Shown here piece by piece: positions 1 through 64,000 of a DNA stretch of 64,000 nucleotides. The stretch is from contig CAVFYC010000003.1 of the NCBI GenBank assembly GCA_963626585.1, positions 2,432 to 66,431 of the forward strand, given 5' to 3'. Both the position numbers and the translations under genes were made by a program. A model generated the notes under the pieces. That model was not told the origin of the DNA and did no database searches. It saw only the letters and a list, made by a program, of their open reading frames with translations. Source of the DNA: Christensenellaceae bacterium Phil1 (GTDB lineage: Bacteria > Bacteroidota > Bacteroidia > Bacteroidales > Bacteroidaceae). Positions within the stretch are counted from its first letter, which is position 1, and each line of letters opens with the position of its first letter.

Positions 1-1397
1 GCAATTCTTCTTCGCAGAGTTCCCAAAATGGACAAATAAGTGCGCCGTCTTCAAGTGGAAAGATTACGGCGAAAGATTTGTTCATTACAGTTTCGGCAAA
101 CAAGACAAAGGTTTACGAACAGGAGCCGATAGTTCTGACATATAAGATATATACGCGGGTTAATCTTACGCAGCTGGCCGGAAAAATGCCTGATCTGAAA
201 GGTTTTCTTATACAAGAGGTGCCGCTGCCCAAGAACAAGACGTTCAGTGTGGAGAATTATAAAGGCGAGAACTACCAAACAACAAAATGGTGTCAGTATG
301 TGATGTTCCCGCAGCAGACGGGGAAATTAGAAATTCCGTCTATAAAATTCGATGGAGTTGTTGCCGTGGCAAATCCAAACATTGATCCTTTCGATGCGTT
401 CTTCAACGGCAATTCAAACTTTGCTGAAGTAAACAAATCGATAATTGCCCCGTCGATAAGTATAAACGTAGAAAAACTTCCTACGCCCAAGCCCGCAGAT
501 TTCTCCGGTGGAGTTGGTGATTTTAACATCAGCGCGTCGATTTTGACTGCCAAGCCGCGAACAAACGAGAACCTTGCCGTGAGGTTGACGGTCAACGGAG
601 TGGGGAATATGAAGCTTATAACTGCGCCAAAGCTTAACTTAGGTTCTGATTTTGAAGTATTCCCGGCAAAGCTCACCGACAAGACAAATCTAACGGCTAA
701 CGGAATGAGCGGAACGGTTTATTACGATTACGTGGTGGTTCCTCATCAAAAGGGAAACTATACGCTTCCAGAGATAAAGCTCGGATATTTCGACACAGCC
801 ACTAATTCTTATAAGACAACAAGCACCTCACCGATTTCGTTTCGTGTGGAGCAGGGCGTAAACCAGCCGAGCGAGGACGAAGAGCTTTTGCGCCGCGATA
901 TAAACGACATTCATCGTGGCGGATACTCCACGCCATCTACGTTTTTCGCTCTCGGAAACGGCGGATACTATGTTTGCTATCTTGTGCTTGCTTTGCTTTT
1001 CGCTTTGACCTACGTTGTGCTGAAACGTTCCGAGAAATTCTTGACCAATACCGACTTGCGTATGCAGAAGTCGGCAAAGCGTACGGCCAACAAGCATTTG
1101 CGCAAGGCCGAAAAACTGATGCGCGAGGGAAATTCTACGGCTTTCTACGATGAACTTGCCAATGCGTTGCTTTCGTATGCCTCCCACCGTTTCCTGATAC
1201 CGATGTCGGAATTCAAGACTGACGAGATAGCCCAAAAACTTCAAGACCACGGAGTGAGCCCGACGCTTGCCAATGAATTTTCTGACCTTATGAAGCAATG
1301 CGAGTTCGCACGCTATGCGCCCGGCAACCCGCAGGAAAATATGGAGAACCTTTACGAGCGTTCCGCCAAGGTTGTTGCTAAAATAGAGAACCCTTAA
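1..1397 (+). CDS. batD: BatD family protein (aerotolerance operon); 5' end lies outside the window
   Basis: The frame is open to the left edge. The translation (..DLFITVSANKTKVYEQEPIVLTYKIY..) is typical of BatD-family proteins and has a C-terminal TM helix. A BatE-like gene starts 2 nt after the stop. Confidence 0.8.
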   Translation, partial: NSSSQSSQNGQISAPSSSGKITAKDLFITVSANKTKVYEQEPIVLTYKIYTRVNLTQLAGKMPDLKGFLIQEVPLPKNKTFSVENYKGENYQTTKWCQYVMFPQQTGKLEIPSIKFDGVVAVANPNIDPFDAFFNGNSNFAEVNKSIIAPSISINVEKLPTPKPADFSGGVGDFNISASILTAKPRTNENLAVRLTVNGVGNMKLITAPKLNLGSDFEVFPAKLTDKTNLTANGMSGTVYYDYVVVPHQKGNYTLPEIKLGYFDTATNSYKTTSTSPISFRVEQGVNQPSEDEELLRRDINDIHRGGYSTPSTFFALGNGGYYVCYLVLALLFALTYVVLKRSEKFLTNTDLRMQKSAKRTANKHLRKAEKLMREGNSTAFYDELANALLSYASHRFLIPMSEFKTDEIAQKLQDHGVSPTLANEFSDLMKQCEFARYAPGNPQENMENLYERSAKVVAKIENP

Positions 1398-1399
1398 AG

Positions 1400-2179
1400 A
1401 TGACACGCGAAATGAAATCATATATACGAAATATCATTGCAATTTTTGCAACGTTGCTTCTTTTCTGTAGCGTATGCGGTGCCGCCACTACCGAAAACCA
1501 TTATCAGAAGGGCTGCGACTTGTATTCCAAAAACGAGTTCCGTGCTGCGGCGCAAGAGTTTGAGCATGCTGCCAAAAACATAAGGAGTGCCGATATTTAT
1601 TACAACCTTGGCAATTGCCACTATCGCCTCAACGATTATCCTCGGGCGCGTTTGGCATACGAGAGAGCTGTGAAAATCGACCCTTCAAACCAAGATGCGA
1701 AATACAATCTCAAGATTACGGTAGCTAAAATCAAAACTACTGGTGCGCAGTCGCAATCGTTTATATCCTCGTGGGCTAACGATTTTGTTCATTCCCGCAG
1801 CATAAGCCAATGGGCGGTATATGCGGTGGTTTTGTTCGCTCTTATGCTTGCGTGTGTGCTGCTTTATCGTTTTGCCAATGCTTTATGGTTGCGCAAAGGC
1901 GCGTTCTTTTCGGCAGGGATATGCTTGTTTCTTATGATAGTGGCGCTTGTTTGTGCCGGTGTGCAGACGAGCAACGACAATATGCCGTCAGAGGCTATAG
2001 TTATACAGCAAAGCGACGTAATGCAGTCGCCTTCCGACAATTCCAAAGCCTTGCAGCATATATTGCCGGGGGCTAAAATCAAACTTGTTCGCGGAACTTC
2101 TCTCAAAGGTTGGCAACAGATTTCGCTCGGTGAGGGACAAAAGGGCTGGATAGCCACAAAGGATATCGGAGTAATATAA
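1400..2179 (+). CDS. batE: TPR protein with a C-terminal SH3b-like domain (BatE-like)
   Basis: Signal/TM segment, TPR motif (YYNLGNCHYRLNDYPRARLAYERAVKIDP), a mid TM region and a C-terminal ..GWQQISLGEGQKGWIATKDI SH3b-like end. It is tightly coupled to batD. Confidence 0.75.
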   Translation: MTREMKSYIRNIIAIFATLLLFCSVCGAATTENHYQKGCDLYSKNEFRAAAQEFEHAAKNIRSADIYYNLGNCHYRLNDYPRARLAYERAVKIDPSNQDAKYNLKITVAKIKTTGAQSQSFISSWANDFVHSRSISQWAVYAVVLFALMLACVLLYRFANALWLRKGAFFSAGICLFLMIVALVCAGVQTSNDNMPSEAIVIQQSDVMQSPSDNSKALQHILPGAKIKLVRGTSLKGWQQISLGEGQKGWIATKDIGVI

Positions 2180-2203
2180 CAGTTGCGTCAAAAACCTTTG
2201 CAA

Positions 2204-2893
2204 ATGCTGGAATACCTGCTCAATCTTGACCAAAACATCACTCTCGCGCTAAATGGGAGCAATTCGCTCTATGCCGATGCGATTATGATGCTCATAACTT
2301 CAACTGTTACATGGATTCCGGTGGGTGTCGTGATGCTCTATATCATTGTAAAAAACAACGAACTGCCTCATTTGCTTTCGATATTCGTATTGTTGGTGTT
2401 TTGCGTGCTTGTTTCCAACGGCTTGTCCGAGATAAGCAAGGCAGTGTTTGAAAGGTGGCGCCCTTCGGTCGATCCCCACATCATGTATATGGTTAAGGTG
2501 GTGAACGGATACCGGGAAAGCAAATACGGGTTCTTTTCTGCCCATGCTGCAAACACTATGTCGATAGCCATGTTTCTTTCCTGGTTGTTCAAGAAGCCGC
2601 GTGCCACATTTCTGTTCCTGCTTTGGTCGTTTCTCAATGGTTGGTCGCGTGTTTACCTCGGAGTTCATTATATGGGCGATGTGTTGGTGGGCTGGGTGAT
2701 AGGAGCAATTGTAGGCAGTCTGCTTTATTTAGCCTATCATAGGATATCCTGGCGTTTTGCCGAACCATCGCGTGTGATTTCGTCCGAATATACGCGTAGC
2801 GGATATCTCGCGGCCGACATTGATTTCCTGTCTCTCGCGCTTCTTCTTACGTTTGCCGCAATCGCCGTAATAGCCTGTGTTTATCCTGTTTAG
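2204..2893 (+). CDS. PAP2-superfamily membrane phosphatase
   Basis: Acid-phosphatase motifs are present: KAVFERWRP, SAHA, SRVYLGVHYMGD. There are multiple TM helices. The ORF track begins at TTG 2183; I prefer ATG 2204, but the start is uncertain. Confidence 0.8.
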   Translation: MLEYLLNLDQNITLALNGSNSLYADAIMMLITSTVTWIPVGVVMLYIIVKNNELPHLLSIFVLLVFCVLVSNGLSEISKAVFERWRPSVDPHIMYMVKVVNGYRESKYGFFSAHAANTMSIAMFLSWLFKKPRATFLFLLWSFLNGWSRVYLGVHYMGDVLVGWVIGAIVGSLLYLAYHRISWRFAEPSRVISSEYTRSGYLAADIDFLSLALLLTFAAIAVIACVYPV

Positions 2894-2900
2894 AATATAG

Positions 2901-2992
2901 CAAAAACAACAAGGCTTCTCGTAAAAACTCCGCCGCATCTAATTTAAATTAGATGCGTCGGAATTTAAATTATGTCTGACATCGTTTTTTAC
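2901..2992 (-). repeat. Mosaic palindromic intergenic repeat, copy A (inverted relative to copy B)
   Basis: Plus-strand parse: ACAAGGCTTCT|CGTAAAAACT|CCGCCGCATCT|AATTTAAATT|AGATGCGTCGG|AATTTAAATT|ATGTCTGACAT|CGTTTTTTAC. Words start at 2909, 2930, 2951 and 2972. The copy begins 8 nt after the PAP2 stop. Confidence 0.9.
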
Positions 2993-3295
2993 CCCAAGCG
3001 ATGCCGTTTTTCCTCCTTGTGCACCCCGTCTTTTTTTACCCCACATTCTTTTCCCGAAACACTTTTGTAACATAGATTTAATTGAAAACAAACATCAGCA
3101 TTGCAATTTTGCATCGAATTGTAAAGCGACTCGTGTCAAAAACCGGGTAATTCAACAATTTATCACAGAATTTGTGAAATTGGAAATCAAAAATCAACAC
3201 AGTAAGAATATATTTTGTAATATTGTAACGAAAAGCAAGTATTTGTTATAACGTTGTTAAAATAGAATACTGGGAATTTAACACTCAAAACATAA

Positions 3296-3787
3296 ATGCA
3301 TATGAGAAAAACTTTAGTCACAGTAGTATTCGCAGGGCTTTGCCTAACGGGAGCGTCGGCTCAAGACGTTTTCGTTTACAATGCCGGGAGTGAAAGACCG
3401 CTCCTAACTGTGAACAACTTGCAACGCATCGAGTTTGGTGAAGAGAGCATTTCTTTCTTCCAAACAAATGCTGTCGAAGGCACCCCTGTGGACCTCAACA
3501 GTATTGACTACATGCTCTTCTACGACAGAGAAATTCTGAATTCCGTACGTCCTACGGCAAAATCAGAAGGCGTGAACATCTCTTATGACGGTAGGAACGT
3601 TTCCGTGGAAAGCGTCGAAAACATTTCAAGTATCGACGTGTATTCTTCAGATGGCGTGAAAGTTGCAACTGTATCGCCTAAGGCTAAGAGCGCAAAAGTA
3701 TCTCTTGCTTCCAAACCCGCAGGTGTTTACATCGTGAAGGCAACTGCTGGCAAATCTACGGCAAAAAGTGAAATCGTTAAAAAATGA
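3296..3787 (+). CDS. Small secreted protein with a T9SS (Por) C-terminal sorting domain
   Basis: N-terminal signal peptide (..LTGASAQ). The C-terminus ..SSIDVYSSDGVKVATV..PAGVYIVKATAGKSTAKSEIVKK fits the T9SS CTD pattern. Its stop overlaps the next ATG (ATGA). Confidence 0.7.
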   Translation: MHMRKTLVTVVFAGLCLTGASAQDVFVYNAGSERPLLTVNNLQRIEFGEESISFFQTNAVEGTPVDLNSIDYMLFYDREILNSVRPTAKSEGVNISYDGRNVSVESVENISSIDVYSSDGVKVATVSPKAKSAKVSLASKPAGVYIVKATAGKSTAKSEIVKK

Positions 3788-6700
3788 ACAAGGCCATGAC
3801 ACTCAATCTTATTAAGAAAACACTTCTTGGAGCTGCGTGCATAGCTGTTTTCGGTTTCAACACCAATGCACAGACAATCACCAAGCACATTTACGCTTAC
3901 AAAGACGGCGTGGTAACATTCCGCGCCAACGCAAGCGATGTAGACAGTATAGCACTCGAGGAAAACAAGACCGTGGTTGCGCTCTACAAGCACGGTTCGA
4001 GCACTCCCGTCTACAAGACTAATTATTCCGACATCGACAGTATATCCTTTACAGCTCCCGTGCCGGTGGCTGACATATTGGACGTTATGTTCGACGAAAC
4101 GGGTAACTGTTGGGACAATTCCCCATTGAATCTTCTCGTAACCCCGCTAACAACAAACGGAACGGCAGAAGTTAACTACAACAAGACCTACGAAATGTGG
4201 GAAAGCCATTTCTATGGAGATTCTTGGGGCAGTTCTCCCAAAAACACTTGCTTCAAGGCAGACTATTCCCAGAATGATTACGTTAAGGAGGCACTTTCCG
4301 ACGGCCATTCCATGGAATGTCTCTTCAAGGTGGATTATGACGGCAATATCGTAGACAAAGAAGGAAAATTCTTCGCAGCCCATGAAGGCGGCGGTACAGG
4401 TTTCCTTATCTGCACCAAAGCAAAGAGCCCAAACAATCAGAACGAACTTACATTCCTTCCCAACGTTTCAACAAACGGAAAGAGCAACTGGATTTGGGCA
4501 ACCAGTGGAATTGTTCCGCAGCCCGGAAAATACTATCATTTGGTAGGCGTATATAATAAGGAAGAAGAAAAAGCTTACGTTTATGTTGACGGACAGTTGA
4601 TGAATGTGGTTGATGCAAAAGGCGATTTCCGTCTTCCGTCAAACGAGAAGGCACAATGGTTCGGCATCGGCTGTGATGCAAATACCGGCACCGGCGGCCA
4701 GGCAGTCGACAGCCATGTCGCAATTGCCCGCGTATACGACAAAGCTCTTACTGCAAGCGAAGTAGACGGCCTTTGGAATGAAGTGGCACAAAAATCACAG
4801 CTTCCCGTAGCCGACTTGCTTGATGTGCAATTCACCAAAGACGGCGGCGCAATCGACGTATCGCCGATGAAAAACGAAGTACAGGTTATTTCTCCTACGA
4901 ACAAGATTGAAACCTACTACAATCCTTATTACGGCACGTACGCAGCAAAGATCAACAACACTTGGAGCGGTGCCGTTGCCGACACAAAGACTTACTGCAA
5001 GGTAGATTTTGAGAACAATCAGAAATTCCGCGATGCTCTCGCCGACGGACACACTGTTGAAACCGTATGGAAGGCTACTTACATGGGAGAACTTCCTGAC
5101 AAAGAAGCTAAATGGTTCTCTGCAATGCAGGCAGGCGGTACCGGTTTCCTCATCTGCAAGAAAGCATCAGGCAAAGACGGTGGCAACGAACTTACATTCC
5201 TTCCCAACGTTACCCAGAATGGAAAGAGCAATTGGATTTGGGCAACCAGCGGCGTTGTTCCTGAGGCTGAGAAGTATTACCACATGGTTGGCGTTTGGAA
5301 CAAGGAAGAAGGCAAGGCTTATATCTATGTTAACGGTGAGTTGATGAATACCGTTGATGCGGTGGGCGAACTTAAATTTGCGTCAAGCGGTAGCAATTGG
5401 TGGGGTATCGGTTGTGATGCCAATCCTAAAGGCGGCGAACAAGGCGGTAATTGGGAAATTGTAAACGCTCGTGTATACGACAGCCCGCTTACCGAACACG
5501 AGGTTGCCAATCTTTGGAACAATATTGCCACTGCCACAAAACTTGCAGACGACTCCGTAGCAAAGAATCAGGTTAATCCCGAAGATACAGTTACTGTTCC
5601 AGCTCCTAAGGCTGATTTGATGGATATTGAATTCGGTCCTAACGCAGAAGTAAAAGACGTTGCAGTTCCTGACCACAATCCTACGTGGATGGTAAAAGGC
5701 CAAGCTTGGACTGGCGGAGATGTTGATGATATTTCCAACGCTCCTCTTACTTACTACAACAGCGAATACAACCGTTACGTTGCTCGTTTCGACAATAACT
5801 ATGGTTATAAGCCCAGTCTTTACATTCTTGGTTATGATTATGAGAACGACCAGGCTTTCCAAGATTCCATTGCAGACGGACATACTCTTGAAATTCTCGT
5901 AATGCAGGATAACAGCGATGCAGTTCTCGGCAGAGAGATTAAACCATTCAGCTCGCACGAGGGCGGTGGTACCGGTCTGATGATTGAAACTGCCGGCGAC
6001 TGGACATTCCTTCCCAATACAGGTTCATACGTTTGGTCTACGAGTGGAGTATATCCCAAGCAGAAACAATACTATCACGTGGTTGGCGTATATAATAAGG
6101 AGGAGCAAACCGCTTCGGTGTATGTTGACGGCGTGCTTAAGAACACTGTTCCTGCTACGGGCAACTTCAAGTTTGCTTCAAGCGGTTGCTTGAGAATGAT
6201 TGTCGGTGGCGACCCCGATGGTAGCGATTACAAAGCCAACAATGGCTGGAAGGGCGACATTGTGTTTGCCAAGGCTTACAGCGCACCGCTTACAACTCCG
6301 CAGGTTAAGGCTCTTTACAAAGAAATTGAGGCTTCCAAAGCATCTGCTTCCACTTTCGTAACCGATTACAGCTACAACAATGGCATTGCAGTAAAGAGCG
6401 GCGCTCCGTTTGCTATCACCGGCAAGGGCTTCCAGAGTGGCGACCAAATTATATTCTCCGACGGAACAAACGAAGTGTCTGCTCCCGTAACTGTTACTTC
6501 TACCGGCGCTGAGGTTAACCTTTTCGACGGAATCGTTAACGACAAACGTTATATCATCTACGTTCAGCGTGGCGACAAGAAGCAAACGCTCGGCATGTGC
6601 AAGTTCTTCGTTACCGACGAGTTGCCTCAAGGAACAAAGGTAATTGCTCACCGCGGACATTGGAATGTTACTGGCGCTGCACAAAACTCCAGAGCTTCTC

Positions 6701-7359
6701 TCAAGAACGCTATTGATGTTCACTGCTATGGTTCTGAAACCGATGTATGGCTCACTACCGACGGCAAACTGATGGTTAATCACGATGCTTCATACAACGG
6801 CGTAACTATCAAGGACGCTACATCGGAACAGTGCAAGGCCCTCACACTTTCAAACGGCGAAAGCATGCCCGAAATCACTGATTTCCTTAGCATGATTGCT
6901 GCTGAAAACTGGACAACCGACACAACTAAGCTCATCATCGAGATTAAGGACCACGGAACAGACGAACTCAACACTTTGGCTGCACAAACGCTTGTAAATG
7001 CAGTTTACGAAGCTGATGTTGCCGACAGAGTGGAATACATATCGTTCAGTCTAACGGCTTGCAAGGCTCTCCACGAGGCTGACAGCGATGCCAAAGTTGC
7101 TTATCTCAGTGGCGACAAGACTCCGCAGGAACTCAGCGACCTCGGTCTCACTGGACTCGACTACACGCTTGCTAAGTATACAGGCAATCCTACTTGGATT
7201 AGCGAGGCTCGCGAGCTTGGCTTGACAACAAACGTGTGGACAATCGACAGCACCGACGAGATTATCAAGAGCAACAACCTTGGCATTGACTTCATCACTA
7301 CCAACAATCCTGTTGAAGCTACAAAATACTTGAACTACTATATGAATCTTAACAAATAA
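3784..7359 (+). CDS. Secreted multidomain protein: three LamG/ConA-like lectin modules, a TIG-like domain and a C-terminal glycerophosphodiester phosphodiesterase (GDPD)
   Basis: Signal peptide. Three ~245-aa paralogous modules start at about nt 4063, 4801 and 5602, with shared blocks HEGGGTGFLIC, ELTFLPN, KSNWIWATSG, KYYH.VGV.NKEE, GIGCDAN. The GDPD motifs VIAHRGHW..ENS.., GSETDVW.T.DG..MVNHD start at about nt 6634. Confidence 0.85.
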   Translation: MNKAMTLNLIKKTLLGAACIAVFGFNTNAQTITKHIYAYKDGVVTFRANASDVDSIALEENKTVVALYKHGSSTPVYKTNYSDIDSISFTAPVPVADILDVMFDETGNCWDNSPLNLLVTPLTTNGTAEVNYNKTYEMWESHFYGDSWGSSPKNTCFKADYSQNDYVKEALSDGHSMECLFKVDYDGNIVDKEGKFFAAHEGGGTGFLICTKAKSPNNQNELTFLPNVSTNGKSNWIWATSGIVPQPGKYYHLVGVYNKEEEKAYVYVDGQLMNVVDAKGDFRLPSNEKAQWFGIGCDANTGTGGQAVDSHVAIARVYDKALTASEVDGLWNEVAQKSQLPVADLLDVQFTKDGGAIDVSPMKNEVQVISPTNKIETYYNPYYGTYAAKINNTWSGAVADTKTYCKVDFENNQKFRDALADGHTVETVWKATYMGELPDKEAKWFSAMQAGGTGFLICKKASGKDGGNELTFLPNVTQNGKSNWIWATSGVVPEAEKYYHMVGVWNKEEGKAYIYVNGELMNTVDAVGELKFASSGSNWWGIGCDANPKGGEQGGNWEIVNARVYDSPLTEHEVANLWNNIATATKLADDSVAKNQVNPEDTVTVPAPKADLMDIEFGPNAEVKDVAVPDHNPTWMVKGQAWTGGDVDDISNAPLTYYNSEYNRYVARFDNNYGYKPSLYILGYDYENDQAFQDSIADGHTLEILVMQDNSDAVLGREIKPFSSHEGGGTGLMIETAGDWTFLPNTGSYVWSTSGVYPKQKQYYHVVGVYNKEEQTASVYVDGVLKNTVPATGNFKFASSGCLRMIVGGDPDGSDYKANNGWKGDIVFAKAYSAPLTTPQVKALYKEIEASKASASTFVTDYSYNNGIAVKSGAPFAITGKGFQSGDQIIFSDGTNEVSAPVTVTSTGAEVNLFDGIVNDKRYIIYVQRGDKKQTLGMCKFFVTDELPQGTKVIAHRGHWNVTGAAQNSRASLKNAIDVHCYGSETDVWLTTDGKLMVNHDASYNGVTIKDATSEQCKALTLSNGESMPEITDFLSMIAAENWTTDTTKLIIEIKDHGTDELNTLAAQTLVNAVYEADVADRVEYISFSLTACKALHEADSDAKVAYLSGDKTPQELSDLGLTGLDYTLAKYTGNPTWISEARELGLTTNVWTIDSTDEIIKSNNLGIDFITTNNPVEATKYLNYYMNLNK

Positions 7360-7390
7360 GTCAAGGCTTAGATTCAAGTAAATATCAACT

Positions 7391-7433
7391 AATCGGGAGG
7401 GAACTTTTTAAGGTTTTCTCCCGATTTTATTTA
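7391..7433 (+). terminator. Putative intrinsic terminator after the LamG-GDPD gene
   Basis: AATCGGGAG (7391-7399) pairs with CTCCCGATT (7418-7426), followed by TTTATTTAT. Confidence 0.6.
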
Positions 7434-7469
7434 TGCTTGATTGTTAGGGATTTATATTTTGCCAAATTT

Positions 7470-7562
7470 TGCTTTTCCGATGTCAGACATAATTTAAATT
7501 CCGACGCATCTAATTTAAATTAGATGCGTCGGAGTTTTTACGAGATGCCTTGTAGTTTTTTT
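7470..7562 (+). repeat. Mosaic palindromic intergenic repeat, copy B (reference orientation)
   Basis: ATGTCAGACAT|AATTTAAATT|CCGACGCATCT|AATTTAAATT|AGATGCGTCGG|AGTTTTTACG|AGATGCCTTGT+AGTTTTTTT. Words start at 7480, 7501, 7522 and 7543. Positions 7501-7532 are a perfect 32-nt palindrome. Confidence 0.92.
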
Positions 7563-7710
7563 GCCCATTCGCTCCTTATTGCGAAAGCCGCAGGACAATC
7601 TGTCTCGCGCCTTTATATTTCGTACGCATAACCCTAACTTTTTCTCCCGAAACAAGCCCGCGACGTGCAAATAGGCAACACCTTTGTGCGTGAAAGCCAA
7701 GAAAAAAACG

Positions 7711-7718
7711 TATATTTG
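7711..7718 (+). promoter_or_regulatory. Bacteroidetes-type -7 box TATATTTG upstream of sucC
   Basis: Matches the TAnnTTTG consensus, 33 nt before the sucC ATG. A TTTG lies upstream at 7683-7686. Confidence 0.6.
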
Positions 7719-7750
7719 CCATAAAATAAAGGACAAATCATAAAAATGAA

Positions 7751-8899
7751 ATGAAAGTACACGAATATCAAGCAAAAATGCTATTCAAGAATTATGGTCT
7801 GCCGGTAGTTGACCAGAATATTCTTTGCCGCACGGTTGACGAAGCCGTAGAGGCATACAGAACCATTGGCGAAGAATACGTTGTGGTCAAGGCTCAGGTT
7901 CATACCGGCGGCCGCGGAAAAGCCGGCGGCGTGAAACTCGCAAAAAGCGAGGACGAAGTGCGCCAATATGCCGGAGCAATTCTTGGAATGGACATAAAAG
8001 GCTTCAAGGTAGACAGAGTGCTCATAACCCAAGCCGTTGACATTGCAGCAGAATACTATGTGAGCATAATTGTAGACCGCAAAACAAAATGCCCAATATA
8101 TATGGTGAGCCGCGCCGGAGGTATGGATATCGAACAGGTGGCTCGCGAAACTCCCGAGAAAATCGAGAAAATAGCTATCGACCCGCTTTTGGGCGCCACA
8201 GACTTCAAGACGCGCGAAGTTGCCTATGCCTTGTTTGACGACAAAGCAGTGGTGAAACAAGCAGTGCCATTGTTGAAAAACCTCTACAAGATGTTTGTTG
8301 AAACCGATGCGTCGCTCGCCGAAATCAATCCGCTCGTCCTTACAAAACAAGGAGAACTCAAAGCGATTGATGCAAAGATGACGTTCGACAACAACGCACT
8401 CTTTCGCCACCCCGAACTGATGCAGTTTAACGAGCCCACCGAAGAGGAGAAAATAGAACAGACTGCAAAATCCAAAGGTTTCAGCTATGTAAACCTTGGA
8501 GGCGAGATAGGCTGCATGGTAAACGGCGCCGGACTCGCAATGGCAACAATGGACATGATTAAACTCTATGGCGGCAGCCCTGCAAACTTCCTTGACATCG
8601 GCGGAAGCTCCAATCCCGAAAAGATAGTGGAGGCAATGAAACTCTTGCTCGCCGACAAACACGTAAAGGTGGTATTGATAAACATCTTCGGCGGAATCAC
8701 CCGTTGCGACGACGTGGCAAAGGGACTCCTCGAAGCATTTGAAATACTCAAGACCGAAATGCCAATCGTAATCCGACTCACCGGAACAAACGAAAAAGAA
8801 GGACAGGAAATCCTCAAAGGCACAAAATTCACCGTGGCAACCACTATGGGCGACGCCGGAAGAAAAGCCGTGGAACTCGCAGCCCAAGTGGCAAAATAA
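7751..8899 (+). CDS. sucC: Succinyl-CoA synthetase (ADP-forming) beta subunit
   Basis: MKVHEYQAKMLFKNYGLPV.. ATP-grasp N-terminus; full-length 382 aa; followed by sucD. Confidence 0.95.
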   Translation: MKVHEYQAKMLFKNYGLPVVDQNILCRTVDEAVEAYRTIGEEYVVVKAQVHTGGRGKAGGVKLAKSEDEVRQYAGAILGMDIKGFKVDRVLITQAVDIAAEYYVSIIVDRKTKCPIYMVSRAGGMDIEQVARETPEKIEKIAIDPLLGATDFKTREVAYALFDDKAVVKQAVPLLKNLYKMFVETDASLAEINPLVLTKQGELKAIDAKMTFDNNALFRHPELMQFNEPTEEEKIEQTAKSKGFSYVNLGGEIGCMVNGAGLAMATMDMIKLYGGSPANFLDIGGSSNPEKIVEAMKLLLADKHVKVVLINIFGGITRCDDVAKGLLEAFEILKTEMPIVIRLTGTNEKEGQEILKGTKFTVATTMGDAGRKAVELAAQVAK

Positions 8900-8932
8900 C
8901 CCACCCCAATCACCAATCAAATATACAAGAAA

Positions 8933-9805
8933 ATGAGCGTATTGATAGATAAGAATTCAAAAGTACTGGTTCAAGGCGTAACCGGTCGCGACGGAAGTTT
9001 CCACGCATTGAAGATGAAAAGCTATGGCACCAATATCGTGGGTGGCACATCTCCCGGCAAAGGCGGACAAAACGTGGAAGGAATTCCCGTGTTCAACACC
9101 GTTGCCGAAGCAGTGGCAAAAACCGGCGCAAACACATCGGTGATTTTCGTTCCCGCGCCATTCGCAAAAGACGCAATGCTCGAAGCAGCCGACGCAGGGA
9201 TTAAACTTATTGTTTGTATAACCGAAGGCGTGCCCGTAATGGACGCCGTAGCCGCACAAAGATACATTAAACTTAAAGGCGCGCACCTTGTAGGCCCCAA
9301 CTGCCCCGGACTTATTTCTCCCGACAAGAGCATGGTGGGCATTCTGCCTGTAGACATATTCAAAAAAGGAGGTACGGGCGTAGTGAGCCGCAGCGGAACG
9401 TTGACCTACGAAATAGTTGACAGCCTAACAAAGAACGGCTTTGGCGAAAGCACGGCTATCGGCGTGGGCGGCGACCCTGTTGTGGGCGTATACTTTGAAG
9501 ATATGCTCCGAATGTTCCAAGACGATCCCGAAACCGACAGCATTGTGCTCGTTGGCGAGATAGGAGGAGACGCCGAGGAACGTGCTGCAAAATTCATCAA
9601 GGAATATGTTACCAAACCCGTAGTAGCTTTCATCTCGGGCAGACAAGCTCCCAAAGGAAAACAGATGGGGCACGCCGGAGCTATAATAACAACCGGCGCA
9701 GGAACGGCCGCAGAAAAAATAGCTGCATTCGAGGCCGTGGGAGTTCCGGTGGCTAAGGAAACAAGCGAGATACCTGTGCTGCTCAAAAAGCTAATGGGCA
9801 AATAA
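8933..9805 (+). CDS. sucD: Succinyl-CoA synthetase alpha subunit
   Basis: MSVLIDKNSKVLVQGVTGRDGSFH.., SRSGTLTYE, and the phosphohistidine loop GHAGAII. Confidence 0.95.
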   Translation: MSVLIDKNSKVLVQGVTGRDGSFHALKMKSYGTNIVGGTSPGKGGQNVEGIPVFNTVAEAVAKTGANTSVIFVPAPFAKDAMLEAADAGIKLIVCITEGVPVMDAVAAQRYIKLKGAHLVGPNCPGLISPDKSMVGILPVDIFKKGGTGVVSRSGTLTYEIVDSLTKNGFGESTAIGVGGDPVVGVYFEDMLRMFQDDPETDSIVLVGEIGGDAEERAAKFIKEYVTKPVVAFISGRQAPKGKQMGHAGAIITTGAGTAAEKIAAFEAVGVPVAKETSEIPVLLKKLMGK

Positions 9806-9837
9806 ATCCAGAGCCAATAAAAATGAAACGCAATACA

Positions 9838-9877
9838 AAAACGGACGGAGCGCATTTGGTTTCGCCCGTTTTTGTTT
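9838..9877 (+). terminator. Possible terminator after sucD
   Basis: AAAACGGACG pairs with CGCCCGTTTT (one mismatch) around a ~15-nt loop and runs into TTTTTGTTT. Confidence 0.4.
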
Positions 9878-9940
9878 ACGTGTTTCTTTGCTTTAATATT
9901 CTTTAAGTGTTTAACAATTATCTGTTTGCAAATAGCGGAG

Positions 9941-9948
9941 TATCTTTG
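9941..9948 (+). promoter_or_regulatory. -7 box TATCTTTG upstream of ruvC
   Basis: Exact TAnnTTTG match in the sucD-ruvC gap. Confidence 0.55.
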
Positions 9949-9971
9949 CAACAAGTTTGAGTGCAGGGAAA

Positions 9972-10709
9972 ATGCCAATAGGTAACGACAATACACAATC
10001 CAATGCTTGCGGTGCGAAATCGGCGCATTCCGAATGCTCGTTCCGCAATGAGTCGTTCAATGTGGCTAAGCGTTCAAAAGCCGAGCGCATAGTGATGGGA
10101 ATTGATCCCGGAACAAATTTGCTTGGATACGGCGTGCTCAAGATAAAAGGGCGCAGCGCACAGATGATAGCAATGGGAGTTATCGATTTGAGGCGTGTAA
10201 AGGATGTTTATTTGAAGTTGGGTAGAATCTACGAGCGTATAAATTCTCTGATAGAGAGTTTTCTTCCCGACGAGTTGAGCATCGAATCGCAGTTTTATGG
10301 GAAAAATCCGCAAAGCATGCTGAAATTGGGCAGAGCACAAGGCGTGGCGATAGCCGCTGCAATAAACAAGGACGTTCCGATTCACGAGTACGCGCCGCTG
10401 AAAATCAAGATGGCAATCACGGGAAACGGACGTGCGTCGAAAGAACAGGTAGCTGCGATGTTGCAAAGGTATTTGAATATCAGCAACGACACTTTGCTTC
10501 CGTTTTTTGATGCAACCGATGCTTTGGCCGCGGCATATTGTCATTTTGTAGAGTCGTATTGCAAAGTTTACGAGGGAAATGGCGCTGGCAAGACCACGGT
10601 TACGGTTTCTGGCAAGCTATCAGATACCCCCGGCTCGCGACATACCAAGAAATGGGCGGATTTTGTTAAAAACAATCCTGGACGAGTGGCTGTTCCCAAC
10701 AAACAATAG
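9972..10709 (+). CDS. ruvC: Crossover junction endodeoxyribonuclease RuvC
   Basis: ..RIVMGIDPGTNLLGYGVL.., ..ESQFYGKNPQSMLKLGRAQGV.., ..DATDALAAAYCHF. The start is uncertain: ATG 9972, GTG 10062 or ATG 10095. Confidence 0.85.
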   Translation: MPIGNDNTQSNACGAKSAHSECSFRNESFNVAKRSKAERIVMGIDPGTNLLGYGVLKIKGRSAQMIAMGVIDLRRVKDVYLKLGRIYERINSLIESFLPDELSIESQFYGKNPQSMLKLGRAQGVAIAAAINKDVPIHEYAPLKIKMAITGNGRASKEQVAAMLQRYLNISNDTLLPFFDATDALAAAYCHFVESYCKVYEGNGAGKTTVTVSGKLSDTPGSRHTKKWADFVKNNPGRVAVPNKQ

Positions 10710-10718
10710 CAGAAACGT

Positions 10719-12182
10719 ATGCAAAATATAATAGAGATAAACAAAGGCGTGGCAAGAATGGCGGAATTTCGGTTGAACGAACCGGTTTCTGTTGCAATTC
10801 CTGCCGAAGAACCTTTGGCCATAGTGGGACTGAATGCTAGCGGGAAGTCAAAACTTGTTGATATAATCATAGGTGCGCACCCGCTTTTCGGAGACGAAGT
10901 GAAATATGACTTTTCACCGTCGACGAGCAACAAGGCAAGCCAAAATATCAAGGTAGTAACTTTTCGCGATGCCTATGGAAGTGCAGGCGGAGACTTCTAT
11001 CAGTTGAGATGGAACCACGGCTTGCTCGAAGAAACTCAAAGCGTGGGCGAAATGCTTGGGCTCTCGGTAAAACAAGGTAGTATTCCCGAAGAAATCATAG
11101 ATACATTGGGGCTCGAAAGTTTGCTCCCCAAGCAAATCATAATGCTTTCAAGCGGAGAGTTGCGCAGAGTTCAACTTGCCGAAATGCTTCTAAGTTCGCC
11201 CAGAGTCCTGATAATTGACAATCCATACATAGGTCTTGATGTAAATGCCCGGAAACAAACCACCGAGGTGCTTGCTAAAATAGCCAAGGCTGGGCATACG
11301 AAACTTATCATAGTGGTATCGCGCGAAAAAGATGTGCCTGATTTCATACAGAAAGTACTTCCCGTAGTTGACGGTAAAGTATTGCCGATTTCTGATAAGG
11401 CATCTTATTTCAACAATAACAGACCTTGTAAAAACGATAACCGACTTTGTTTTGAAGAAAACCGATATAATTCCATAACCTCTTTGCCCGATCACGAAAA
11501 TGCCGCAAATGGAGAACCTGTGGTAGTATGCAACAGCATAAACATAGCCTATGGTAGCCGCAGAATATTCCAGGATTTTTCGTGGACTGTGAAATCCGGA
11601 GAACGTTGGGCTTTGAATGGGGAAAACGGTGCCGGGAAATCCACTCTGCTGAGCCTTGTGTGTGCCGACAATCCGCAGGCTTATGCTTGCGACATCAGTT
11701 TGTTCGGATTTAAACGCGGCAGCGGCGAGAGCATTTGGGACATCAAGAAAAACATAGGCTATGTGAGCCCGGAAATGTTTCGTTCCTATCGCCGCAATAT
11801 GAGTGTAATTAAAATTGCAGCAAGTGGATTGAGCGATACAAGCGGAGTTTATGACAAGGAAATCTCCAATGATGTGAAGCAGAAAGTATTGTTTTGGCTC
11901 GATATCTTTGGCATAAAAGATCTTGCCCAACGAAATTATCTGCAACTCTCAAGCGGCGAACAGCGAATGGTACTTCTTGCAAGAGCTTTCGTAAAAGATC
12001 CTTCTCTTTTGGTACTTGACGAACCTTTCCACGGACTTGACAGAGAACGTAGGGAATTGTCGCGGAATATAATCAATGCTTTTTGCAGCCGCAAAGGCAA
12101 AACGCTTATAATGGTTACGCACTACGAAGAAGAATATCCCTCGTGCATAGACCACAAATTGACTTTGAAGAAATTGAAATAA
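10719..12182 (+). CDS. ABC ATPase with two nucleotide-binding domains (ModF-like, no TM domain)
   Basis: Walker A motifs GLNASGKS and GENGAGKST; signatures LSSGELRR and LSSGEQRM; Walker B motifs LIIDNP and LVLDEP. Confidence 0.85.
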   Translation: MQNIIEINKGVARMAEFRLNEPVSVAIPAEEPLAIVGLNASGKSKLVDIIIGAHPLFGDEVKYDFSPSTSNKASQNIKVVTFRDAYGSAGGDFYQLRWNHGLLEETQSVGEMLGLSVKQGSIPEEIIDTLGLESLLPKQIIMLSSGELRRVQLAEMLLSSPRVLIIDNPYIGLDVNARKQTTEVLAKIAKAGHTKLIIVVSREKDVPDFIQKVLPVVDGKVLPISDKASYFNNNRPCKNDNRLCFEENRYNSITSLPDHENAANGEPVVVCNSINIAYGSRRIFQDFSWTVKSGERWALNGENGAGKSTLLSLVCADNPQAYACDISLFGFKRGSGESIWDIKKNIGYVSPEMFRSYRRNMSVIKIAASGLSDTSGVYDKEISNDVKQKVLFWLDIFGIKDLAQRNYLQLSSGEQRMVLLARAFVKDPSLLVLDEPFHGLDRERRELSRNIINAFCSRKGKTLIMVTHYEEEYPSCIDHKLTLKKLK

Positions 12183-12217
12183 CAAAAAGTACATAATAAA
12201 TAAATCACAACCTTCCT

Positions 12218-12700
12218 ATGAAGAAATTATTTTACACGACAGTTGTAATGCTTTTCATGTTTACCGTGAATACCAATGCTCAAGAGGTTTTCAACGCAGT
12301 GATGCAGAGCGCACAAAACGCGCTGAAAGACCCTGTGCAGAATTTCTCCAAGACCCAAATGGCGAAGTTCAAGATTGATGAGTTGAACTATCTGAAAAGC
12401 AAAGCAGGAAACATTGAAACAATAAAGAGAAACGACCTTCTCGACATACAGGCTTATTATATGTCGGAATTCCTGAGTCGTTATCTCACGGAGATAATAT
12501 ATTCAGAGGGACAACCCGATTCTGTAAAAAAGGCGATGGTTTATCTTTTTGTGAACGCCTCAGCTATTTGCCCGTTGTTCAATGACACAAACAAAGAGGT
12601 GATAAACAAATATCTCAATTCCGACAAACAACTCACCCCTTTCTGTCTTGATACCGATTGGGAGAAAGCCTATAAATTTATCAACAAAGCAATGGAATAA
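12218..12700 (+). CDS. Hypothetical secreted protein
   Basis: 160-aa ORF with a signal peptide (..FTVNTNAQ). I do not recognise a family. Confidence 0.55.
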   Translation: MKKLFYTTVVMLFMFTVNTNAQEVFNAVMQSAQNALKDPVQNFSKTQMAKFKIDELNYLKSKAGNIETIKRNDLLDIQAYYMSEFLSRYLTEIIYSEGQPDSVKKAMVYLFVNASAICPLFNDTNKEVINKYLNSDKQLTPFCLDTDWEKAYKFINKAME

Positions 12701-12724
12701 CATGTCCGTTGCAGTGCAAACAAT

Positions 12725-12757
12725 AAATCCCGGTGGTAAGCCGGGATTTGTTGTTTT
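12725..12757. terminator. Bidirectional hairpin between convergent genes
   Basis: AAATCCCGG (12725-12733) pairs with CCGGGATTT (12741-12749) around a 7-nt loop. It is followed by GTTGTTTT and has an A-rich left flank. Confidence 0.65.
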
Positions 12758-12769
12758 ATGAAACCTCTC

Positions 12770-13483
12770 TCATTTCAAACAATCTTTGTAGAGTTTTATT
12801 GTGTCGCGAATGCCAAGATAAAGTGCGTCGCAAATTAAAGCGTGTCCAATGCTCACTTCGTCGGTTTCGGGAATGCGTTCGTGAAAATACGTAAGGTTTT
12901 TCAAACTCAAGTCATGCCCTGCGTTTACTCCGAGACCAATTTCTTTTGCATGTACAGCCGCTGCAACGAATGGTGAGATGGCTTTTTCTCGGTTTTCTTC
13001 ATAGGCTTCGGCGTAAGGACCTGTGTAGAGTTCTATGCGGTTTGCCCCCGTTTTTTTCGCATAATCTATAGTTTCGAGAATTGGGTCAACAAAAAGCGAC
13101 GTGCGAATGCCGGCGGCGTTGAATTTTCCCACGGTGTCAACAAGAAAACCGAAATCTTCTTTCGTGTCCCAGCCATGGTTCGACGTTAGTTGCTCCGGTT
13201 TGTCGGGAACAAGCGTAACCTGCGTAGGCTTTACTTCAAGAACTAAATTTATAAACTCTTCGGAAGGATAACCTTCTATATTGAATTCCGTTTTTACGAT
13301 GTTTTTTAGAGCCCTTACGTCGGAATAGCGAATATGACGCTCGTCGGGGCGCGGATGTACGGTTATTCCTTCTGCGCCATACAACTCGCAATCAGCCGAC
13401 ATCTGTTCCACGTCGGGTTTGTTGCCTCCGCGTGCATTCCGCAAGGTAGCTATTTTGTTTACATTTACACTAAGTCTTGTCAT
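12770..13483 (-). CDS. pdxJ: Pyridoxine 5'-phosphate synthase
   Basis: [20 protein letters not shown].., HPRPDERHI. The ORF-track start at 13570 is rejected because a -7 box sits at 13534-13541; I use ATG 13483. Confidence 0.92.
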
Positions 13484-13510
13484 TGTCTTATTGTGTATTG
13501 AAGAATTTTG

Positions 13511-13518
13511 TAAATTTG
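13511..13518 (+). promoter_or_regulatory. -7 box TAAATTTG upstream of nadK
   Basis: TAnnTTTG match in the divergent pdxJ/nadK gap. Confidence 0.5.
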
Positions 13519-13533
13519 CAAATATTACGCTTG

Positions 13534-13541
13534 CAAAGGTA
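13534..13541 (-). promoter_or_regulatory. -7 box TACCTTTG (minus strand) upstream of pdxJ
   Basis: The plus strand reads CAAAGGTA, 51 nt upstream of the pdxJ ATG at 13483. Confidence 0.5.
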
Positions 13542-13578
13542 GCAAAAACGAAAGCAAGAGATTGACGCAAGAAACATT

Positions 13579-14463
13579 ATGTATGTAAATCAGAAAATAG
13601 TTGCATTATTTGGCAATATCTACCAAACAAAAAAGAGCAAATACGCAAATGAAGTTGTGAATTTGCTGCGGGCAATGGGTTACGACATAATTGTGGAGCG
13701 TAGTTTTTACGAGTGCTCAAAGATATTTTTGCAGGGAATTGGCGAAGAAAAAACTTTTGACGGTAATGATTTCAACGCGTCGTTTGCTGTGAGTCTTGGA
13801 GGCGACGGAACTTTTTTGAGAACCGCCATGCTGGTTGGGGCAAAGGGTGTGCCTATTTTGGGAATCAATATCGGACATCTGGGATTTATGTCTGAAGTAA
13901 ATCCGGAGGACATTCGTCAGGCGATAGACGATATCGGCAACGGCAACTACAAGATAGAATCGCGCAGTGTGCTTGAAGTTGCGGTGGGAAGCCGTAACAT
14001 CGGCATTTATCCGTTTGCCCTTAATGAGATTGCCGTCCTAAAACAGGACATATCGTCGATGATTAAAATAAGGGTAGAGATAAACAAGGAATATCTCACT
14101 ACATATTCGGCTGACGGCTTGATCATTTCCACGCCAACGGGTTCCACGGGATATGCATTGTCTTCGGGCGGGCCTGTGGTCGTTCCCGAATCAAAATCAA
14201 TCGTTATTGCTCCGGTGGCGCCGCACAGTCTGAGTGTTAGACCCATTGTGATTTGCGACAATGTGGAGATAAATATGAAGGTGTATAGCCGCACGGGGCA
14301 TTATCTCGTATCTGTTGACGGCAGGAGCACGAGTTGTTGCGAGGAGGAGGACATTTCCATTCGTCGTGCGCCTTATGATATAAAGATCATACATTGCGGC
14401 AAAAAAAGTTTCTTCGATACGATGCGCGAGAAGCTTATGTGGGACGGCGATATGCAGAAGTAA
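13579..14463 (+). CDS. nadK: NAD kinase
   Basis: GGDGTFLR, NIGHLGFM and TPTGSTGYALSSGGP motifs. Confidence 0.93.
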   Translation: MYVNQKIVALFGNIYQTKKSKYANEVVNLLRAMGYDIIVERSFYECSKIFLQGIGEEKTFDGNDFNASFAVSLGGDGTFLRTAMLVGAKGVPILGINIGHLGFMSEVNPEDIRQAIDDIGNGNYKIESRSVLEVAVGSRNIGIYPFALNEIAVLKQDISSMIKIRVEINKEYLTTYSADGLIISTPTGSTGYALSSGGPVVVPESKSIVIAPVAPHSLSVRPIVICDNVEINMKVYSRTGHYLVSVDGRSTSCCEEEDISIRRAPYDIKIIHCGKKSFFDTMREKLMWDGDMQK

Positions 14464-14474
14464 AAGTTTTGCGC

Positions 14475-16130
14475 ATGAATTTCAGGGGAAAGGAATACAA
14501 TCTGTCAACTATTTTGCCTTGGATTGGCAAAGCGGTGAGGCATTACAAACTGAAGATATGCGCTACAATTATATTGGGCTGGATTGTTGTTGCACTGAAC
14601 TTTGTTTTTGTGTGGGCAACAAAGCAGGCTGTCGATGCGGCAACGGTAACCCACAACCGTTGGGCGCTTTATTTTTGCTGTGCAACGCTTGTAGCCACGA
14701 TAATAGTGCAGGCTGTGGTTTCGGCAATCAACAAACGAATAAAAACAATGCTCGGTTTCTGCATGAACAGGCGTATGCAGGAAAGGCTGTTGCATCATGC
14801 GGTTTCGGTTAACTGGAAAAGCATCAACGAATACCATACCGGCGACCTTGTGAGGCGTTTTGAGCAGGACGGATACGAGGTCGTTTCGTTTGTGAACGGA
14901 ACAATTCCAACTATAATGCTTGTGTTGCTGCAATTGGCAGGCGCTTTTCTTTTTCTCCTTGTTTTGAACAAGCAAATAGCCCTTGCCCTTGTTGTGATAA
15001 TGCTTGCTGGCGTGTTTATAAGCAAGTTTCATTTTTTGAAAATCCGTGGGTTTTCGGCCAAAATCAAGGAAGGCGGAAGCATGTTGCAGGCTGCTTTGCA
15101 GGAGGGGCTGCAAAATATTTCCGTGCTCAAGTCTTTGGCGGGCAAGAACGTATTTGCGAAATACTATTCCCATATCTTCGACATACAAGAAGGCAATGTG
15201 AGGCGACGCCTCCGGTATTCCGTGTTGTCGTCAACGGTTTTGAACCTCGGTTTTGCGGCTTGCTATCTTTTTGTCTTCATCTGGGGAGTGTTTAATCTCG
15301 ATTCGGGCGCAATTACCTACGGCACACTTATGGCATTCGTGCAGCTGGTGGGGCAGATACAAGGACCTTCGCGCACGCTCATCAATTCCATTTCAGATTT
15401 TGCCGAGTTTTATTCTTCGTGTGAGCGGTTGAATGAAATCGACTCCATACCTGCCGAAGACGATGCCGAATGTGTGAACGACGTAAAGGCAAGTTGTAGT
15501 GTGCTTTGTGAGAAAGTGTCGTATCGATATGCCGACGGCAAACGAATGGTATTGGACGGATTCAGCCATAGTTTTGAACCAGGAAAACTCAGCGCCATTG
15601 TCGGTGCAACGGGAGCGGGAAAAACCACGCTCATGCGCCTTTTGCTTGCCTACGTCAAGCCTTATGCGGGGAAACTGTATGTAGTGAGCGGAGATGAAAA
15701 GCGGGAGATAGGAGTTGGAACGCGCGGGTTGTTTGCCTATGTGCCTCAGGGGAATTCCTTGTTCAGCATGTCGTTGCGCGACAATATGCTTTTGGCAAAT
15801 CCCGAAGCGTCGGACGCTGAAATGCTTGAGGCCATGAAATGGGCGTGCGCCGATTTTGTGGAACACAATGCCGAGGGGCTCGACACACTCTGCGGCGAGG
15901 GAGGCAGAGGTCTGTCGCAGGGCCAGGCGCAACGCTTGTGCATAGCCCGGGCTTTGGTTTCGCGCGCCCCGATATTGCTGATGGACGAATCGACATCGGC
16001 TTTGGACCACGCCACAGAGGAGAAAATCATTCAGAACATACGCCAAAATGTGAAAGACAAGACTATTCTTTTCATCACCCACCGCGACACTGTGATAAAA
16101 TACGCCGATGAGGTGGTGAAAATAGGCTAA
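14475..16130 (+). CDS. ABC transporter, fused permease/ATP-binding (MsbA-like exporter)
   Basis: N-terminal 6-TM domain; Walker A GATGAGKTT, signature LSQGQAQR, Walker B LLMDES. ATG 14475 is preferred over the overlapping ORF-track start at 14394. Confidence 0.88.
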   Translation: MNFRGKEYNLSTILPWIGKAVRHYKLKICATIILGWIVVALNFVFVWATKQAVDAATVTHNRWALYFCCATLVATIIVQAVVSAINKRIKTMLGFCMNRRMQERLLHHAVSVNWKSINEYHTGDLVRRFEQDGYEVVSFVNGTIPTIMLVLLQLAGAFLFLLVLNKQIALALVVIMLAGVFISKFHFLKIRGFSAKIKEGGSMLQAALQEGLQNISVLKSLAGKNVFAKYYSHIFDIQEGNVRRRLRYSVLSSTVLNLGFAACYLFVFIWGVFNLDSGAITYGTLMAFVQLVGQIQGPSRTLINSISDFAEFYSSCERLNEIDSIPAEDDAECVNDVKASCSVLCEKVSYRYADGKRMVLDGFSHSFEPGKLSAIVGATGAGKTTLMRLLLAYVKPYAGKLYVVSGDEKREIGVGTRGLFAYVPQGNSLFSMSLRDNMLLANPEASDAEMLEAMKWACADFVEHNAEGLDTLCGEGGRGLSQGQAQRLCIARALVSRAPILLMDESTSALDHATEEKIIQNIRQNVKDKTILFITHRDTVIKYADEVVKIG

Positions 16131-16189
16131 AGGCTTTTCTTTCACTATATTATGGTTTTATAATTCCCATTGTTGTTTGCAGCATAATA

Positions 16190-16213
16190 GCCCGTCTAAA
16201 ACGGGCGTTTTTT
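16190..16213 (+). terminator. Intrinsic terminator after the ABC exporter
   Basis: GCCCGT-CTAAA-ACGGGC followed by GTTTTTT. Confidence 0.7.
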
Positions 16214-16215
16214 GT

Positions 16216-16309
16216 GGCTTTTACGAGGTCAGACATAATTTAAATTCCGCCGCATCTAATTTAAATTAGATGCGGCGGAGTTTTTACGAGATGCCTTGTA
16301 GTTTTTCCC
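16216..16309 (+). repeat. Mosaic palindromic intergenic repeat, copy C
   Basis: GGCTTTTACG|AGGTCAGACAT|AATTTAAATT|CCGCCGCATCT|AATTTAAATT|AGATGCGGCGG|AGTTTTTACG|AGATGCCTTGT. Words start at 16226, 16247, 16268 and 16289. Both palindrome arms carry a matched substitution. Confidence 0.92.
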
Positions 16310-16433
16310 CTCTCTGTTTGGGCTTTTCCCCGATGCTTGTGGCATGGTAACAGAATGGCTTTTTTGCCGCTGAAGATAGGGCCGTAAACAGATTTTATGA
16401 TTGCTCATCGCGGTTGTTGCCCGCAAAAAAACG

Positions 16434-16441
16434 TATCTTTG
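16434..16441 (+). promoter_or_regulatory. -7 box TATCTTTG upstream of the DUF4494 gene
   Basis: Exact TAnnTTTG match, 28 nt before ATG 16469. Confidence 0.6.
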
Positions 16442-16468
16442 CATACTAATAATTAGACTAAAAAACAT

Positions 16469-16954
16469 ATGTACAGCTGGTTTGAATGTAAGGTAAAATA
16501 TGAGAAAGAAATAGGTGAGGGTAAAGTGGCAAAACAGGCGGAAGTGTACCTGGTTGACGCATTAAACTTTACCGAGGCCGAAAAACGTATAATAAAAGAA
16601 ATGAAACCCTTCATCACGGGTGAATTCGAAGTGAGCGATATCAAAAGGTCGCGCTTTGCCGAAATGTTTGAAACTACAAGCGAGAGCGCAGACAAATGGT
16701 ATCAGTGCAAAATTGCGATTACAACTCTCGACGAAAAGAAGGGCGTGGAAAAACAAGTGGCGCAAACTATTTTGGTAAAGGCTTCAGATTTGCACGATGC
16801 CGTGAGGCGTTTGGACGAAGGCCTTAAAACTTCTATTTCCGACTATGGCATAACGTCTGTGGCAGAAACAAAGATTCTCGATGTATACCATTATGAAGAA
16901 TCTGCGCCCGAAGGATTCGTTAAAGTAGAAAACAAGGATGTCGCAAATCAGTGA
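16469..16954 (+). CDS. DUF4494 domain protein
   Basis: The N-terminus MYSWFECKVKYEKE..VYLVDALNFTEAE.RIIKEM.PFITGEF.V.DIKR matches my recollection of Bacteroidetes DUF4494 proteins. Confidence 0.7.
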   Translation: MYSWFECKVKYEKEIGEGKVAKQAEVYLVDALNFTEAEKRIIKEMKPFITGEFEVSDIKRSRFAEMFETTSESADKWYQCKIAITTLDEKKGVEKQVAQTILVKASDLHDAVRRLDEGLKTSISDYGITSVAETKILDVYHYEESAPEGFVKVENKDVANQ

Positions 16955-17621
16955 TGCTATTGCCGAAATAAGGGCTGAACTTCCCCAGGGCGTAAACCTT
17001 GTGGCTGTTTCGAAGTTCCACCCCGCCGAAGCCGTGAAAGAGGCTTACGGAGTGGGGCAGAGACTTTTCGGCGAGAACCGTCCGCAAGAAATGACCGCAA
17101 AGCAAGCCGTTTTGCCGGGAGACATAGAGTGGCATATGATAGGGCATTTGCAAACCAACAAGGTGAAAATGATTGCCCCCTATGTTGCGATGATTGAATC
17201 GGTGGATACCGAAAAATTGCTGCGCGAAGTGAACAAACAGGCACAGCTTGTAGGCAGAGTAATCCCCGTGTTGCTCGAAATACATGTGGCTGCCGAAGAA
17301 ACAAAGTCGGGTTTCACTCCCGAGGAATGCCGCGCTCTTATCGGCAGTGGCGTTCTTGAAGAACTTCAAAACGTAAGTATTCACGGATTGATGTGTATGG
17401 CTTCGCATACAGACGATGTGGCGCGCATACATTCGGATTTCGGCAAGGTAAACTCGCTTTTCGAAGAATTGAAACAGCAGTATTTCTGTAACGACAGCAA
17501 TTTCGCCTGCCGTTCGTGGGGCATGAGCGAAGATTATAAGATTGCCATTGAAGAAGGTGCCAATATAATAAGAATAGGCACGCGTATCTTTGGCGAAAGA
17601 GACTATGGTAAAGTTTTTTGA
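16938..17621 (+). CDS. yggS: YggS-family pyridoxal-phosphate homeostasis protein
   Basis: ..LVAVSKFHP.. (PLP lysine), WHMIGHLQTNKVK, GMS.DY..AI..G...IRIGT.IFG. Confidence 0.9.
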   Translation: MSQISDAIAEIRAELPQGVNLVAVSKFHPAEAVKEAYGVGQRLFGENRPQEMTAKQAVLPGDIEWHMIGHLQTNKVKMIAPYVAMIESVDTEKLLREVNKQAQLVGRVIPVLLEIHVAAEETKSGFTPEECRALIGSGVLEELQNVSIHGLMCMASHTDDVARIHSDFGKVNSLFEELKQQYFCNDSNFACRSWGMSEDYKIAIEEGANIIRIGTRIFGERDYGKVF

Positions 17622-17622
17622 T

Positions 17623-18279
17623 ATGTGCGAAATCATTAGAAAATATTTCCCGGATATTGACGAAGCCACATTAGCGAAATTTGAAAAGCTCGGCGATGTT
17701 TACCGTGAGTGGAACGCAAAAATAAATGTGATTTCACGAAAAGATATAGACAACCTGTACGAACATCATATACTCCACTCGCTTGCAATAGCCAAGACAT
17801 TCAGTTTTCCCGACAATGCAAAGGTGTTGGACGTGGGAACTGGCGGCGGTTTCCCGGGAATTCCTCTCGCCATAATGTTCCCGAATGTGGAATTTACCCT
17901 AATCGACAGCATCGGCAAGAAACTTACAGTGGCCGACGCCGCAGCAAAAACTGCCGGACTGGCTAACGTGAAACTTGTTCACGAGAATGCTATGGACGAA
18001 AGGGGACTGTATAATTACGTTGTGAGCAGGGCGGTGATGAATGCCGCGAGCTTGCTGAAAATGACTCTGAAAAATCTTACCCGCCCTATGATTGGCGATA
18101 CGCCAAACGGCTTGATAGTTTTGAAAGGCGGGGATTTGAGCGAAGAACTAATGGATTTGGAGCGCATGAAATCGTTGAACAAAAGATTGAGAAAAGGTTT
18201 TATTCGCACTCTGAAAATTAACGATTTGTTCAAAGAAGACTACTACGACGAAAAGTACGTGGTGCAAATGTTTTTCTAA
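17623..18279 (+). CDS. rsmG: 16S rRNA (guanine527-N7)-methyltransferase
   Basis: VLDVGTGGGFPGIPLAIMFP SAM motif. ATG 17623 lies directly after the yggS stop; the ORF track has an alternative start at 17590. Confidence 0.9.
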   Translation: MCEIIRKYFPDIDEATLAKFEKLGDVYREWNAKINVISRKDIDNLYEHHILHSLAIAKTFSFPDNAKVLDVGTGGGFPGIPLAIMFPNVEFTLIDSIGKKLTVADAAAKTAGLANVKLVHENAMDERGLYNYVVSRAVMNAASLLKMTLKNLTRPMIGDTPNGLIVLKGGDLSEELMDLERMKSLNKRLRKGFIRTLKINDLFKEDYYDEKYVVQMFF

Positions 18280-18294
18280 CCAAAGAATATTGCG

Positions 18295-18948
18295 ATGCTT
18301 AATATACAAGTGTTTCCCGTAAACATGATACACGAGAATTGCTACATCGTTTCCGATGAAAGCAAGGAGGCTGTGATTATTGACTGCGGTGCTTTTTTTA
18401 GAGAAGACAAAGAGTGTATCCGAAAATATGTAGAAGAAAAATCATTGGAGATAAAACACCTTATCTGCACCCACGGACATTTTGATCATATACTCGGGAA
18501 CGAATTTGTGTATGAAACATACGGATTGAAACCGGAACTGCATGCCGCAGATGCGATGCTCTATAATCATTGTGGGGAACAAATAGCCCAATTCCTGGGA
18601 GAAAAATTGAACATAACGCTGCCTATATTGGGAGAGTTTGTTGACGAAAATTCTGTGATACATTTCGGCTCCCACGAGTTCACTGTCATTCCAACTCCCG
18701 GGCATACACCGGGTGGCGTTTCCTTTTATTGTAAGGACGAAAACGTATTGTTTAGCGGTGATAGTCTGTTTCGTCGCAGTATTGGACGTACCGATTTCCC
18801 TTATGGCGATGAGCATTTGTTAATATCTAAGTTGCAGGAAAACATTCTGCCTTTGCCCGATTGCACAAAAGTATTCCCAGGACACGGAACTTCTACTACT
18901 ATCGGCGAAGAAAAGATGGAGAATCCATTCTTTACGACAATGTTGTAA
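18295..18948 (+). CDS. MBL-fold metallo-hydrolase (glyoxalase II-like)
   Basis: THGHFDH motif; ..TPGHTPGGVSFY.., ..GDSLF..SIGRTDF. Confidence 0.88.
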   Translation: MLNIQVFPVNMIHENCYIVSDESKEAVIIDCGAFFREDKECIRKYVEEKSLEIKHLICTHGHFDHILGNEFVYETYGLKPELHAADAMLYNHCGEQIAQFLGEKLNITLPILGEFVDENSVIHFGSHEFTVIPTPGHTPGGVSFYCKDENVLFSGDSLFRRSIGRTDFPYGDEHLLISKLQENILPLPDCTKVFPGHGTSTTIGEEKMENPFFTTML

Positions 18949-18969
18949 AAATATTGCTATATCAAAGCA

Positions 18970-21900
18970 TTGAAAAAAATATCAGCGATAGTATTAGCCG
19001 TAGTAGCCTGCGGCTATCTGTTGCTGTTGCTCATTGCGGATATGCCGTTTGTCCAAAAAAAAATGGCAGATTATTTTTCCGAGACCTTGGAAAATAAATT
19101 CGGCACGGAAGTAAAAATAGGTAAGGTTCAGCTTGGATTGTTTAACTCGGTAATTTTTGATGATGTCGAAATAAAAGACCAAGAAAGCCGCAAACTTTTA
19201 ACAGCTGAGAAACTATCTGCAAAAATACAATTGCGCTCGTTGGCGATAGCTCCTATAACAATTAGGACAATAGAACTTTATCGTGCCAATCTTAACCTGA
19301 GAAAGAAAAACGAAGCCAGCCAATATAATTTCCAGTTTATAATAGATTCTCTTTCCTCGGAGAATAAGGAAGAAAAATCATCGCTTGATCTCAAGATAAA
19401 ATCTGTTATACTTAGCAGGTGCAATATAAACTACGACTTGCTAAGCAAACCTTCAAAGCCGACTTTCGATGTAAATCATCTGGCTTTTAGTAATCTCGAT
19501 GCCAGCGTTGGAATTCATGTGATAAAGGGCGATAGCTTTAATGTCAAGTTGCGCAATATCGCTTTCCAAGAAAAGAGTGGATTTGTCTTGGAGAAATGTT
19601 ATGCAAACGCTTCCTTCGGAAAGAAAAATATAGAGATTCCAATTCTAAAACTGAAAACATCTAACGGAAGTCTGGTTGCAAAAAAAATATCATTGACATC
19701 AGACAAAGAAAAAAAGTATTCCGGCGGTGGTGAATTGGAACGATTTCGTCTTTCTCTAAAAGGAATTCGCCCTTTCTTAGGAAAAGATTTGCCGAACGAA
19801 ACTTTTGACATAAGCGCTTCGATACGCGTAAACCGCAACAGGATTACAATTCCAAATTTACGCGTGGCAGAACGTGAAAGAAACGTTTTGCTGCGTGCTA
19901 AGATTGACTTCGAAAATACACAGCGGTTCTTTGTCGATCTAAAAGAACTTAAAGTAAAGCAGGAGTTTGTAAATTCTATCGCAAGATCTTTGGAAGTAAA
20001 TGAAAGCGTAGGAAATGTCGTAAAAAATATAGGTGATGTAAATATTTCTGCCGACATTTTACGTGGAAAACAAACTAAGGTAAATGCAAAAATTGGAACA
20101 GGTATCGGAACCGGCGATGTTGCGATGAGTATTGACGAGAATAAATGTATTGATGTAAGAATTATTTCTCCGAACATTGATATAGGAAAACTTGTGTCCA
20201 ATGAAGATTGGGGTAAAGCTGATTTTAATGCGGAAGCAAGTGTAAAAGACCAAAAAGATTTTTCCTTAAAGTTGAAACTCGCAAGTTTGGAATTTAAGAA
20301 ATATGTCTACAAAAACATTTCGGCAGAGGTTCAAAACAATAAAGATGTAGTTTCTTTTGCGGTCAGTTCCCTTGATCCGAATGTGATTTTGAACGCCAAA
20401 GGAAAAGCGAACGTCCAAGATAAACATATGCCGGAATATAAGTTGGAGGCCGTGGTTAATAAATTTAATCCGGAAGCACTTCGTTTGAGTGAAAAATATC
20501 CTCGAGCAGATTTCTCGGCAAAGATAAATGCTGATATAAAGGGTAACGACATAAAGAATGCTATAGGTTCATTTAATCTCTCTGATTTTTCTGTAGCAAA
20601 TGCTGATACAACGATTAATTTTGGAGATGTAGCAATTAGTTCCAATAATGTAAGTAATGGGAAGCGTATTGTTTTGTCGGGGAATGTATGCGATGCACAA
20701 CTTACGGGAAAGTTTAATACAGAAACTTTGATGCGTAATTTTCTGCACATAGTAAATGCCCAAAACGAAGAAAAAACAATTTGTTCTGACGACAATATTT
20801 TTAATTTTAGAATGCATTTAAAAGATGTCTCGTTGTTGAATTTCCTCGTAGGTTCTGATATAAAATTGTCCCAGGGAGGTGTGGCTTCGGGATACATGGA
20901 TTCGCGCGAAGGACTGTTCCAATTTGAAGCTGCGATACCGGCGGCAATAAAAGGAGAAGATAAGTTTTCTGATATGACTTTATATATGAAAGGAAATAAA
21001 CTGAATACCAAAATGCATCTCCATGCTTCAAAACTTTTGGAGAACGGAAAGGTAGAAATAGAATCGAATGCGGAAAACAAAAACGGAGAACTGGAAAATA
21101 ACTTGCTGTGGAAATCAACTGCAGAACATAGAAATTCGGGAGAAATATCTCATGTCATAAGAATTAATCCTTCTACTCCCAATCATATAGAAACAGAGAT
21201 AAAACCTTCGATTATAGTAATAGACGATACGGTGTGGAATATTTCGGCATCAAAAATAATTTACGACAACTCAAAACTTTATATAGATGGGTTGAGTTTT
21301 AAGCATGGTAATAGTGGACTTTCGTTAAATGGAATTGCATCTAAACAAAGTTGCGATTCTTTGCAGGTAGATCTTCATAATGTCAGAATACAAAACGTGC
21401 TTGATTTTGTAGCTTTTGATGACGTGCATTTTGATGGGCAGGCAAACGGTATTGCAAACGTCTCAAATGTATTGGGCGCACCGCATGTAAATGCTGCTTT
21501 GAACGTGAAAGATTTTGTGTTCAATCACGCAAAAATGGGAGATATGGTTCTTGACAGTTATTGGAACAACGATACAAAAAAAATAGAACTCTCTGCGTTG
21601 ATACGCGATGGACAAAATTCTACGAACGTAAGTGGGTTCGTGAATCCTGCAGAAAGTAGTATTGACTTGCGATTTATTTCTAATGGAACCAATGCTTTGT
21701 TTCTAAATGATTTTTTCCCCGATGCGATGCAACTTTCGCAAGGAAGGACTACAGGGAATTTGCGATTGTTCGGAAACCTGCATGCAATGAACCTGGAAGG
21801 CAGACATGTTGTTTCTGGTCTAAAAGTACATGTAGAGCCTTTGGGTACAAATTATACAATTGATAATGATACGGTTTATTTCTCTCCAGATTTGATATCT

Positions 21901-23301
21901 TTCCCATCGTTTAAGCTATATGACGCCTACCATAATAGATCTCTTATGTCGGGGAGTGTAAAGCATAGGGTTTTACACGATTTCTCATATGATATGGAAC
22001 TTGAACCGCAAAATTTTCTTGCATACGATCAAGCGCAGACTGATGAGAATTCTTCTTTTTGGGGTACCGCTTTTGTAGATGGTCATATACACATTTATGG
22101 AGGCTCCGGCTTTTTTACGACAGATGCCAATGTAACACCGCGAAGCAAGACTTTATTTGTTTATAATGCCGACCAACCCGAAAATTCTGACAATGTAGAA
22201 TTGTTGCGGTTTAGGAATGCCGATGAAATTAATGTTTCCTCTGATAGCATCGAGGTCGAAAAGACAGAGAAAAAGAATGATGTAAATACAGATATTCGCT
22301 TGAATTTTAACTTGGACGTTACTCCTGATGCAGAACTTCGTGTTATAATGGACGATAAAACCGGTAATATGATTTCGGCACATGGGCAAGGAAATATAAG
22401 TGCTCACTTTTATAATAAAGGAAGTTTTGATATGTTCGGCCTATATAATATAGAAGATGGAACATATAAGATGAAATTCCAAGACTTGATACAAAAGAAT
22501 TTTATTCTTCGCAATGGAGGCAGGATAACATTCAATGGAAATCCTCTTGCTTGTGCGTTGAATTTGCAGGCGGCTTATACCATTCCTGCTGTATCGCTTG
22601 CGGGAATAAGCATGCAGGGAAGTATGCGTGACAGTTCTGTTCCTGTTGATTGTATAATGAACATTACTGGTAGCGCGTTGCAGCCGTTTGTAAACTTTGA
22701 TATAGATTTGCCGTCGGTGAGCTCAGAACAGAAACAAATGGTACGTTCGCTTATTGCTACCCCCGAAGACATGAACATGCAAGCCATGTATCTATTGTCT
22801 GTAGGGCGTTTTTATACTTACAACTACAATATGGCAAATTCAGCACAAACCCCGAGCCAAACATCGCTTGCCATGAATTCGTTCCTTTCTTCTACATTGT
22901 CGTCCAATATAAACAATCTGCTCCATAATTTCGGCGAAGGTGCAAATAATTGGTCGTTCGGAACAAATCTTGCAACCGGTAACGACGGGTGGAACGACAT
23001 GGATGTTGAAGGTATGTTCACTGGACGTTTGTTTAAGGGCAGACTTTTGATAGACGGGAACCTTGGCTATCGCGATCGCTCGGCTTATAATTCCAATTTT
23101 GTAGGAGATTTTACTGCGCGTTACCTTCTCAATCCGCGTGGCACCATACAATTGAAGGCTTATAACGAGAGTAATGACCGCTATTTCACTAAATCTTCGA
23201 TGACAACCCAAGGCGGTGGAATTCTTTTCCGTAAAAGTTTTACCAAGGTCAGGGATCTTTTCAACAAAAACAGAGCAAAGAAAAAATCCAAGGCAAAGTA
23301 G
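18970..23301 (+). CDS. tamB: Translocation/assembly module protein TamB-like
   Basis: 1443 aa with an N-terminal TM anchor, a long beta-rich body and a C-terminal DUF490-like end (..LKAYNESNDRYFT..GGGILFRKSF). The TTG start is taken from the ORF track. Confidence 0.8.
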   Translation: MKKISAIVLAVVACGYLLLLLIADMPFVQKKMADYFSETLENKFGTEVKIGKVQLGLFNSVIFDDVEIKDQESRKLLTAEKLSAKIQLRSLAIAPITIRTIELYRANLNLRKKNEASQYNFQFIIDSLSSENKEEKSSLDLKIKSVILSRCNINYDLLSKPSKPTFDVNHLAFSNLDASVGIHVIKGDSFNVKLRNIAFQEKSGFVLEKCYANASFGKKNIEIPILKLKTSNGSLVAKKISLTSDKEKKYSGGGELERFRLSLKGIRPFLGKDLPNETFDISASIRVNRNRITIPNLRVAERERNVLLRAKIDFENTQRFFVDLKELKVKQEFVNSIARSLEVNESVGNVVKNIGDVNISADILRGKQTKVNAKIGTGIGTGDVAMSIDENKCIDVRIISPNIDIGKLVSNEDWGKADFNAEASVKDQKDFSLKLKLASLEFKKYVYKNISAEVQNNKDVVSFAVSSLDPNVILNAKGKANVQDKHMPEYKLEAVVNKFNPEALRLSEKYPRADFSAKINADIKGNDIKNAIGSFNLSDFSVANADTTINFGDVAISSNNVSNGKRIVLSGNVCDAQLTGKFNTETLMRNFLHIVNAQNEEKTICSDDNIFNFRMHLKDVSLLNFLVGSDIKLSQGGVASGYMDSREGLFQFEAAIPAAIKGEDKFSDMTLYMKGNKLNTKMHLHASKLLENGKVEIESNAENKNGELENNLLWKSTAEHRNSGEISHVIRINPSTPNHIETEIKPSIIVIDDTVWNISASKIIYDNSKLYIDGLSFKHGNSGLSLNGIASKQSCDSLQVDLHNVRIQNVLDFVAFDDVHFDGQANGIANVSNVLGAPHVNAALNVKDFVFNHAKMGDMVLDSYWNNDTKKIELSALIRDGQNSTNVSGFVNPAESSIDLRFISNGTNALFLNDFFPDAMQLSQGRTTGNLRLFGNLHAMNLEGRHVVSGLKVHVEPLGTNYTIDNDTVYFSPDLISFPSFKLYDAYHNRSLMSGSVKHRVLHDFSYDMELEPQNFLAYDQAQTDENSSFWGTAFVDGHIHIYGGSGFFTTDANVTPRSKTLFVYNADQPENSDNVELLRFRNADEINVSSDSIEVEKTEKKNDVNTDIRLNFNLDVTPDAELRVIMDDKTGNMISAHGQGNISAHFYNKGSFDMFGLYNIEDGTYKMKFQDLIQKNFILRNGGRITFNGNPLACALNLQAAYTIPAVSLAGISMQGSMRDSSVPVDCIMNITGSALQPFVNFDIDLPSVSSEQKQMVRSLIATPEDMNMQAMYLLSVGRFYTYNYNMANSAQTPSQTSLAMNSFLSSTLSSNINNLLHNFGEGANNWSFGTNLATGNDGWNDMDVEGMFTGRLFKGRLLIDGNLGYRDRSAYNSNFVGDFTARYLLNPRGTIQLKAYNESNDRYFTKSSMTTQGGGILFRKSFTKVRDLFNKNRAKKKSKAK

Positions 23302-23372
23302 AATGTTGATGTTGGGTTGATTGTTTGGACTATGCCTATGAGTTATGCCGATTGCCTACTCAATAAATTATG

Positions 23373-23416
23373 AAACCTGCGCCGCAAGTATTTGCGAACG
23401 CAGGTTTTTTGTTTTT
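23373..23416 (+). terminator. Intrinsic terminator after tamB
   Basis: AAACCTGCG (23373-23381) pairs with CGCAGGTTT (23399-23407), followed by TTTTGTTTTT. Confidence 0.7.
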
Positions 23417-23431
23417 CTGCTAAGAAAAATC

Positions 23432-24715
23432 TTATTCTTCTGTAATTATGTCAAAGCCTGTGTAGGGAACGAGTGCTTTAGGTATTCTTATTCCCTCGGG
23501 AGTTTGATTATCTTCAAGCAAAGCGGCAACTATACGCGGGAGTGCAAGAGCCGATCCGTTGAGTGTGTGGCAAAGTTCGATTTTCTTGTCGCTTGCACGG
23601 CGGTAACGGCAATGCAGACGATTTGCCTGGTAGGTATCGAAATTTGAAACCGAACTTACTTCCAACCATCTCTTTTGTGCTTCGGAATAAACCTCAAAGT
23701 CGAAACATATTGAGGAAGTGAAACTCATATCGCCGCCGCAGAGACGCAAAATTCTGTACGGCAATTCCAATTTTACAAGCAGATTCTCTACATGGTCGAG
23801 CATCTCCTGATGACTTTGCTTTGAATGTTCCGGCTTGTCTATCCTTACGAGTTCAATTTTTGAGAACTCGTGCAAACGATTCAAGCCGCGCACGTCTTTT
23901 CCATACGAACCAGCTTCACGGCGAAAGCATTCGGTGTAAGCGCAATTCTTTATCGGCAGATCTTCCTCTTTTAGAATTTCATCGCGATAGATGTTGGTAA
24001 CAGGAACCTCGGCTGTAGGAATAAGATAAAGGTTATCTGTTTGGCAATGATACATCTGTCCTTCTTTGTCGGGGAGTTGTCCTGTGCCGTATCCGGAATC
24101 TTCGTTCACCACAGTGGGAGGTTGTACTTCGCGATAGCCTGCTTTTGTGGCTTCGTCGAGGAAGAAATTAATCAAGGCCCTTTGCAATCTTGCGCCTTTG
24201 CCTGTGTATACGGGGAAACCGGCACCTGAAATCTTCACGCCCAAATCAAAGTCGATTAATTTGTACTTCTTGGCAAGTTCCCAATGGGGCAGGGGATCTT
24301 TTGGTAGCGGTTTTTCTGTTCCGCCCATTTTCTCAACCACATTATCGTTGGAGTCTTTGCCTTCGGGTACTTCGGGATAAGGAACATTAGGTATCGTGAG
24401 CAAAATCTTCTTCATTTCCTCGGCTGCAGCGTTCATTTCGGCCTCCAATTTCTTGGATTCTTCTTTTTTTGCAGCCACTTCGGCTTTCGCAGCTTCGGCC
24501 TCGTCGCGTTTTCCTTCGCGCATAAGTGCGCCAATCTCTTTGGATTTTGCATTCATAGCCTGAAGGATAGCATCGAGTTTGCTTTGAGTTTCGCGTCGCA
24601 AATCGTTTTGCTTGAGCACGGCGTCAATAGCTTCGCGTGCTCCGGCAAAATGCTTTTTCTCCAAGCCTTTTATCACACCGTCTTTGTCTTCGGTGATTTG
24701 TTTTATAGTAAGCAT
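23432..24715 (-). CDS. serS: Seryl-tRNA synthetase
   Basis: MLTIKQI.. coiled-coil N-terminal arm; class II motifs (..FRREAGSYGKD.RGL.R.HEF.K.E.., ..GSALA.PR). Confidence 0.95.
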   Translation of the reverse strand: MLTIKQITEDKDGVIKGLEKKHFAGAREAIDAVLKQNDLRRETQSKLDAILQAMNAKSKEIGALMREGKRDEAEAAKAEVAAKKEESKKLEAEMNAAAEEMKKILLTIPNVPYPEVPEGKDSNDNVVEKMGGTEKPLPKDPLPHWELAKKYKLIDFDLGVKISGAGFPVYTGKGARLQRALINFFLDEATKAGYREVQPPTVVNEDSGYGTGQLPDKEGQMYHCQTDNLYLIPTAEVPVTNIYRDEILKEEDLPIKNCAYTECFRREAGSYGKDVRGLNRLHEFSKIELVRIDKPEHSKQSHQEMLDHVENLLVKLELPYRILRLCGGDMSFTSSICFDFEVYSEAQKRWLEVSSVSNFDTYQANRLHCRYRRASDKKIELCHTLNGSALALPRIVAALLEDNQTPEGIRIPKALVPYTGFDIITEE

Positions 24716-24746
24716 AGCTTTATATTTTGTATTTCGTTTCTATTTG

Positions 24747-24754
24747 CAAAGATA
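24747..24754 (-). promoter_or_regulatory. -7 box TATCTTTG (minus strand) upstream of serS
   Basis: The plus strand reads CAAAGATA, 32 nt upstream of the serS ATG and just below the stop of the upstream gene. Confidence 0.55.
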
Positions 24755-24758
24755 AAAA

Positions 24759-26270
24759 CTAATGTTTTACCATTACTTTTTTATTGCCGATAATGTAGAT
24801 GCCATCGGGCAAGGAGCCTATGGTTGCAGAGTCGGCTTTACTTTTAATTCTTATTCCTTCTGTTGTAAAAATGTCGGTTTTGTCGGCATTCTTATGGGTT
24901 GAAATCTTTTCTATTCCGTTTACCACGCCGTTTATTCTCAGTTCGCGCGAAGCTGCACCGTCGTTGGCGATTGTGAAATAGGCTCTAAACGGTTTGAAAT
25001 CCACTGCATCGGCATCGTCCGAGCCTACATAAACGAATTTCCCGTTTTGAAAGCCGTATATGGTTTGGGAATTGTTGCTCTTGACGTTTTGCAGTTCGGC
25101 GAAAGTGCCGTGGAATAGGTATTTTACGGTTTCTTTCAAATCGGGCGCGCTGATTCCTGCAGAACACTTGAATGAAGAAATCGGTGTTGTGCCCACAACT
25201 TCCACGTTCTCCAGGTTTAGGAACGGTTGCGCCACTTTTGTTTCTATCACATAAGGGTGGTTGGCTTCAAGATGTTCGGTGGATTCAAATTCCAAATCAT
25301 CTGTGTTTTTGTGTTCAACAAAGGCGTATGCCGCGCTAACCCCTGTCTGACTTTTTTCTGCGGCAAAAGGCAGGCATACCGACGACATGTAGCCGTTTAC
25401 ATTGCTTTTGAAACTGCGGTCGTAGCTTGCTTTTTTTGCTGTGAACGAATACATTGCGTCGAACGGGTAGCCGTCGTTAATTACGAGTTCTTCACATTCG
25501 TAGTTGTTTATGATGTCGAATTTTTCTGTAGAACTTGTGGTGGTTTTTACAACGTTCTTAGTGTTGGTAACATAGTTGTCCTTGGGAACGAATACCAGGC
25601 AGTTGGGATTGCCAGGCTCGAGGGCGAAAGCCGTTGAAACGGTGGCCGAATTCAAGTCGATGCTCGTTAGTTTGGTATTGTTTTCCACTATTTTTTGCAG
25701 TTCCGAAACCATTGCATCTGTGAGAGTGCCCGTTACTATCAGGCGCTCGGCGTTGGTAAGTGCGGAATAGTCGGTCGATGCTGTGTAGAGAAACAAATCG
25801 TCAATGTAGAAGTTGTGGGAATCGCCGCTGTTGTTTACGCTGGATATCGTGATTTCTTTTTTAGAAGAGACTTTTCCTCTCAGAAAACTGCTTTTCTTGA
25901 TTATAGAAGACTTTTGGCTGATAATGTTTACGTAGAAATTCTTTTCTTTATAAGGCATGACGCGAAACGTATAGAATGCATCTACGGCTTTGTCCAGTGT
26001 GATTTTTATAGAACCCGGGGTGGTTGATGCTCCAACCTCAACGCAATGATTTCCATGGCGGCAGTCTGTGAATGTCATGCTTTCCCTGTCGAAGGTTGCG
26101 CCTGTATAATCTTCGATTCCTGACAGACCGTCGTTTCCACCGTAGTTCAACGACCAGTCAAAGCGTTCTTCAAACGCGGGAACGTAAACCTGCAAACCGG
26201 AGGTAATTGTCTGTGCTTTGACACCCAAGGAAGTTGCCAACAACAAAGCTAACAATATATATGGTCTCAT
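24759..26270 (-). CDS. Secreted protein with a T9SS C-terminal sorting domain
   Basis: Signal peptide (..SLGVKAQ). The C-terminus ..DIFTTEGIRIKS..GSLPDGIYIIGNKKVMVKH fits the T9SS CTD pattern. The body is unassigned. Confidence 0.7.
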   Translation of the reverse strand: MRPYILLALLLATSLGVKAQTITSGLQVYVPAFEERFDWSLNYGGNDGLSGIEDYTGATFDRESMTFTDCRHGNHCVEVGASTTPGSIKITLDKAVDAFYTFRVMPYKEKNFYVNIISQKSSIIKKSSFLRGKVSSKKEITISSVNNSGDSHNFYIDDLFLYTASTDYSALTNAERLIVTGTLTDAMVSELQKIVENNTKLTSIDLNSATVSTAFALEPGNPNCLVFVPKDNYVTNTKNVVKTTTSSTEKFDIINNYECEELVINDGYPFDAMYSFTAKKASYDRSFKSNVNGYMSSVCLPFAAEKSQTGVSAAYAFVEHKNTDDLEFESTEHLEANHPYVIETKVAQPFLNLENVEVVGTTPISSFKCSAGISAPDLKETVKYLFHGTFAELQNVKSNNSQTIYGFQNGKFVYVGSDDADAVDFKPFRAYFTIANDGAASRELRINGVVNGIEKISTHKNADKTDIFTTEGIRIKSKADSATIGSLPDGIYIIGNKKVMVKH

Positions 26271-26442
26271 TTATTCTTCGTTCTAATGCGGTTATGATAT
26301 TTGTAAGCGAATTTAGCCAAAAAGTTTGTAACGTTGGAAAGTTTAGGGCATTAGTTTTTGATTTTTGCAGTTAAATTTGTCGTAGGCTGTTGTGGGCTGT
26401 TTTTCTTACGTGGATTATTGTAATATTCAGCATGATAGATAT

Positions 26443-26534
26443 AGCAAAAACTCCGACGCATCTAATTTAAATTAGATGCGTCGGAATTTAAATTTGGTGG
26501 CCCGGAGTTTTTACGAGAAGCCTTGTTGTTTTTT
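26443..26534 (+). repeat. Mosaic palindromic intergenic repeat, copy D
   Basis: AGCAAAAACT|CCGACGCATCT|AATTTAAATT|AGATGCGTCGG|AATTTAAATT|TGGTGGCCCGG|AGTTTTTACG|AGAAGCCTTGT+TGTTTTTT. Words start at 26453, 26474, 26495 and 26516. Confidence 0.92.
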
Positions 26535-26581
26535 AGAGGTATGTTTTAGCCCCAAAATGTAGCGATATAGGAAATGCGTGC

Positions 26582-27523
26582 CTATTCTTTTTGATGGGGA
26601 ATTGCTCTGCCGCGCGTTACTGTACGGAAATGGTCGCCTTTGTTTTCCTCCTTGGTTGTGCGCTGAATGGAATCGATAAATGCTTTCTTGGCATTTTCCT
26701 GCTCGTTGGCCGTGCTGTCGGCCGGAAGCGGCTTCTCGGTTTCCTTTGCCTCCTGGCTGTGGAAACGAACCAGCGTTATTTTTGAAAGAAACAGCAGTTT
26801 CACCGTTTCGTTCCAAGGCTCGTCGATATAAATAAAGCCTTCCACCTTTTTGATAGGCATTTTTGAAGCCTGCAGCGTTATCACGTTTTCTCCGTCGCCG
26901 TATATGGGTTGCTGCATGGTTGCTACAGAGTCGTTTTCATACCTTACGGCTATCACGCATTCGGCTGTTTTTCTACCCTCTTTGTAGATAAATTGCGTGG
27001 TGAAGTGCCATTCAAATTTGTCCTTGGGCTTGAATGATGTGTCGGCGGTCATACTGAAAGCCAAAAGGTTTTTGCCCGGTTTGGGAAGGAGCAGCCCGTA
27101 GGTTTTGCCCGTCCAAATGTTTGCCGTGTCGCCTTTCGACGACAGCGCGGCGTAGTTTATTCCCGCGTTGTCCAAGTTGCCGCCCATTGCTTGGATTTCA
27201 TTTTGATAGCGCTTGTTCAGTTTTTCGTAAATGTCGTAAAGCAAATCGGCGTGGCGGGAATAATATTCCAACGATTTATTGAAAGATTCGCGCGAAACCC
27301 CATGTTTCTGCAAAACAGCCTCGGTGTAAACCTCCGTATAATAGTTGGGTTTCTCTGTGTTTTGGGCCATGGCTTGCGCTTCGTGGTAGTCGTACAGAAT
27401 ATTCTCCATCTTGCCCGACGAAATCACGCCCTTGGGAGTGCGCACCTTGCATGAGCCCAACAGAAATATGAGCAAGGCAAGAAGCAAAGGCATTATGTTG
27501 CGGGCAGATTTCATTGGCGGCAA
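26582..27523 (-). CDS. Lipoprotein, tentatively DUF4296-like
   Basis: Lipobox ..FLLGSC. It lies downstream of lspA, as in other Bacteroidetes. The family assignment is from memory of gene context only. Confidence 0.5.
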   Translation of the reverse strand: MPPMKSARNIMPLLLALLIFLLGSCKVRTPKGVISSGKMENILYDYHEAQAMAQNTEKPNYYTEVYTEAVLQKHGVSRESFNKSLEYYSRHADLLYDIYEKLNKRYQNEIQAMGGNLDNAGINYAALSSKGDTANIWTGKTYGLLLPKPGKNLLAFSMTADTSFKPKDKFEWHFTTQFIYKEGRKTAECVIAVRYENDSVATMQQPIYGDGENVITLQASKMPIKKVEGFIYIDEPWNETVKLLFLSKITLVRFHSQEAKETEKPLPADSTANEQENAKKAFIDSIQRTTKEENKGDHFRTVTRGRAIPHQKE

Positions 27524-27529
27524 AATATG

Positions 27530-28180
27530 TCAGACGGTTTCTGTTTTGTCGGTAGATTTAGTTTTTCTTACAGACGTAAGATATTTGCGGTAAAACAACA
27601 AAATAATTATCGAACCGCATGTGATTGCTGAATCGGCAAAGTTGAAAATCGGGGCAAAAAACAAAAAGTGCGTGCCGCCTATTACCGGCAGAGATTCGGG
27701 CAGATACGTGTCGATGAGAGGAAAATAAAACATGTCTACAACCTTGCCCGACATAAAGCTGCCGTATCCGCTACCAAACGAGACGAGGTTGGCTACATCG
27801 TATTCCGTACTTTCGCTGAATATCATGCCGTAGAAAGCGTTGTCGATGATATTTCCGATTGCTCCGGCGATAATCAAGGCAATACAAGCAACGAACCCGG
27901 TGGAAACATTGCGCCTTACTAATTTACTGACATAGTATACCAGAAATCCTACAAACACCAACCGCGCTATGCTGAGAATCAAAGTGCCGGCAATGTTCAC
28001 TCCAAAAGCCATTCCGCTGTTTTCCACGAAATAGAGATACATCCAGGATGTGATTTCGCGCGCTTCGTGGAGCGTGAAATTGGTCTTGACCTCAAACTTG
28101 ATTAACTGGTCGATAATTATAACGGCAGCGACAATTGCCACTGCCGTTATAGTATTGATTTTTCTCTTTGAAATCTGCAC
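27530..28180 (-). CDS. lspA: Lipoprotein signal peptidase (signal peptidase II)
   Basis: ..VENSGMAFGV.., ..FNFADSAI.. catalytic Asp motifs; 4 TM helices. Confidence 0.9.
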   Translation of the reverse strand: MQISKRKINTITAVAIVAAVIIIDQLIKFEVKTNFTLHEAREITSWMYLYFVENSGMAFGVNIAGTLILSIARLVFVGFLVYYVSKLVRRNVSTGFVACIALIIAGAIGNIIDNAFYGMIFSESTEYDVANLVSFGSGYGSFMSGKVVDMFYFPLIDTYLPESLPVIGGTHFLFFAPIFNFADSAITCGSIIILLFYRKYLTSVRKTKSTDKTETV

Positions 28181-28193
28181 AATAAAAGATTGA

Positions 28194-28589
28194 TCAGTTT
28201 CTGTGTTTCTGCTTGTTCAGCATCTCTTTGGCCTCGATAGAAAGAGTAGCATGGGGCACAATGCGCAAACGCTCCTTGGGAATGAGTTTCCCCGTTACGC
28301 GACACACACCATACGTCTTGTTCTCGATTCTAACAAGTGCCTGCTGTAAATCTCTTATGAACTTTTGCTGGCGAGCGCACATAGTGGTAAGTTCCTCTTT
28401 TTCTTGAGTAATGGAACCCTCTTCCAAAACTTTGAACGTAGGGGAAGTGTCGATAACGTCGTTTCCGGCTTTGTTTGTAAGCACCGACATCATCTGGTTG
28501 TACTCCCGTTTTGCCATTTCGAGCTTTTTGAGAATAATGTCCTTGAATTCCGCGAGTTCCTCATCGCTGTACCTTGTTCTGTCAGCCAT
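28194..28589 (-). CDS. DksA/TraR-family zinc-finger-like protein
   Basis: ..AL.RIENKTYGVCRVTGKLIPKERLRIVPHATLSIEAK. It sits between ileS and lspA, the conserved Bacteroidetes order. Confidence 0.8.
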   Translation of the reverse strand: MADRTRYSDEELAEFKDIILKKLEMAKREYNQMMSVLTNKAGNDVIDTSPTFKVLEEGSITQEKEELTTMCARQQKFIRDLQQALVRIENKTYGVCRVTGKLIPKERLRIVPHATLSIEAKEMLNKQKHRN

Positions 28590-28611
28590 TGTCTTAGGGA
28601 TTTAAGAGTGG

Positions 28612-31600
28612 TTATTTTTCAATTTTTACATTTATGGTTATTTCTCCCAAGTTCCATTCTTCTCCTTTCACTTCCTTTTCCAACGAAATGGAGTTTGCGA
28701 GAACTTGGGCAGAGATATAGTCCGTGAATTTCTCAATTATCTTTCGCGCTTCCTCGGTATCGCCAATTGTAATGTTGATACGATCGGTGATTTCAAAGCC
28801 ACTGTCTTTTCTGAAAGTCTGGATATGTTTTACGAGTTCGCGCGCGATGCCTTCAAGACGAAGCTCCTCAGTGATTTCAAGGTCAAGAGCAACGGTAAGA
28901 TTGCCTTCGTTAGCTACGGCATATCCCGGAATATCTTCGCTCACAACCTCTACTTCATCAAGATTTACCACGGCTTCTTCTCCGGAAAGATTGAAAGTAA
29001 ATTTCCCGGCATCTTCAAGTTCGCGAATATCGTCCTGGCTCATATCTTTTACGGCGGCAGCCAAATCTTTCATCAACTTGCCGTATTTCTTTCCAAGTAT
29101 GCGGAAATTCGGCTGCACGCGTTTTTTTAGGAGACTGCCGTCTTCAACGAATTCCAGCTCTTTTACGTTCACTTCGTCCAATATAAGTTTTGCTACAGCC
29201 TCGATGCGTTCGCGCATCTCTGTCTGTGCAGCCGGAATAGTAATCTTCTGCAACGGCTGGCGCACTATAATGGATTCTTTCTTGCGGAGCGAAAGCACCA
29301 TGGAAGTAATCTTTTGTGCCATTTCCATGCGAAGTTCCAATTCCTTGTCGATTATTTCGTCATTGGCTTCGGGGAATTCCGTCAAGTGTACGCTGTCGCT
29401 GGAATCTTTGCCGGTAACTTGTGTAAGACTCTTGTACAATCTGTCGGCATAGAAAGGAGAAAGCGGAGCAATGAGCTTGGAAAGCGTAACCAGACAAGTG
29501 TATAATGTTTGATAGGCGCTCAATTTATCTTTGCTCATCGAATTTCCCCAAAAACGCTTGCGCGAAAGACGAACAAACCAGTTGGAAAGATTATCTATGG
29601 TAAAGGTTTCTATAAGTCGTCCGGCGCGAGTAGGTTCGTAGTCGTTGTATGCTTCGTCTACGGCTTTTGTCAAACTGTTGAGCTCGGAAAGAATCCAACG
29701 GTCGAGTTCCGGACGTTCGTTGTTGGGCACATCTGCTTCGGCGTAGTTGAAACCGTCTACGTTTGCGTACATAGCAAAGAAAGAATAGGTCTGATGAAGT
29801 TTCCCGAAGAACGTGCGGGATATTTCTGCAACGCCGGCTTCATCAAATTTCAGATTGTCCCAAGGAGATGAGTTCGTCATCATGTACCAACGCACGGGGT
29901 CTACGCCGTATTTATCTATAATTTTAAAAGGATCGATCGCATTTCCGAGGTGCTTGGACATTTTATTTCCGTTCTTGTCGAGGACAAGGCCGTTGCTTAC
30001 AACTGCTTTGAAAGCCACGCTATCTCGTACCATTGTGGAGATTGCGTGAAGAGTAAAGAACCAACCGCGTGTTTGGTCCACCCCTTCTGCGATGAAGTCT
30101 GCCGGATATGCGGAATTTTTTTCTATCTGCTCGCGGTTTTCGAACGGATAGTGTAGTTGCGCAAAAGGCATAGAACCGGAATCAAACCAAACATCGATAA
30201 GATCGGTTTCGCGTTTCATCGGTTTGCCGCTGGGCGAAGTAAGAATTATATTGTCTACGTAAGGACGGTGCAGGTCTATTTTATGATAGTTTTCGTCGGA
30301 ATAATCGCCGGGCACAAATCCGTTGTCTTTAAACGGGTTTGATTTCATATTTCCTGCGCTTACGCTTTTTTCTATTTCGTCATAGAGTTGCTGTATGCTT
30401 CCTATGCAGATTTCTTCGCCGCTTTCGCTTCGCCAGATAGGCAGAGGTGTTCCCCAGAAACGGGAGCGCGAAAGATTCCAGTCGTTCAGATTTTCGAGCC
30501 ATTTGCCAAAGCGTCCTGTTCCGGTGGACTGCGGTTTCCACTTGATGCTCTTGTTTAATTCGAACATGCGTTCTTTCTTTGCCGTAGAGCGGATAAACCA
30601 ACTGTCGAGCGGGTAGTAGAGAATCGGTTTGTCGGTGCGCCAGCAATGGGGATAGTTGTGAACGTGTTTTTCCATCTTGAAAGCGGTTCCGTTGGCTTTC
30701 ATTTCCATACAGATGGACACGTCGAGCGATTCGTCTTTGTCGGTAAGTGTGTCGTCGTACGCATTTTTTACGTAGCGTCCCGCGTAGTTTTTGTACAAAT
30801 CCACGTTCACGTATTTCTGTACAAACTCTTCGTCGAGTTCTTCGATGGGATAGAATCTTCCTTTCAAGTCGACCATCGGGCGTTTGTTGCCGTTTTTGTC
30901 AACCAGCATAAGTGCGGGAACGCCGGCTTTCTTTGCTACGAAAGCATCGTCGGCGCCGAAAGTTGGTGCGATGTGCACGATTCCCGTACCGTCTTCTGTG
31001 GTAACATAGTCGCCAAGGATTACGCGGAATGCGCCTTCGCCCGGATTTACGTATTGGAAGAGTTGCTCATATTTGAGCCCTTCGAGTTCTGAGCCTTTGA
31101 ATTTTTCTACGATACGGTACGGCAGAATTTTGTCGCCCTTTTCGAATTTGTCCATCGGCAGTTCTGCGCCGGCGGGATTGAAATATGCGTTGAACCTTTC
31201 TTCTGCAATTACTACCGAGATGGGTTGCGCGGTGTACGGATTATAGGTGTTGACTAAAAGATAATCGAATTTTGGGCCTACGCAAAGCGCTGTATTTGAC
31301 GGCAAAGTCCATGGAGTAGTGGTCCAAGCCATGAAATAGCTATCGCCCCATTGGGTAGCGAATTTTCCTGTTGGGGAAACCATTTTGAACATAGCTGTTA
31401 CCGTAAGGTCTTTCACGTCTCGATAACACCCTGGCATGTTGAGCTCGTGCGAACTAAGTCCGGTGCCGGCTGCGGGGGAATAGGGCTGAATGGTGTAGCC
31501 TTTGTAGATAAGTCCTTGTGAATAGAGATTGTTCAAAAGCCACCATACGGATTCTATATAATAGTTCTCATAGGTGATATAAGGTCGCTTCATATCCACC

Positions 31601-32028
31601 CAATATCCCATGAGACGGCTAAGGTTTTCCCATTCTGCTGTGAATTTCATCACATTGCTTCTGCAATGCGCGTTGTATTCTTCAATCGATACGGTTTTCC
31701 CGATATCGTCTTTTGTGATGCCCATTTCTTTTTCCACGCCGAGTTCCACGGGAAGTCCGTGGGTGTCCCAGCCTGCTTTGCGCGGAACGCAAAAGCCTTT
31801 CATCGTTTTGTAACGACAAATGGTATCTTTTATGGTTCTTGCCAATACGTGGTGAATGCCCGGGTGTCCGTTTGCTGAAGGAGGTCCTTCATAGAATGTG
31901 AAATGCGGGTGTCCCTCGTGTTCTTTCACACTGCGTTCTGCGGCATGGTTGTCGTCCCATTCGCCAAGCACTTCCTTATTTATCTCTGATAGGTTGAAAT
32001 CAGAATGTTCTTCGAATTTCTTCTGCAT
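28612..32028 (-). CDS. ileS: Isoleucyl-tRNA synthetase
   Basis: HIGH-type motif PSANGHPGIHHV and KMSKHLGN. ATG 32028 (MQKKFEEH..) is preferred over the ORF-track start at 32091 because a -7 box lies at 32056-32063. Confidence 0.95.
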   Translation of the reverse strand: MQKKFEEHSDFNLSEINKEVLGEWDDNHAAERSVKEHEGHPHFTFYEGPPSANGHPGIHHVLARTIKDTICRYKTMKGFCVPRKAGWDTHGLPVELGVEKEMGITKDDIGKTVSIEEYNAHCRSNVMKFTAEWENLSRLMGYWVDMKRPYITYENYYIESVWWLLNNLYSQGLIYKGYTIQPYSPAAGTGLSSHELNMPGCYRDVKDLTVTAMFKMVSPTGKFATQWGDSYFMAWTTTPWTLPSNTALCVGPKFDYLLVNTYNPYTAQPISVVIAEERFNAYFNPAGAELPMDKFEKGDKILPYRIVEKFKGSELEGLKYEQLFQYVNPGEGAFRVILGDYVTTEDGTGIVHIAPTFGADDAFVAKKAGVPALMLVDKNGNKRPMVDLKGRFYPIEELDEEFVQKYVNVDLYKNYAGRYVKNAYDDTLTDKDESLDVSICMEMKANGTAFKMEKHVHNYPHCWRTDKPILYYPLDSWFIRSTAKKERMFELNKSIKWKPQSTGTGRFGKWLENLNDWNLSRSRFWGTPLPIWRSESGEEICIGSIQQLYDEIEKSVSAGNMKSNPFKDNGFVPGDYSDENYHKIDLHRPYVDNIILTSPSGKPMKRETDLIDVWFDSGSMPFAQLHYPFENREQIEKNSAYPADFIAEGVDQTRGWFFTLHAISTMVRDSVAFKAVVSNGLVLDKNGNKMSKHLGNAIDPFKIIDKYGVDPVRWYMMTNSSPWDNLKFDEAGVAEISRTFFGKLHQTYSFFAMYANVDGFNYAEADVPNNERPELDRWILSELNSLTKAVDEAYNDYEPTRAGRLIETFTIDNLSNWFVRLSRKRFWGNSMSKDKLSAYQTLYTCLVTLSKLIAPLSPFYADRLYKSLTQVTGKDSSDSVHLTEFPEANDEIIDKELELRMEMAQKITSMVLSLRKKESIIVRQPLQKITIPAAQTEMRERIEAVAKLILDEVNVKELEFVEDGSLLKKRVQPNFRILGKKYGKLMKDLAAAVKDMSQDDIRELEDAGKFTFNLSGEEAVVNLDEVEVVSEDIPGYAVANEGNLTVALDLEITEELRLEGIARELVKHIQTFRKDSGFEITDRINITIGDTEEARKIIEKFTDYISAQVLANSISLEKEVKGEEWNLGEITINVKIEK

Positions 32029-32055
32029 TATTGTTCTGTAATTACTAAACGCCTG

Positions 32056-32063
32056 CAAATTTA
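32056..32063 (-). promoter_or_regulatory. -7 box TAAATTTG (minus strand) upstream of ileS
   Basis: The plus strand reads CAAATTTA, 28 nt upstream of ATG 32028. Confidence 0.55.
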
Positions 32064-32195
32064 GTTCAACGCATACAAACCGCAAAATCATTGACTTGAA
32101 AATTTACAATTTATACGTGTAACGGGCAAATCTATTGCCATTTTGCTACAATGGGGTATCGTTGTCGTGGGGCTGAATAAGAAGCCTTTAAAAGC

Positions 32196-32291
32196 AGATG
32201 CGTTGTCGTAAAAACTCCGGGCCATGTAATTTAAATTAGATGCGTCGGAATTTAAATTAGGTCTGATATCGTTTTAAAACATGTCTGACCT
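32196..32291 (-). repeat. Mosaic palindromic intergenic repeat, copy E
   Basis: AGATGCGTTGT|CGTAAAAACT|CCGGGCCATGT|AATTTAAATT|AGATGCGTCGG|AATTTAAATT|AGGTCTGATAT|CGTTTTAAAAC|ATGTCTGACCT. Words start at 32196, 32217, 32238, 32259 and 32281. It lies in the divergent ileS/regulator gap. Confidence 0.88.
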
Positions 32292-32325
32292 CGTAGGAAA
32301 GCCCAACCGCTACATATTTTTTTTG

Positions 32326-32333
32326 TACTTTTG
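32326..32333 (+). promoter_or_regulatory. -7 box TACTTTTG upstream of the sigma-54 activator gene
   Basis: TAnnTTTG match, 19 nt before ATG 32352. It overlaps the ORF-track TTG start at 32331, which I therefore reject. Confidence 0.55.
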
Positions 32334-32351
32334 AAGGCTGAAAGTTTAGCT

Positions 32352-33584
32352 ATGGATTCAGAAAAACTACAAAAGATAAAGTTGCGCTACGGCATCGTGG
32401 GAAATTACGAAGGGCTCAACCGCGCGCTTGATATAGCCTTGCAGGTGGCAATGACCGATTTGTCGGTGCTTATAACGGGTGAAAATGGTGTGGGAAAGGA
32501 AGTTTTCCCGCGGATAATCCATGACAACAGTTCCAGAAAGACTAAGAAATATTTTGCGGTGAACTGTGGCTCAATCCCCGAGGGTACTATCGACAGCGAA
32601 TTGTTCGGACACGAAAAAGGAGCCTTTACCGGCGCGGTGAGCGAGCGTGAAGGGTATTTTGGAGTGGCCAACGGCGGAACGTTGTTTCTTGACGAAGTGG
32701 GGGAGTTGCCTCTCTCCACTCAGGCGCGCCTGCTCCGTGTGCTTGAAACAGGCGAATATATCCGCGTAGGCTCAAGCGAGGTGCGCAAAACCGATGTGAG
32801 AATCGTGGCGGCAACCAATGTGGATATTCCGCAGGCTATCGAAAGCGGCAGATTTCGCCAGGATTTGTATTATCGCCTCAACACAATTCCCATTAACATT
32901 CCTCCTTTGCGCGAGCGCGGCAATGATATTTACCAACTGTTCCGGAAATTCGCCCTTGAAATGAGCGAGAAATATAATATGCCTGCAATTCGTCTCACCG
33001 ACGATGCACAGCAGATTTTGCAGAGCTATTCGTGGCCGGGAAACATTCGCCAGTTGAAGAATGTTACCGAAAATATGTCGGTAACCTCGGAAACGAGAGA
33101 AATAAACGGCGATGTGGTGAAACATTACATTCCGCAGGAAAGAACCAGCGGACAACTTGTGCCCGTGGCGGAACAGGGACGCTCGCAGTCTTTTGAAAAT
33201 GAGCGCGAGATACTGTACAAGATTCTTTTTGACCTGCGGCGCGACGTGGGAGACCTGAAGGCAATCGTAAATAAACTGCAGGCCGAAAAGGAAGATGCGT
33301 CGCAAAAATCCGTGAGATACGTAACATCGGAGGGAAATACTATTTCAGAAAGTTTTCCGGCTTCTTCAGTGGTGGAATATCCGCAACGAAAAGACGAATA
33401 TGTGGAGGAACTCAAGGAACCGGCCATAGAGGTTTCAAAAGACGTAACTCTCGAAAGTTTTGAACGCGAAGCAATAAAACGAGCTCTGATACGCCATGCA
33501 GGAAAACGGAAAGAGGCTGCAAAGGAATTGGGTATATCCGAACGTACACTGTATCGCAAAATAAAGGAATATGGACTTGAATAA
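32352..33584 (+). CDS. Sigma-54-dependent Fis-family transcriptional activator (AAA+ and HTH domains, no receiver domain)
   Basis: GENGVGKEVF (Walker A), ELFGHEKGAFTGA (GAFTGA), LFLDEVGEL, and C-terminal HTH ..AAKELGISERTLYRKIKEYGL. Confidence 0.92.
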   Translation: MDSEKLQKIKLRYGIVGNYEGLNRALDIALQVAMTDLSVLITGENGVGKEVFPRIIHDNSSRKTKKYFAVNCGSIPEGTIDSELFGHEKGAFTGAVSEREGYFGVANGGTLFLDEVGELPLSTQARLLRVLETGEYIRVGSSEVRKTDVRIVAATNVDIPQAIESGRFRQDLYYRLNTIPINIPPLRERGNDIYQLFRKFALEMSEKYNMPAIRLTDDAQQILQSYSWPGNIRQLKNVTENMSVTSETREINGDVVKHYIPQERTSGQLVPVAEQGRSQSFENEREILYKILFDLRRDVGDLKAIVNKLQAEKEDASQKSVRYVTSEGNTISESFPASSVVEYPQRKDEYVEELKEPAIEVSKDVTLESFEREAIKRALIRHAGKRKEAAKELGISERTLYRKIKEYGLE

Positions 33585-34092
33585 ACGAAAACTATATAGC
33601 GTAGCGGTTTTTGCGCTTGTGGCTTTGCTCACAGCGTGCAGCGTGCAGTATAAATTCAACGGCGCGTCGATAAACTACGACCAGATAAAAACGATACAGA
33701 TAGCCGATTTCCCGTTGCGCACCGCCCTTGTTTGGGCGCCCATGCGCTCGATGTTCAACAACCAGCTGCAAGATATTTATGCCAATCAAACGCGGCTCCG
33801 GCAGGTGAAACGTAAAGGCGATTTGCAGTTGAGCGGAGAAATTGTGGGCTATGAACAATTCAATAAGTCGATATCTGCCGAAGGATATGCGTCGCAGGTT
33901 CAATTAAGAATGACTGTAAACGTAAGGTTTACCAATACAAAAAATCATTCGCAAGACTTTGAACGCCGCTTCACGGCTACCAGCGAGTACAACTCCTCGC
34001 TGTCGCTGAATTCGGTGCAGGAAGATTTGGTGAATCAGATGGTAAAAGATTTGGCAGACCAGATATTCAATGCCACAGTAGCTAATTGGTGA
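33571..34092 (+). CDS. lptE: LptE-family lipoprotein (tentative)
   Basis: Lipobox LLTAC. About 170 aa, in the conserved position between the sigma-54 activator and secG in Bacteroidetes. It overlaps the upstream gene by 14 nt. Confidence 0.6.
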   Translation: MDLNKRKLYSVAVFALVALLTACSVQYKFNGASINYDQIKTIQIADFPLRTALVWAPMRSMFNNQLQDIYANQTRLRQVKRKGDLQLSGEIVGYEQFNKSISAEGYASQVQLRMTVNVRFTNTKNHSQDFERRFTATSEYNSSLSLNSVQEDLVNQMVKDLADQIFNATVANW

Positions 34093-34844
34093 TGGAAGAT
34101 ACGAGTATGATTACAGCAGAAGCGACGGCGAAAAAGCCCGTAAAGACTTTGTTTGAATTGCAGGCCGAGGTGGAACGCTATCCTTTCGACCAAGCAAGCC
34201 GATTGTCGTTGCTGGAAAGATTGTTCGCCACACAAAACGAAAATTTCGGCGCAGAATTGAAAAAAGCCGCGCTGTTCGTCCCCGACAGAAAGGTTCTTTT
34301 CTATATGATAGAGGGAGACAAATATCGTCTTGTGCCGGAAAAAACAAAACAGAAAGCATACGCTCCGGAACCAACGGCATCTGAAAATAACTCAGAAGAC
34401 CGTACGGCAACTTTGATAGATAGTTTTCTTGAAAAGAACCCCGACAATCAGCCCAAGCGCAGGTTGACTTTGACCGATGCCGCAAGTGATTACGCTGCAT
34501 ACCTGGAACAGCAGGAAGAGGGAACCTTGCAAACGCCCACGATTTCAGATGCAGTGGAAAAGACACCGCAAACGTCTGCAAAGAAAACCGTTGGAGAAAT
34601 AAAGAAACCAGAAATCCCTTTGCCGGAACCCGAGGAAAATCCGCAGCCAACGGCAAAAAACGAAAGCGGAAGCAAATATTTCACCGAAACTTTGGCGAAA
34701 ATTTATATAAAACAAGGGAAATATGAGGAGGCTGTCGAAATAATGCGTAAGCTTAGTGCTGATAATCCGAAAAAAAGTTGTTACTTTGCAGACCAAATTA
34801 GATTTCTCGAAAAAGTAGTAATAAATAGTAAAAGCAAGAAATAA
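34092..34844 (+). CDS. Hypothetical protein with a C-terminal TPR-like helix pair
   Basis: The start overlaps the lptE stop (TGATG). Low-complexity middle; C-terminus ..LAKIYIKQGKYEEAVEIMRKLSADNP. Confidence 0.55.
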   Translation: MEDTSMITAEATAKKPVKTLFELQAEVERYPFDQASRLSLLERLFATQNENFGAELKKAALFVPDRKVLFYMIEGDKYRLVPEKTKQKAYAPEPTASENNSEDRTATLIDSFLEKNPDNQPKRRLTLTDAASDYAAYLEQQEEGTLQTPTISDAVEKTPQTSAKKTVGEIKKPEIPLPEPEENPQPTAKNESGSKYFTETLAKIYIKQGKYEEAVEIMRKLSADNPKKSCYFADQIRFLEKVVINSKSKK

Positions 34845-35206
34845 TGTATTCAGTATTAGTTATCCTGATGGTTGTTGTATCGATTCTTATGTGTTTTATA
34901 GTAATCATTCAAGAATCAAAAGGCGGCGGTTTGGCTTCCGGATTTGCTTCTTCAAATCAAATTATGGGCGTTCGTAAAACCACAGACTTCATTGAAAAAG
35001 CTACATGGACTTTGGCAATAGCAATTGTAGTGTTGAGCGTTGCGTCTGCATACTTTGTTCCTTCGGCGGCAGACCAGAAAAGTGTTGTGCTGAAAGAGAA
35101 AGCAATGCCTACAATGCCTATGCAGCAACAGCAGAACCAACTTCCGGCAGCCGGTGCGCAACAAGGTGCAAACACCACCGCTCCTGCAGCTCCCGCTAAC
35201 AAATAA
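34844..35206 (+). CDS. secG: Preprotein translocase subunit SecG
   Basis: ..IIQESKGGGLASGFASS.. motif, two TM helices and a Q/A/P-rich tail. The start overlaps the upstream stop (TAATG). Confidence 0.85.
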   Translation: MYSVLVILMVVVSILMCFIVIIQESKGGGLASGFASSNQIMGVRKTTDFIEKATWTLAIAIVVLSVASAYFVPSAADQKSVVLKEKAMPTMPMQQQQNQLPAAGAQQGANTTAPAAPANK

Positions 35207-35289
35207 GTTCAGTTGAAGATATAATCATGGATTGATTGTCATCGTTCAAAATGGCAATCTTTCTGTGTTTTAAAACAAATAGATAGGAT

Positions 35290-36633
35290 ATGAATATCGC
35301 GATAGTAGGAACAGGGTATGTGGGATTGGTTTCCGGTACATGCTTTGCCGAAATGGGAATCGACGTAACCTGTGTTGATGTGAACGAAGAGAAGGTTAGG
35401 CGTTTGAATAATGGAGAGACTATTATTTATGAGCCGGGCCTTGATGAAATGGTGGAGCGTAATTACAAAGCCGGGCGTTTGCATTTCACAACCAAACTTA
35501 CAGATTGTCTTGATTCGGTAAGTGTTGTATTCAGTGCGGTAGGAACTCCTCCCGACGAGGACGGGTCTGCAGATTTGAGCTATGTGCTTGAGGTTGCAAA
35601 GGAGATAGGGCAGAACATGAACCATTATATTGTGGTTGTTACCAAGAGCACGGTTCCCGTAGGTACGGCAAAAAAGGTAAAGCAAGTGATTTCGGCCGAA
35701 CTGGAAAAGCGCGGGAAAAACATAGAGTTCGATGTAGCGAGCAATCCGGAGTTCCTAAAAGAGGGTTGCGCCGTTACCGATTTTATGAAGCCCGACAGAG
35801 TTGTGATCGGGGTCGATTCTGATCGCGCCAAAGACATACTTTCGTCGCTATACCGTCCGTTTATGTTAAGCAAAGATCGGTTTATAATCACCGACATTCC
35901 GTCTGCCGAAATGATTAAATACGCCGCAAATTCAATGCTTGCCACACGTATTTCGTTTATGAACGACATTGCGAATCTTTGCGAGATAGTTGGGGCGGAC
36001 GTTAGCTCGGTTAGAAGGGGCATAGGTGCCGATTCGCGAATCGGAAGCCGCTTTTTGTATCCCGGTTGTGGCTATGGCGGTTCTTGTTTTCCTAAGGACG
36101 TTAAAGCTCTTGTGCATACAGCAAAAAATGCAGGCTATGAAATGCAGGTACTGAATGCTGTGGAGAGTGTCAACAAGAAACAAAAGGAAGTTGTTTTCGC
36201 AAAACTTAATGCTTACTACGGCAATGATTTGCGCGGAAAGCGTATTGCGATTTGGGGACTTGCGTTTAAGCCCGAAACAGATGACATGCGCGAGGCCACT
36301 TCACTTGTTACCATTGATTTGTTAAGAAAAGCCGGCTGCGAGGTTGTGGTTTACGATCCTATAGCAATGGACGAATGTCGCCGCAGAATAGGAGATGCCG
36401 TGATTTATGCCGATGACATGTATTCTGCCTTGCACGATGCCGATGCGCTGTTGCTTCTCACCGAATGGAAACAGTTCCGTATTCCTGATTGGCAGAAAGT
36501 AAAACAGGAATTGTCGCATAGCGTTATCGTTGACGGACGAGATATTTACGAAATTGCCGACATGAAACGTTGGGAACTTGATTATATTTCCATAGGAAGA
36601 GCTAACTTCTTGTTTGCTACTGACAAAAAATAA
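35290..36633 (+). CDS. ugd: UDP-glucose 6-dehydrogenase
   Basis: MNIAIVGTGYVGLVSGTCFAEMG Rossmann N-terminus; ..YGGSCFPKDV.. catalytic Cys. Confidence 0.93.
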   Translation: MNIAIVGTGYVGLVSGTCFAEMGIDVTCVDVNEEKVRRLNNGETIIYEPGLDEMVERNYKAGRLHFTTKLTDCLDSVSVVFSAVGTPPDEDGSADLSYVLEVAKEIGQNMNHYIVVVTKSTVPVGTAKKVKQVISAELEKRGKNIEFDVASNPEFLKEGCAVTDFMKPDRVVIGVDSDRAKDILSSLYRPFMLSKDRFIITDIPSAEMIKYAANSMLATRISFMNDIANLCEIVGADVSSVRRGIGADSRIGSRFLYPGCGYGGSCFPKDVKALVHTAKNAGYEMQVLNAVESVNKKQKEVVFAKLNAYYGNDLRGKRIAIWGLAFKPETDDMREATSLVTIDLLRKAGCEVVVYDPIAMDECRRRIGDAVIYADDMYSALHDADALLLLTEWKQFRIPDWQKVKQELSHSVIVDGRDIYEIADMKRWELDYISIGRANFLFATDKK

Positions 36634-36678
36634 AGGAAATCAGGTCTTAAACAAAGGGTTTCTGATAACGGAAAAATA

Positions 36679-36780
36679 CTATCGGACATCGTTTTTACGA
36701 TGTCCGATAGTGTTTAAATTATGTCTGACATCGTTTAAATTATGTCAGACATAGTTTTTGTGATATCAAATGTAGTTTTC
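36679..36780 (+). repeat. Mosaic palindromic intergenic repeat, copy F (variant vocabulary)
   Basis: CTATCGGACAT|CGTTTTTACG|ATGTCCGATAG|TGTTTAAATT|ATGTCTGACAT|CGTTTAAATT|ATGTCAGACAT|AGTTTTTGTG|ATATCAAATGT. Words start at 36679, 36700, 36721, 36742 and 36763. Positions 36678-36711 form a perfect 14-bp stem. Confidence 0.8.
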
Positions 36781-36810
36781 TGCAATAGGCAGATTGCTTT
36801 TTTCTTCGCA

Positions 36811-37554
36811 TTAATATTTTAGAAAACCTTGCTTTTTGAGCGTCTCCAAAAGGGTTTTCGACATTGCTTCATTGTCTTTTTTCGTATAGCGAATGTCGGT
36901 AAAAATTTGGGCAAGGGTCTCTTTTGAATTAATCTTTACAAACTCCAAATTCTCAGGCAATGATTCCTTGTTATTATAGTATTTGTCTATATCTTGCGGG
37001 GTGTAGTCGCAATAGGTCTCGCTGTGCATAATCGCGTCTACCGGCAGACGGTCGCTCATCTCTGGTGTCTCGTCTGGATAGCCTATTGTCAGCGTGGCTA
37101 CGGGGAATGTAAGTTTTGGCAGTTTCAGTATGTCGATTATTTTGTCGGGTTGATAAATTGTCGTGCCAAGGAAACAAACGCCTAAGCCTGCGTTTTCGCA
37201 AAGAATAGAGAAGGTTTGGGTGAAAAGCAAGGCGTCGGTGGCGGCATTCAAAAAGGACAGTTCGTTGTCGTAACCGGGAACGGCTTTGCGTTGTCCGCAC
37301 CATTTCACCGTGCGGTTGAAGTCGGCGCAAATTGTTACCACGGCCTGGGCTGCCATAACCATTGGCTGGTTGAAATGCATGGGAGACAATTGTTTTTTTA
37401 TCTCTTCTGAACGCGACACTACGGCACTATAGAGTTGCATGTTCCCCATTGTTTGCGTACGTTCTGCCTCTTCAAGCAGATTCTTTATGAGTTCGTCGCT
37501 GAGATGTTGGGAGGAGTATTTTCTGATACTCTTGTGATTCTTTATTGTGTCCAT
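36811..37554 (-). CDS. Nitroreductase-family NAD(P)H oxidoreductase
   Basis: ..NHKSIRKYS.., ..GNMQLYS.. nitroreductase-fold motifs; 247 aa. Confidence 0.8.
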   Translation of the reverse strand: MDTIKNHKSIRKYSSQHLSDELIKNLLEEAERTQTMGNMQLYSAVVSRSEEIKKQLSPMHFNQPMVMAAQAVVTICADFNRTVKWCGQRKAVPGYDNELSFLNAATDALLFTQTFSILCENAGLGVCFLGTTIYQPDKIIDILKLPKLTFPVATLTIGYPDETPEMSDRLPVDAIMHSETYCDYTPQDIDKYYNNKESLPENLEFVKINSKETLAQIFTDIRYTKKDNEAMSKTLLETLKKQGFLKY

Positions 37555-37564
37555 AATTAATAGT

Positions 37565-39622
37565 TTATATCGTTATGTTTATGCAGAAATTCAAGTCGCT
37601 TTTCGATGACGACGCGATAGTTTGCGCCCCAGTGCCGATTGTTTTGCGGTCGAAGTAATGTGTTATGCCGTATTTGGCGTAGCATCTTATTTTGTTGCCG
37701 ATTTTTGCGCTGCAAAGCAAACTAGCTCTGATTCCTTCGCCGTATAAATTAGAGAAGTTGGCATAGTTGTATTTTACGTTGCTTTCGTATGCGTAAATTC
37801 TCGTGGCGTAATTGCTCGTGTTGAAGTAACTTGCTGCCGAAGCCAGGGTAAATTTTTTCGACGTGTAGTTTACTCTTTGGCTTATGGCCCAGCCGTAGTT
37901 TGTTTTCCCTTTGTCGGTTGAAGATGAAAAGGAAAGGGAGGTTCGGGTGGCGATTTTGTTGAAAACGGCTCCCGCCTGAATTCTAACAAGGTTCTTGTTT
38001 TTGTCAGACGAATCGTTTGTTATATATATTGCGTCCAATTTGCGGTTGGTGAACTTCCATTCTGCTGAAACGAAATCCCCTTTTGTGTTGTGCAAATTTG
38101 CTTCAAAGAAAAGTTCTGTGCCGTTTACGGGTGCGCGATACTTGTAGGAGGGCCACGGAGAACGGAAGAAATCCGCGTAGCCTTGCAGGGTGAGCGATTT
38201 TAGGACCTCGCTTTTTGCACCGAGATAGACGCCCTGCTCATTGCTTACGCGCCCGGAACTTTTGAAACTCTCGGCATACGGCTGAACGTATTTCATGGAA
38301 TAACTGCGGAGGATGTTGACCAAAGTTGTTCGGTTTGTGGCGCGCCATTTTAAGGTATTTACAAAAGCAACTGCGCTTGTTTCGGAAATCGAAGCCTCTC
38401 CGCGGCTTGAAAGTGCCTTGTGGTTTATGGCATAATGCAGGGAGAACGCGTGGAAATCCTTGCCGCGCATGGCATAACGGTTGTATTCTGCATTGCGTGG
38501 CGAAAGCGTTTTGTCGTAATGCGTGCAGATTGCCGAGATACCGAGTTTCATTATCTTTTGGTCGTATGAAAAATCGCCGCCAAAGGTCAAATCGTTCAAA
38601 TTACCCCTGCGTTTTTGTTCGGTGAGGGTTCGGTGATATCCGTTGTTTGTTATTGAGGTAACTTTGTTGCTGTCGTTTATCACGGCATCGTTTGGCTTGT
38701 AGGAAACAAAGGCTGTGGTCAGAAATTTGCCCAACCTAAAACTGCCGGCAATGCCTCTGAAAAAATCGCGTTCCGAATAAGATGTGTGCGGAGTTATTAT
38801 ATTTCGGTTGTTATAGTAGGAAAGCGCGATTTTCTTGCCCGAAAAATATTGGTTTCCTGCAATAAGCCCTTCGCCAAGGTTTATCCGGTAATCGCCAAGC
38901 GCGATAGTGTATTTTCCGTTCTTTTGTTTTCTGAAGATATGGAACGAATATGAATCGAAAAGCGTGTTTCCTCTGCACGCAAAGGGTTCTCCTGCATCTT
39001 TTTCGGCAGAAAGTCCGTATTTCAACTCGTCTTTATAATTATATGAGTATTTGAAAGCCGCCCGATTCTTGTCGCCGAGATATTTGCTGTTGTCGTTGAG
39101 CGAATTGTCTTTGTATCCGGCGGCGGTATATAGCGGCGTCGCAAAATTTACGGCTATATCGTGGCGACCGCTGAGTATTAGTTTTTTTGCATCGGGCTTA
39201 GTGGGTTTTACAGGTCTGCATACGAGAAAAGCCGTGAGCAAGAAGCGCGTTTGATAATCGATGCGCGGGACAAGGGAAAGCTCTCCGAGCGAAAGCAACG
39301 GCCCGTATTTTGAAACGTAACTTAGAATGGAATCAACTTGAACGGGGGAAATGAACGGCAGTTCCAGAAGTTCGTCGCGCGAAGCCGTGTTAATGTCAAG
39401 GGGATTGTCGTGTATTGCGCGGAGTGCGTCGAGACGTTCTTCGCTAAGGCTTTGCGTTTCGTTGTCGTCAAAGTATGAGGTGGAGAATATTTCCACAAAT
39501 TCGTCCCAGGTGCAGGTTCGCATTCCGTATGTGCCGATGTTGTTGCCCTGCAAGGTTTGTGCGGAAACTTGCAATGCGGTGAAGAATAGGCAGAGTAGGG
39601 CGATGTGGAATTTCTTGGGCAT
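37565..39622 (-). CDS. Helix-hairpin-helix (ComEA-like) domain protein with a large beta-rich, possibly outer-membrane, C-terminal region
   Basis: Signal peptide MPKKFHIALLCLFFTALQVSAQ; HhH motif ..DINTASRDELLELPFISPVQVDSIL.. The rest is Tyr/Asn/Ser/Gly-rich with alternating beta-type sequence. ATG 39622 is preferred over GTG 39643. Confidence 0.65.
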   Translation of the reverse strand: MPKKFHIALLCLFFTALQVSAQTLQGNNIGTYGMRTCTWDEFVEIFSTSYFDDNETQSLSEERLDALRAIHDNPLDINTASRDELLELPFISPVQVDSILSYVSKYGPLLSLGELSLVPRIDYQTRFLLTAFLVCRPVKPTKPDAKKLILSGRHDIAVNFATPLYTAAGYKDNSLNDNSKYLGDKNRAAFKYSYNYKDELKYGLSAEKDAGEPFACRGNTLFDSYSFHIFRKQKNGKYTIALGDYRINLGEGLIAGNQYFSGKKIALSYYNNRNIITPHTSYSERDFFRGIAGSFRLGKFLTTAFVSYKPNDAVINDSNKVTSITNNGYHRTLTEQKRRGNLNDLTFGGDFSYDQKIMKLGISAICTHYDKTLSPRNAEYNRYAMRGKDFHAFSLHYAINHKALSSRGEASISETSAVAFVNTLKWRATNRTTLVNILRSYSMKYVQPYAESFKSSGRVSNEQGVYLGAKSEVLKSLTLQGYADFFRSPWPSYKYRAPVNGTELFFEANLHNTKGDFVSAEWKFTNRKLDAIYITNDSSDKNKNLVRIQAGAVFNKIATRTSLSFSSSTDKGKTNYGWAISQRVNYTSKKFTLASAASYFNTSNYATRIYAYESNVKYNYANFSNLYGEGIRASLLCSAKIGNKIRCYAKYGITHYFDRKTIGTGAQTIASSSKSDLNFCINITI

Positions 39623-39634
39623 AGTGTAAGCAAT

Positions 39635-39661
39635 GCGAGGCACCTTGGTTGGGTGCCTCGC
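39635..39661 (-). terminator. GC-rich hairpin between the kinase gene and the HhH gene
   Basis: GCGAGGCACC (39635-39644) pairs perfectly with GGTGCCTCGC (39652-39661) around a 7-nt loop. The U-tract on the minus strand is weak, so its role (attenuator or stabiliser) is uncertain. Confidence 0.4.
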
Positions 39662-39668
39662 GTTGTTG

Positions 39669-40763
39669 TCAGTTGAGTGAGGAAATATATTCCTTCATGT
39701 CGTTTTCTTGTTGCTCGGCGCTCAGGAACAGTTTGAATTGCGCCTTGGCCCTCACCAGATTGTGTTCGGGATATTCGGTGCGGAAATAGGTGTCGCCGTT
39801 GAGATAGTCGGCAAGGAATCTCACAGTCTGCATATAGGGGAAGAGTTCTGCTGCATAGGGCAGATTGTCTTTCTCTATGGGTGTGAGGAATGCGCTTGCG
39901 GTTTTGAGGTATCCTTTGGTGAATGCCTTGAATATCTCGAGATTGAAATTAACTTTGCTTAAATCCGGTTCGTCTTCTTTTGAAGTGTTGGCTGCATAGC
40001 GCAGAAAATCGCCGAAATCGGAGAATACGTAGCTTGGCATCACTGTGTCGAGATCGATGACGCACAAAACTTTGTCGGTATGGGCATCAAACATCATGTT
40101 GTTGACTTTTGTGTCGCAGTGGCAGATACGTTTCGGAAGTTTTCCCTCTCTGTGCAGGCGTTCGGCGAGAGTCATTTTCTCGGCGCGGCTTTCTATTTCG
40201 TCTATAAATTCTTTCACGCCTTCTGCTCTCCCCGACAGGTTGTCTTTCACAGCGTCGCGGAGTTGTTGCAGGCGGAATTCCATGTTGTGGAAGTCTTTGA
40301 TTGTCTCACCAAGTTCCACGGGAATGTCGGCAAGCATGGCTTCGAAATTGCCGAATGCCTCGCCCACGGTGTAGGAACTTTCGGGGGTAACGGCTTCTTT
40401 GGTTATGGCATCTGGAATATAGACCATAATGCGCCAATATTTCCCGGATTCAAACAGATAGTATTTATCGTTTTCGTCTTTTAGCGGAACGAAACGTAGG
40501 CATTTGCGCTCGATGTCGGTTTCGCCGGCCTCGGTGAGTTTCTTGCGGATATGGTTGGTTACGGCAATGATGTTGCGCATAAGCAAGTCGATATCGGGGA
40601 AAACTGCGTGGTTGATACACTGCAACACGTAGTCGGGCGCGTTGTCTTGTGTGGTAACTTTGTAGGTAGAGTTGATTAAACCGTTGCCAAGGGGCTTGAT
40701 GTCTTCAATTTTTCCCGTGATGGCAAATTTGCTTACGATAGTTTTTAGGATTTCTTGTTCCAT
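39669..40763 (-). CDS. APH-family phosphotransferase (NahK/sugar anomeric kinase-like)
   Basis: ..GNGLINSTYKV.., catalytic loop ..ICHCDTKVNNMMF.. and ..IDLDTV.. ATG 40763 is used because a -7 box overlaps the ORF-track start at 40793. Confidence 0.75.
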   Translation of the reverse strand: MEQEILKTIVSKFAITGKIEDIKPLGNGLINSTYKVTTQDNAPDYVLQCINHAVFPDIDLLMRNIIAVTNHIRKKLTEAGETDIERKCLRFVPLKDENDKYYLFESGKYWRIMVYIPDAITKEAVTPESSYTVGEAFGNFEAMLADIPVELGETIKDFHNMEFRLQQLRDAVKDNLSGRAEGVKEFIDEIESRAEKMTLAERLHREGKLPKRICHCDTKVNNMMFDAHTDKVLCVIDLDTVMPSYVFSDFGDFLRYAANTSKEDEPDLSKVNFNLEIFKAFTKGYLKTASAFLTPIEKDNLPYAAELFPYMQTVRFLADYLNGDTYFRTEYPEHNLVRAKAQFKLFLSAEQQENDMKEYISSLN

Positions 40764-40790
40764 GTTATTCTCTGTTAGTTTGTTCTTTTG

Positions 40791-40798
40791 CAAATGTA
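40791..40798 (-). promoter_or_regulatory. -7 box TACATTTG (minus strand) upstream of the kinase gene
   Basis: The plus strand reads CAAATGTA, 28 nt upstream of ATG 40763. Confidence 0.55.
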
Positions 40799-40911
40799 CG
40801 TAAAAACGGCGAAAGCGCCTATTTTACCGGGAATAAAATGCTTTGTACAGCACGATAGAGTGGGGCATATTTTGAACGTTTGTAATATGTTGTAAATCAG
40901 ACGTGCTTTTT

Positions 40912-41016
40912 CGCGAAAACGATGTCTGACATAATTTAAATTCCGACGCATCTAATTTAAATTAGGTCTGACCTAGTTTTTACGATATCAGATGTTTTTT
41001 CAAAAAGATGCCTTGT
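40912..41016 (+). repeat. Mosaic palindromic intergenic repeat, copy G
   Basis: CGCGAAAACG|ATGTCTGACAT|AATTTAAATT|CCGACGCATCT|AATTTAAATT|AGGTCTGACCT|AGTTTTTACG|ATATCAGATGT|TTTTTCAAAA|AGATGCCTTGT. Words start at 40922, 40943, 40964, 40985 and 41006, each exactly 21 nt apart. Confidence 0.92.
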
Positions 41017-41032
41017 TATATTTTCTACTTCG

Positions 41033-41040
41033 TATTTTTG
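41033..41040 (+). promoter_or_regulatory. -7 box TATTTTTG upstream of the DUF6377 regulator gene
   Basis: TAnnTTTG match, 24 nt before ATG 41064 and 16 nt after the last word of repeat G. Confidence 0.55.
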
Positions 41041-41063
41041 CATTTTCAGAATAAGAGAGAAAT

Positions 41064-42770
41064 ATGATTTTCAGCAATTACGTGGCAAAAACGTCAGGCA
41101 GGGGAGGGCTCGAAACGTGGGGTTTGCCGATAAAGATAGTGTTTTCTTTGATTTTTGTATGGTTGGCTTCTTCACCAAGTCTGTTTGCCGAATCGTGTCA
41201 TACCATGTGTGCCGAAAAAGATTTGAAGACTTTGGACTCTGTTGTGGCAAAGCGAGATGTGTATGACGCGAAAAAACTCGAAGCCATTGCCAAAATCAAA
41301 CAGAGAATATCCATTTATATCTCGCCGCAGGACCAATACAATTATTATAAGCAACTGTATGACGAATATCTGAAGTTCAATGCAGACTCAGCCATGCATT
41401 ATGCCGAAAAGGAGAAAGCTGTGGCACGGCAAAACAACTTTGAAGATTTGTATCTGCTGGCTATGATTGACGAAGCGTATGTTGTTACCCTTCAAGGCGA
41501 TATGCTGAAAGCCAGAAACATTATGGACAAGATAGGACGCATTGAAACCGTTCCGCAATGCGCCCGAACAAAGTTGGCAATGCTCAACCTTGAATTCTAC
41601 ATGCGGGCAATACAAGTGGGATTCTACAAACCGGTGATGACTCAGGCATATGAACTCTACGACAAATACAGCGGATATCTTCCCGACAATATGTGGCAGA
41701 AAAACTACTACGGGGTGATGTTTCTGAAACTGGACAAGTTTTCCGAACTAACGGAGGAATTGAAAAAAACAAAGCAACCGTCTCCCAAGGCCGCAATGCT
41801 GTGCGTTGCAATATCAAGGCTCTGCTGGACAAAAAAAGACATCGGCAATTATCTGCACTATCTTATTCTCTCGGCAATCAACGATATTTGCTCTTCAAAC
41901 AAGGAAGCATCGTCGCTCTTGTTTCTCGTTTCTTCGCCATACTCAAATCTCGACACAGACAGGGCTTTCAATTACGTGATGGTGTGCAACGAAAATGCCA
42001 ATGCTTTTAAGGACGTGATGAGAAGCGTGGAAGTTGTAAATGCACATACAAAGATTACACGAGATTATCAGAGAAAGTTGCAACAGAAAACGCATTTCCT
42101 TTACGGAGTAATAGGACTGTTGGCGCTCGCAGTGGTCGCAATTTGGTTGTTGATGAGAAACGTGGTGAAGAAACGCCGCAAACAAGATTCTTTGCTGAAA
42201 AAGCTGGAGCAGATGAACCATTCGCTCGAAACAATGGTGGAGAAAGAATCAGTGATGAAAAGCAAACTCGAAAAATCGAACGGTTTGCTTAAAAGGGAAA
42301 TCACTTACCATAACCAAAACTTCATAAATGTTTACCAACTTGTAACGAAGTATATAGCCGAGGTGCAGGAGTTTCGAAAAATGGTCTATAATCTCGTAAC
42401 TGCCAGCAAATATAGCAAGGCGCGCCAGGAACTTCTTTCAAACGCCAACTCGGAAAAATATCTCAAAAACTTCTTTGAGCATTTCGACAAGGCATTCCTT
42501 CTTTCCCACCCCGATTTCGTGAGCCGTTTCAACGCTCTTCTAAAACCCGGCCACGAGATAATTCCGCAGGAAAAAGGAAAGCTCACACCCGAGTTGCGCA
42601 TTTATGCTCTTGTGAGCCTTGGCGTAACCGACAGTGTGAGCATTGCCCAATTCTTACACTATTCTACACAGACCGTATATAACTATCGTTTAAAAGTTAG
42701 ACACTCGTCGTGTATTCCAGAAAAGTCGTTTGCAGAAACTGTGGCTAAAATGTATGAGAATGAAGCTTAG
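41064..42770 (+). CDS. DUF6377-like membrane-anchored transcriptional regulator (TPR-like N-domain, TM, coiled coil, C-terminal HTH)
   Basis: TM helix near residue 350 (..LYGVIGLLALAVVAIWLLM). C-terminus ..LTPELRIYALVSLGVTDSVSIAQFLHYSTQTVYNYRLKVR is typical of this Bacteroidetes regulator family. Confidence 0.75.
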   Translation: MIFSNYVAKTSGRGGLETWGLPIKIVFSLIFVWLASSPSLFAESCHTMCAEKDLKTLDSVVAKRDVYDAKKLEAIAKIKQRISIYISPQDQYNYYKQLYDEYLKFNADSAMHYAEKEKAVARQNNFEDLYLLAMIDEAYVVTLQGDMLKARNIMDKIGRIETVPQCARTKLAMLNLEFYMRAIQVGFYKPVMTQAYELYDKYSGYLPDNMWQKNYYGVMFLKLDKFSELTEELKKTKQPSPKAAMLCVAISRLCWTKKDIGNYLHYLILSAINDICSSNKEASSLLFLVSSPYSNLDTDRAFNYVMVCNENANAFKDVMRSVEVVNAHTKITRDYQRKLQQKTHFLYGVIGLLALAVVAIWLLMRNVVKKRRKQDSLLKKLEQMNHSLETMVEKESVMKSKLEKSNGLLKREITYHNQNFINVYQLVTKYIAEVQEFRKMVYNLVTASKYSKARQELLSNANSEKYLKNFFEHFDKAFLLSHPDFVSRFNALLKPGHEIIPQEKGKLTPELRIYALVSLGVTDSVSIAQFLHYSTQTVYNYRLKVRHSSCIPEKSFAETVAKMYENEA

Positions 42771-43755
42771 CCACCATATCGCCAAACATTAGCCTCGTGT
42801 CTAGCTGCGTATAAACACGGATAATCCGGCCCGAAGGATTTGGCAAGTACTGTCCGTGGTCATCTATTTTGGGACATGGTGTGGGCTGCCAGCGACTACT
42901 GCACGGATCCGCCTCGAATCCGCTTTGCAATGACGTGAGCAATACCAACGGAGAGTCGCCTAATATATATGTCTCGCCCATTGCGATGCCCAATTTCTCA
43001 CATGTTTCCATCACTTTGTCTATGCTGTCGCTAAGATAAGCCCCAAGTTTCCCACAAGGTTTTACATAAGCGTGCATTTCGTCGGTGCTGTAAAGACATT
43101 GTCGGTAAGCGTCGCGCGGAATCTGCCAAATTCTTACATCACTTCTGTTGAAAACCACCTGACCTGCCGGAATGCAAAGATTAAGATTGTATTCCACGGC
43201 AGAATATCCCGGAGGCGGAACGGCACCAAAGCTATATTCTTGCCCGCCAATCCATACAATTACGATATTCTTGCTTATAGTAGAATCGAGAAGCAATGCG
43301 CTCGCAACGTTGGTAAGTGCTGCGCCGCAGGTAACGAACAAAGGTTTTTCGGGAGTGCATTTCTTTGCTTCGGCAATAATCAGCCGCGCCCCTTCAGAGT
43401 CTATTGGTTTGTCGGCAGAAGTCATCGCGCTTTCGGCACCGGGCACAACTTTAAAGTTGCCCTTTTGTTTCATCACTTCGAGCAGCGCATTGGCTTTTTC
43501 AACCGACTCTGTTGCCTGGTCTTTCCGTGAAGAAAATCCTGCGCCGTTGTTCAGATGTCCTCCAACGATTCCTACGATTTCGGTAGTGGGCGAAAGAACT
43601 TGTTGCGCGAGGGCAAACAATCCGTCGGGGTCGCCGCAAAAATCGTTGTCAATTAAAACTTTTACCTTTTTTATTTTAATCGGGTTGGCTGCCTGATTAG
43701 TGGCAACCATACCCGAGAAAAATAAGGTTAGTATAGTGAATAATAGTTTTTTCAC
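42745..43755 (-). CDS. Secreted nucleoside hydrolase-like protein (IUNH fold)
   Basis: Signal peptide; ..LIDNDFCGDPDGLFALAQ.. Asp-rich N-terminal motif. The 3' end overlaps the convergent DUF6377 gene by 26 nt. Confidence 0.75.
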   Translation of the reverse strand: MKKLLFTILTLFFSGMVATNQAANPIKIKKVKVLIDNDFCGDPDGLFALAQQVLSPTTEIVGIVGGHLNNGAGFSSRKDQATESVEKANALLEVMKQKGNFKVVPGAESAMTSADKPIDSEGARLIIAEAKKCTPEKPLFVTCGAALTNVASALLLDSTISKNIVIVWIGGQEYSFGAVPPPGYSAVEYNLNLCIPAGQVVFNRSDVRIWQIPRDAYRQCLYSTDEMHAYVKPCGKLGAYLSDSIDKVMETCEKLGIAMGETYILGDSPLVLLTSLQSGFEADPCSSRWQPTPCPKIDDHGQYLPNPSGRIIRVYTQLDTRLMFGDMVAKLHSHTF

Positions 43756-45359
43756 TGCTTGTTCCAGATTAGTTTGTCGATGAAATTATAGCGGTTCTCC
43801 ATCTTGGCGTCAGCCTTTACGGTGGTGTTTACATCAAGTTGGAGCACGGGGGCAACATCTTTGCCGTTGGTCGAAGGCCATTCCACAAGTCCGAGACCAT
43901 TTGGGTTGCCGGTTTTCACGAAGTTGACATAATAGTTGCTGAATATGTCGGAAACTAAATAATCTTCGGGTTGCCAGTCATACACGCGGTTTGTTGGTAA
44001 TGTGCCCATGGCATATTCTATATCTGCGGAGTGTACTGCGCCTTTTTCTTGTGGCTTGGCGGCTTCATTGTCTTTGGCATCTTGCACACCGCCTGCGAGT
44101 CCGGCAACTTTTCCTTTGATTGCCATTGCGGGACGTGGGTGGCAATAACGATAACGATACACCGGCTGCCCGCTTGTAAGCTTGTGCATGTTTCCCCATT
44201 TCCATGTGGAATAATCGATAAACATGTCGCTTGCCAAATCAACGCCCGGACGGTCGTTTACATCTGCGTCGGTATTTATGCCATAGAGTTTGAACGCTTC
44301 GTCAACGGCTTCTCCGAAAACTCGCTTGGCTGCAGCTTTTGCGTTCTCTACTGTTGCCGGTTTCCCGCCCAATATAAATGCGGGAGTCATCTCTTGATTG
44401 TTACCGCCGATGAGCAAAGGAACTTTTGCCTGCTGACCTTTGGCAAATGTTTCCTGTGGCTGTTCGGTGAAGAAGTATCCGTCGATGTTGCAGTTGGGTT
44501 TGCTTTTTACGGCTGCGAGTTTCAGGAGTTCTTCTGCGGGAATGGCACGAAGTTGTTTCAGATTCTTGCACCCAATTTTCTTCATTGTTTCAACGCCAGC
44601 TCTTTCATTGTCTTTCAAAGTTGATATGCGCTGAAAACCAATTACGGAACCGCTTGAACCGATTGCGCGTGCAAACAGATTTTTGCTTAATGGCGAAACC
44701 ATTAGGGCAGACACCGACATAGAGCCTGCCGATTCGCCGCAAATGGTTATCTGTTCAGGGTCGCCGCCAAAGGCTGCAATATTTTCTTTCACCCATTTAA
44801 TGGCTGCGGCCTGGTCCATGAAACCATAGTTGCCCGAGCCTTTGTAGCTCGTTTCTTTGGAAAGTTCGGGAAGGGCAAAGAACCCGAAAATTCCTTCGCG
44901 GTAGTTGGCGGTTATGGATATGATGCCTTTGCGTGCCATGGCGTCGCCGGCATAGCGCGGTTCGCTTCCGCTGCCACACATAAGCCCGCCGCCGTTGAAG
45001 TATATGAGCACCGGCAGTTTCTCGTTCATTTGTTTTGCAGGAGTCCAAATGTTGAGGTACAGACAATCCTCGCTGTTTTTACTTGTACCGAAATTCATGT
45101 CTCCAAACAGGTTTTCCTGCATAGGATTCGGGCCGAATTCGTTGGCTTTGCGCACACCTTGCCATTTCTCCACGGGTTGCGGAGCTTTCCAGCGCAGATC
45201 TCCCACGGGAGGTGCTGCAAATGGAACGCCTTTGAATACCTTTATGCCCGATTCGTTCACGCCTTCGAGAATGCCGTCGGCAGTCTTTACTTGTGGGTTT
45301 TGGGCTGCAACGCCTATGAACAAGGCTAATGCACTCAAAGTCAATAATATCTTTTTCAT
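43752..45359 (-). CDS. Type-B carboxylesterase/lipase family protein
   Basis: Signal peptide; ..EDCLYLNIWTP.., nucleophile elbow GESAGS. Confidence 0.9.
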   Translation of the reverse strand: MKKILLTLSALALFIGVAAQNPQVKTADGILEGVNESGIKVFKGVPFAAPPVGDLRWKAPQPVEKWQGVRKANEFGPNPMQENLFGDMNFGTSKNSEDCLYLNIWTPAKQMNEKLPVLIYFNGGGLMCGSGSEPRYAGDAMARKGIISITANYREGIFGFFALPELSKETSYKGSGNYGFMDQAAAIKWVKENIAAFGGDPEQITICGESAGSMSVSALMVSPLSKNLFARAIGSSGSVIGFQRISTLKDNERAGVETMKKIGCKNLKQLRAIPAEELLKLAAVKSKPNCNIDGYFFTEQPQETFAKGQQAKVPLLIGGNNQEMTPAFILGGKPATVENAKAAAKRVFGEAVDEAFKLYGINTDADVNDRPGVDLASDMFIDYSTWKWGNMHKLTSGQPVYRYRYCHPRPAMAIKGKVAGLAGGVQDAKDNEAAKPQEKGAVHSADIEYAMGTLPTNRVYDWQPEDYLVSDIFSNYYVNFVKTGNPNGLGLVEWPSTNGKDVAPVLQLDVNTTVKADAKMENRYNFIDKLIWNKQ

Positions 45360-45391
45360 GATCGTATGAAATTGGTTCTACTATTTTTTAT

Positions 45392-45475
45392 TGATTTTAC
45401 GACATCGGATATCGCGAAAACTAGGTCAGACATAATTTAAACTAGGTCTGATATAATTTAAACTAGATGCCTTGT
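45392..45475 (+). repeat. Mosaic palindromic intergenic repeat, copy H (AATTTAAACT spacer variant)
   Basis: TGATTTTACG|ACATCGGATAT|CGCGAAAACT|AGGTCAGACAT|AATTTAAACT|AGGTCTGATAT|AATTTAAACT|AGATGCCTTGT. Words start at 45402, 45423, 45444 and 45465. Confidence 0.85.
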
Positions 45476-45503
45476 CGTTTTATTGTTTTTTAGGTGCTGA
45501 ATT

Positions 45504-47786
45504 TTAGAAATTTATGTGAGTAGCAAATTCCACAGTGAACGGACGGATATACGAGCCTGCCATCAGGTAGTTTTTGTAGGCCGAAACGTCTTCAAGCAAG
45601 TCGGCTGCGCCGATACTGCCCGAGCAACCTTTTTGGTTGAGGAAGTTGATGGCGTTGACAGAGAAACTTACGTTCTTGTTCAAGTTGTAATCCACACCGG
45701 CAAACGTTTCCCATCTTCCGTTGAAATAAAGAGTGTTTGTCTTGTTGATATATTGTTTGCTCTGATAGCGGAAACTTGCCCAGATACGGAATTTGTCGAA
45801 CGAATAGCTCGGGTCGAGTTCCACGATAACCTTGCTTACGCCGGTTGTAACCTTGTCGTTGAAATTATAGCTCTTTGATGTGCCGTCGGCAAACTGCGCA
45901 TTGATATTAAAGTTCTTGTATTTTGGATTCTGCAAAGTCAAAAGTCCGTGGAAACTGAATCCCTTGAACGGATTGAGCACTACGTCGGTGGTCCAGCCCA
46001 TTGTCTGAACATCGTTTGTGATAGGAATCGTAACAACGTCGGACGAATTGTTGGGATTGGTGAACTGCGTGCGGCTCTTGTAGTTGCTCTGACTTATGAG
46101 CGACACTTGCGAAACGAGTTGCATCCATGGAGTATTCCAGAAAACGCCGGCACGTCCGAGATGAATGTTCACTGCGTCGAGAATAGGCATATATGGTCCG
46201 CCGAAGTCCTGAGAATTGGGGTGCTGCATCGCATATACATATTCTGCTATCACACCAAAGCCGTGGCTTATGGTATAGCGTCCGTTGATTGTGGCCGCGG
46301 GATTTACCCAATGCTTGCTGAATGAAGTTATCTTGCCGTTGTTTACGCTGAAATTCACACTTCTTACGTTCTCTGCGTTAGTAGGATTTTCGTCCTTGGC
46401 ATTAGCGTAAGCAAAAGCGTTTTGTCCGCCAACCGAATAGTATTCTGCGCGCAATCCTGCCGAAAGCCACAGACGTTCCGTAGCCTGCCAGTCGTCCGAA
46501 GCATAGAGGGCAAATTTCGTTTCGTGGGCATCATAATATTCGCCTCCCGTATTGGCTGCGTATTCCTGCTCGCCGTTGTGTTTTAGCCAAACAGGATTTG
46601 CCTCTATAGTGTGGGCAAACACACCGGTGCTCGCTTTGATTCCCTGACGGTTCCACCAAGCATTTGCACCAAGGCGCCAACTGTGAGCATGATTCTTGCT
46701 CTTGCCGGTAAGTTCGGCTGTCGTTAGCCAATCACGCTCAAAGCCCACATCGCGGAGCAGGTAGCGGCTGTTGTAATTGCCCGTAAATACTTCGCCGGCT
46801 TTGTGAGTGCCGTTATCATAAGCATATGTAAATACATCGTCAGACGTAGCAGTTGCTACACCCGTACCAGCCAATTGCAGCATCGTGTAATAAGAATTGG
46901 CATAGTTGTATTTTGATGTAACGTCAAGGTCCATTCCATTTAGGAACTTATAATTTAGGTGCGCGGTCAAGCTATTGTTAAGCGCGTGCGTTCCGTCTTT
47001 GCGCGTAATGGTTTTCTTTTTGCCAGTCATAACGTCGAGGTATGTAAGTTCGCCATTGGCAGGCAGAAAACCGTCATGCCCAAGACTAAACCCATTGTAT
47101 TCCTTTACAGAACCGTCGCCAACATAAATAAATGGTCCGTAGGCATCACCAAGATTCTTGTTGTAGGAATAGCGATAGAAAAGGTCGAATTTGCCGCGTC
47201 CGTCATTCCAATCTTTTGAAATGGCAGCCTTGAACATTTTCATGTCGTTGGCATATTGAACGTCGGCAAGTTTGTTGCTTCCCGGATCGTGGTTTACATA
47301 TGCGCCAAGGGAGTAATGCCAACCGTCAGCAATCTTTCCGGCAAGCGCCACGTCAAAAGTTTGCTTGTTGAAGATATTTGTGGTATAGTTCACGTGGCCT
47401 TCAAATTTGTCGCTACCAGTGCGGGTGTTCGAAAGCACGGCGTAGTTTACCGAGCCGTTCTTAATTGCGCTCTCGCCAAGCGACATCAATCCCATGGAAC
47501 CGTGAGAAGCATTGCCCGTCCAATAAAGATAAGGCAAGCACGGCCAAATGTTATACGATACAGGCAGGCCGTCTTCGTAAATCGTAGCCGAAAGACTTGA
47601 CGGCAAACCAATGGAAATTTGTCTCGGTTGGTTGTCGCTTGATGCGTTGAGCATCACATTTCGGTTTTTTACTTCTTTAGTTTCGGGCACAGAGTCTTTC
47701 TCTATTTTCTCTTGTGCCATAACAGTTGTTGGTAGTATTAAAGCTGCGCCAAATAATAGCGGCAAAAGATTCTTTGGTGATTTCAT
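45504..47786 (-). CDS. TonB-dependent-receptor-like outer-membrane beta-barrel protein
   Basis: Signal peptide, plug-like N-terminal segment (..PRQISIGLPSS..TIYEDGLPVS..), long beta-rich body and C-terminal ..FATHINF ending in Phe. Confidence 0.65.
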   Translation of the reverse strand: MKSPKNLLPLLFGAALILPTTVMAQEKIEKDSVPETKEVKNRNVMLNASSDNQPRQISIGLPSSLSATIYEDGLPVSYNIWPCLPYLYWTGNASHGSMGLMSLGESAIKNGSVNYAVLSNTRTGSDKFEGHVNYTTNIFNKQTFDVALAGKIADGWHYSLGAYVNHDPGSNKLADVQYANDMKMFKAAISKDWNDGRGKFDLFYRYSYNKNLGDAYGPFIYVGDGSVKEYNGFSLGHDGFLPANGELTYLDVMTGKKKTITRKDGTHALNNSLTAHLNYKFLNGMDLDVTSKYNYANSYYTMLQLAGTGVATATSDDVFTYAYDNGTHKAGEVFTGNYNSRYLLRDVGFERDWLTTAELTGKSKNHAHSWRLGANAWWNRQGIKASTGVFAHTIEANPVWLKHNGEQEYAANTGGEYYDAHETKFALYASDDWQATERLWLSAGLRAEYYSVGGQNAFAYANAKDENPTNAENVRSVNFSVNNGKITSFSKHWVNPAATINGRYTISHGFGVIAEYVYAMQHPNSQDFGGPYMPILDAVNIHLGRAGVFWNTPWMQLVSQVSLISQSNYKSRTQFTNPNNSSDVVTIPITNDVQTMGWTTDVVLNPFKGFSFHGLLTLQNPKYKNFNINAQFADGTSKSYNFNDKVTTGVSKVIVELDPSYSFDKFRIWASFRYQSKQYINKTNTLYFNGRWETFAGVDYNLNKNVSFSVNAINFLNQKGCSGSIGAADLLEDVSAYKNYLMAGSYIRPFTVEFATHINF

Positions 47787-47813
47787 TGTTCTGGGTTTTA
47801 GATTTTTCTTATA

Positions 47814-50171
47814 TTATTTTTGTTCAGGCAATAGGCATGGACGCACTTTTTCGGTAACGCCGGAATTAATTTCTATGGAGGAAATGAGAGGTTGTACATC
47901 GGCGGCGTTTTTTGCAATCAAAATATTGTATGTGCCTGCCTCAACCTGCCATTGACTGTCTTTTTCATTAAAAGAAGCCAGGTCTTTGTAAGGAATCGCT
48001 ATGTTTACCTTTTCGCTTTGCCCTGGGTTAAGTTTTCTCGTTTTTGCGAATCCTTTCAGTTCGCGTGCCGGCTTATCCATATCTTTTCCCGGCGCAGATA
48101 CATAGACTTGCACAACTTCTTTACCGGCTACTTTTCCTGTGTTTTTAACTTCTATATTGACGTTGATATTCCCCTTGCTGTCTTTGCTTATTGCAGGCTT
48201 GCCGTATTTGAAAGAGGTATAGCTCAGACCATATCCGAATGGGTAGGCAACGGCAACGTTTTTTGTTCCATAGTAACGGTATCCTACGTAAATTCCGTCG
48301 TTATATTCTGTGTAGTCGAAGTTTTTACGTTCACCCGTTGTGCGGACATTAGAAAATCCTTTCAAAGATTCTACAAGTTGGTCGTCGCTGATTTCATCGG
48401 GAGTGGGGAAGTCGTTTTTCGAAGGAACGTCGTTGTAGCTAATAGGCCAAGTCATAGGCAGACGACCAGAAGGACATTCTTTACCTGTTAGGATATCAGC
48501 AACCGAATTACCGCCTTCTTGTCCCGGTAGCCAAGCTACGAGCACGGCGTCAGGATTGTTTATCCAACTTTGGGTTTCTATCACACCGCAAACATTGAGT
48601 ATTACCACAACCTTCTTGCCTACTTTATGAAATGCAGCGCATACAGTTTTTATCATATCCTTTTCAGCATCGGTCAAGTTGAAGTTATCAGAAATATAGC
48701 GGTCTGCAAATTCTCCCGAAGTCTTGCCAATTGTGATTATAGCGGCATCGTTTGTCTTTGCTGCGGTTTGTAATTCCGATGCCGTGAGATTCATTTCAGG
48801 AATGAGATGTTTTGGTAGAAATTTCGCGAAATCTCCTTGTGGCTGTTTGGTTTTTGCGGTAGCTTCCGGGATATATTTGTCGTATAGTTCCTTGACATTA
48901 TTGTCTATGGAGAAACCTGCATTAGTCAATCCGTCAACCAAATTCACTACATAGGCATGGTTTACGTCTCCCGAGCCAGTTCCGCCTGCTATAAACTCGT
49001 ATGAACTGCGTCCGAACACAGCAAGTTGATGTGTCTTGCCTTTAAGAGGTAGCGTGTTCTTGAGATTTTTCAACAACACCATACCTTCTGTGGCCGCATT
49101 GCGCGTAACTTGTGCGTGAGCTTTGAGATCGGGATTGTTGTCTGCGGTATAATTCTTGTAACGTGGCGTTTTAAGGATATACTCAAGTATATGTTTTACG
49201 TTGCGGTCTATAATGTCCATCGAAAGATGCCCGTTAAGAACTGCTTTTTTTATTTCTTCGCGCTGCGCGAGCTTCCCGGGCATAAGCAAATCGTTGCCGG
49301 CTTCCATTTGAGCCACCGCGTTTTTTCCGCCATACCAATCGGTCATTACCATTCCCTTGAATCCCCATTCGCGACGCAAGATTTCTGTAATAAGGTCGCA
49401 GCGTTCGCTCGCCATAGTGCCGTTGATTTTATTGTATGAGGTCATAACGGTCCAAGGTTGCGCTTCTTTTACCACAATTTCGAAAGGTTTGAGATAAAGT
49501 TCGCGGAAAGTTCTCGGAGAACCGATTACATTATTGCTTGTGCGGTTTGTTTCCTGATTATTGAGCGCAAAATGTTTAAGAGATGTCCCAACGCCGTTGC
49601 TCTGTACGCCGTTAACCATCGAAGCGCAGATTTTTCCTGCGAGTAGAGGGTCTTCGGAATAATACTCAAAGTTACGCCCGTTAAGGGGATTGCGATGAAT
49701 GTTTGTGGCCGGCGCAAGCAACACGTCAACTCCGTAATGTTTCACTTCGTCGCCCATGGCAGCTCCAACCTGGTGTATAAGTTCCGTATTCCAAGTGGAA
49801 CTCATTACCGTTGCTACGGGGAAGTGGGTGCAATAAAAGGTTTGGGTGGTTCCTTCGCGCGTGGGATTGATACGAAGTCCGGCCGGGCCGTCGGCAACTA
49901 CTGTGGTAGGAATTCCAAGGCGTGTGTTGCCGTTGATTTGTCCTGCCGCTCCGGGCACAAGTTCCGAAGCATTTCCGATTGTAGCCGTGGCATCGGTAGC
50001 TTCATTGCCTGTTGAACCAATTAGAAGGTTTAGTTTCTCGTCAAGTGTCATGGCGTTAACCACACTGTCGAGCGGCGAAACTCCAAAACGAGGAGTTTGT
50101 GCCATGCCTGTAGCGCAAATTGCGGCAAGGCATACTGTGATAATGGGTCTGTACATAATTGTAAGTTTCAA
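47814..50171 (-). CDS. Glycoside hydrolase family 3 (beta-glucosidase/BglX-like) with a C-terminal Fn3-like domain
   Basis: ..KHFALNNQETNR.., nucleophile region ..GFKGMVMTDW.., 785 aa with a signal peptide. Confidence 0.9.
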   Translation of the reverse strand: MKLTIMYRPIITVCLAAICATGMAQTPRFGVSPLDSVVNAMTLDEKLNLLIGSTGNEATDATATIGNASELVPGAAGQINGNTRLGIPTTVVADGPAGLRINPTREGTTQTFYCTHFPVATVMSSTWNTELIHQVGAAMGDEVKHYGVDVLLAPATNIHRNPLNGRNFEYYSEDPLLAGKICASMVNGVQSNGVGTSLKHFALNNQETNRTSNNVIGSPRTFRELYLKPFEIVVKEAQPWTVMTSYNKINGTMASERCDLITEILRREWGFKGMVMTDWYGGKNAVAQMEAGNDLLMPGKLAQREEIKKAVLNGHLSMDIIDRNVKHILEYILKTPRYKNYTADNNPDLKAHAQVTRNAATEGMVLLKNLKNTLPLKGKTHQLAVFGRSSYEFIAGGTGSGDVNHAYVVNLVDGLTNAGFSIDNNVKELYDKYIPEATAKTKQPQGDFAKFLPKHLIPEMNLTASELQTAAKTNDAAIITIGKTSGEFADRYISDNFNLTDAEKDMIKTVCAAFHKVGKKVVVILNVCGVIETQSWINNPDAVLVAWLPGQEGGNSVADILTGKECPSGRLPMTWPISYNDVPSKNDFPTPDEISDDQLVESLKGFSNVRTTGERKNFDYTEYNDGIYVGYRYYGTKNVAVAYPFGYGLSYTSFKYGKPAISKDSKGNINVNIEVKNTGKVAGKEVVQVYVSAPGKDMDKPARELKGFAKTRKLNPGQSEKVNIAIPYKDLASFNEKDSQWQVEAGTYNILIAKNAADVQPLISSIEINSGVTEKVRPCLLPEQK

Positions 50172-50194
50172 TTTTTAGGTTTTTAACTTGGCAG

Positions 50195-50202
50195 CAAAAT
50201 TA
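50195..50202 (-). promoter_or_regulatory. -7 box TAATTTTG (minus strand) upstream of the GH3 gene
   Basis: The plus strand reads CAAAATTA, 24 nt upstream of ATG 50171. Confidence 0.5.
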
Positions 50203-50493
50203 AGATGCTTGCGCGTTGTCTGTATGCGCAGGTAAACGCAAAAGTAAATCGTGGTAATTTTTATGTTTTTGAAAATGTGGAGAATAGAAAGATTTTTTGC
50301 CTTGCCAAAGTAAACTGATTTGGGTGTCAGAGTAAGGCGGTTTCATTTAGTTTTTATTCTATTTGTTGTTGTAGTACGTAGGTGGTGAAACAAAAATTAC
50401 AGGGTATGAAATATTTTTATATGGTGCAGAGTTGTGAAATCGCGGAGCGCAACTTGTAAAATTGAAAAAGGGAATAAAAAAGGCTTGGTGGGT

Positions 50494-50546
50494 GTAAAAA
50501 CAAATATGGTGCACCATGATTGGTGCACCATATCGTTGTCTTTTTT
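50494..50546. terminator. Bidirectional terminator hairpin downstream of the 183-aa gene
   Basis: ATATGGTGCACC (50504-50515) pairs perfectly with GGTGCACCATAT (50522-50533) around a 6-nt loop. T-runs are present on both strands. Confidence 0.7.
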
Positions 50547-50558
50547 ATTGTATGCTTT

Positions 50559-51110
50559 TTATCTTGGAGGGAGTGTTTCTCCGAGATATTTATAGGTGAA
50601 ATTTTTGCCTTTTGAAGAAGGGAATTGTGAACGGAGGTCCACATCCTGGCGATTGCGCAAGTGCTGGATAATTCTCATATAGCATTCCTGCGGACTGTGT
50701 GCCTTTACGCGTGCCACGAATGGGGTGTCGCGATATTGGAACTTGCCTGTGCCGGGAATGGGTATGACGCGCTTGAAAAGCAACGAACCTTCATACCAGC
50801 CTGGTTTGTCCTCGTTGAGCTCCATTTGCTTTTCGCTTTTTATTTGTCCCGTAACGCTTTGGTTGCTCTTGCGGTTGTTTGACTTGAATTCTTCCATTGT
50901 CTCGGCAGTTGTCTTGATAACAATAAAATATATCTTTGGAGCCAACTTGTAACGTTTGGGGTATGCCACAGAACTCTCTGCAAACGAACGTAGGTCTTTT
51001 TGCATAGAATTTTCTAGCTTGACTTCCGGAATGGAATTGAGAAAGTCAATTGCTTCATCGGCGTTGTGAGCGAGAATTTCTTGATTGAAATATCTGATGT
51101 ATAGATTCAT
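50559..51110 (-). CDS. Hypothetical protein
   Basis: 183-aa ORF with no signal peptide and no motif I recognise. It is followed by a strong terminator. Confidence 0.55.
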   Translation of the reverse strand: MNLYIRYFNQEILAHNADEAIDFLNSIPEVKLENSMQKDLRSFAESSVAYPKRYKLAPKIYFIVIKTTAETMEEFKSNNRKSNQSVTGQIKSEKQMELNEDKPGWYEGSLLFKRVIPIPGTGKFQYRDTPFVARVKAHSPQECYMRIIQHLRNRQDVDLRSQFPSSKGKNFTYKYLGETLPPR

Positions 51111-51211
51111 TTTACACTTCGACTATAATGGCAAATGCCTATTATAGTATATTTGCTTTAAGATTAATTTTCGATAATAGAGTATTGCAAATATCTGCAA
51201 TAAAAACAAAG

Positions 51212-51284
51212 AGCGGCAAACGAGACTCGGACTCGCGACCTCAACCTTGGCAAGGTTGCGCTCTACCAACTGAGCTATTGCCGC
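51212..51284 (-). tRNA. tRNA-Gly (anticodon GCC)
   Basis: Minus strand reads GCGGCAATAGCTCAGTTGGTAGAGCGCAACCTTGCCAAGGTTGAGGTCGCGAGTCCGAGTCTCGTTTGCCGCT. It folds as a cloverleaf with a 7-bp acceptor stem and anticodon loop TTGCCAA; CCA is not encoded. Confidence 0.9.
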
Positions 51285-51316
51285 ATTTCGTGCAGTGCAT
51301 TTCTCTAAATGCGATG

Positions 51317-51324
51317 CAAAAGTA
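51317..51324 (-). promoter_or_regulatory. -7 box TACTTTTG (minus strand) upstream of tRNA-Gly
   Basis: The plus strand reads CAAAAGTA, 33 nt upstream of the tRNA 5' end. Confidence 0.5.
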
Positions 51325-51466
51325 AGGCTTTTCTCGATACCAGCCAAATTTTTGCGCAAGAAAATTGTGAAACGCGGTAATTTTCCTTTGCGCAAGGTTT
51401 CGCGGATTTTTGTACACGGATATTTGCGTGGTGAAGTTTGTATTTGTTTTATAGCAGATTATGAGT

Positions 51467-51580
51467 GGGTTTTACGAGATGCGTTTGGCGCTTTTACGAG
51501 GTCAGACATAATTTAAATTCCGACGCATCTAATTTAAATTTCATGGCCCGGAGTTTTTACGAGATGCCGTGTTGTTTTTG
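51467..51580 (+). repeat. Mosaic palindromic intergenic repeat, copy I
   Basis: GGGTTTTACG|AGATGCGTTTG|GCGCTTTTACG|AGGTCAGACAT|AATTTAAATT|CCGACGCATCT|AATTTAAATT|TCATGGCCCGG|AGTTTTTACG|AGATGCCGTGT. Words start at 51477, 51499, 51520, 51541 and 51562. There is no complementary word pair. Confidence 0.9.
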
Positions 51581-51679
51581 CAGGGTGGATTTTCCGCTTT
51601 CCAAGAGGTATATTGGGGACAGAAAAAAGGGTATAGAACTAAATAAATGGGGTGGGGCGCGTGTTTTGTTCTGTTTTCG

Positions 51680-51687
51680 TATATTTG
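51680..51687 (+). promoter_or_regulatory. -7 box TATATTTG upstream of the ABC-2 permease gene
   Basis: TAnnTTTG match, 31 nt before ATG 51718. Confidence 0.55.
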
Positions 51688-51717
51688 TGCACGAAAGAAA
51701 GGTATTAACTGTAAGTT

Positions 51718-53019
51718 ATGAACAAGATTGGAATTGTTGTAAGACGTGAGTTCGGGTATAGGGTGAAAAAACGCTCCTTTATTATTCTTACTATATTAAT
51801 GCCGTTTCTTATGGCGGCGGTGGTAATGGTGCCTTTGTTGCTGTCTTCGCTGAAAGGCGAGGAAGTAAAGGAAGTTGTGGTGGTGGACCATACCGGAATG
51901 TATGCCCCTTGTTTCAAAAGCGATGGCAACTTTAAATATATAGTAGGCGACCGCATGCGCTCGGAATACCGCGAAGAGGAAAATGAAACCTATGCCGTGG
52001 TTTCGATATGGGACGATTTGACAAAAGATCCAACTGCTGCGCGGATTTATTCCAAGAAAGAGGTGTCTTCCGACCTGCTAAGGGCTGTGAATAATGTGTT
52101 GGGACAGAAAATCAAGGATCAAAAACTGTCGGCTTTCAATATCCCGGGATTGAACGACGTGGTGAAGCAATGCGAAGAGGGGTATGAAATACGCACTGTT
52201 AAGTGGTCGGACAACGGAGATGAGAAAGAGTCGAATACAGATGTGGCCATGTTTGTAGGAATATTCTTTACAATACTTATATATATGTTTGTGCTAACCT
52301 ACGGCACAATGGTGATGCAAAGCGTTACCGAGGAAAAATCTAACAGAATAGTGGAATTGATGGTGTCGTCGGTAAAGCCTTTCACGTTGATGATGGGAAA
52401 AATCATAGGTGTGGCACTCGTGGGCTTGCTTCAAATGATGATTTGGGGAGTGATGCTTTTCGTTATTCTCGGAATTGTTGGCGTGGCGTTTGGAGTAGGC
52501 GACGTTTCGCTGCTTGGCGCCGGCGGTGTGAACGCAATGGGGGCAGATGCCGTGCAAAACGCTGATGCGGCGCAGATATTCCATGTGTTAAGAGGAATGA
52601 ACTTCGTGGAAATAATATTGATGGTTGTAGTTTATTTCATAGGCGGCTATTTATTATATGCGTCCTTCTTTGCAGGCGTGGGCTCGGCTATCAATTCAAG
52701 CGAAGACACGGGGCAGTTTGTCGCTCCCACTATGGTGGTGATGGCGTTTGCTCTGTATGCCGGAATGTTCAGCATAGAAAATCCCGACGGCTCGCTCGCT
52801 TTTTGGTGCTCCATGATTCCGCTCACTTCGCCGATTGTAATGATGGTGCGCATACCTTTCGGCGTTCCTTTGTGGCAGGAAATCGTGTCGGTGGTGCTGC
52901 TTTATTTTACGGCAATATCTATGGTGTGGATTGCAGGAAGGATTTATCGCGTGGGCATACTGATGTATGGAAAGAAACCGTCGATTGTGGAACTCTTGAA
53001 GTGGGTGAAGTATAAATGA
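51718..53019 (+). CDS. ABC-2 type transporter permease (NatB-like)
   Basis: N-terminal TM helix, ~150-aa extracytoplasmic loop, then 5-6 C-terminal TM helices (..SVTEEKSNRIVELMVSSVKPF..). Confidence 0.8.
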   Translation: MNKIGIVVRREFGYRVKKRSFIILTILMPFLMAAVVMVPLLLSSLKGEEVKEVVVVDHTGMYAPCFKSDGNFKYIVGDRMRSEYREEENETYAVVSIWDDLTKDPTAARIYSKKEVSSDLLRAVNNVLGQKIKDQKLSAFNIPGLNDVVKQCEEGYEIRTVKWSDNGDEKESNTDVAMFVGIFFTILIYMFVLTYGTMVMQSVTEEKSNRIVELMVSSVKPFTLMMGKIIGVALVGLLQMMIWGVMLFVILGIVGVAFGVGDVSLLGAGGVNAMGADAVQNADAAQIFHVLRGMNFVEIILMVVVYFIGGYLLYASFFAGVGSAINSSEDTGQFVAPTMVVMAFALYAGMFSIENPDGSLAFWCSMIPLTSPIVMMVRIPFGVPLWQEIVSVVLLYFTAISMVWIAGRIYRVGILMYGKKPSIVELLKWVKYK

Positions 53020-53064
53020 GTGGCAATATGTGGAAATTACTTTCCCTGTGTCGGAAAAATAAAT

Positions 53065-53072
53065 TACTTTTG
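53065..53072 (+). promoter_or_regulatory. -7 box TACTTTTG upstream of purB
   Basis: TAnnTTTG match, 19 nt before ATG 53091. Confidence 0.55.
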
Positions 53073-53090
53073 CACTTAAAATAGAACACA

Positions 53091-54440
53091 ATGGAATTGG
53101 ATATATTGAATGCTGTAAGTCCGGTTGACGGACGCTATCGCGCAAAGAGCGAACCTCTTTCACCCTATTTCTCGGAATACGCATTGATAAAGTATCGCGT
53201 GAAAGTTGAAATCGAGTATTTTATTTGGCTTTGCGAGATGCCGTTGCCTCAGCTCAAGGATTTCAACAGCAACAACTTTGCTGCGCTTAGAAGCATCTAC
53301 CAGAATTTCTCGGAAACCGACGCACAATCGGTGAAAGAGATAGAAAAGACCACCAACCACGACGTGAAGGCCGTGGAATATTTCATCAAAGGAAAATTTG
53401 ACGAGATAGGCGGTATGGAAGACTTCAAGGAGTTTATCCATTTCGGGCTTACATCACAAGATATAAACAACACGTCTTTCCCGATGATGATAGGCGATGC
53501 AATTAAAGAGGTATTCGCTCCGGAAGTTCAGGCTCTTGTTGACAAACTGAACGGCTTGGCTGAAGAATGGAAGGGCATTCCTATGCTCGCTCACACTCAT
53601 GGACAGCCTGCTTCGCCCACTCGTCTTGGCAAAGAGATAAAAGTTTTCGCCTATCGCCTGGAACGTCAGTTTGAGCAACTGAAAGGTTTGAAAATAACGG
53701 CGAAATTCGGCGGCGCAACGGGTAATTTCAACGCTCATCATGTGGCTTATCCCGAAATAGACTGGAAAGCGCAGGCTAATAAGTTCCTTGAAGAACGCCT
53801 CGGGCTTGAACGCGAACAATATACCACACAGATTTCCAATTACGACGGACTTGCTGCCGTTTTGGACGCATTGAAGCGCATCAATACGGTAATCATGGAT
53901 CTCGATCGCGACTTCTGGACGTATATCTCCATGAACTATTTCAAACAGAAGATTAAACAAGGCGAAGTTGGCAGTTCTGCAATGCCCCATAAAGTGAATC
54001 CTATAGATTATGAGAACTCTGAAGGAAACCTCGGCGTGGCAAATGCACTCTACGAGCATCTTTCGAGAAAACTTCCGCTTTCGCGTCTGCAAAGAGACCT
54101 TACCGATAGCACTGTGATACGTAATCTTGGAGTGCCGATGGCTCATTCCATTATCGCAATCAAGAGTACGCTCAAAGGTCTCGATAAACTTTTGTTGCAT
54201 CGCGAGTCGATTGACGCCGATCTGGAAAACAATTGGGAAGTTGTGGCAGAAGCAATACAGACAATCCTGCGCCGCGAACGTTTCCCGCACCCTTATGAAA
54301 CGTTGAAAGCCTTGACGCGAACCAACAAGAAGATAAATCAGCAGGATATCGCAGAATTTATAAACGGACTCGATATTCGCGACGAAGTGAAGGCAGAACT
54401 TCTGAAAATAACCCCACAAAATTATGTGGGAATATTCTGA
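53091..54440 (+). CDS. purB: Adenylosuccinate lyase
   Basis: ..VDGRY.., ..HFGLTSQDINNT.., signature GSSAMPHKVNP. Confidence 0.95.
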   Translation: MELDILNAVSPVDGRYRAKSEPLSPYFSEYALIKYRVKVEIEYFIWLCEMPLPQLKDFNSNNFAALRSIYQNFSETDAQSVKEIEKTTNHDVKAVEYFIKGKFDEIGGMEDFKEFIHFGLTSQDINNTSFPMMIGDAIKEVFAPEVQALVDKLNGLAEEWKGIPMLAHTHGQPASPTRLGKEIKVFAYRLERQFEQLKGLKITAKFGGATGNFNAHHVAYPEIDWKAQANKFLEERLGLEREQYTTQISNYDGLAAVLDALKRINTVIMDLDRDFWTYISMNYFKQKIKQGEVGSSAMPHKVNPIDYENSEGNLGVANALYEHLSRKLPLSRLQRDLTDSTVIRNLGVPMAHSIIAIKSTLKGLDKLLLHRESIDADLENNWEVVAEAIQTILRRERFPHPYETLKALTRTNKKINQQDIAEFINGLDIRDEVKAELLKITPQNYVGIF

Positions 54441-54506
54441 AGCGAAAACAAAGACAAATACGCCGAAAAATGGCGTTAATATATTAATTAAATAAATTAA
54501 TCCGTG

Positions 54507-55823
54507 ATGGACAACGAAGAGAAAATCAATCAGGAAAGTAACGGACAAAATCCGCGCTCCAATGCAAATGCAGGCGGTGTTCGTTATAAGAAAGTGAATG
54601 TGTATGATGGCGGTAATGCTTTCGACCGTCAGGATAGCCGCCCCTCATATCGTGGCAATAGCTATGGACGTGAACAGGGACGAAACTATCGTGGTTATCG
54701 TGAAAACAGCTATGGTAGAAACGAAGGCAATCGTCAAGGAGGAAGTGCCTATCGCCATGACAACAACGCCGGATATGGACGTGGCTATAACGGTTATGGA
54801 AATTCCGAACGCTATCAGCAGGAACGCCCCAGCCGTAATTATTCGTCGCAAGAGCGATACGGATATTCGCGTGGCGGATATAGTGGCGGTTCCTACCAAG
54901 ATCGTAGCGAACGTTACGGTCAACCGCAGGGATATGGCGAACGCCGTAGCGGAAGATACGAATATCAGCCGCGCAGAGACAGTTATGGTCGTGGCGGTGC
55001 CCCGCGTCAGCAGCGTTCCAACAATTATGGCGGTGGATACAACCCGGATGCAAAATATTCTTTGCGTAAGAGAATACAATACGCCGAAGAGAATTTTGAT
55101 CCCGAAGCACCAATTCGTTTGAATAAGTTTTTGTCGAACGCCGGCGTTTGTTCACGTCGTGATGCCGACAAATATATAACAGCTGGTGTGGTAACTGTAA
55201 ACGGCGAAACGGTAACAGAACTCGGCTCAAAGATTAAACGTAGTGATGTCGTGCGTTTCAATAACGAAACCGTCTCGATAGAAAAGAAAGTTTACGTACT
55301 TCTCAATAAACCCAAGGATTATGTAACAACGAGCGACGATCCTCAAAATCGTAAGACGGTTATGGATCTTGTGCGCAACGCTTGCCGTGAGAGAATTTAC
55401 CCGGTTGGTCGTCTCGACAGGAATACTACGGGTGTTCTTCTCCTTACAAATGATGGTGAATTGGCTTCTAAACTTACTCATCCCAAATACAAGAAGAAAA
55501 AAATCTATCATGCTTTTCTCGATCACAATGTGAATGCGGCCGACATGCAGCAGATTGCGAACGGTATCATGCTTGATGACGGCGAGGTGCATGCCGATGC
55601 CATAGAGTATGCTTCCCAAACAGACAAAAAGCAGGTTGGCATAGAAATCCACAGCGGAAAGAATCGTATTGTGCGTCGTATTTTCGAAAGCTTGGGATAT
55701 CATGTAACCAAACTCGACAGAGTTTATTTTGCCGGGCTTACCAAGAAAAATTTGCGTCGCGGTCAATGGCGTTATCTCTCGCAGGAGGAAGTGAATTATC
55801 TGAAAATGGGAGAATTTGAATAA
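54507..55823 (+). CDS. RluB/RsuA-family pseudouridine synthase with a ~190-aa N-terminal Arg/Gly/Tyr-rich low-complexity extension
   Basis: S4 domain ..IRLNKFLSNAGVCSRRDADKYI..; catalytic ..GRLDRNTTGVLLLTNDGEL... The N-terminus consists of repeated YGR/RGG/SYG units. Confidence 0.88.
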   Translation: MDNEEKINQESNGQNPRSNANAGGVRYKKVNVYDGGNAFDRQDSRPSYRGNSYGREQGRNYRGYRENSYGRNEGNRQGGSAYRHDNNAGYGRGYNGYGNSERYQQERPSRNYSSQERYGYSRGGYSGGSYQDRSERYGQPQGYGERRSGRYEYQPRRDSYGRGGAPRQQRSNNYGGGYNPDAKYSLRKRIQYAEENFDPEAPIRLNKFLSNAGVCSRRDADKYITAGVVTVNGETVTELGSKIKRSDVVRFNNETVSIEKKVYVLLNKPKDYVTTSDDPQNRKTVMDLVRNACRERIYPVGRLDRNTTGVLLLTNDGELASKLTHPKYKKKKIYHAFLDHNVNAADMQQIANGIMLDDGEVHADAIEYASQTDKKQVGIEIHSGKNRIVRRIFESLGYHVTKLDRVYFAGLTKKNLRRGQWRYLSQEEVNYLKMGEFE

Positions 55824-55870
55824 TTGGTGTAATTGCGTAAAGCGTTAACTATTAATCAAAGTAGAATAAT

Positions 55871-57268
55871 ATGTACAAGTCAAGAATTAAGATTGTAGAT
55901 CTTCTCAAGAGTGAGGATTTTGACAAGGTTGTTAATGTGAAAGGCTGGGTTAGAACTCGCCGTGGCAGCAAGTCTGTTAATTTTATCGCGCTTAATGACG
56001 GCTCTACAATAAAGAATATACAGGTGGTGGCTGACGTGAACGATTTTGACGAGGAATTGCTTAAACAGATAACCACTGGTGCTTGTTTGAGCGTTGACGG
56101 AAAACTTGTCAAGAGCATTGGCGGCGGTCAGAGCGTGGAAGTGCAAGCTACGAAAATCGAGGTTCTCGGTCCTTGCGGCGATGATTTCCCGATGCAGAAG
56201 AAAGGGCAGAGTTTTGAGTACATGCGTAAGTACGCTCACATGCGTCTCCGTACAAATACATTCGGCGCAGTTTTTCGCATACGCCACAACATGGCAATTG
56301 CAATCCACAAATATTTCCACGAACATGGCTTCTATTATTTCAATACGCCTATAATCACGGCAAGTGATTGCGAGGGCGCGGGCGAGATGTTTCAAGTTAC
56401 TACGCTTGACCTCAACCGTACGGGAAAAGACGGCGATGTTGCATACGACAGAGACTTCTTCGGAAAGAAAACAAGCCTTACGGTGAGCGGACAGCTTGAA
56501 GGAGAACTTGGTGCAACGGCTTTGGGAGCTATCTATACGTTCGGTCCTACGTTTCGTGCTGAGAATTCCAATACTCCGCGCCATTTGGCAGAGTTTTGGA
56601 TGATTGAGCCGGAAATTGCTTTCATGGATCAGACGGAATTGATGGATTTGGAAGAGGATTTCATCAAATATTGTGTGAACTGGGCTTTGGAAAATTGCAA
56701 GGACGACCTTGAATTCCTCAACAAGATGATTGACAAAAATCTTCTCGAAACGCTTAATTCTGTTGTCAAGGAGGATTTTGTTCGTCTGCCTTATACCGAG
56801 GGAATCAATATTCTTGAGAAAGCGGTTAAAGACGGTCATAAATTCGAATTCCCAATCACGGGTTGGGGCATGGATTTGAGCAGCGAGCACGAACGTTATC
56901 TGGTGGAGGAGTATTTCAAACGTCCTGTGATTATGACGGATTACCCGAGCGAAATCAAGGCGTTTTATATGAAGAAAAATCCCGACGGCAAGACGATGCA
57001 GGGTACCGATGTGCTTTTCCCGAGAATTGGCGAAATCATTGGCGGTTCGGTGCGCGAGGAAGATTACGACAAACTTGTTGGCGAAATCAAGGCTCGCGGA
57101 ATGGAAGAGGACAGTTACAGTTGGTATCTTGATACGCGCAAGTTTGGCAGTTGCCCGCATGCAGGTTTCGGCTTGGGCTTTGAGCGCCTCATTCTGTTTG
57201 TTACCGGCATGCAGAACATACGCGACGTGATTCCGTTCCCTCGTACTCCGAAGAATGCAATGTTCTAA
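55871..57268 (+). CDS. asnS: Asparaginyl-tRNA synthetase
   Basis: OB-fold N-terminus; class II motifs (..[21 protein letters not shown].., ..GFGLGFERL). Confidence 0.95.
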
Positions 57269-57290
57269 GAGAAAATAATTTCAAGAGTTA

Positions 57291-57334
57291 AAAATGCGGT
57301 GTGCAATGTTTTGCGCGCCGCATTTTTTGTTTTG
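57291..57334 (+). terminator. Intrinsic terminator after asnS
   Basis: AAAATGCGG (57291-57299) pairs with CCGCATTTT (57318-57326), followed by TTGTTTT. Confidence 0.65.
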
Positions 57335-57394
57335 CAAAGTTTGTGGCTTAATTTATATAGGTAATTTTGCCTCGCAATAAAATTTGGCGGTGTT

Positions 57395-58144
57395 ATGAAA
57401 ATGTTTCTAAGGTGTTTTCTTTTGGCATTGGTCTTTAATTCGTTTAATGCCGTTTTTGCCCAACTTGTAGTGAAAGGAAAGATTACCGATTCTGACGGCG
57501 CAGCGGTGGAGTTTGCTAATGTTTGTGTCGACAGCATTTATGTGATGTCTGATGCCAAGGGAAATTTCAAGATAAACGTGCCTCAAGGGATTAAAACGCC
57601 TATACAGGTGAGCCATATAAGCTATGAAACTGTTGATGTGGGTTATGCTGAATACAAAGGCGGAACTGTTTCTGTGGTGATGAAACCTCGCAGCAACCAA
57701 CTGCCGGATGTGGCTGTGGTAGGTGGGAAATCCAAGGCAAAGAGAATTGTGATCAAAGGAATGAAAATGCCCGGAGACGTAGCTTTCTCGGGTACCACTA
57801 CGGGAATGTATGCATATGGTCCGATTTTTAAGGTAAAGAAGAATTTTCTGGTCGATTCCATAAAATTTACGGTCTACGAATGCACTTATTCCGAGTGTTT
57901 GCTGCGCGTGATTATCTATGAAGAGAGCGGCAAGAACTTTGTTCCGGTGATGTCGAAGCCATTGTACGTGTCGTGTACGCCTTCGCAAAACGGCAAAGAC
58001 TTGGTTGTGGCGGTTGACGACCGCACTCTGTTGCAAAAAGGCCGTGTTTATTACGCTGCGCTCTGTCCTGTTTCAAGTACGGGAAAAGGAAAAGTGAGTT
58101 TTCGTGCCTATGCCCATAAAGGTTGTGCCTGGAATATAGACTAA
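57395..58144 (+). CDS. Carboxypeptidase-regulatory-like (CarboxypepD_reg) domain protein, secreted
   Basis: Signal peptide; ..VVKGKITDSDGAAVEFANVCV.. is typical of the N-terminal CarboxypepD_reg fold. Confidence 0.6.
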   Translation: MKMFLRCFLLALVFNSFNAVFAQLVVKGKITDSDGAAVEFANVCVDSIYVMSDAKGNFKINVPQGIKTPIQVSHISYETVDVGYAEYKGGTVSVVMKPRSNQLPDVAVVGGKSKAKRIVIKGMKMPGDVAFSGTTTGMYAYGPIFKVKKNFLVDSIKFTVYECTYSECLLRVIIYEESGKNFVPVMSKPLYVSCTPSQNGKDLVVAVDDRTLLQKGRVYYAALCPVSSTGKGKVSFRAYAHKGCAWNID

Positions 58145-58239
58145 CAACATACTGTAAAAAATCCCGGTTTCGATGGCAGCCGTTCTTGTAGGGAGAGAAA
58201 TGCTGTAAGGGGAATAAATACAATAAGTTAAGCCTTGTA

Positions 58240-58270
58240 AACACATTCTCCAAGAATGTGTTTTTTCTTT
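58240..58270 (+). terminator. Intrinsic terminator
   Basis: AACACATTC-TCCAA-GAATGTGTT followed by TTTTCTTTT. Confidence 0.65.
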
Positions 58271-58353
58271 TGCCGCATTTCGTGAAAACGATGTCAGACA
58301 TAATTTAAATTCCGACGCATCTAATTTAAATTAGGTCTGACATCGGAAAAACG
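58270..58353. repeat. Mosaic palindromic intergenic repeat, copy J (symmetric form)
   Basis: (TTGCCGCATTT)|CGTGAAAACG|ATGTCAGACAT|AATTTAAATT|CCGACGCATCT|AATTTAAATT|AGGTCTGACAT|CGGAAAAACG. Words start at (58270), 58291, 58312 and 58333. Confidence 0.88.
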
Positions 58354-58514
58354 GTATTTTGAGGCTGTTTTGTGATACCTAAATTGCAAAACAAAGTTTG
58401 CAAGAAAATTTACCCCACTATCATTTTTCTTTGTTTCTAAGTGCAAATCTTTCGTGTGTAGTGTGTCGCGGCCAATTATGTGGCAAATACTACTGAAAAT
58501 CCGTCTGAAAAATG

Positions 58515-58522
58515 TATCTTTG
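58515..58522 (+). promoter_or_regulatory. -7 box TATCTTTG upstream of the leu operon
   Basis: Exact TAnnTTTG match, 51 nt before leuA ATG 58573. Confidence 0.6.
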
Positions 58523-58572
58523 CATAGAATACCCCAATGGGTAAATTCAAGTGTGTAAAAAATAGAAAGCAA

Positions 58573-60081
58573 ATGAGTCAGAGACTATTTATATTCGACA
58601 CAACTCTTCGCGATGGCGAACAAGTGCCAGGCTGTCAGCTCAACACCGTAGAGAAAATCGAGGTGGCAAAGTTGCTCGAGGCATTGGGAGTAGATGTTAT
58701 AGAAGCCGGTTTCCCTATTTCGAGCCCCGGCGACTTCAAGTCTGTAATTGAAATATCAAAAGCCGTTACGTGGCCAACTATCTGCGCCCTTACAAGAGCC
58801 GTGGAAAAGGATATCGACGTGGCTGCCGATGCGTTGAAGTTCGCTAAACACAAGAGAATACATACGGGAATAGGAACTTCGGAATATCATATAAAGTACA
58901 AGTTCAATTCCACTCCCGAAAATATACTGGAACGCGCAGTTTCGGCCGTGAAGTATGCCAAACGATATGTGGAAGACGTGGAGTTTTATGCCGAAGATGC
59001 CGGTCGTACTGACAATGAATTTCTTGCCCGCGTGGTAGAGGCTGTGATTAAAGCCGGTGCCACGGTGGTCAATATCCCAGATACAACGGGCTATTGCCTG
59101 CCTGCGGAATACGGCGCAAAGATAAAATATCTCATGGAACACGTGGATGGCATAGAAAATGCCATTATATCCACACACTGCCATAACGACCTCGGAATGG
59201 CAACCGCTAACACTATCGAAGGTGTTATAAACGGAGCGCGCCAAGTGGAGGTAACTGTGAACGGTATAGGAGAACGTGCCGGCAATACCGCTCTCGAAGA
59301 AATCGCAATGATATGCAAGTGTCATCACAACCTTGATATCGACACCAATATCAATACGCAGAAAATCGCAGGTCTGAGCCGCACTGTTTCAAACCTGATG
59401 AATATGCCCGTGCAGCCCAACAAGGCTATCGTGGGTCGCAACGCGTTTGCACACTCTTCGGGAATACATCAAGACGGAATACTCAAAAACGTACAGACCT
59501 ACGAAATTATCAATCCAAACGACGTAGGGTTCAGCGACGATCAGATTGTGCTTACGGCACGAAGCGGCCGCGCTGCATTGAAACACCGTCTCGCAATCAA
59601 CGGAGTGGAACTTGATGGCGACAAACTTGACAAAGTTTATCAGGCGTTCCTTAAGTTGGCTGACAAGAAGAAAGAAGTTACCGACGACGACATATTGCTT
59701 CTCGCCGGTGCCGACCGCGATGAAAACCATCACATACGTCTTGACTACTTGCAGGTAACAAGCGGCGTCGGTTTGCGCAGTGTAGCAAGCATTGGACTGG
59801 ATATCGCAGGAGAGAAGTTTGAGGACGCAGCAACCGGAAACGGTCCTGTAGACGCAGCAATCAAGGCCCTGAAAAAGATAATCAACCGCAAGATGGTTTT
59901 GAAGGAGTTCACTATTCAGGCAATCAACAAAGGCTCTGACGATGTGGGAAAAGTTCACATGCAGGTGGAATACGAAGGAAGCGTTTACTATGGTTTCGGC
60001 GCAAATACCGATGTGGTGGCTGCCAGCGTGGAGGCTTATATAGATGCAATAAACAAGTTTCATAACAAGAAGGAAGATTAA
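58573..60081 (+). CDS. leuA: 2-isopropylmalate synthase
   Basis: [17 protein letters not shown].., HCHNDLGMA, and a C-terminal LeuA allosteric domain. ATG 58573 is preferred over the in-frame 58537. Confidence 0.92.
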
Positions 60082-60097
60082 AAACGTAAAGACTGAT

Positions 60098-61477
60098 ATG
60101 GCAAATACGCTATTTGACAAAATTTGGGACAAACATGTCGTCCAGCTTGTGGAAGACGGTCCTACGCAATTATATATAGACCGCCTTTATTGCCACGAGG
60201 TAACGAGTCCGCAGGCATTCGAAGGTCTGAGACAGCGCAACTTGAAATGTTTGCGTCCGGACAAAATATATTGTATGCCCGACCATAATACTCCTACACA
60301 CGATCAGGACAAACCGATAGCAGATCCCGTTTCGCGCAAACAAGTAGACACTCTTGAAAAAAATGCAAAGGAGTTCGGCTTGAATCATTTTGGCATGATG
60401 AATCCCAACAACGGTGTAATTCATGTTGTAGGCCCGGAACAAGGACTTTCTTTGCCCGGAATGACAATCGTGTGCGGCGACTCCCACACTTCGACGCATG
60501 GCGCGATGGGCGCTGTGGCTTTCGGTATCGGAACTTCCGAAGTAGAAATGGTTATGGCCTCGCAATGTATTCTCCAGCAGAAACCAAAATCGATGCGCAT
60601 CAGTGTTGAGGGAGAATTGGCCAAAGGCGTTACCGCAAAAGATATCGCCCTTTATATAATGAGTAAGTTGACAACCAGCGGTGCTACGGGATATTTTGTG
60701 GAATATGCCGGCTCAACAATCCGCAGTCTGTCAATGGAAGGAAGACTTACGTTGAGCAACCTCTCAATTGAAATGGGCGCGCGCGGAGGTTTTATAGCTC
60801 CCGACGAAACAACCTTTGAATATCTCAAAGGCAGAGCGCATGCTCCACAAGGTGAAGAATGGGAAAAAGCATTGGCATATTGGCGCACATTGAAGAGCGA
60901 TGACGATGCCGTGTTTGACAAGGAAATTAAATTTGACGCCGCAGATATCCAACCAATGATTACCTACGGAACAAACCCCGGCATGGGAATGGCTATCGAC
61001 GGCGTTATTCCGGAAACCGAAGACGAATCTGCAAAAAAATCTTTGGCTTATATGAAGTTCCAATCGGGAGAACAATTGATTGGAAAGCCCATTGATTATG
61101 TTTTCCTCGGAGCTTGTACGAATGGCCGCATAGAAGATTTCCGCGCTTTCGCAAGTGTGGTGCGCGGACACAAGAAAGCAGAAAACGTTGTGGCATGGCT
61201 TGTGCCCGGCTCTTGGAATGTGCTAAAACAGATCAAGGCAGAAGGTATCGACAAGGAACTTGAAGCAGCCGGTTTCGAGATTCGTCAGCCGGGTTGCAGT
61301 GCTTGTCTTGCCATGAACGATGATAAAATTCCCGCAGGAAAACTTTCCGTTTCCACAAGTAACCGTAATTTTGAAGGACGTCAGGGACCGGGGGCAAGGA
61401 CATGCCTTGCAAGTCCGTTGACAGCCGCTGCTGCAGCTATAACAGGAAAAATAACAGATCCGAGAACTTTGATTTAA
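60098..61477 (+). CDS. leuC: 3-isopropylmalate dehydratase large subunit
   Basis: ..[12 protein letters not shown].., ..[12 protein letters not shown].., ..GCSACLAMN.. Fe-S ligands. Confidence 0.95.
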
Positions 61478-61481
61478 AAAG

Positions 61482-62090
61482 ATGAAACAGAAATTCGATA
61501 TAGTACGTTCTACATGCGTACCTCTTCCTTTGGAAAACGTTGATACCGATCAGATAATTCCGGCCCGTTTCCTAAAAGCAACCGACAAAGAAGGCTTTGG
61601 AGACAATCTTTTTAGGGATTGGCGTTACAACAACGACGGTACAAAAAAAGATTTTGTCTTGAATGATCCTACTTATGGCGGAGAAATTCTTGTTGCCGGC
61701 AAAAACTTTGGCTGCGGTTCAAGTCGTGAACACGCTGCTTGGGCAATTGCTGGCTACGGCTTCCGGGTTGTTGTGAGTAGTTTCTTTGCTGATATTCACA
61801 AAAACAACGAACTTAACAATTTTGTCCTTCCTGTTGTCGTTAGTCCAGCTTTTCTAGAGGAACTTTTCGATAGTATTAAAAACGATCCCAAGACAATTGT
61901 TTCCGTAGACGTTCCTAATCAAACTATAACCAATGAAAAAACTGGTAATACGGAACATTTTGAACTTAACGGATACAAGAAATATTGTCTTACTCACGGA
62001 TTAGATGATATAGATTTCCTTTTGGAAACAAAGGATAAGATTGAGGCGTGGGAGAATTCCGACAATAATTTCTATAAAGTGCAGCAATAA
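61482..62090 (+). CDS. leuD: 3-isopropylmalate dehydratase small subunit
   Basis: ..VDTDQIIPARFLK.., ..GKNFGCGSSREHAAWA... Confidence 0.95.
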   Translation: MKQKFDIVRSTCVPLPLENVDTDQIIPARFLKATDKEGFGDNLFRDWRYNNDGTKKDFVLNDPTYGGEILVAGKNFGCGSSREHAAWAIAGYGFRVVVSSFFADIHKNNELNNFVLPVVVSPAFLEELFDSIKNDPKTIVSVDVPNQTITNEKTGNTEHFELNGYKKYCLTHGLDDIDFLLETKDKIEAWENSDNNFYKVQQ

Positions 62091-62102
62091 TCTGCGAAAA
62101 CG

Positions 62103-63644
62103 ATGAAAGAAGTAAGTGTTGATATTCTTGACACCACGTTGCGCGACGGAGAGCAAACCAATGGCGTTTCGTTTACGCCTAATGAAAAGCTAAACGTTGC
62201 GAGAACTTTACTTCAGAAGGTTGGTGTCAATCGTATCGAAGTTGCATCGGCACGTGTTTCCGAAGGGGAGCATCATGCGGTGGAACTTATTTGTCGTTGG
62301 GCAAAATCAGTCGGCATGTTAGACAGAGTAGAAGTACTCGGTTTTGTAGATGGACATGTTTCGGTTGATTGGATTCGGGATTGTGGTTGCAATACAATAG
62401 ACTTGCTTACCAAGGGCTCGCTCAATCATTTGAATTATCAGCTGTGCAAAACTCCTGCGGAGCATTTTGCCGATATAAAAGAGACCGTAGATTATGCGCA
62501 TAGCTTAGGCATGGTAGTAAATGCCTATGTTGAGGATTGGTCAAACGGCATGAAAACGTCGTTGGACTATGTGTACTCGCTGATTGAGCACCTTAATGCC
62601 ATTGGGGTAAAGCATATAATGTTGCCTGATACTTTGGGAATTCTCAATCCGCTTGAGGTTTTGGAGTATATCCACAAGATAATGCGTCGTTTCCCTGGTG
62701 TGTGTTTCGATTTCCATGCTCATAACGATTATGACTTGGCAATTTCCAACGTTTTGGCTGCTGTTCTTGCCGGTTGCCGCAATATACATGCTACGATCAA
62801 TGGCTTGGGAGAGCGTGCGGGAAATGCTCCGCTTGCAAGTGTGCAGGCAATATTGAAAGATCACTTCCACGCAAAAACAACGATAGACGAAAGTCAGCTC
62901 ATGCCGATAAGTAGACTTGTTGAGAGCTATTCTGGAATTTCTATCCCTGCCAATTCTCCGATTGTCGGCGAGAATGTGTTTACGCAGGTAGCTGGAGTCC
63001 ATGCCGACGGCGACAACAAACATCATTTATACTCCAATGCTTTGCTGCCTTCGCGTTTCGGTAGAATCAGGGAGTTTGCACTTGGCAAGAGTAGCGGTAA
63101 AGCTAATATTCTTAAGAACCTTGAAGCGCTTGGCTTGGAACTTACGCCCGAGCAAACCAAGCGCGTAACAAAACGTATCGTAGAGCTTGGCGACAAGAAG
63201 GAGATTGTAACGCAGGAGGACTTGCCTTATATCGTTTCCGACGTATTGAAACATGATACTCCGGAAGAGAAAGTTCGTCTTGTCAGTTATTTTGTTTCCA
63301 CGGCCTATGGATTGAAACCTTCTGCTTCGATGCGCTTAGAGATTGACGGCACTGAATACGAAGCACATTCTACGGGCGACGGACAGTATGATGCTTTTGC
63401 GAGTTGCATTCGGCAGATATACGAAGAGCGTCTGCACCGCAAGATGCCGGAACTGGTGAACTATAATGTTTCTATCCCGCCAGGAGGTCGCACAGACGCT
63501 TTTGTGCAAACGGTAATAACTTGGAATGTAAACGGAAAGGAGTTTCGCACGCGTGGCTTTGACGCAGACCAAACGGAGTCGGCTATCAAGGCTACCATTA
63601 AGATGCTCAATATAATGGAAAATAACAACCAAACAAAAATATAA
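62103..63644 (+). CDS. Second alpha-isopropylmalate/citramalate synthase-family enzyme (CimA-like)
   Basis: ..[17 protein letters not shown].., ..HAHNDYDLA.., C-terminal LeuA-dimer-type domain. It is a paralog of leuA and lies between leuD and leuB. Confidence 0.85.
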
Positions 63645-63645
63645 G

Positions 63646-64000
63646 ATGAAATTAAAGATAGCTGTATTGGCTGGCGATGGCATAGGACCCGAAATATCAA
63701 AAGTAGGCGTTGATGTCATGGAGGCTGTGGCAAAGCGTTTTGGACACGAACTTTCTTATTTCCCCGCCATTTGTGGTGCTGCGGCAATTGACGCAGTGGG
63801 TGATCCTTTCCCCGAGGAAACTTACAACACATGCAAGGATTGCGACGCTGTGTTCTTTTCGGCTGTGGGCGATCCCAAGTTTGACAACAATCCTGCGGCA
63901 AAGGTTCGTCCCGAGCAGGGTTTGCTTGCAATGCGCAAGAAGCTTGGTTTGTACGCCAACATTCGTCCGGTGCAAACGTTCGCTTGCCTGCTCCACAAGT
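63646..64000 (+). CDS. leuB: 3-isopropylmalate dehydrogenase; 3' end lies outside the window
   Basis: My own translation from ATG 63646: [39 protein letters not shown]... The frame is open to the window end and is not listed in the ORF track. Confidence 0.9.

Follow-up and report, generated by a model that had tools for sequence, protein, structure and literature searches.

Apparently undescribed ~95-bp mosaic repeats of the REP/BIME kind between the operons of an uncultured Bacteroidales bacterium

The window is the whole stretch of DNA that was analysed (64 kb). The host is an uncultured, Prevotellaceae-like member of the Bacteroidales, and its nearest named relatives are Prevotella and Hoylesella. 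Blocks of ~95 bp are located between the operons, and appear to form a family of REP/BIME-type repeats that has not been described before. The sequence-only reading, made previously without database searches, had listed ten intergenic arrays (A–J). All ten are present, each between long ORFs, as follows.

Array A, 2901..2992, unstranded, T-end left: caaaaaca ACAAGGCTTCT cgtaaaaact CCGCCGCATCT aatttaaatt AGATGCGTCGG aatttaaatt ATGTCTGACAT cgttttttac
Array B, 7470..7562, unstranded: tgcttttccg ATGTCAGACAT aatttaaatt CCGACGCATCT aatttaaatt AGATGCGTCGG agtttttacg AGATGCCTTGT agttttttt
Array C, 16216..16309, unstranded: ggcttttacg AGGTCAGACAT aatttaaatt CCGCCGCATCT aatttaaatt AGATGCGGCGG agtttttacg AGATGCCTTGT agtttttccc
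Array D, 26443..26534, unstranded: agcaaaaact CCGACGCATCT aatttaaatt AGATGCGTCGG aatttaaatt TGGTGGCCCGG agtttttacg AGAAGCCTTGT tgtttttt
Array E, 32196..32291, unstranded: AGATGCGTTGT cgtaaaaact CCGGGCCATGT aatttaaatt AGATGCGTCGG aatttaaatt AGGTCTGATAT cgttttaaaa c ATGTCTGACCT
Array F, 36679..36780, unstranded: CTATCGGACAT cgtttttacg ATGTCCGATAG tgtttaaatt ATGTCTGACAT cgtttaaatt ATGTCAGACAT agtttttgtg ATATCAAATGT agttttc
Array G, 40912..41016, unstranded: cgcgaaaacg ATGTCTGACAT aatttaaatt CCGACGCATCT aatttaaatt AGGTCTGACCT agtttttacg ATATCAGATGT tttttcaaaa AGATGCCTTGT
Array H, 45392..45475, unstranded: tgattttacg ACATCGGATAT cgcgaaaact AGGTCAGACAT aatttaaact AGGTCTGATAT aatttaaact AGATGCCTTGT
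Array I, 51467..51580, unstranded: gggttttacg AGATGCGTTTGG cgcttttacg AGGTCAGACAT aatttaaatt CCGACGCATCT aatttaaatt TCATGGCCCGG agtttttacg AGATGCCGTGT tgtttttg
Array J, 58270..58353, unstranded: TTGCCGCATTT cgtgaaaacg ATGTCAGACAT aatttaaatt CCGACGCATCT aatttaaatt AGGTCTGACAT cggaaaaacg

All ten arrays show a strict 21-bp period, composed of an 11-bp word and a 10-bp A/T linker, and each copy contains 3–6 of these units. The inner linker is AATTTAAATT, and the outer linkers are AGTTTTTACG/CGTAAAAACT. Many words are palindromic (ATGTCWGACAT) or stand in inverted pairs, and the 11 + 10 period is kept even between words that are unable to pair. A second sub-family is built on the ATGTCWGACAT-type palindrome, which reaches ~19 bp; it is represented by array F, with variants such as CTATCGGACAT and ATATCAAATGT, and in part by array H. 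The motif CGTC is present only within the paired word AGATGCGTCGG. The arrays are thus more regular than in the sequence-only reading, to which the 21-bp lattice and the second sub-family are additions. In 33 arrays, the outer linker to the left of the core has an A-run and that to the right a T-run; 0 arrays have the opposite order. A founder effect could account for this 33:0 asymmetry.

The pattern AATTTAAATT-N11-AATTTAAATT has 9 matches (two or fewer mismatches), compared with 0 in 100 shuffles. The word CCGACGCATCT (one mismatch or fewer) has 13 matches against 0.99 expected, and 12 of the 13 are inside arrays. The 11-mers and linkers quoted in the sequence-only reading are essentially confined to the arrays, and the proposed analogy with uptake sequences fails on this confinement of the words, which are also absent from coding DNA. 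The Correia analogy fails as well, because neither a 26-bp terminal inverted repeat nor a TA duplication is evident by inspection. Both orientations were found, as reported, and frames open across the arrays indeed have common peptides, for example NLNSDASNLN and FKLDASEFKL. The arrays have no match in Rfam, and no paper containing their words was found in the literature searched, in agreement with the earlier statement that the family was not recognised. Enrichment and location support a genuine, highly enriched and exclusively intergenic mosaic palindromic family of REP/BIME type.

The gap types agree with those given previously: co-directional for A, B, C, D, H and J, divergent for E, G and I, and convergent for F. 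Array I faces tRNA-Gly in its divergent gap, and array H takes up most of a 145-bp gap. The window has 15 gaps of 100 bp or longer, 10 of them with an array; among the 9 that reach 240 bp, 8 have one. The larger gaps between operons are mostly occupied. Crude gene calls for a second species place 67 of 67 arrays between genes, with 27 in co-directional, 17 in divergent and 13 in convergent gaps. A canonical terminator (7391–7426) lies just upstream of array B, and the −7 box of sucC (7711) lies beyond it. Another canonical terminator (16190–16206) immediately precedes array C, and a hairpin with a T-run (aacacattctccaagaatgtgttttttc) is located directly before array J. The −7 boxes flanking array E, 32127(−) and 32326(+), are both outside the array. 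The arrays occupy the dead zone that follows the terminator of one transcription unit and precedes the promoter of its neighbour, or the space separating back-to-back promoters.

The comparison between strains covered ~45 kb of the window with arrays A–G; H, I and J were left out. In strains of 93–94% ANI, 7 of 7 arrays are located at the orthologous site, and all seven are present in 6–10 strains of 98–99% ANI. The same sites have been held through at least 6% genome divergence, and no sign of recent transposition was observed across the seven arrays at 93–94% ANI. Mobility is thus unsupported by the test set in the sequence-only reading, every copy compared being at the orthologous site. The divergence, however, is not flank-like, the words being hypervariable and the linkers conserved. 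With respect to a 93% ANI strain and a 98% ANI strain, respectively, the divergence is 25% and 6.1% for words, 7.2% and 0.7% for linkers, 11.8% and 2.6% for other intergenic DNA, and 6.2% and 2.0% for coding DNA. The divergence of words is about twice that of other intergenic DNA, and arises from flips, from the replacement of whole words and from indels of 21/42 bp; that of linkers is lower than in other intergenic DNA. Conversion alone could suffice for this linker conservation, without selection.

Array A is at the same site in the 98% and 93% ANI strains with its words replaced. In array B, a paired A>C/T>G change at 98% ANI preserves the palindrome, and two words are replaced at 93% ANI; paired changes between strains leave the central palindrome intact. 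The third word of array D is changed to ATGTCTGACAT in six strains of 98% ANI, and its palindromic pair is CCAAGGCATCT/AGATGCCTTGG at 94% ANI. At 94% ANI, array E has an exact inversion of the word that stands between its two AATTTAAATT linkers, from AGATGCGTCGG to CCGACGCATCT. In array F, the linker CGTTTTTACG is changed to its exact inverse CGTAAAAACG in L177, L178 and L182. Array G lacks exactly 42 bp (two units) in strain L174, and has one additional unit (~22 bp) and one replaced word in the 94% ANI strain. The arrays change by replacement of words from the vocabulary, by flips of a word between identical palindromic linkers, by flips of a linker between inverted words, and by steps of one 21-bp unit.

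At least four more lineages use the same grammar with different linkers (ATTTTAAAAT) and different word sets; L093, L240, L244, CAVIQL and CAVKJJ are such lineages. Most words can be exchanged freely and are specific to a lineage. Conservation across lineages is seen for two words, ATGTCWGACAT and ACAAGGCA, and the sister lineages have the S word and the T core in unaltered form. No arrays were present in the 15–17 kb examined of two close lineages, and the arrays are therefore not indispensable.

We consider, with moderate confidence, that the arrays are a resident mosaic repeat like BIMEs, NIMEs and BOX elements, that is, a lineage-specific, short, non-coding and non-autonomous intergenic element on a strict 21-bp lattice, homogenised by short-patch gene conversion. 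This overall reading rejects an active MITE, an RNA gene and an uptake sequence. The copies would be kept alike by template switching or short-patch gene conversion among themselves, and the invariant linkers would serve as anchors. These processes, rather than ongoing transposition, would explain why one linker is used per genome and another in the sister lineages. The original dispersal was presumably achieved by a putative trans-acting enzyme that might have recognised ATGTCWGACAT and ACAAGGCA. The arrays probably act at the DNA level as phased palindromic sites or cruciforms. With two helical turns from each word to the next, all on one face, the lattice might suit cooperative binding by a putative sequence-specific dimeric protein. 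The A/T-centred palindromes might extrude as cruciforms, or form hairpins in read-through RNA.

BIMEs are bound by gyrase and IHF. By analogy, the arrays could be a chromosomal device selected by the host: a genome-wide series of phased sites at which a nucleoid-associated protein or a topoisomerase docks, or cruciforms that absorb supercoiling. Such sites or cruciforms would insulate the transcription units on either side. The two-turn spacing of the palindromic words, the ~19-bp palindrome of the second sub-family and the linker conservation are consistent with this, as are the near-saturation of large gaps of all three types, the location before promoters and after terminators, and the S and T words, which are identical in lineages with SecG identity of only ~80%. 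Such a device is nevertheless unlikely, as the two close lineages lack arrays, most words are exchangeable, and the intrinsic curvature predicted from approximate wedge parameters is only modestly raised at the arrays.

Tn7 and Mu use DDE enzymes with several 21–22-bp subterminal binding sites, and the arrays could likewise be an active MITE/REPIN-like element mobilised in trans by a transposase elsewhere (RAYT/Y1 or DDE), with recent bursts causing the uniformity within a genome. High copy number, exclusively intergenic location and patchy occurrence among close lineages would fit. Inverted T words (ACAAGGCATCT ... AGATGCCTTGT) also form the ends of many arrays, and conservation decays 8–10 bp further out; two words conserved across lineages are expected of a transposase recognition site. 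However, neither the 93–94% nor the 98–99% ANI strains show a presence/absence difference at arrays A–G, and the array ends are fuzzy A/T runs without recognisable target duplication. As previously claimed, the window has no mobility gene (transposase and integrase domains are absent from the ~50 ORFs scanned). Viral contigs contain no copies, and ~2 Mb of loci gave no real Y1 match, a weak test with approximate query sequences. We therefore regard active mobilisation as improbable.

As single-stranded DNA, eight of the ten arrays fold far better than shuffles (z = −3.4 for A, −7.3 for B, −7.5 for C, −5.1 for D, −2.4 for E, −9.5 for F, −3.6 for G and −5.7 for J), whereas H (−0.5) and I (−0.9) show no significant fold. 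The commonest form, an A-run, a G+C hairpin and a T-run, would formally be a bidirectional terminator. Together with the never-reversed polarity of the outer linkers and the palindrome-preserving paired changes, these hairpins could suggest (bidirectional) intrinsic terminators or 3'-end stabilising hairpins amplified for their usefulness at gene ends, but this is very unlikely: 17 of 57 arrays (30%) are in divergent gaps with nothing to terminate, B and C already have canonical terminators and J a hairpin with a T-run, the good hairpin and T-run of array A are on the wrong strand, H and I lack a fold, the period persists between words unable to pair, and Rfam gives no match.

Among known systems, the BIMEs of Enterobacteriaceae are reportedly high-copy, strictly extragenic mosaics, in which REP/palindromic units are joined by a few conserved linker motifs (the Gilson/Bachellier descriptions). 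The arrays are likewise high-copy extragenic palindrome–linker mosaics with several configurations, both orientations and hairpin potential. In contrast to BIMEs, with units of 35–40 bp, the arrays have 11-bp words on a rigid 21-bp lattice, their words can stand in direct or in inverted orientation, and they lack GTAG or an unpaired CGTC tag. No RAYT was found for them by the Y1 search (~2 Mb of loci, a weak test), the sequences are dissimilar, and the host phylum is different. The boxA-boxB(n)-boxC (BOX) elements of Streptococcus pneumoniae, of which a ~2-Mb genome has more than 100 copies, are also modular and intergenic, with a variable number of internal modules and strong predicted folding, and no enzyme is known to mobilise them. 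Their modules are 45–59 bp in a fixed A-B-C order, whereas the arrays have 21-bp units and ~10 interchangeable words. In the NIMEs of Neisseria, 20-bp dRS3 inverted repeats alternate with RS units. NIMEs and the arrays are both intergenic and recombination-prone, and in both, units that vary within a limited repertoire alternate with a short palindromic repeat that stays constant. The NIME sequences are unrelated, their variable units are 50–150 bp and their arrays much longer, whereas here both parts are ~10 bp and strictly phased.

The dRS3 repeats are CGTC-1 REPs, and CGTC REPs have been reported in Bacteroidetes without a dedicated transposase (PMC3733652). The GTAG- and CGTC-tagged REP superfamilies are also short palindromic intergenic repeats, and are defined by an unpaired 4-nt tag, a stem of 8–9 bp or 5–13 bp, a 2–20-nt loop and a CCA tail (PMC3733652); this architecture is absent from the arrays. 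The BrickBuilt MITE of Porphyromonas gingivalis is composed of near-identical 23-nt tandem repeats without spacers, 285–318-bp leader and tail segments, and IS5-type 12-bp terminal inverted repeats, in ~19 copies (PMC4596501). The spacerless repeats, leader and tail, IS5-type ends and low copy number have no counterpart in the arrays. BrickBuilt does resemble them in belonging to the order Bacteroidales, in being always intergenic, and in its internal short-period (23-nt) repeat, the copy number of which varies between loci and strains (PMC4596501).

All ten stretches that the sequence-only reading had taken for copies of one repeat family are present (arrays A–J, from A at 2901–2992 through J at 58270–58353), and they make up about 1.5% of the window. 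The pattern AATTTAAATT-N11-AATTTAAATT was found 9 times with up to two mismatches, against 0 in 100 dinucleotide-preserving shuffles. With up to one mismatch on both strands, the 11-bp word CCGACGCATCT has 13 matches, where 0.99 are expected, and 12 of the 13 lie inside arrays; the other words quoted in that reading are restricted to arrays in the window. The arrays had been placed in intergenic gaps, and all ten lie between long ORFs, in gaps of the types claimed. Arrays are found in 10 of the 15 gaps with a length of 100 bp or more, and in 8 of the 9 with 240 bp or more. The claimed lack of mobility genes is borne out by a Pfam and NCBIfam scan of about 50 window ORFs, in which a mobility domain was absent and the genes were housekeeping only (sucCD, ruvC, pdxJ, ileS, serS, asnS, secG, lptE, leuA/CD and others). 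Open frames that cross the arrays have common peptides such as NLNSDASNLN, as expected from the claim that the repeats generate spurious ORFs. Inside array-holding gaps of related contigs, at the arrays or next to them, several public gene calls of 44–54 aa have no Pfam match, and these are likely to be spurious ORFs made by the repeats.

Short public gene calls with no Pfam match (L-numbers denote fetched contigs or loci of strains and related lineages)
L002, 4147–4311, minus strand
L233, 9574–9723, minus strand
L233, 12115–12249, plus strand

Two further repeats were observed in the window. Secondary BLAST matches revealed two copies of about 265 bp with about 77% identity (4354–4616 and 5098–5360) within a 1191-aa Laminin_G_3/GDPD gene, presumably internal domain repeats. 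The 15-mer TTGCCGCATTTCGTG is common to the 5' flank of the tRNA-Gly gene (51278–51292) and the outer word of array J (58270–58284); this sharing was discounted, as chance gives about 4 such pairs in 64 kb.

The family had been described as a mosaic of palindromic repeats. The family is real, yet its arrangement is stricter than 'mosaic' implies: in every array, words of 11 bp (e.g. ATGTCWGACAT or ACAAGGCATCT) and A/T-rich linkers of 10 bp alternate on a strict 21-bp lattice. The inner linker is the palindrome AATTTAAATT, and the outer linker is AGTTTTTACG or its reverse complement CGTAAAAACT. We parsed 72 arrays from the window and from 44 tiles of CAVKYH01, a MAG of a sister species. Usually, an end word S is followed by one or two inner words, an end word T and a T-run. 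The S word (AGGTCWGACCT or ATGTCWGACAT) is itself palindromic, and the T word is AGATGCCKTGT with the core ACAAGGCA. The inner vocabulary comprises about ten words, each a central base with a half of 5 bp on either side (CCGAC-G-CATCT, CCGGG-C-CATGT, CCGGG-C-CACCA, CCAAG-G-CATCT and their complements). Around the three-word core, the linkers run from an A-run on the left to a T-run on the right in 33 of 67 arrays; 22 are polar, and the reverse order occurs in 0. Many of the 33 inverted-polarity arrays terminate in inverted T words. Conservation fades 8–10 bp past the T word, into the T-run. No consistent direct repeat or target duplication is visible in 57 aligned ends, where the flanks are A/T runs.

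As single-stranded DNA, eight of the ten window arrays fold far better than shuffles (z from −2.4 to −9.5), and arrays H and I show no fold beyond shuffles. Because adjacent words form a palindromic pair in only about 22 of about 140 cases, the invariant feature is the 11 + 10 lattice, not the fold. A second sub-family with the same 21-bp period uses ATGTCWGACAT words only, and array F (36679–36780) is a member. In its extended form the palindrome is AACAATGTCWGACATTGTT, of about 19 bp; either TATTTAAACA or TGTTTGAATA serves as the linker, and about 18 such arrays are present in the sister-species tiles (e.g. L012 at 6377, L015 at 3170, L035 at 2508 and L088 at 1202). Intrinsic curvature was set aside as a feature of the arrays: with approximate wedge parameters it is only modestly raised over 84 bp (40 degrees, against 34 for other intergenic and 26 for coding DNA), too weak to build on.

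Three of the window arrays directly follow a hairpin with a T-run.

Hairpin and T-run sequences directly upstream of arrays
7391–7426, plus strand, canonical hairpin + T-run terminator, upstream of array B
16190–16206, plus strand, canonical hairpin + T-run terminator, upstream of array C
58240–58269, plus strand, hairpin + T-run, upstream of array J

Arrays B, C and J therefore begin a few bases from the T-run of an existing terminator. The consensus of the Bacteroidetes -7 box is TAnnTTTG. Such boxes lie outside the arrays, 20–40 bp ahead of start codons, and that of sucC is kept in a sister lineage; the hypothesis that the arrays are promoters was rejected on this ground. According to the positions of terminators and -7 boxes, the arrays fill the stretch from a terminator to the next promoter, or the space between back-to-back promoters. 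With crude longest-ORF gene calls, 67 of 67 arrays of CAVKYH01 lie between genes (27 co-directional, 17 divergent, 13 convergent and 10 at tile edges), and gene ends are not favoured.

In an intrinsic terminator, which stands at the end of a gene, the transcribed strand has a G+C hairpin and then a T-run. The arrays could themselves be such terminators, possibly bidirectional, as the form A-run/hairpin/T-run is common (33 against 0) and arrays B and C score terminator-like. This explanation is weakened, however, by the separate canonical terminators that already adjoin these same two arrays, by the 30% of arrays in divergent gaps, by arrays H and I, which do not fold, and by array A, a wrong-strand case.

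Strains were compared over window positions 1–45,200, which contain arrays A–G and exclude H, I and J, using contigs of the same species (98–99% ANI) and of a sister clade (93–94% ANI). Arrays A–G occupy the same sites in the same register in every contig compared. Mobility is not supported: no filled/empty polymorphism was seen, and 7 of 7 arrays kept their site at 93–94% ANI. Inside the arrays, change is fast and block-wise. The third word of array D, TGGTGGCCCGG, is ATGTCTGACAT in six strains at 98% ANI, and its palindromic pair CCGACGCATCT/AGATGCGTCGG is replaced by CCAAGGCATCT/AGATGCCTTGG at 94% ANI. In arrays B and C, paired A/C and T/G changes preserve the palindrome. A word between two identical palindromic linkers is exactly inverted in array E, and a linker between two inverted words is exactly inverted in array F (CGTTTTTACG to CGTAAAAACG). 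Array G lacks exactly 42 bp in one strain and has one extra unit in another.

Divergence by sequence class (against a 93% ANI strain; against a 98% ANI strain)
Words: 25%; 6.1%
Linkers: 7.2%; 0.7%
Other intergenic: 11.8%; 2.6%
Coding: 6.2%; 2.0%

In two NCBI MAGs, N-runs (scaffold gaps) are located exactly inside arrays, in L179 at about 16,100–16,210 (array G) and in L180 (array F). Evidently, assembly of short reads from this species breaks or makes false joins at the repeats.

The complete positional stability of arrays A–G and the apparent lack of clear terminal repeats or duplications also weaken the explanation that the arrays are an active MITE. No RAYT/Y1 gene flanked by the repeats occurs in the 64-kb window, and tblastn with approximate IS200 TnpA and RAYT queries gave no real match in about 2 Mb of fetched loci; the single weak match was rejected, being out of frame inside a pyrF-like gene. 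All 50 of 50 matches to viral contigs were regarded as chance in A/T-rich genomes, and none contains the family words. Only tRNA-Gly passes in Rfam, at both the gathering and permissive E-value thresholds, and the best match of an array, to mir-725, reaches 24 bits where the gathering score is 76 (E = 1.3).

T9SS, BatD and SusR-like genes are present in the window, and the nearest named matches of its SucC are Prevotella and Hoylesella proteins (76–77% identity); its host is a Bacteroidales bacterium, uncultured, that stands near Prevotellaceae. When one genome per GTDB species was scanned, more than 44 tiles of 8 kb in CAVKYH01 had the vocabulary of the window. Among the matches listed, several tiles of CAVIQL01 and one of CAVKJJ01 have the linker of the window with different words (e.g. 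CCAAGGCTTGG and TCGCCGCATCT/AGATGCGGCGA), Alloprevotella and Prevotellamassilia have isolated matches, and the rest are chance matches in A/T-rich genomes. CAVIQL01 (L007, L011 and L079–L081) is titled 'Clostridiaceae bacterium Marseille-Q4149' and bears this Bacteroidales-type family at 42–48% GC; the 'Clostridiaceae' label looks doubtful.

The same grammar was found in L093/L233, L240/241 and L244/245 (SucC 86–87% or SecG 80–81% identity), with the linkers ATTTTAAAAT or ATTTYGAAAT and words such as ACAAGGCACTT/AAGTGCCTTGT. ATGTCTGACAT, AGGTCAGACAT and the ACAAGGCA core are unchanged in these lineages. No array was found in the 15–17 kb examined of two other close lineages, L236/237 (SucC 89%, GC 56%) and L242/243 (SecG 88%), or within 10 kb of sucC in relatives with SucC identity of 80% or less. 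An array lies upstream of the sigma-54 activator/lptE/secG operon in three lineages (window 32196–32291, L240 at about 7130–7230 and L244 at about 7140–7230), with a different neighbouring gene on the other side in each, and an array upstream of sucC is common to the window and L093. These shared positions may be a coincidence, because most large gaps are occupied. In the array-less lineage L242, the gap upstream of the sigma-54 activator gene (7139–7494) contains four repeats with a period of about 22 bp, GACACGTGT...CACAATC, an unrelated motif and possibly regulator binding sites. An uncultured Bacteroidales MAG (L043, 2622–2900) contains about 15 units of 21 bp in tandem, TAAATTTTAC + GAGCTACAATC and variants; this tract has the period of the arrays, but is a true minisatellite with different words.

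The family is a resident, non-coding, intergenic repeat on a 21-bp lattice, whose units are exchanged, flipped and duplicated while the copies stay in place. We infer that it undergoes concerted evolution, in which the invariant linkers would serve as anchors for short-patch gene conversion or for template switching. Flips would be possible since the linkers are palindromic and many words form inverted pairs. Such a process would give one linker per genome, other linkers in sister lineages and hypervariable words, without recent transposition. The S and T words are identical across lineages in which other intergenic DNA cannot be aligned, an argument for some trans-acting protein that recognises them; a distance of two helical turns would suit cooperative binding on one face. 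This putative protein may be a transposase to which the arrays owe their former spread, or else a nucleoid or topology factor of the host. We also consider, as an improbable reading, that the arrays are the cis half of an undescribed chromosome-organising system of this Prevotellaceae-related clade. A conserved, sequence-specific dimeric protein would polymerise on the phased palindromic words (ATGTCWGACAT, ACAAGGCA and others), and the complexes would insulate transcription units or buffer supercoiling; the word combinations would give each gap its identity and be reshuffled by dedicated or palindrome-driven conversion. If so, almost every inter-operon gap would carry phased words.

If the window is typical, one repeat lattice accounts for about 1.5% of the genome and for roughly one quarter of the DNA between its genes, denser than the BIMEs of E. 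coli, and the copy number extrapolates to a few hundred genome-wide. In practice, the arrays disrupt short-read MAG assemblies, generate spurious small ORFs in public annotation and provide hypervariable strain markers at fixed loci. They let concerted evolution be followed word by word, through swaps, flips and slippage of 21 bp. The conservation of two words and of the 21-bp grammar across lineages points to a putative protein partner in gut or oral Bacteroidales, perhaps a nucleoid protein or a transposase that has been domesticated.

Among known families, a CRISPR array has repeats of 23–50 bp, unique spacers of similar length and cas genes; this assignment was rejected, since the present arrays combine a 10-bp repeat with 11-bp 'spacers' drawn from about ten words, have 3–6 units and would, by extrapolation, occur at hundreds of loci. 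Correia/NEMIS elements are 100–155 bp long with 26-bp terminal inverted repeats and a TA duplication. The proposed likeness to them fails on the 21-bp lattice, whose aligned ends have no long terminal inverted repeat. DUS/USS are one 9–12-mer over-represented genome-wide, in coding DNA as well as in gaps. The likeness to uptake sequences is likewise not supported, as the exact words are all inside arrays and a single match with one mismatch lies in a coding sequence.

Literature searches with the linker and the 11-mer words returned primer coincidences only, and those on Bacteroidales REP, Prevotella MITE and RAYT/REPIN in Bacteroidetes returned only BrickBuilt and the GTAG/CGTC survey, neither of which matches. 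The GTAG/CGTC REP is a 20–40-bp imperfect palindrome with a 5–13-bp stem, a short loop and, at one end, a tag (GTAG or CGTC) that stays unpaired (PMC3733652). In contrast, the window arrays have no GTAG tag, CGTC occurs only within the base-paired word AGATGCGTCGG, and the stems are 11 bp plus linker rather than tag, stem and short loop. BIMEs consist of palindromic units that regularly alternate in orientation, separated by specific extra-unit motifs. The linkers are analogous to these motifs, whereas the words here are direct as well as inverted. The resemblance to REP/BIME stands for the modular intergenic mosaic, but not for the unpaired tag or the regular alternation. The nearest Bacteroidales analogue is the BrickBuilt MITE of P. 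gingivalis, a 23-nt tandem repeat without spacers, with leader and tail segments and IS5-like terminal repeats GAGACCTTTGCA (PMC4596501). The arrays differ from it in the 21-bp period, in the alternation of word and linker, in having no leader, tail or GAGACCTTTGCA, and in copy number. We file the family, by analogy, as an interspersed mosaic repeat; its nearest analogues are BIMEs, the NIMEs of Neisseria and the pneumococcal BOX elements, which, like the window arrays, are modular intergenic mosaics.

Follow-up and report, generated by a model that had tools for sequence, protein, structure and literature searches.

The 105 bases at 40912-41016 are part of array G (40912-41026), one copy of a high-copy repeat family in an uncultured Prevotellaceae bacterium of the gut, and are located between two divergent genes, which encode an APH-like kinase (39669-40793, minus strand) and a SusR-like regulator (41064-42770, plus strand). 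The window, by which we mean the whole analyzed stretch of 64 kb, is an ordinary Bacteroidales chromosome that encodes the SusR-like regulator, IleRS, Ugd, SecG, LptE, TamB, and LeuA. The nearest named relative of the window IleRS, at 86% identity, was "MAG: Prevotellaceae bacterium", and an exact look-up of the SusR-like protein returned no match.

The building block of the arrays is a 21-bp module consisting of an 11-bp GC-rich word and a 10-bp AT-rich spacer, and each array contains 3-6 modules. Four word classes were defined by regular expressions: A (AKRTCNGAYMT), B (AGATGCGKCGG), C (AGATGCCKTGK), and D (WSRTGGCCCGG). The words of classes B, C, and D have the form ANRTG-S-CYYGK and are asymmetric, with '+' and '-' denoting their orientation, and near-palindromes, of the form AKRTC-N-GAYMT, are found only among the A-type words. 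The palindromic spacer AATTTAAATT is referred to as S1. The features of array G are as follows.

40912..41026, no strand: array G, five 11-nt words with 10-nt spacers, from the sequence reading
40933..40963, no strand: core motif AATTTAAATT-ccgacgcatct-AATTTAAATT, the palindromic spacer S1 on both sides of a B word in '-' orientation
41006..41016, plus strand: outer C+ word AGATGCCTTGT of array G, from the comparison with the sister species

The five words of array G are atgtctgacat (40922), ccgacgcatct (40943), aggtctgacct (40964), atatcagatgt (40985), and agatgccttgt (41006), and the sequence reads exactly as the earlier note had stated, with word starts 21 nt apart. The spacers between them are, in order, AATTTAAATT, AATTTAAATT, AGTTTTTACG, and TTTTTCAAAA, and the array is flanked by CGCGAAAACG before and TATATTTTCT after. 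In the single-stranded DNA fold of array G (z -3.9), A word pairs with A word and spacer with spacer, and the B word forms the loop. The 31-mer of the core motif also occurs in arrays B, I, and J. The outer C+ word is the sole array G word that is unchanged in the sister species. It is placed where the -33 element of the downstream promoter would presumably fall, and TATTTTTG, ~17-25 nt beyond this word, is what we take to be a candidate TAnnTTTG -7 box, both on the basis of the Bacteroides promoter consensus.

The ten copies in the window (A-J) were delimited and parsed by hand. The other nine arrays are listed below.

2899..2992, no strand: array A, C- / CGTAAAAACT / B- / S1 / B+ / S1 / A word
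7470..7563, no strand: array B, A / S1 / B- / S1 / B+ / AGTTTTTACG / C+ / AGTTTTTTTG
16216..16309, no strand: array C, word order as in array B, with the paired variant ccgCcgcatct / agatgcgGcgg
26432..26536, no strand: array D, B- / S1 / B+ / S1 / D+ / AGTTTTTACG / C+ variant
32196..32291, no strand: array E, agatgcgttgt / CGTAAAAACT / D- / S1 / B+ / S1 / A / 11-nt spacer / A
36669..36783, no strand: array F, A-type words only, with the spacers CGTTTTTACG, TGTTTAAATT, CGTTTAAATT, and AGTTTTTGTG
45392..45485, no strand: array H, A-like / CGCGAAAACT / A / AATTTAAACT / A / AATTTAAACT / C+
51467..51582, no strand: array I, agatgcgtttg / 11-nt spacer / A / S1 / B- / S1 / D+ / AGTTTTTACG / C+
58281..58353, no strand: array J, A / S1 / B- / S1 / A

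Register and orientation grammar of the arrays

In the hand parse of the ten window arrays, 32 of the 34 word-to-word steps were 21 nt and the other two were 22 nt. The earlier note had counted 31 of 33 intervals at 21 nt, and the near-invariance that it described is confirmed. The two 22-nt steps that it had placed in arrays E and I were found again, one in each, and each was caused by an 11-nt spacer. The regular expressions of the four classes matched 35 words in the window, compared to a mean of 1.5 in shuffles, and the distance between successive matched words was 21 nt in 22 cases, 22 nt once, and 42 nt once. S1 was present in 16 exact copies, always paired at 21 nt, and the motif AATTTAAATT-N11-AATTTAAATT occurred eight times in the window compared to 0 in 100 dinucleotide shuffles. 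The middle word of all eight motifs was a B word, three times in '+' and five times in '-' orientation. The shuffle counts of the words and of the S1 motif ruled out chance or low complexity as the origin of the arrays, and the 21-nt register is far beyond chance.

The register was also followed in related genomes by a family scan, in which one genome per species was used and the spacer pair served as the seed. The word steps outside the seeded spacer in these loci were 21 nt in 74 cases and 22 nt in nine, which indicated that the register holds far outside the window. It was found in ~90 further arrays of related genomes, and also in other Prevotellaceae, whose words differ. Variable spacing across genomes had been named as the sign that the register reflects no more than recent common ancestry; the spacing survives in related genomes and in other genera with different words.

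Both of the previously proposed spacer classes, S1 and the oriented spacers, exist. The spacers consist of two 5-nt halves (AATTT+AAATT, AGTTT+TTACG, and CGTAA+AAACT), and the class of a linker depends on the ends of the adjoining words. In the dyad layout, '-' words and A-run spacers (CGTAAAAACT) form the left arm, '+' words and T-run spacers (AGTTTTTACG) form the right arm, and CGTAAAAACT is the exact reverse complement of AGTTTTTACG. The two arms join at the palindromic S1, which looks like a fusion of two half-spacers. The spacer intermediates AGTTTAAATT and AATTTAAACT were also found. The arms are thus inverted in the manner of terminal inverted repeats, ACAAGGCATCT-CGTAAAAACT ... AGTTTTTACG-AGATGCCTTGT.

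The orientation of the words was then compared with that expected under independent flips. Among the 58 arrays with at least two oriented words, 51 showed the order (-)*(+)*, compared to 28.6 ± 3.6 expected. The orientation strings were mostly -++, --+, -+, and -+++, with a single switch per array. Moreover, the edge words read outward from S1 had the '+' form in ~90% of cases (...CGG then AGTTTTT). The order and the edge-word orientation ruled out free, independent flipping of the words, which had been claimed previously. The centre base of the A words was T or A in a ratio of 32:8, and a 'flip' of such a near-palindromic word alters the central base only.

The commonest word order was A / B- / B+ or D+ / C+. 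Conservation by column faded outward without a sharp end, and some copies continued the period with further word types. In arrays built solely of A words (F, H, and those of the sister species that have TATTTAAAAA spacers), the 21-nt units repeat directly in tandem, and arrays that include B, C, or D words combine unlike words in a dyad. Over ~100 arrays, both the register and the dyad grammar are maintained.

Gene context and folding

All ten window arrays were intergenic, and they occupied ~10 of the 14 gaps longer than ~125 nt. Their density of 10 in 64 kb corresponds to about one array per 5-6 kb. The gene contexts were co-directional, convergent (F), or divergent (E, G, and I). Array A begins directly 3' of the stop codon of ORF 2183-2893, array E lies between the divergent genes of IleRS (minus strand) and a sigma54 activator (plus strand), and array I lies between a tRNA gene (51212-51284, minus strand) and ORF 51718 (plus strand). 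Ordinary hairpin-plus-T-run terminators, distinct from the arrays, were found just upstream of array B (7391-7426) and adjoining array C (16190-16206), and a hairpin of this kind with a T-run after it, recognised by eye and outside the terminator scan, was present just upstream of array J. These terminators indicated that the arrays sit between a terminator and the next promoter. Selfish DNA that is tolerated typically lies in such positions, from terminator to promoter or between divergent genes.

Seven of the ten arrays folded as single strands beyond shuffles, with z from -3.4 to -11. Besides array G, the values were -3.4 for A, -7.3 for B, -7.0 for C, -5.3 for D, -7.9 for J, and -11 for F, which consists of two strong hairpins with convergent genes on either side. 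Arrays H (z -1.3) and I (z -0.65), in which the earlier note had seen no complementary word pair, indeed showed no significant hairpin, and the same was true for array E (z -1.9). Two fold architectures were observed, X- / spacer / X+, and A / spacer / a word as the loop / spacer / A. To evaluate the pairing of neighbours, adjacent core words of 67 cores were compared with slot-preserving shuffles. Pairing of at least 9 of the 11 positions was found in 45% of cases compared to 41% in the shuffles, and perfect pairing in 30% compared to 23%. Since this complementarity is barely above that of the shuffles, the hairpin potential largely follows from the dyad layout and from how few words are in use.

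These data bear on the reading of the arrays as bidirectional multi-tier intrinsic terminators, insulators, or stabilisers of mRNA 3' ends, in which the words of the left and right arms would pair in the transcript and a U-run (AGUUUUU) would follow each right-arm word, likewise on the other strand. The arrays do resemble bidirectional intrinsic terminators in their A-run, GC-rich stem, AT loop, and T-run, with the polarity of A-run, stem, and T-run exactly as in such terminators, and several copies lie at gene ends. In arrays B and C, the B-/B+ hairpins were marked as terminator-like by a consensus scan, A, D, and F provide the only hairpins downstream of their genes, the first hairpin of array F was changed on both arms between species, and the seven folding arrays reached z of -3.4 or below. 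However, many copies are stemless, lie in divergent promoter regions, or stand beside a distinct terminator. A stable GC-rich stem with a T-run directly after it, downstream of a transcription unit, was present in parts of arrays A, B, C, D, and F and not in E, G, H, and I; divergent genes flank E, G, and I, leaving nothing to terminate there; B, C, and J have a distinct ordinary terminator just upstream; and E, H, and I fold no better than shuffles. The lack of enrichment in adjacent-word complementarity (45 vs. 41% and 30 vs. 23%) and of an Rfam family match also speaks against this reading, which we regard as quite improbable.

As a general rule, the terminator was ruled out by the divergent-gene contexts and the distinct adjoining terminators, and the hairpin by the three unfolded arrays and by neighbour complementarity not above slot-preserving shuffles. 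The earlier view that a simple hairpin or terminator model does not suffice is therefore upheld by the non-folding copies, the unenriched neighbour complementarity, and the divergent-gene contexts. In the Rfam search, the whole window gave one tRNA only at the gathering thresholds of the families, and the region 40850-41060 gave nothing credible at E ≤ 10; no known RNA family was found in the arrays.

Distribution and change between species

The spacer pair was found in dozens of unrelated loci of the MAG CAVKYH01, with words exactly as in the window, and also in CAVIQL01 and CAVKJJ01. Judged from how far it is from CAVIQL01 (87.6-88.7% nucleotide identity), CAVKYH01 probably belongs to the species of the window or to one very near it. 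The CAVIQL01 bin is mislabelled 'Clostridiaceae'. In total, 93 arrays were counted in 445 kb of array-seeded loci.

In two genomes of the same species (L096, 99.3% identity, and L087, 98.2%), arrays E, F, and G were structurally identical and differed by SNPs only, and the SNP load of the arrays was roughly that of the rest of the DNA. Among the strains of one species, neither presence/absence nor module-number polymorphism was detected in the arrays, so that any current mobility is putative.

The arrays of the sister species (L088 and L090, 85.5-87% identity) were present at all four orthologous sites, with TATTTAAAAA or TTTTTAAATA as spacers. The array G of the sister species lacked one 21-nt module (ccgacgcatct + AATTTAAATT) that the window array has, array H had one module more than in the window, and array E had an equal module count with two different words. 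In array F, the change on both arms of the first hairpin was noted above. Two further orthologous pairs (X and Y, L055 vs. L005) were fully recomposed. Altogether, the array was kept at 6 of 6 orthologous sites compared between species (85.5-88.7% identity). The neighbouring intergenic DNA was 62-69% identical between species, and the words were near-perfect matches to each genome's own vocabulary. These results indicated that the copies were homogenised or renewed since the species split, in whole-module steps.

More distant Prevotellaceae (L095 and L103-L105) carried ACAAGGCACTT / ATTTTAAAAT / AAGTGCCTTGT with a period of 21 nt, and Alloprevotella, Prevotellamassilia, and CAVKJJ01 combined S1 with their own 11-mers. 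In L092 and L093, 22-nt arrays were found, and the same architecture with other words was also seen in an abundant Prevotellaceae MAG. No copies of the family were found among the viral sequences of IMG/VR, the phages of INPHARED, or the plasmids of PLSDB, and a phage or plasmid origin was ruled out accordingly. A flank-pattern search of JGI metagenomes for the orthologous locus G gave chance matches only.

Origin of the arrays and comparison with known systems

The family most likely behaves as DNA that is selfish and recombines, and it is not a proven device for protein binding or regulation. More specifically, we give about an even chance to the reading that the arrays form a lineage-specific REP/BIME- or MITE-like mosaic repeat family, which evolves module by module and is homogenised within each genome, with the register being inherited. 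In this proposed mechanism, the arrays would be dispersed by trans-acting mobilisation, as in REP/REPIN or MITE elements, and slippage or unequal exchange between similar modules would add or remove whole modules. Homogenisation may proceed by ectopic gene conversion or recombination via the common spacers and words, or by re-insertion into pre-existing arrays; gene conversion and re-insertion predict the data alike. Because all of these events would act on whole modules, the 21-nt register would be inherited automatically, and selection for helical phase would be unnecessary. Any capacity to form hairpins or cruciforms, and any influence on termination, insulation, or promoters, would then be a by-product, perhaps co-opted at single sites. 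The putative mobility of single modules rests on one 21-nt difference, that between array G and its counterpart in the sister species.

A mobilising gene was sought in the sampled DNA. As a weak test, tblastn with RAYT/YafM and IS608 TnpA sequences against the window and the fetched loci (~0.45 Mb from carriers) gave no transposase hit below E = 0.6. The genes tightly bracketed by arrays were ordinary, namely GH16, aspartate-semialdehyde dehydrogenase, a porin, a flavin reductase, and a weak RelE-like ORF, with no mobilising gene among them. Furthermore, the arrays compared showed no direct target-site duplication, their flanks being inverted rather than direct, and no empty site.

The ends of Tn7, Mu, and Tn5053 carry several ~20-22-bp sites in inverted sets. 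By analogy, the arrays may be discrete MITEs, whose inverted arms would be arrays of transposase-binding sites moved by a DDE transposase encoded elsewhere. Inverted sets of direct ~21-bp modules are indeed present, the fixed order A B- B+ C+ recurs in arrays B and C and in several CAVKYH01 loci, a ~90-nt element occurs at three sites of L103, and a composite element occurs at two loci of L005. However, the ends are fuzzy and the module number is variable, and the outer words read 5'-ACA...TGT-3', compared with element ends of 5'-TG...CA-3' in the transposase group of the Tn7/Mu/Tn5053 type. Neither a direct target duplication nor a transposase gene was found in the sampled DNA, and the plasmid, phage, and viral collections contained no copies. 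We regard discrete MITEs as very improbable.

The arrays were also considered as phased binding sites, on which a dimeric or oligomeric protein, such as a nucleoid-associated protein, a domesticated transposase, or a global regulator, would occupy the 11-bp words. Each word would comprise two 5-bp half-sites and a central base, the sites would lie two turns apart on one face of the helix, the AT-rich TTTAAA-centred spacer would serve as a flexible hinge, and the arrays would mark operon boundaries and co-evolve with the protein. That words spaced by 21 bp lie on the same helix face is true geometrically, and binding itself is predicted. Several observations favour such sites. The spacing of 21 (or 22) nt is kept across genera as the words change, and S1 appears again in Alloprevotella and Prevotellamassilia. 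The words have a 5+1+5 form, with A words reading ANRTC-N-GAYNT and '+' words sharing the left half ANRTG, and their outward orientation is fixed. In addition, the retention of the array at all six orthologous sites, the near-perfect words of each genome amid diverged neighbouring DNA, and the occupation of ~10 of the 14 longer intergenic gaps would fit a bound element. On the other hand, no protein emerged as a candidate, copies differ with little constraint in the order and identity of their words and in how many modules they have, and SNPs within species are about as frequent in the arrays as elsewhere. Curvature, which the earlier note had proposed to predict, was unremarkable: in an approximate wedge-model estimate with Bolshoy parameters, the arrays were modestly above average (percentiles 1-41), with no strong intrinsic curvature. 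In addition, whole-module turnover accounts for the register without selection. We consider phased binding sites unlikely.

The 21-bp module may also be the unit of an active, dedicated process, either an ultra-small copy-and-paste or templated rewrite of the current words, or phased docking sites at operon boundaries, although we think this unlikely. In the first version, arrays that already exist would receive the genome's current 11-nt words in register, with the palindromic AT-rich spacers between them staying fixed. In the second, a fast-evolving Prevotellaceae DNA-binding protein would mark most operon boundaries.

The retention at 6 of 6 orthologous sites, together with the cross-genus register and the AT-rich palindromic spacer, could equally reflect functional selection.

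Among known systems, the family works most like the BIME/REPIN mosaics (PMC3116915). REPINs are RAYT-mobilised inverted doublets with a short spacer that form hairpins in single-stranded DNA and occur in hundreds of extragenic copies; they also build higher-order clusters, in which new copies insert into or beside existing ones (PMC3116915). The arrays share with REP/BIME elements a high copy number, a strictly intergenic location, few oriented unit types, few linker types of fixed length, frequent hairpins, a position after genes, and a variable unit number. Thus, the earlier analogy with BIMEs is apt for a mosaic of short units and linkers scattered in intergenic DNA, but it fails for the defining features of unit and alternation. 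The REP/BIME unit is an imperfect palindrome with its own stem-loop, the PU being ~35-40 bp (~20-40 bp), whereas the array unit is an 11-nt word, and REP/BIME units alternate strictly, whereas the arrays follow (-)*(+)* with one switch. The arrays further differ by the absence of a GTAG-type tag, the rigid 21-nt period, the Prevotellaceae host, and the failure to find a RAYT. Compared to REPINs, ~45% of the array cores have no complementary word pair and complementarity is unenriched over shuffles, the modules are far shorter, and no flanked RAYT gene was seen in the sampled (partial) DNA.

The BrickBuilt MITE/minisatellite of Porphyromonas gingivalis is intergenic, with a 23-nt tandem unit and 19 copies per genome, and consists of direct repeats of identical type without spacers, between long leader and tail segments (PMC4596501). 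It resembles the arrays in its Bacteroidales host, its invariably intergenic position, its unit of about two turns (23 nt, compared to 21 nt in the arrays), its variable unit number, and its small inverted-repeat ends. Unlike BrickBuilt, the arrays have mixed word classes, a dyad layout, palindromic spacers, and a density of about one per 5-6 kb.

The small dispersed repeats (SDR) of Nostoc, said to have been described by Elhai et al. in Genome Res in 2008 (cited in PMC3116915), are reportedly 21-27 nt long. Like the modules, these ~21-nt units appear as insertions between orthologous regions and nest in their own copies or in tandem repeats. They differ in their cyanobacterial host, are unrelated in sequence, and are not known to have a fixed word/spacer register or a dyad layout.

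Plasmid iterons and paired ARG boxes are short sites repeated at 21-22 bp on one helix face, and the arrays resemble them in having short units at 21-22 bp that look like binding sites. Iterons are direct repeats beside a rep gene at one origin. The iteron analogy drawn previously does not apply to ten arrays dispersed over a 64-kb housekeeping chromosome (IleRS, Ugd, SecG, LeuA, and TamB), and iterons were ruled out by this context, the mixed word classes, and the absence of a rep gene. A CRISPR-like array, in which a constant repeat alternates with unique spacers at one locus that also has a leader and cas genes, was also ruled out, since the 11-mers are drawn from a vocabulary of ~4 classes that is reused at every locus, and the arrays are dispersed and contain 3-6 units.

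A search of the literature on the motif, on intergenic repeats of Bacteroidales and Prevotella, and on MITEs found no description of the family, which is apparently undescribed so far. The Prevotellaceae belong to the most abundant bacteria of the gut, and hardly any of their non-coding DNA has been explored. Two features of the family stand out, namely its strict grammar, with a 21-bp register, dyad orientation, and small vocabulary, and the rewriting of words in register between sister species. Were the family no more than selfish, it would offer a clean natural system for the study of concerted evolution and module-wise turnover of very short repeats, and it would also be a practical nuisance or a marker for assembly, strain typing, and the annotation of promoters and terminators in MAG-dominated lineages. 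Should a protein bind the arrays or a dedicated mechanism write them, they would represent a new system of operon boundaries or genome organisation. Either version of the dedicated process acting on modules, if true, would add a genome-wide system of a new kind to a group that is dominant among gut bacteria.

Array F and altered word pairs

The region of the window holding array F, which lies between convergent genes (36634-36810), is orthologous to 8784-9499 of locus L088 and 7680-8351 of locus L090, both fetched from the sister species. In these two loci, a 22-bp minisatellite gagaccgtggtgtcctggcaaa of approximately 11-13 copies sits within the array F region. The minisatellite is absent from the window. 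This minisatellite looks similar to BrickBuilt, the MITE/minisatellite of Porphyromonas gingivalis with a 23-nt tandem unit. Moreover, both arms of the first hairpin of array F differ between the species, being ctatcggacatcg/cgatgtccgatag in the window (36679-36710) and aataggacatcg/cgatgtcctatt in L088 (approximately 8820-8850), and the perfect pairing is kept. This change on both arms is a sign either that the stem is under selection or that the palindrome corrects itself.

Altered pairs were also observed among the B words. Arrays A and C (window 2930-2961 and 16247-16278), separated by 13 kb, both contain the variant ccgCcgcatct. Its partner is also altered in array C (agatgcgGcgg) and is unaltered in array A. 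A pair with both words altered (tcgccgcatct/agatgcggcga) was found in L073, a locus of the metagenome-assembled genome CAVIQL01.

Periodic arrays in other genomes

The public record of CAVIQL01 (L001, L005, L073-L075, and L090) bears the name "Clostridiaceae bacterium Marseille-Q4149". It harbours Bacteroidales genes that are in synteny with those of the window, with protein identities of 86-96%, and the bin appears to be mislabelled. In L005, one composite element is present at two loci (approximately 3590-3900 and 6300-6520), in which an array of A words is followed by TAGAAAACGCGGTTTTTACATCRTTTTTTACG and then by an array of B+/tggKggcttgg/... words. The orthologous sites of CAVKYH01, probably the window's own or a very close species, carry arrays of different composition.

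In the abundant Prevotellaceae species represented by L103, a four-word element of approximately 90 nt is near-identical at 15586-15690 and 20820-20920, and a variant of it occurs at a third site, all three lying within 23 kb. The array family in this species looks like a discrete element.

Arrays with a 22-nt period and unrelated sequence are present in relatives whose Ugd is 87-88% identical (L093 6673-7026; L092 4366-4701). The L093 array, with cores of GACACGTG, is intergenic and precedes the sigma54-activator gene on its upstream side, as does array E in the window. The L092 array, located downstream of Ugd, consists of tgaaatgcgct plus ttttgtaaaaa repeated four times, and a shorter related array (L092 1-154) lies upstream of the sigma54-activator gene of that locus. 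In addition, an uncultured Bacteroidales contig (L037, approximately 2640-2850) carries a long array of AATNTAAATT plus 11 nt with a 21/42-nt period, which may be coding or unrelated to the family in the window.

Neighbours of the arrays and the putative promoter at array G

Ordinary hairpin-plus-T-run terminators lie directly upstream of arrays B (window 7391-7426), C (16190-16206), and J (approximately 58238-58275, identified by eye only). The arrays may be preferentially located, or inserted, beside terminators. Array I adjoins a tRNA gene, the sole Rfam match in the window:
51212-51284, minus strand, tRNA gene

Array G lies between the divergent genes of an APH-like kinase and a SusR-like regulator, and its final word is AGATGCCTTGT. 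Within window 41006-41040, this word takes the position expected for the -33 element of the putative promoter of the SusR-like gene, with TATTTTTG as the candidate -7 box. Since AGATGCCTTGT is the sole word of array G unchanged in the sister species, it may have been co-opted into this promoter.
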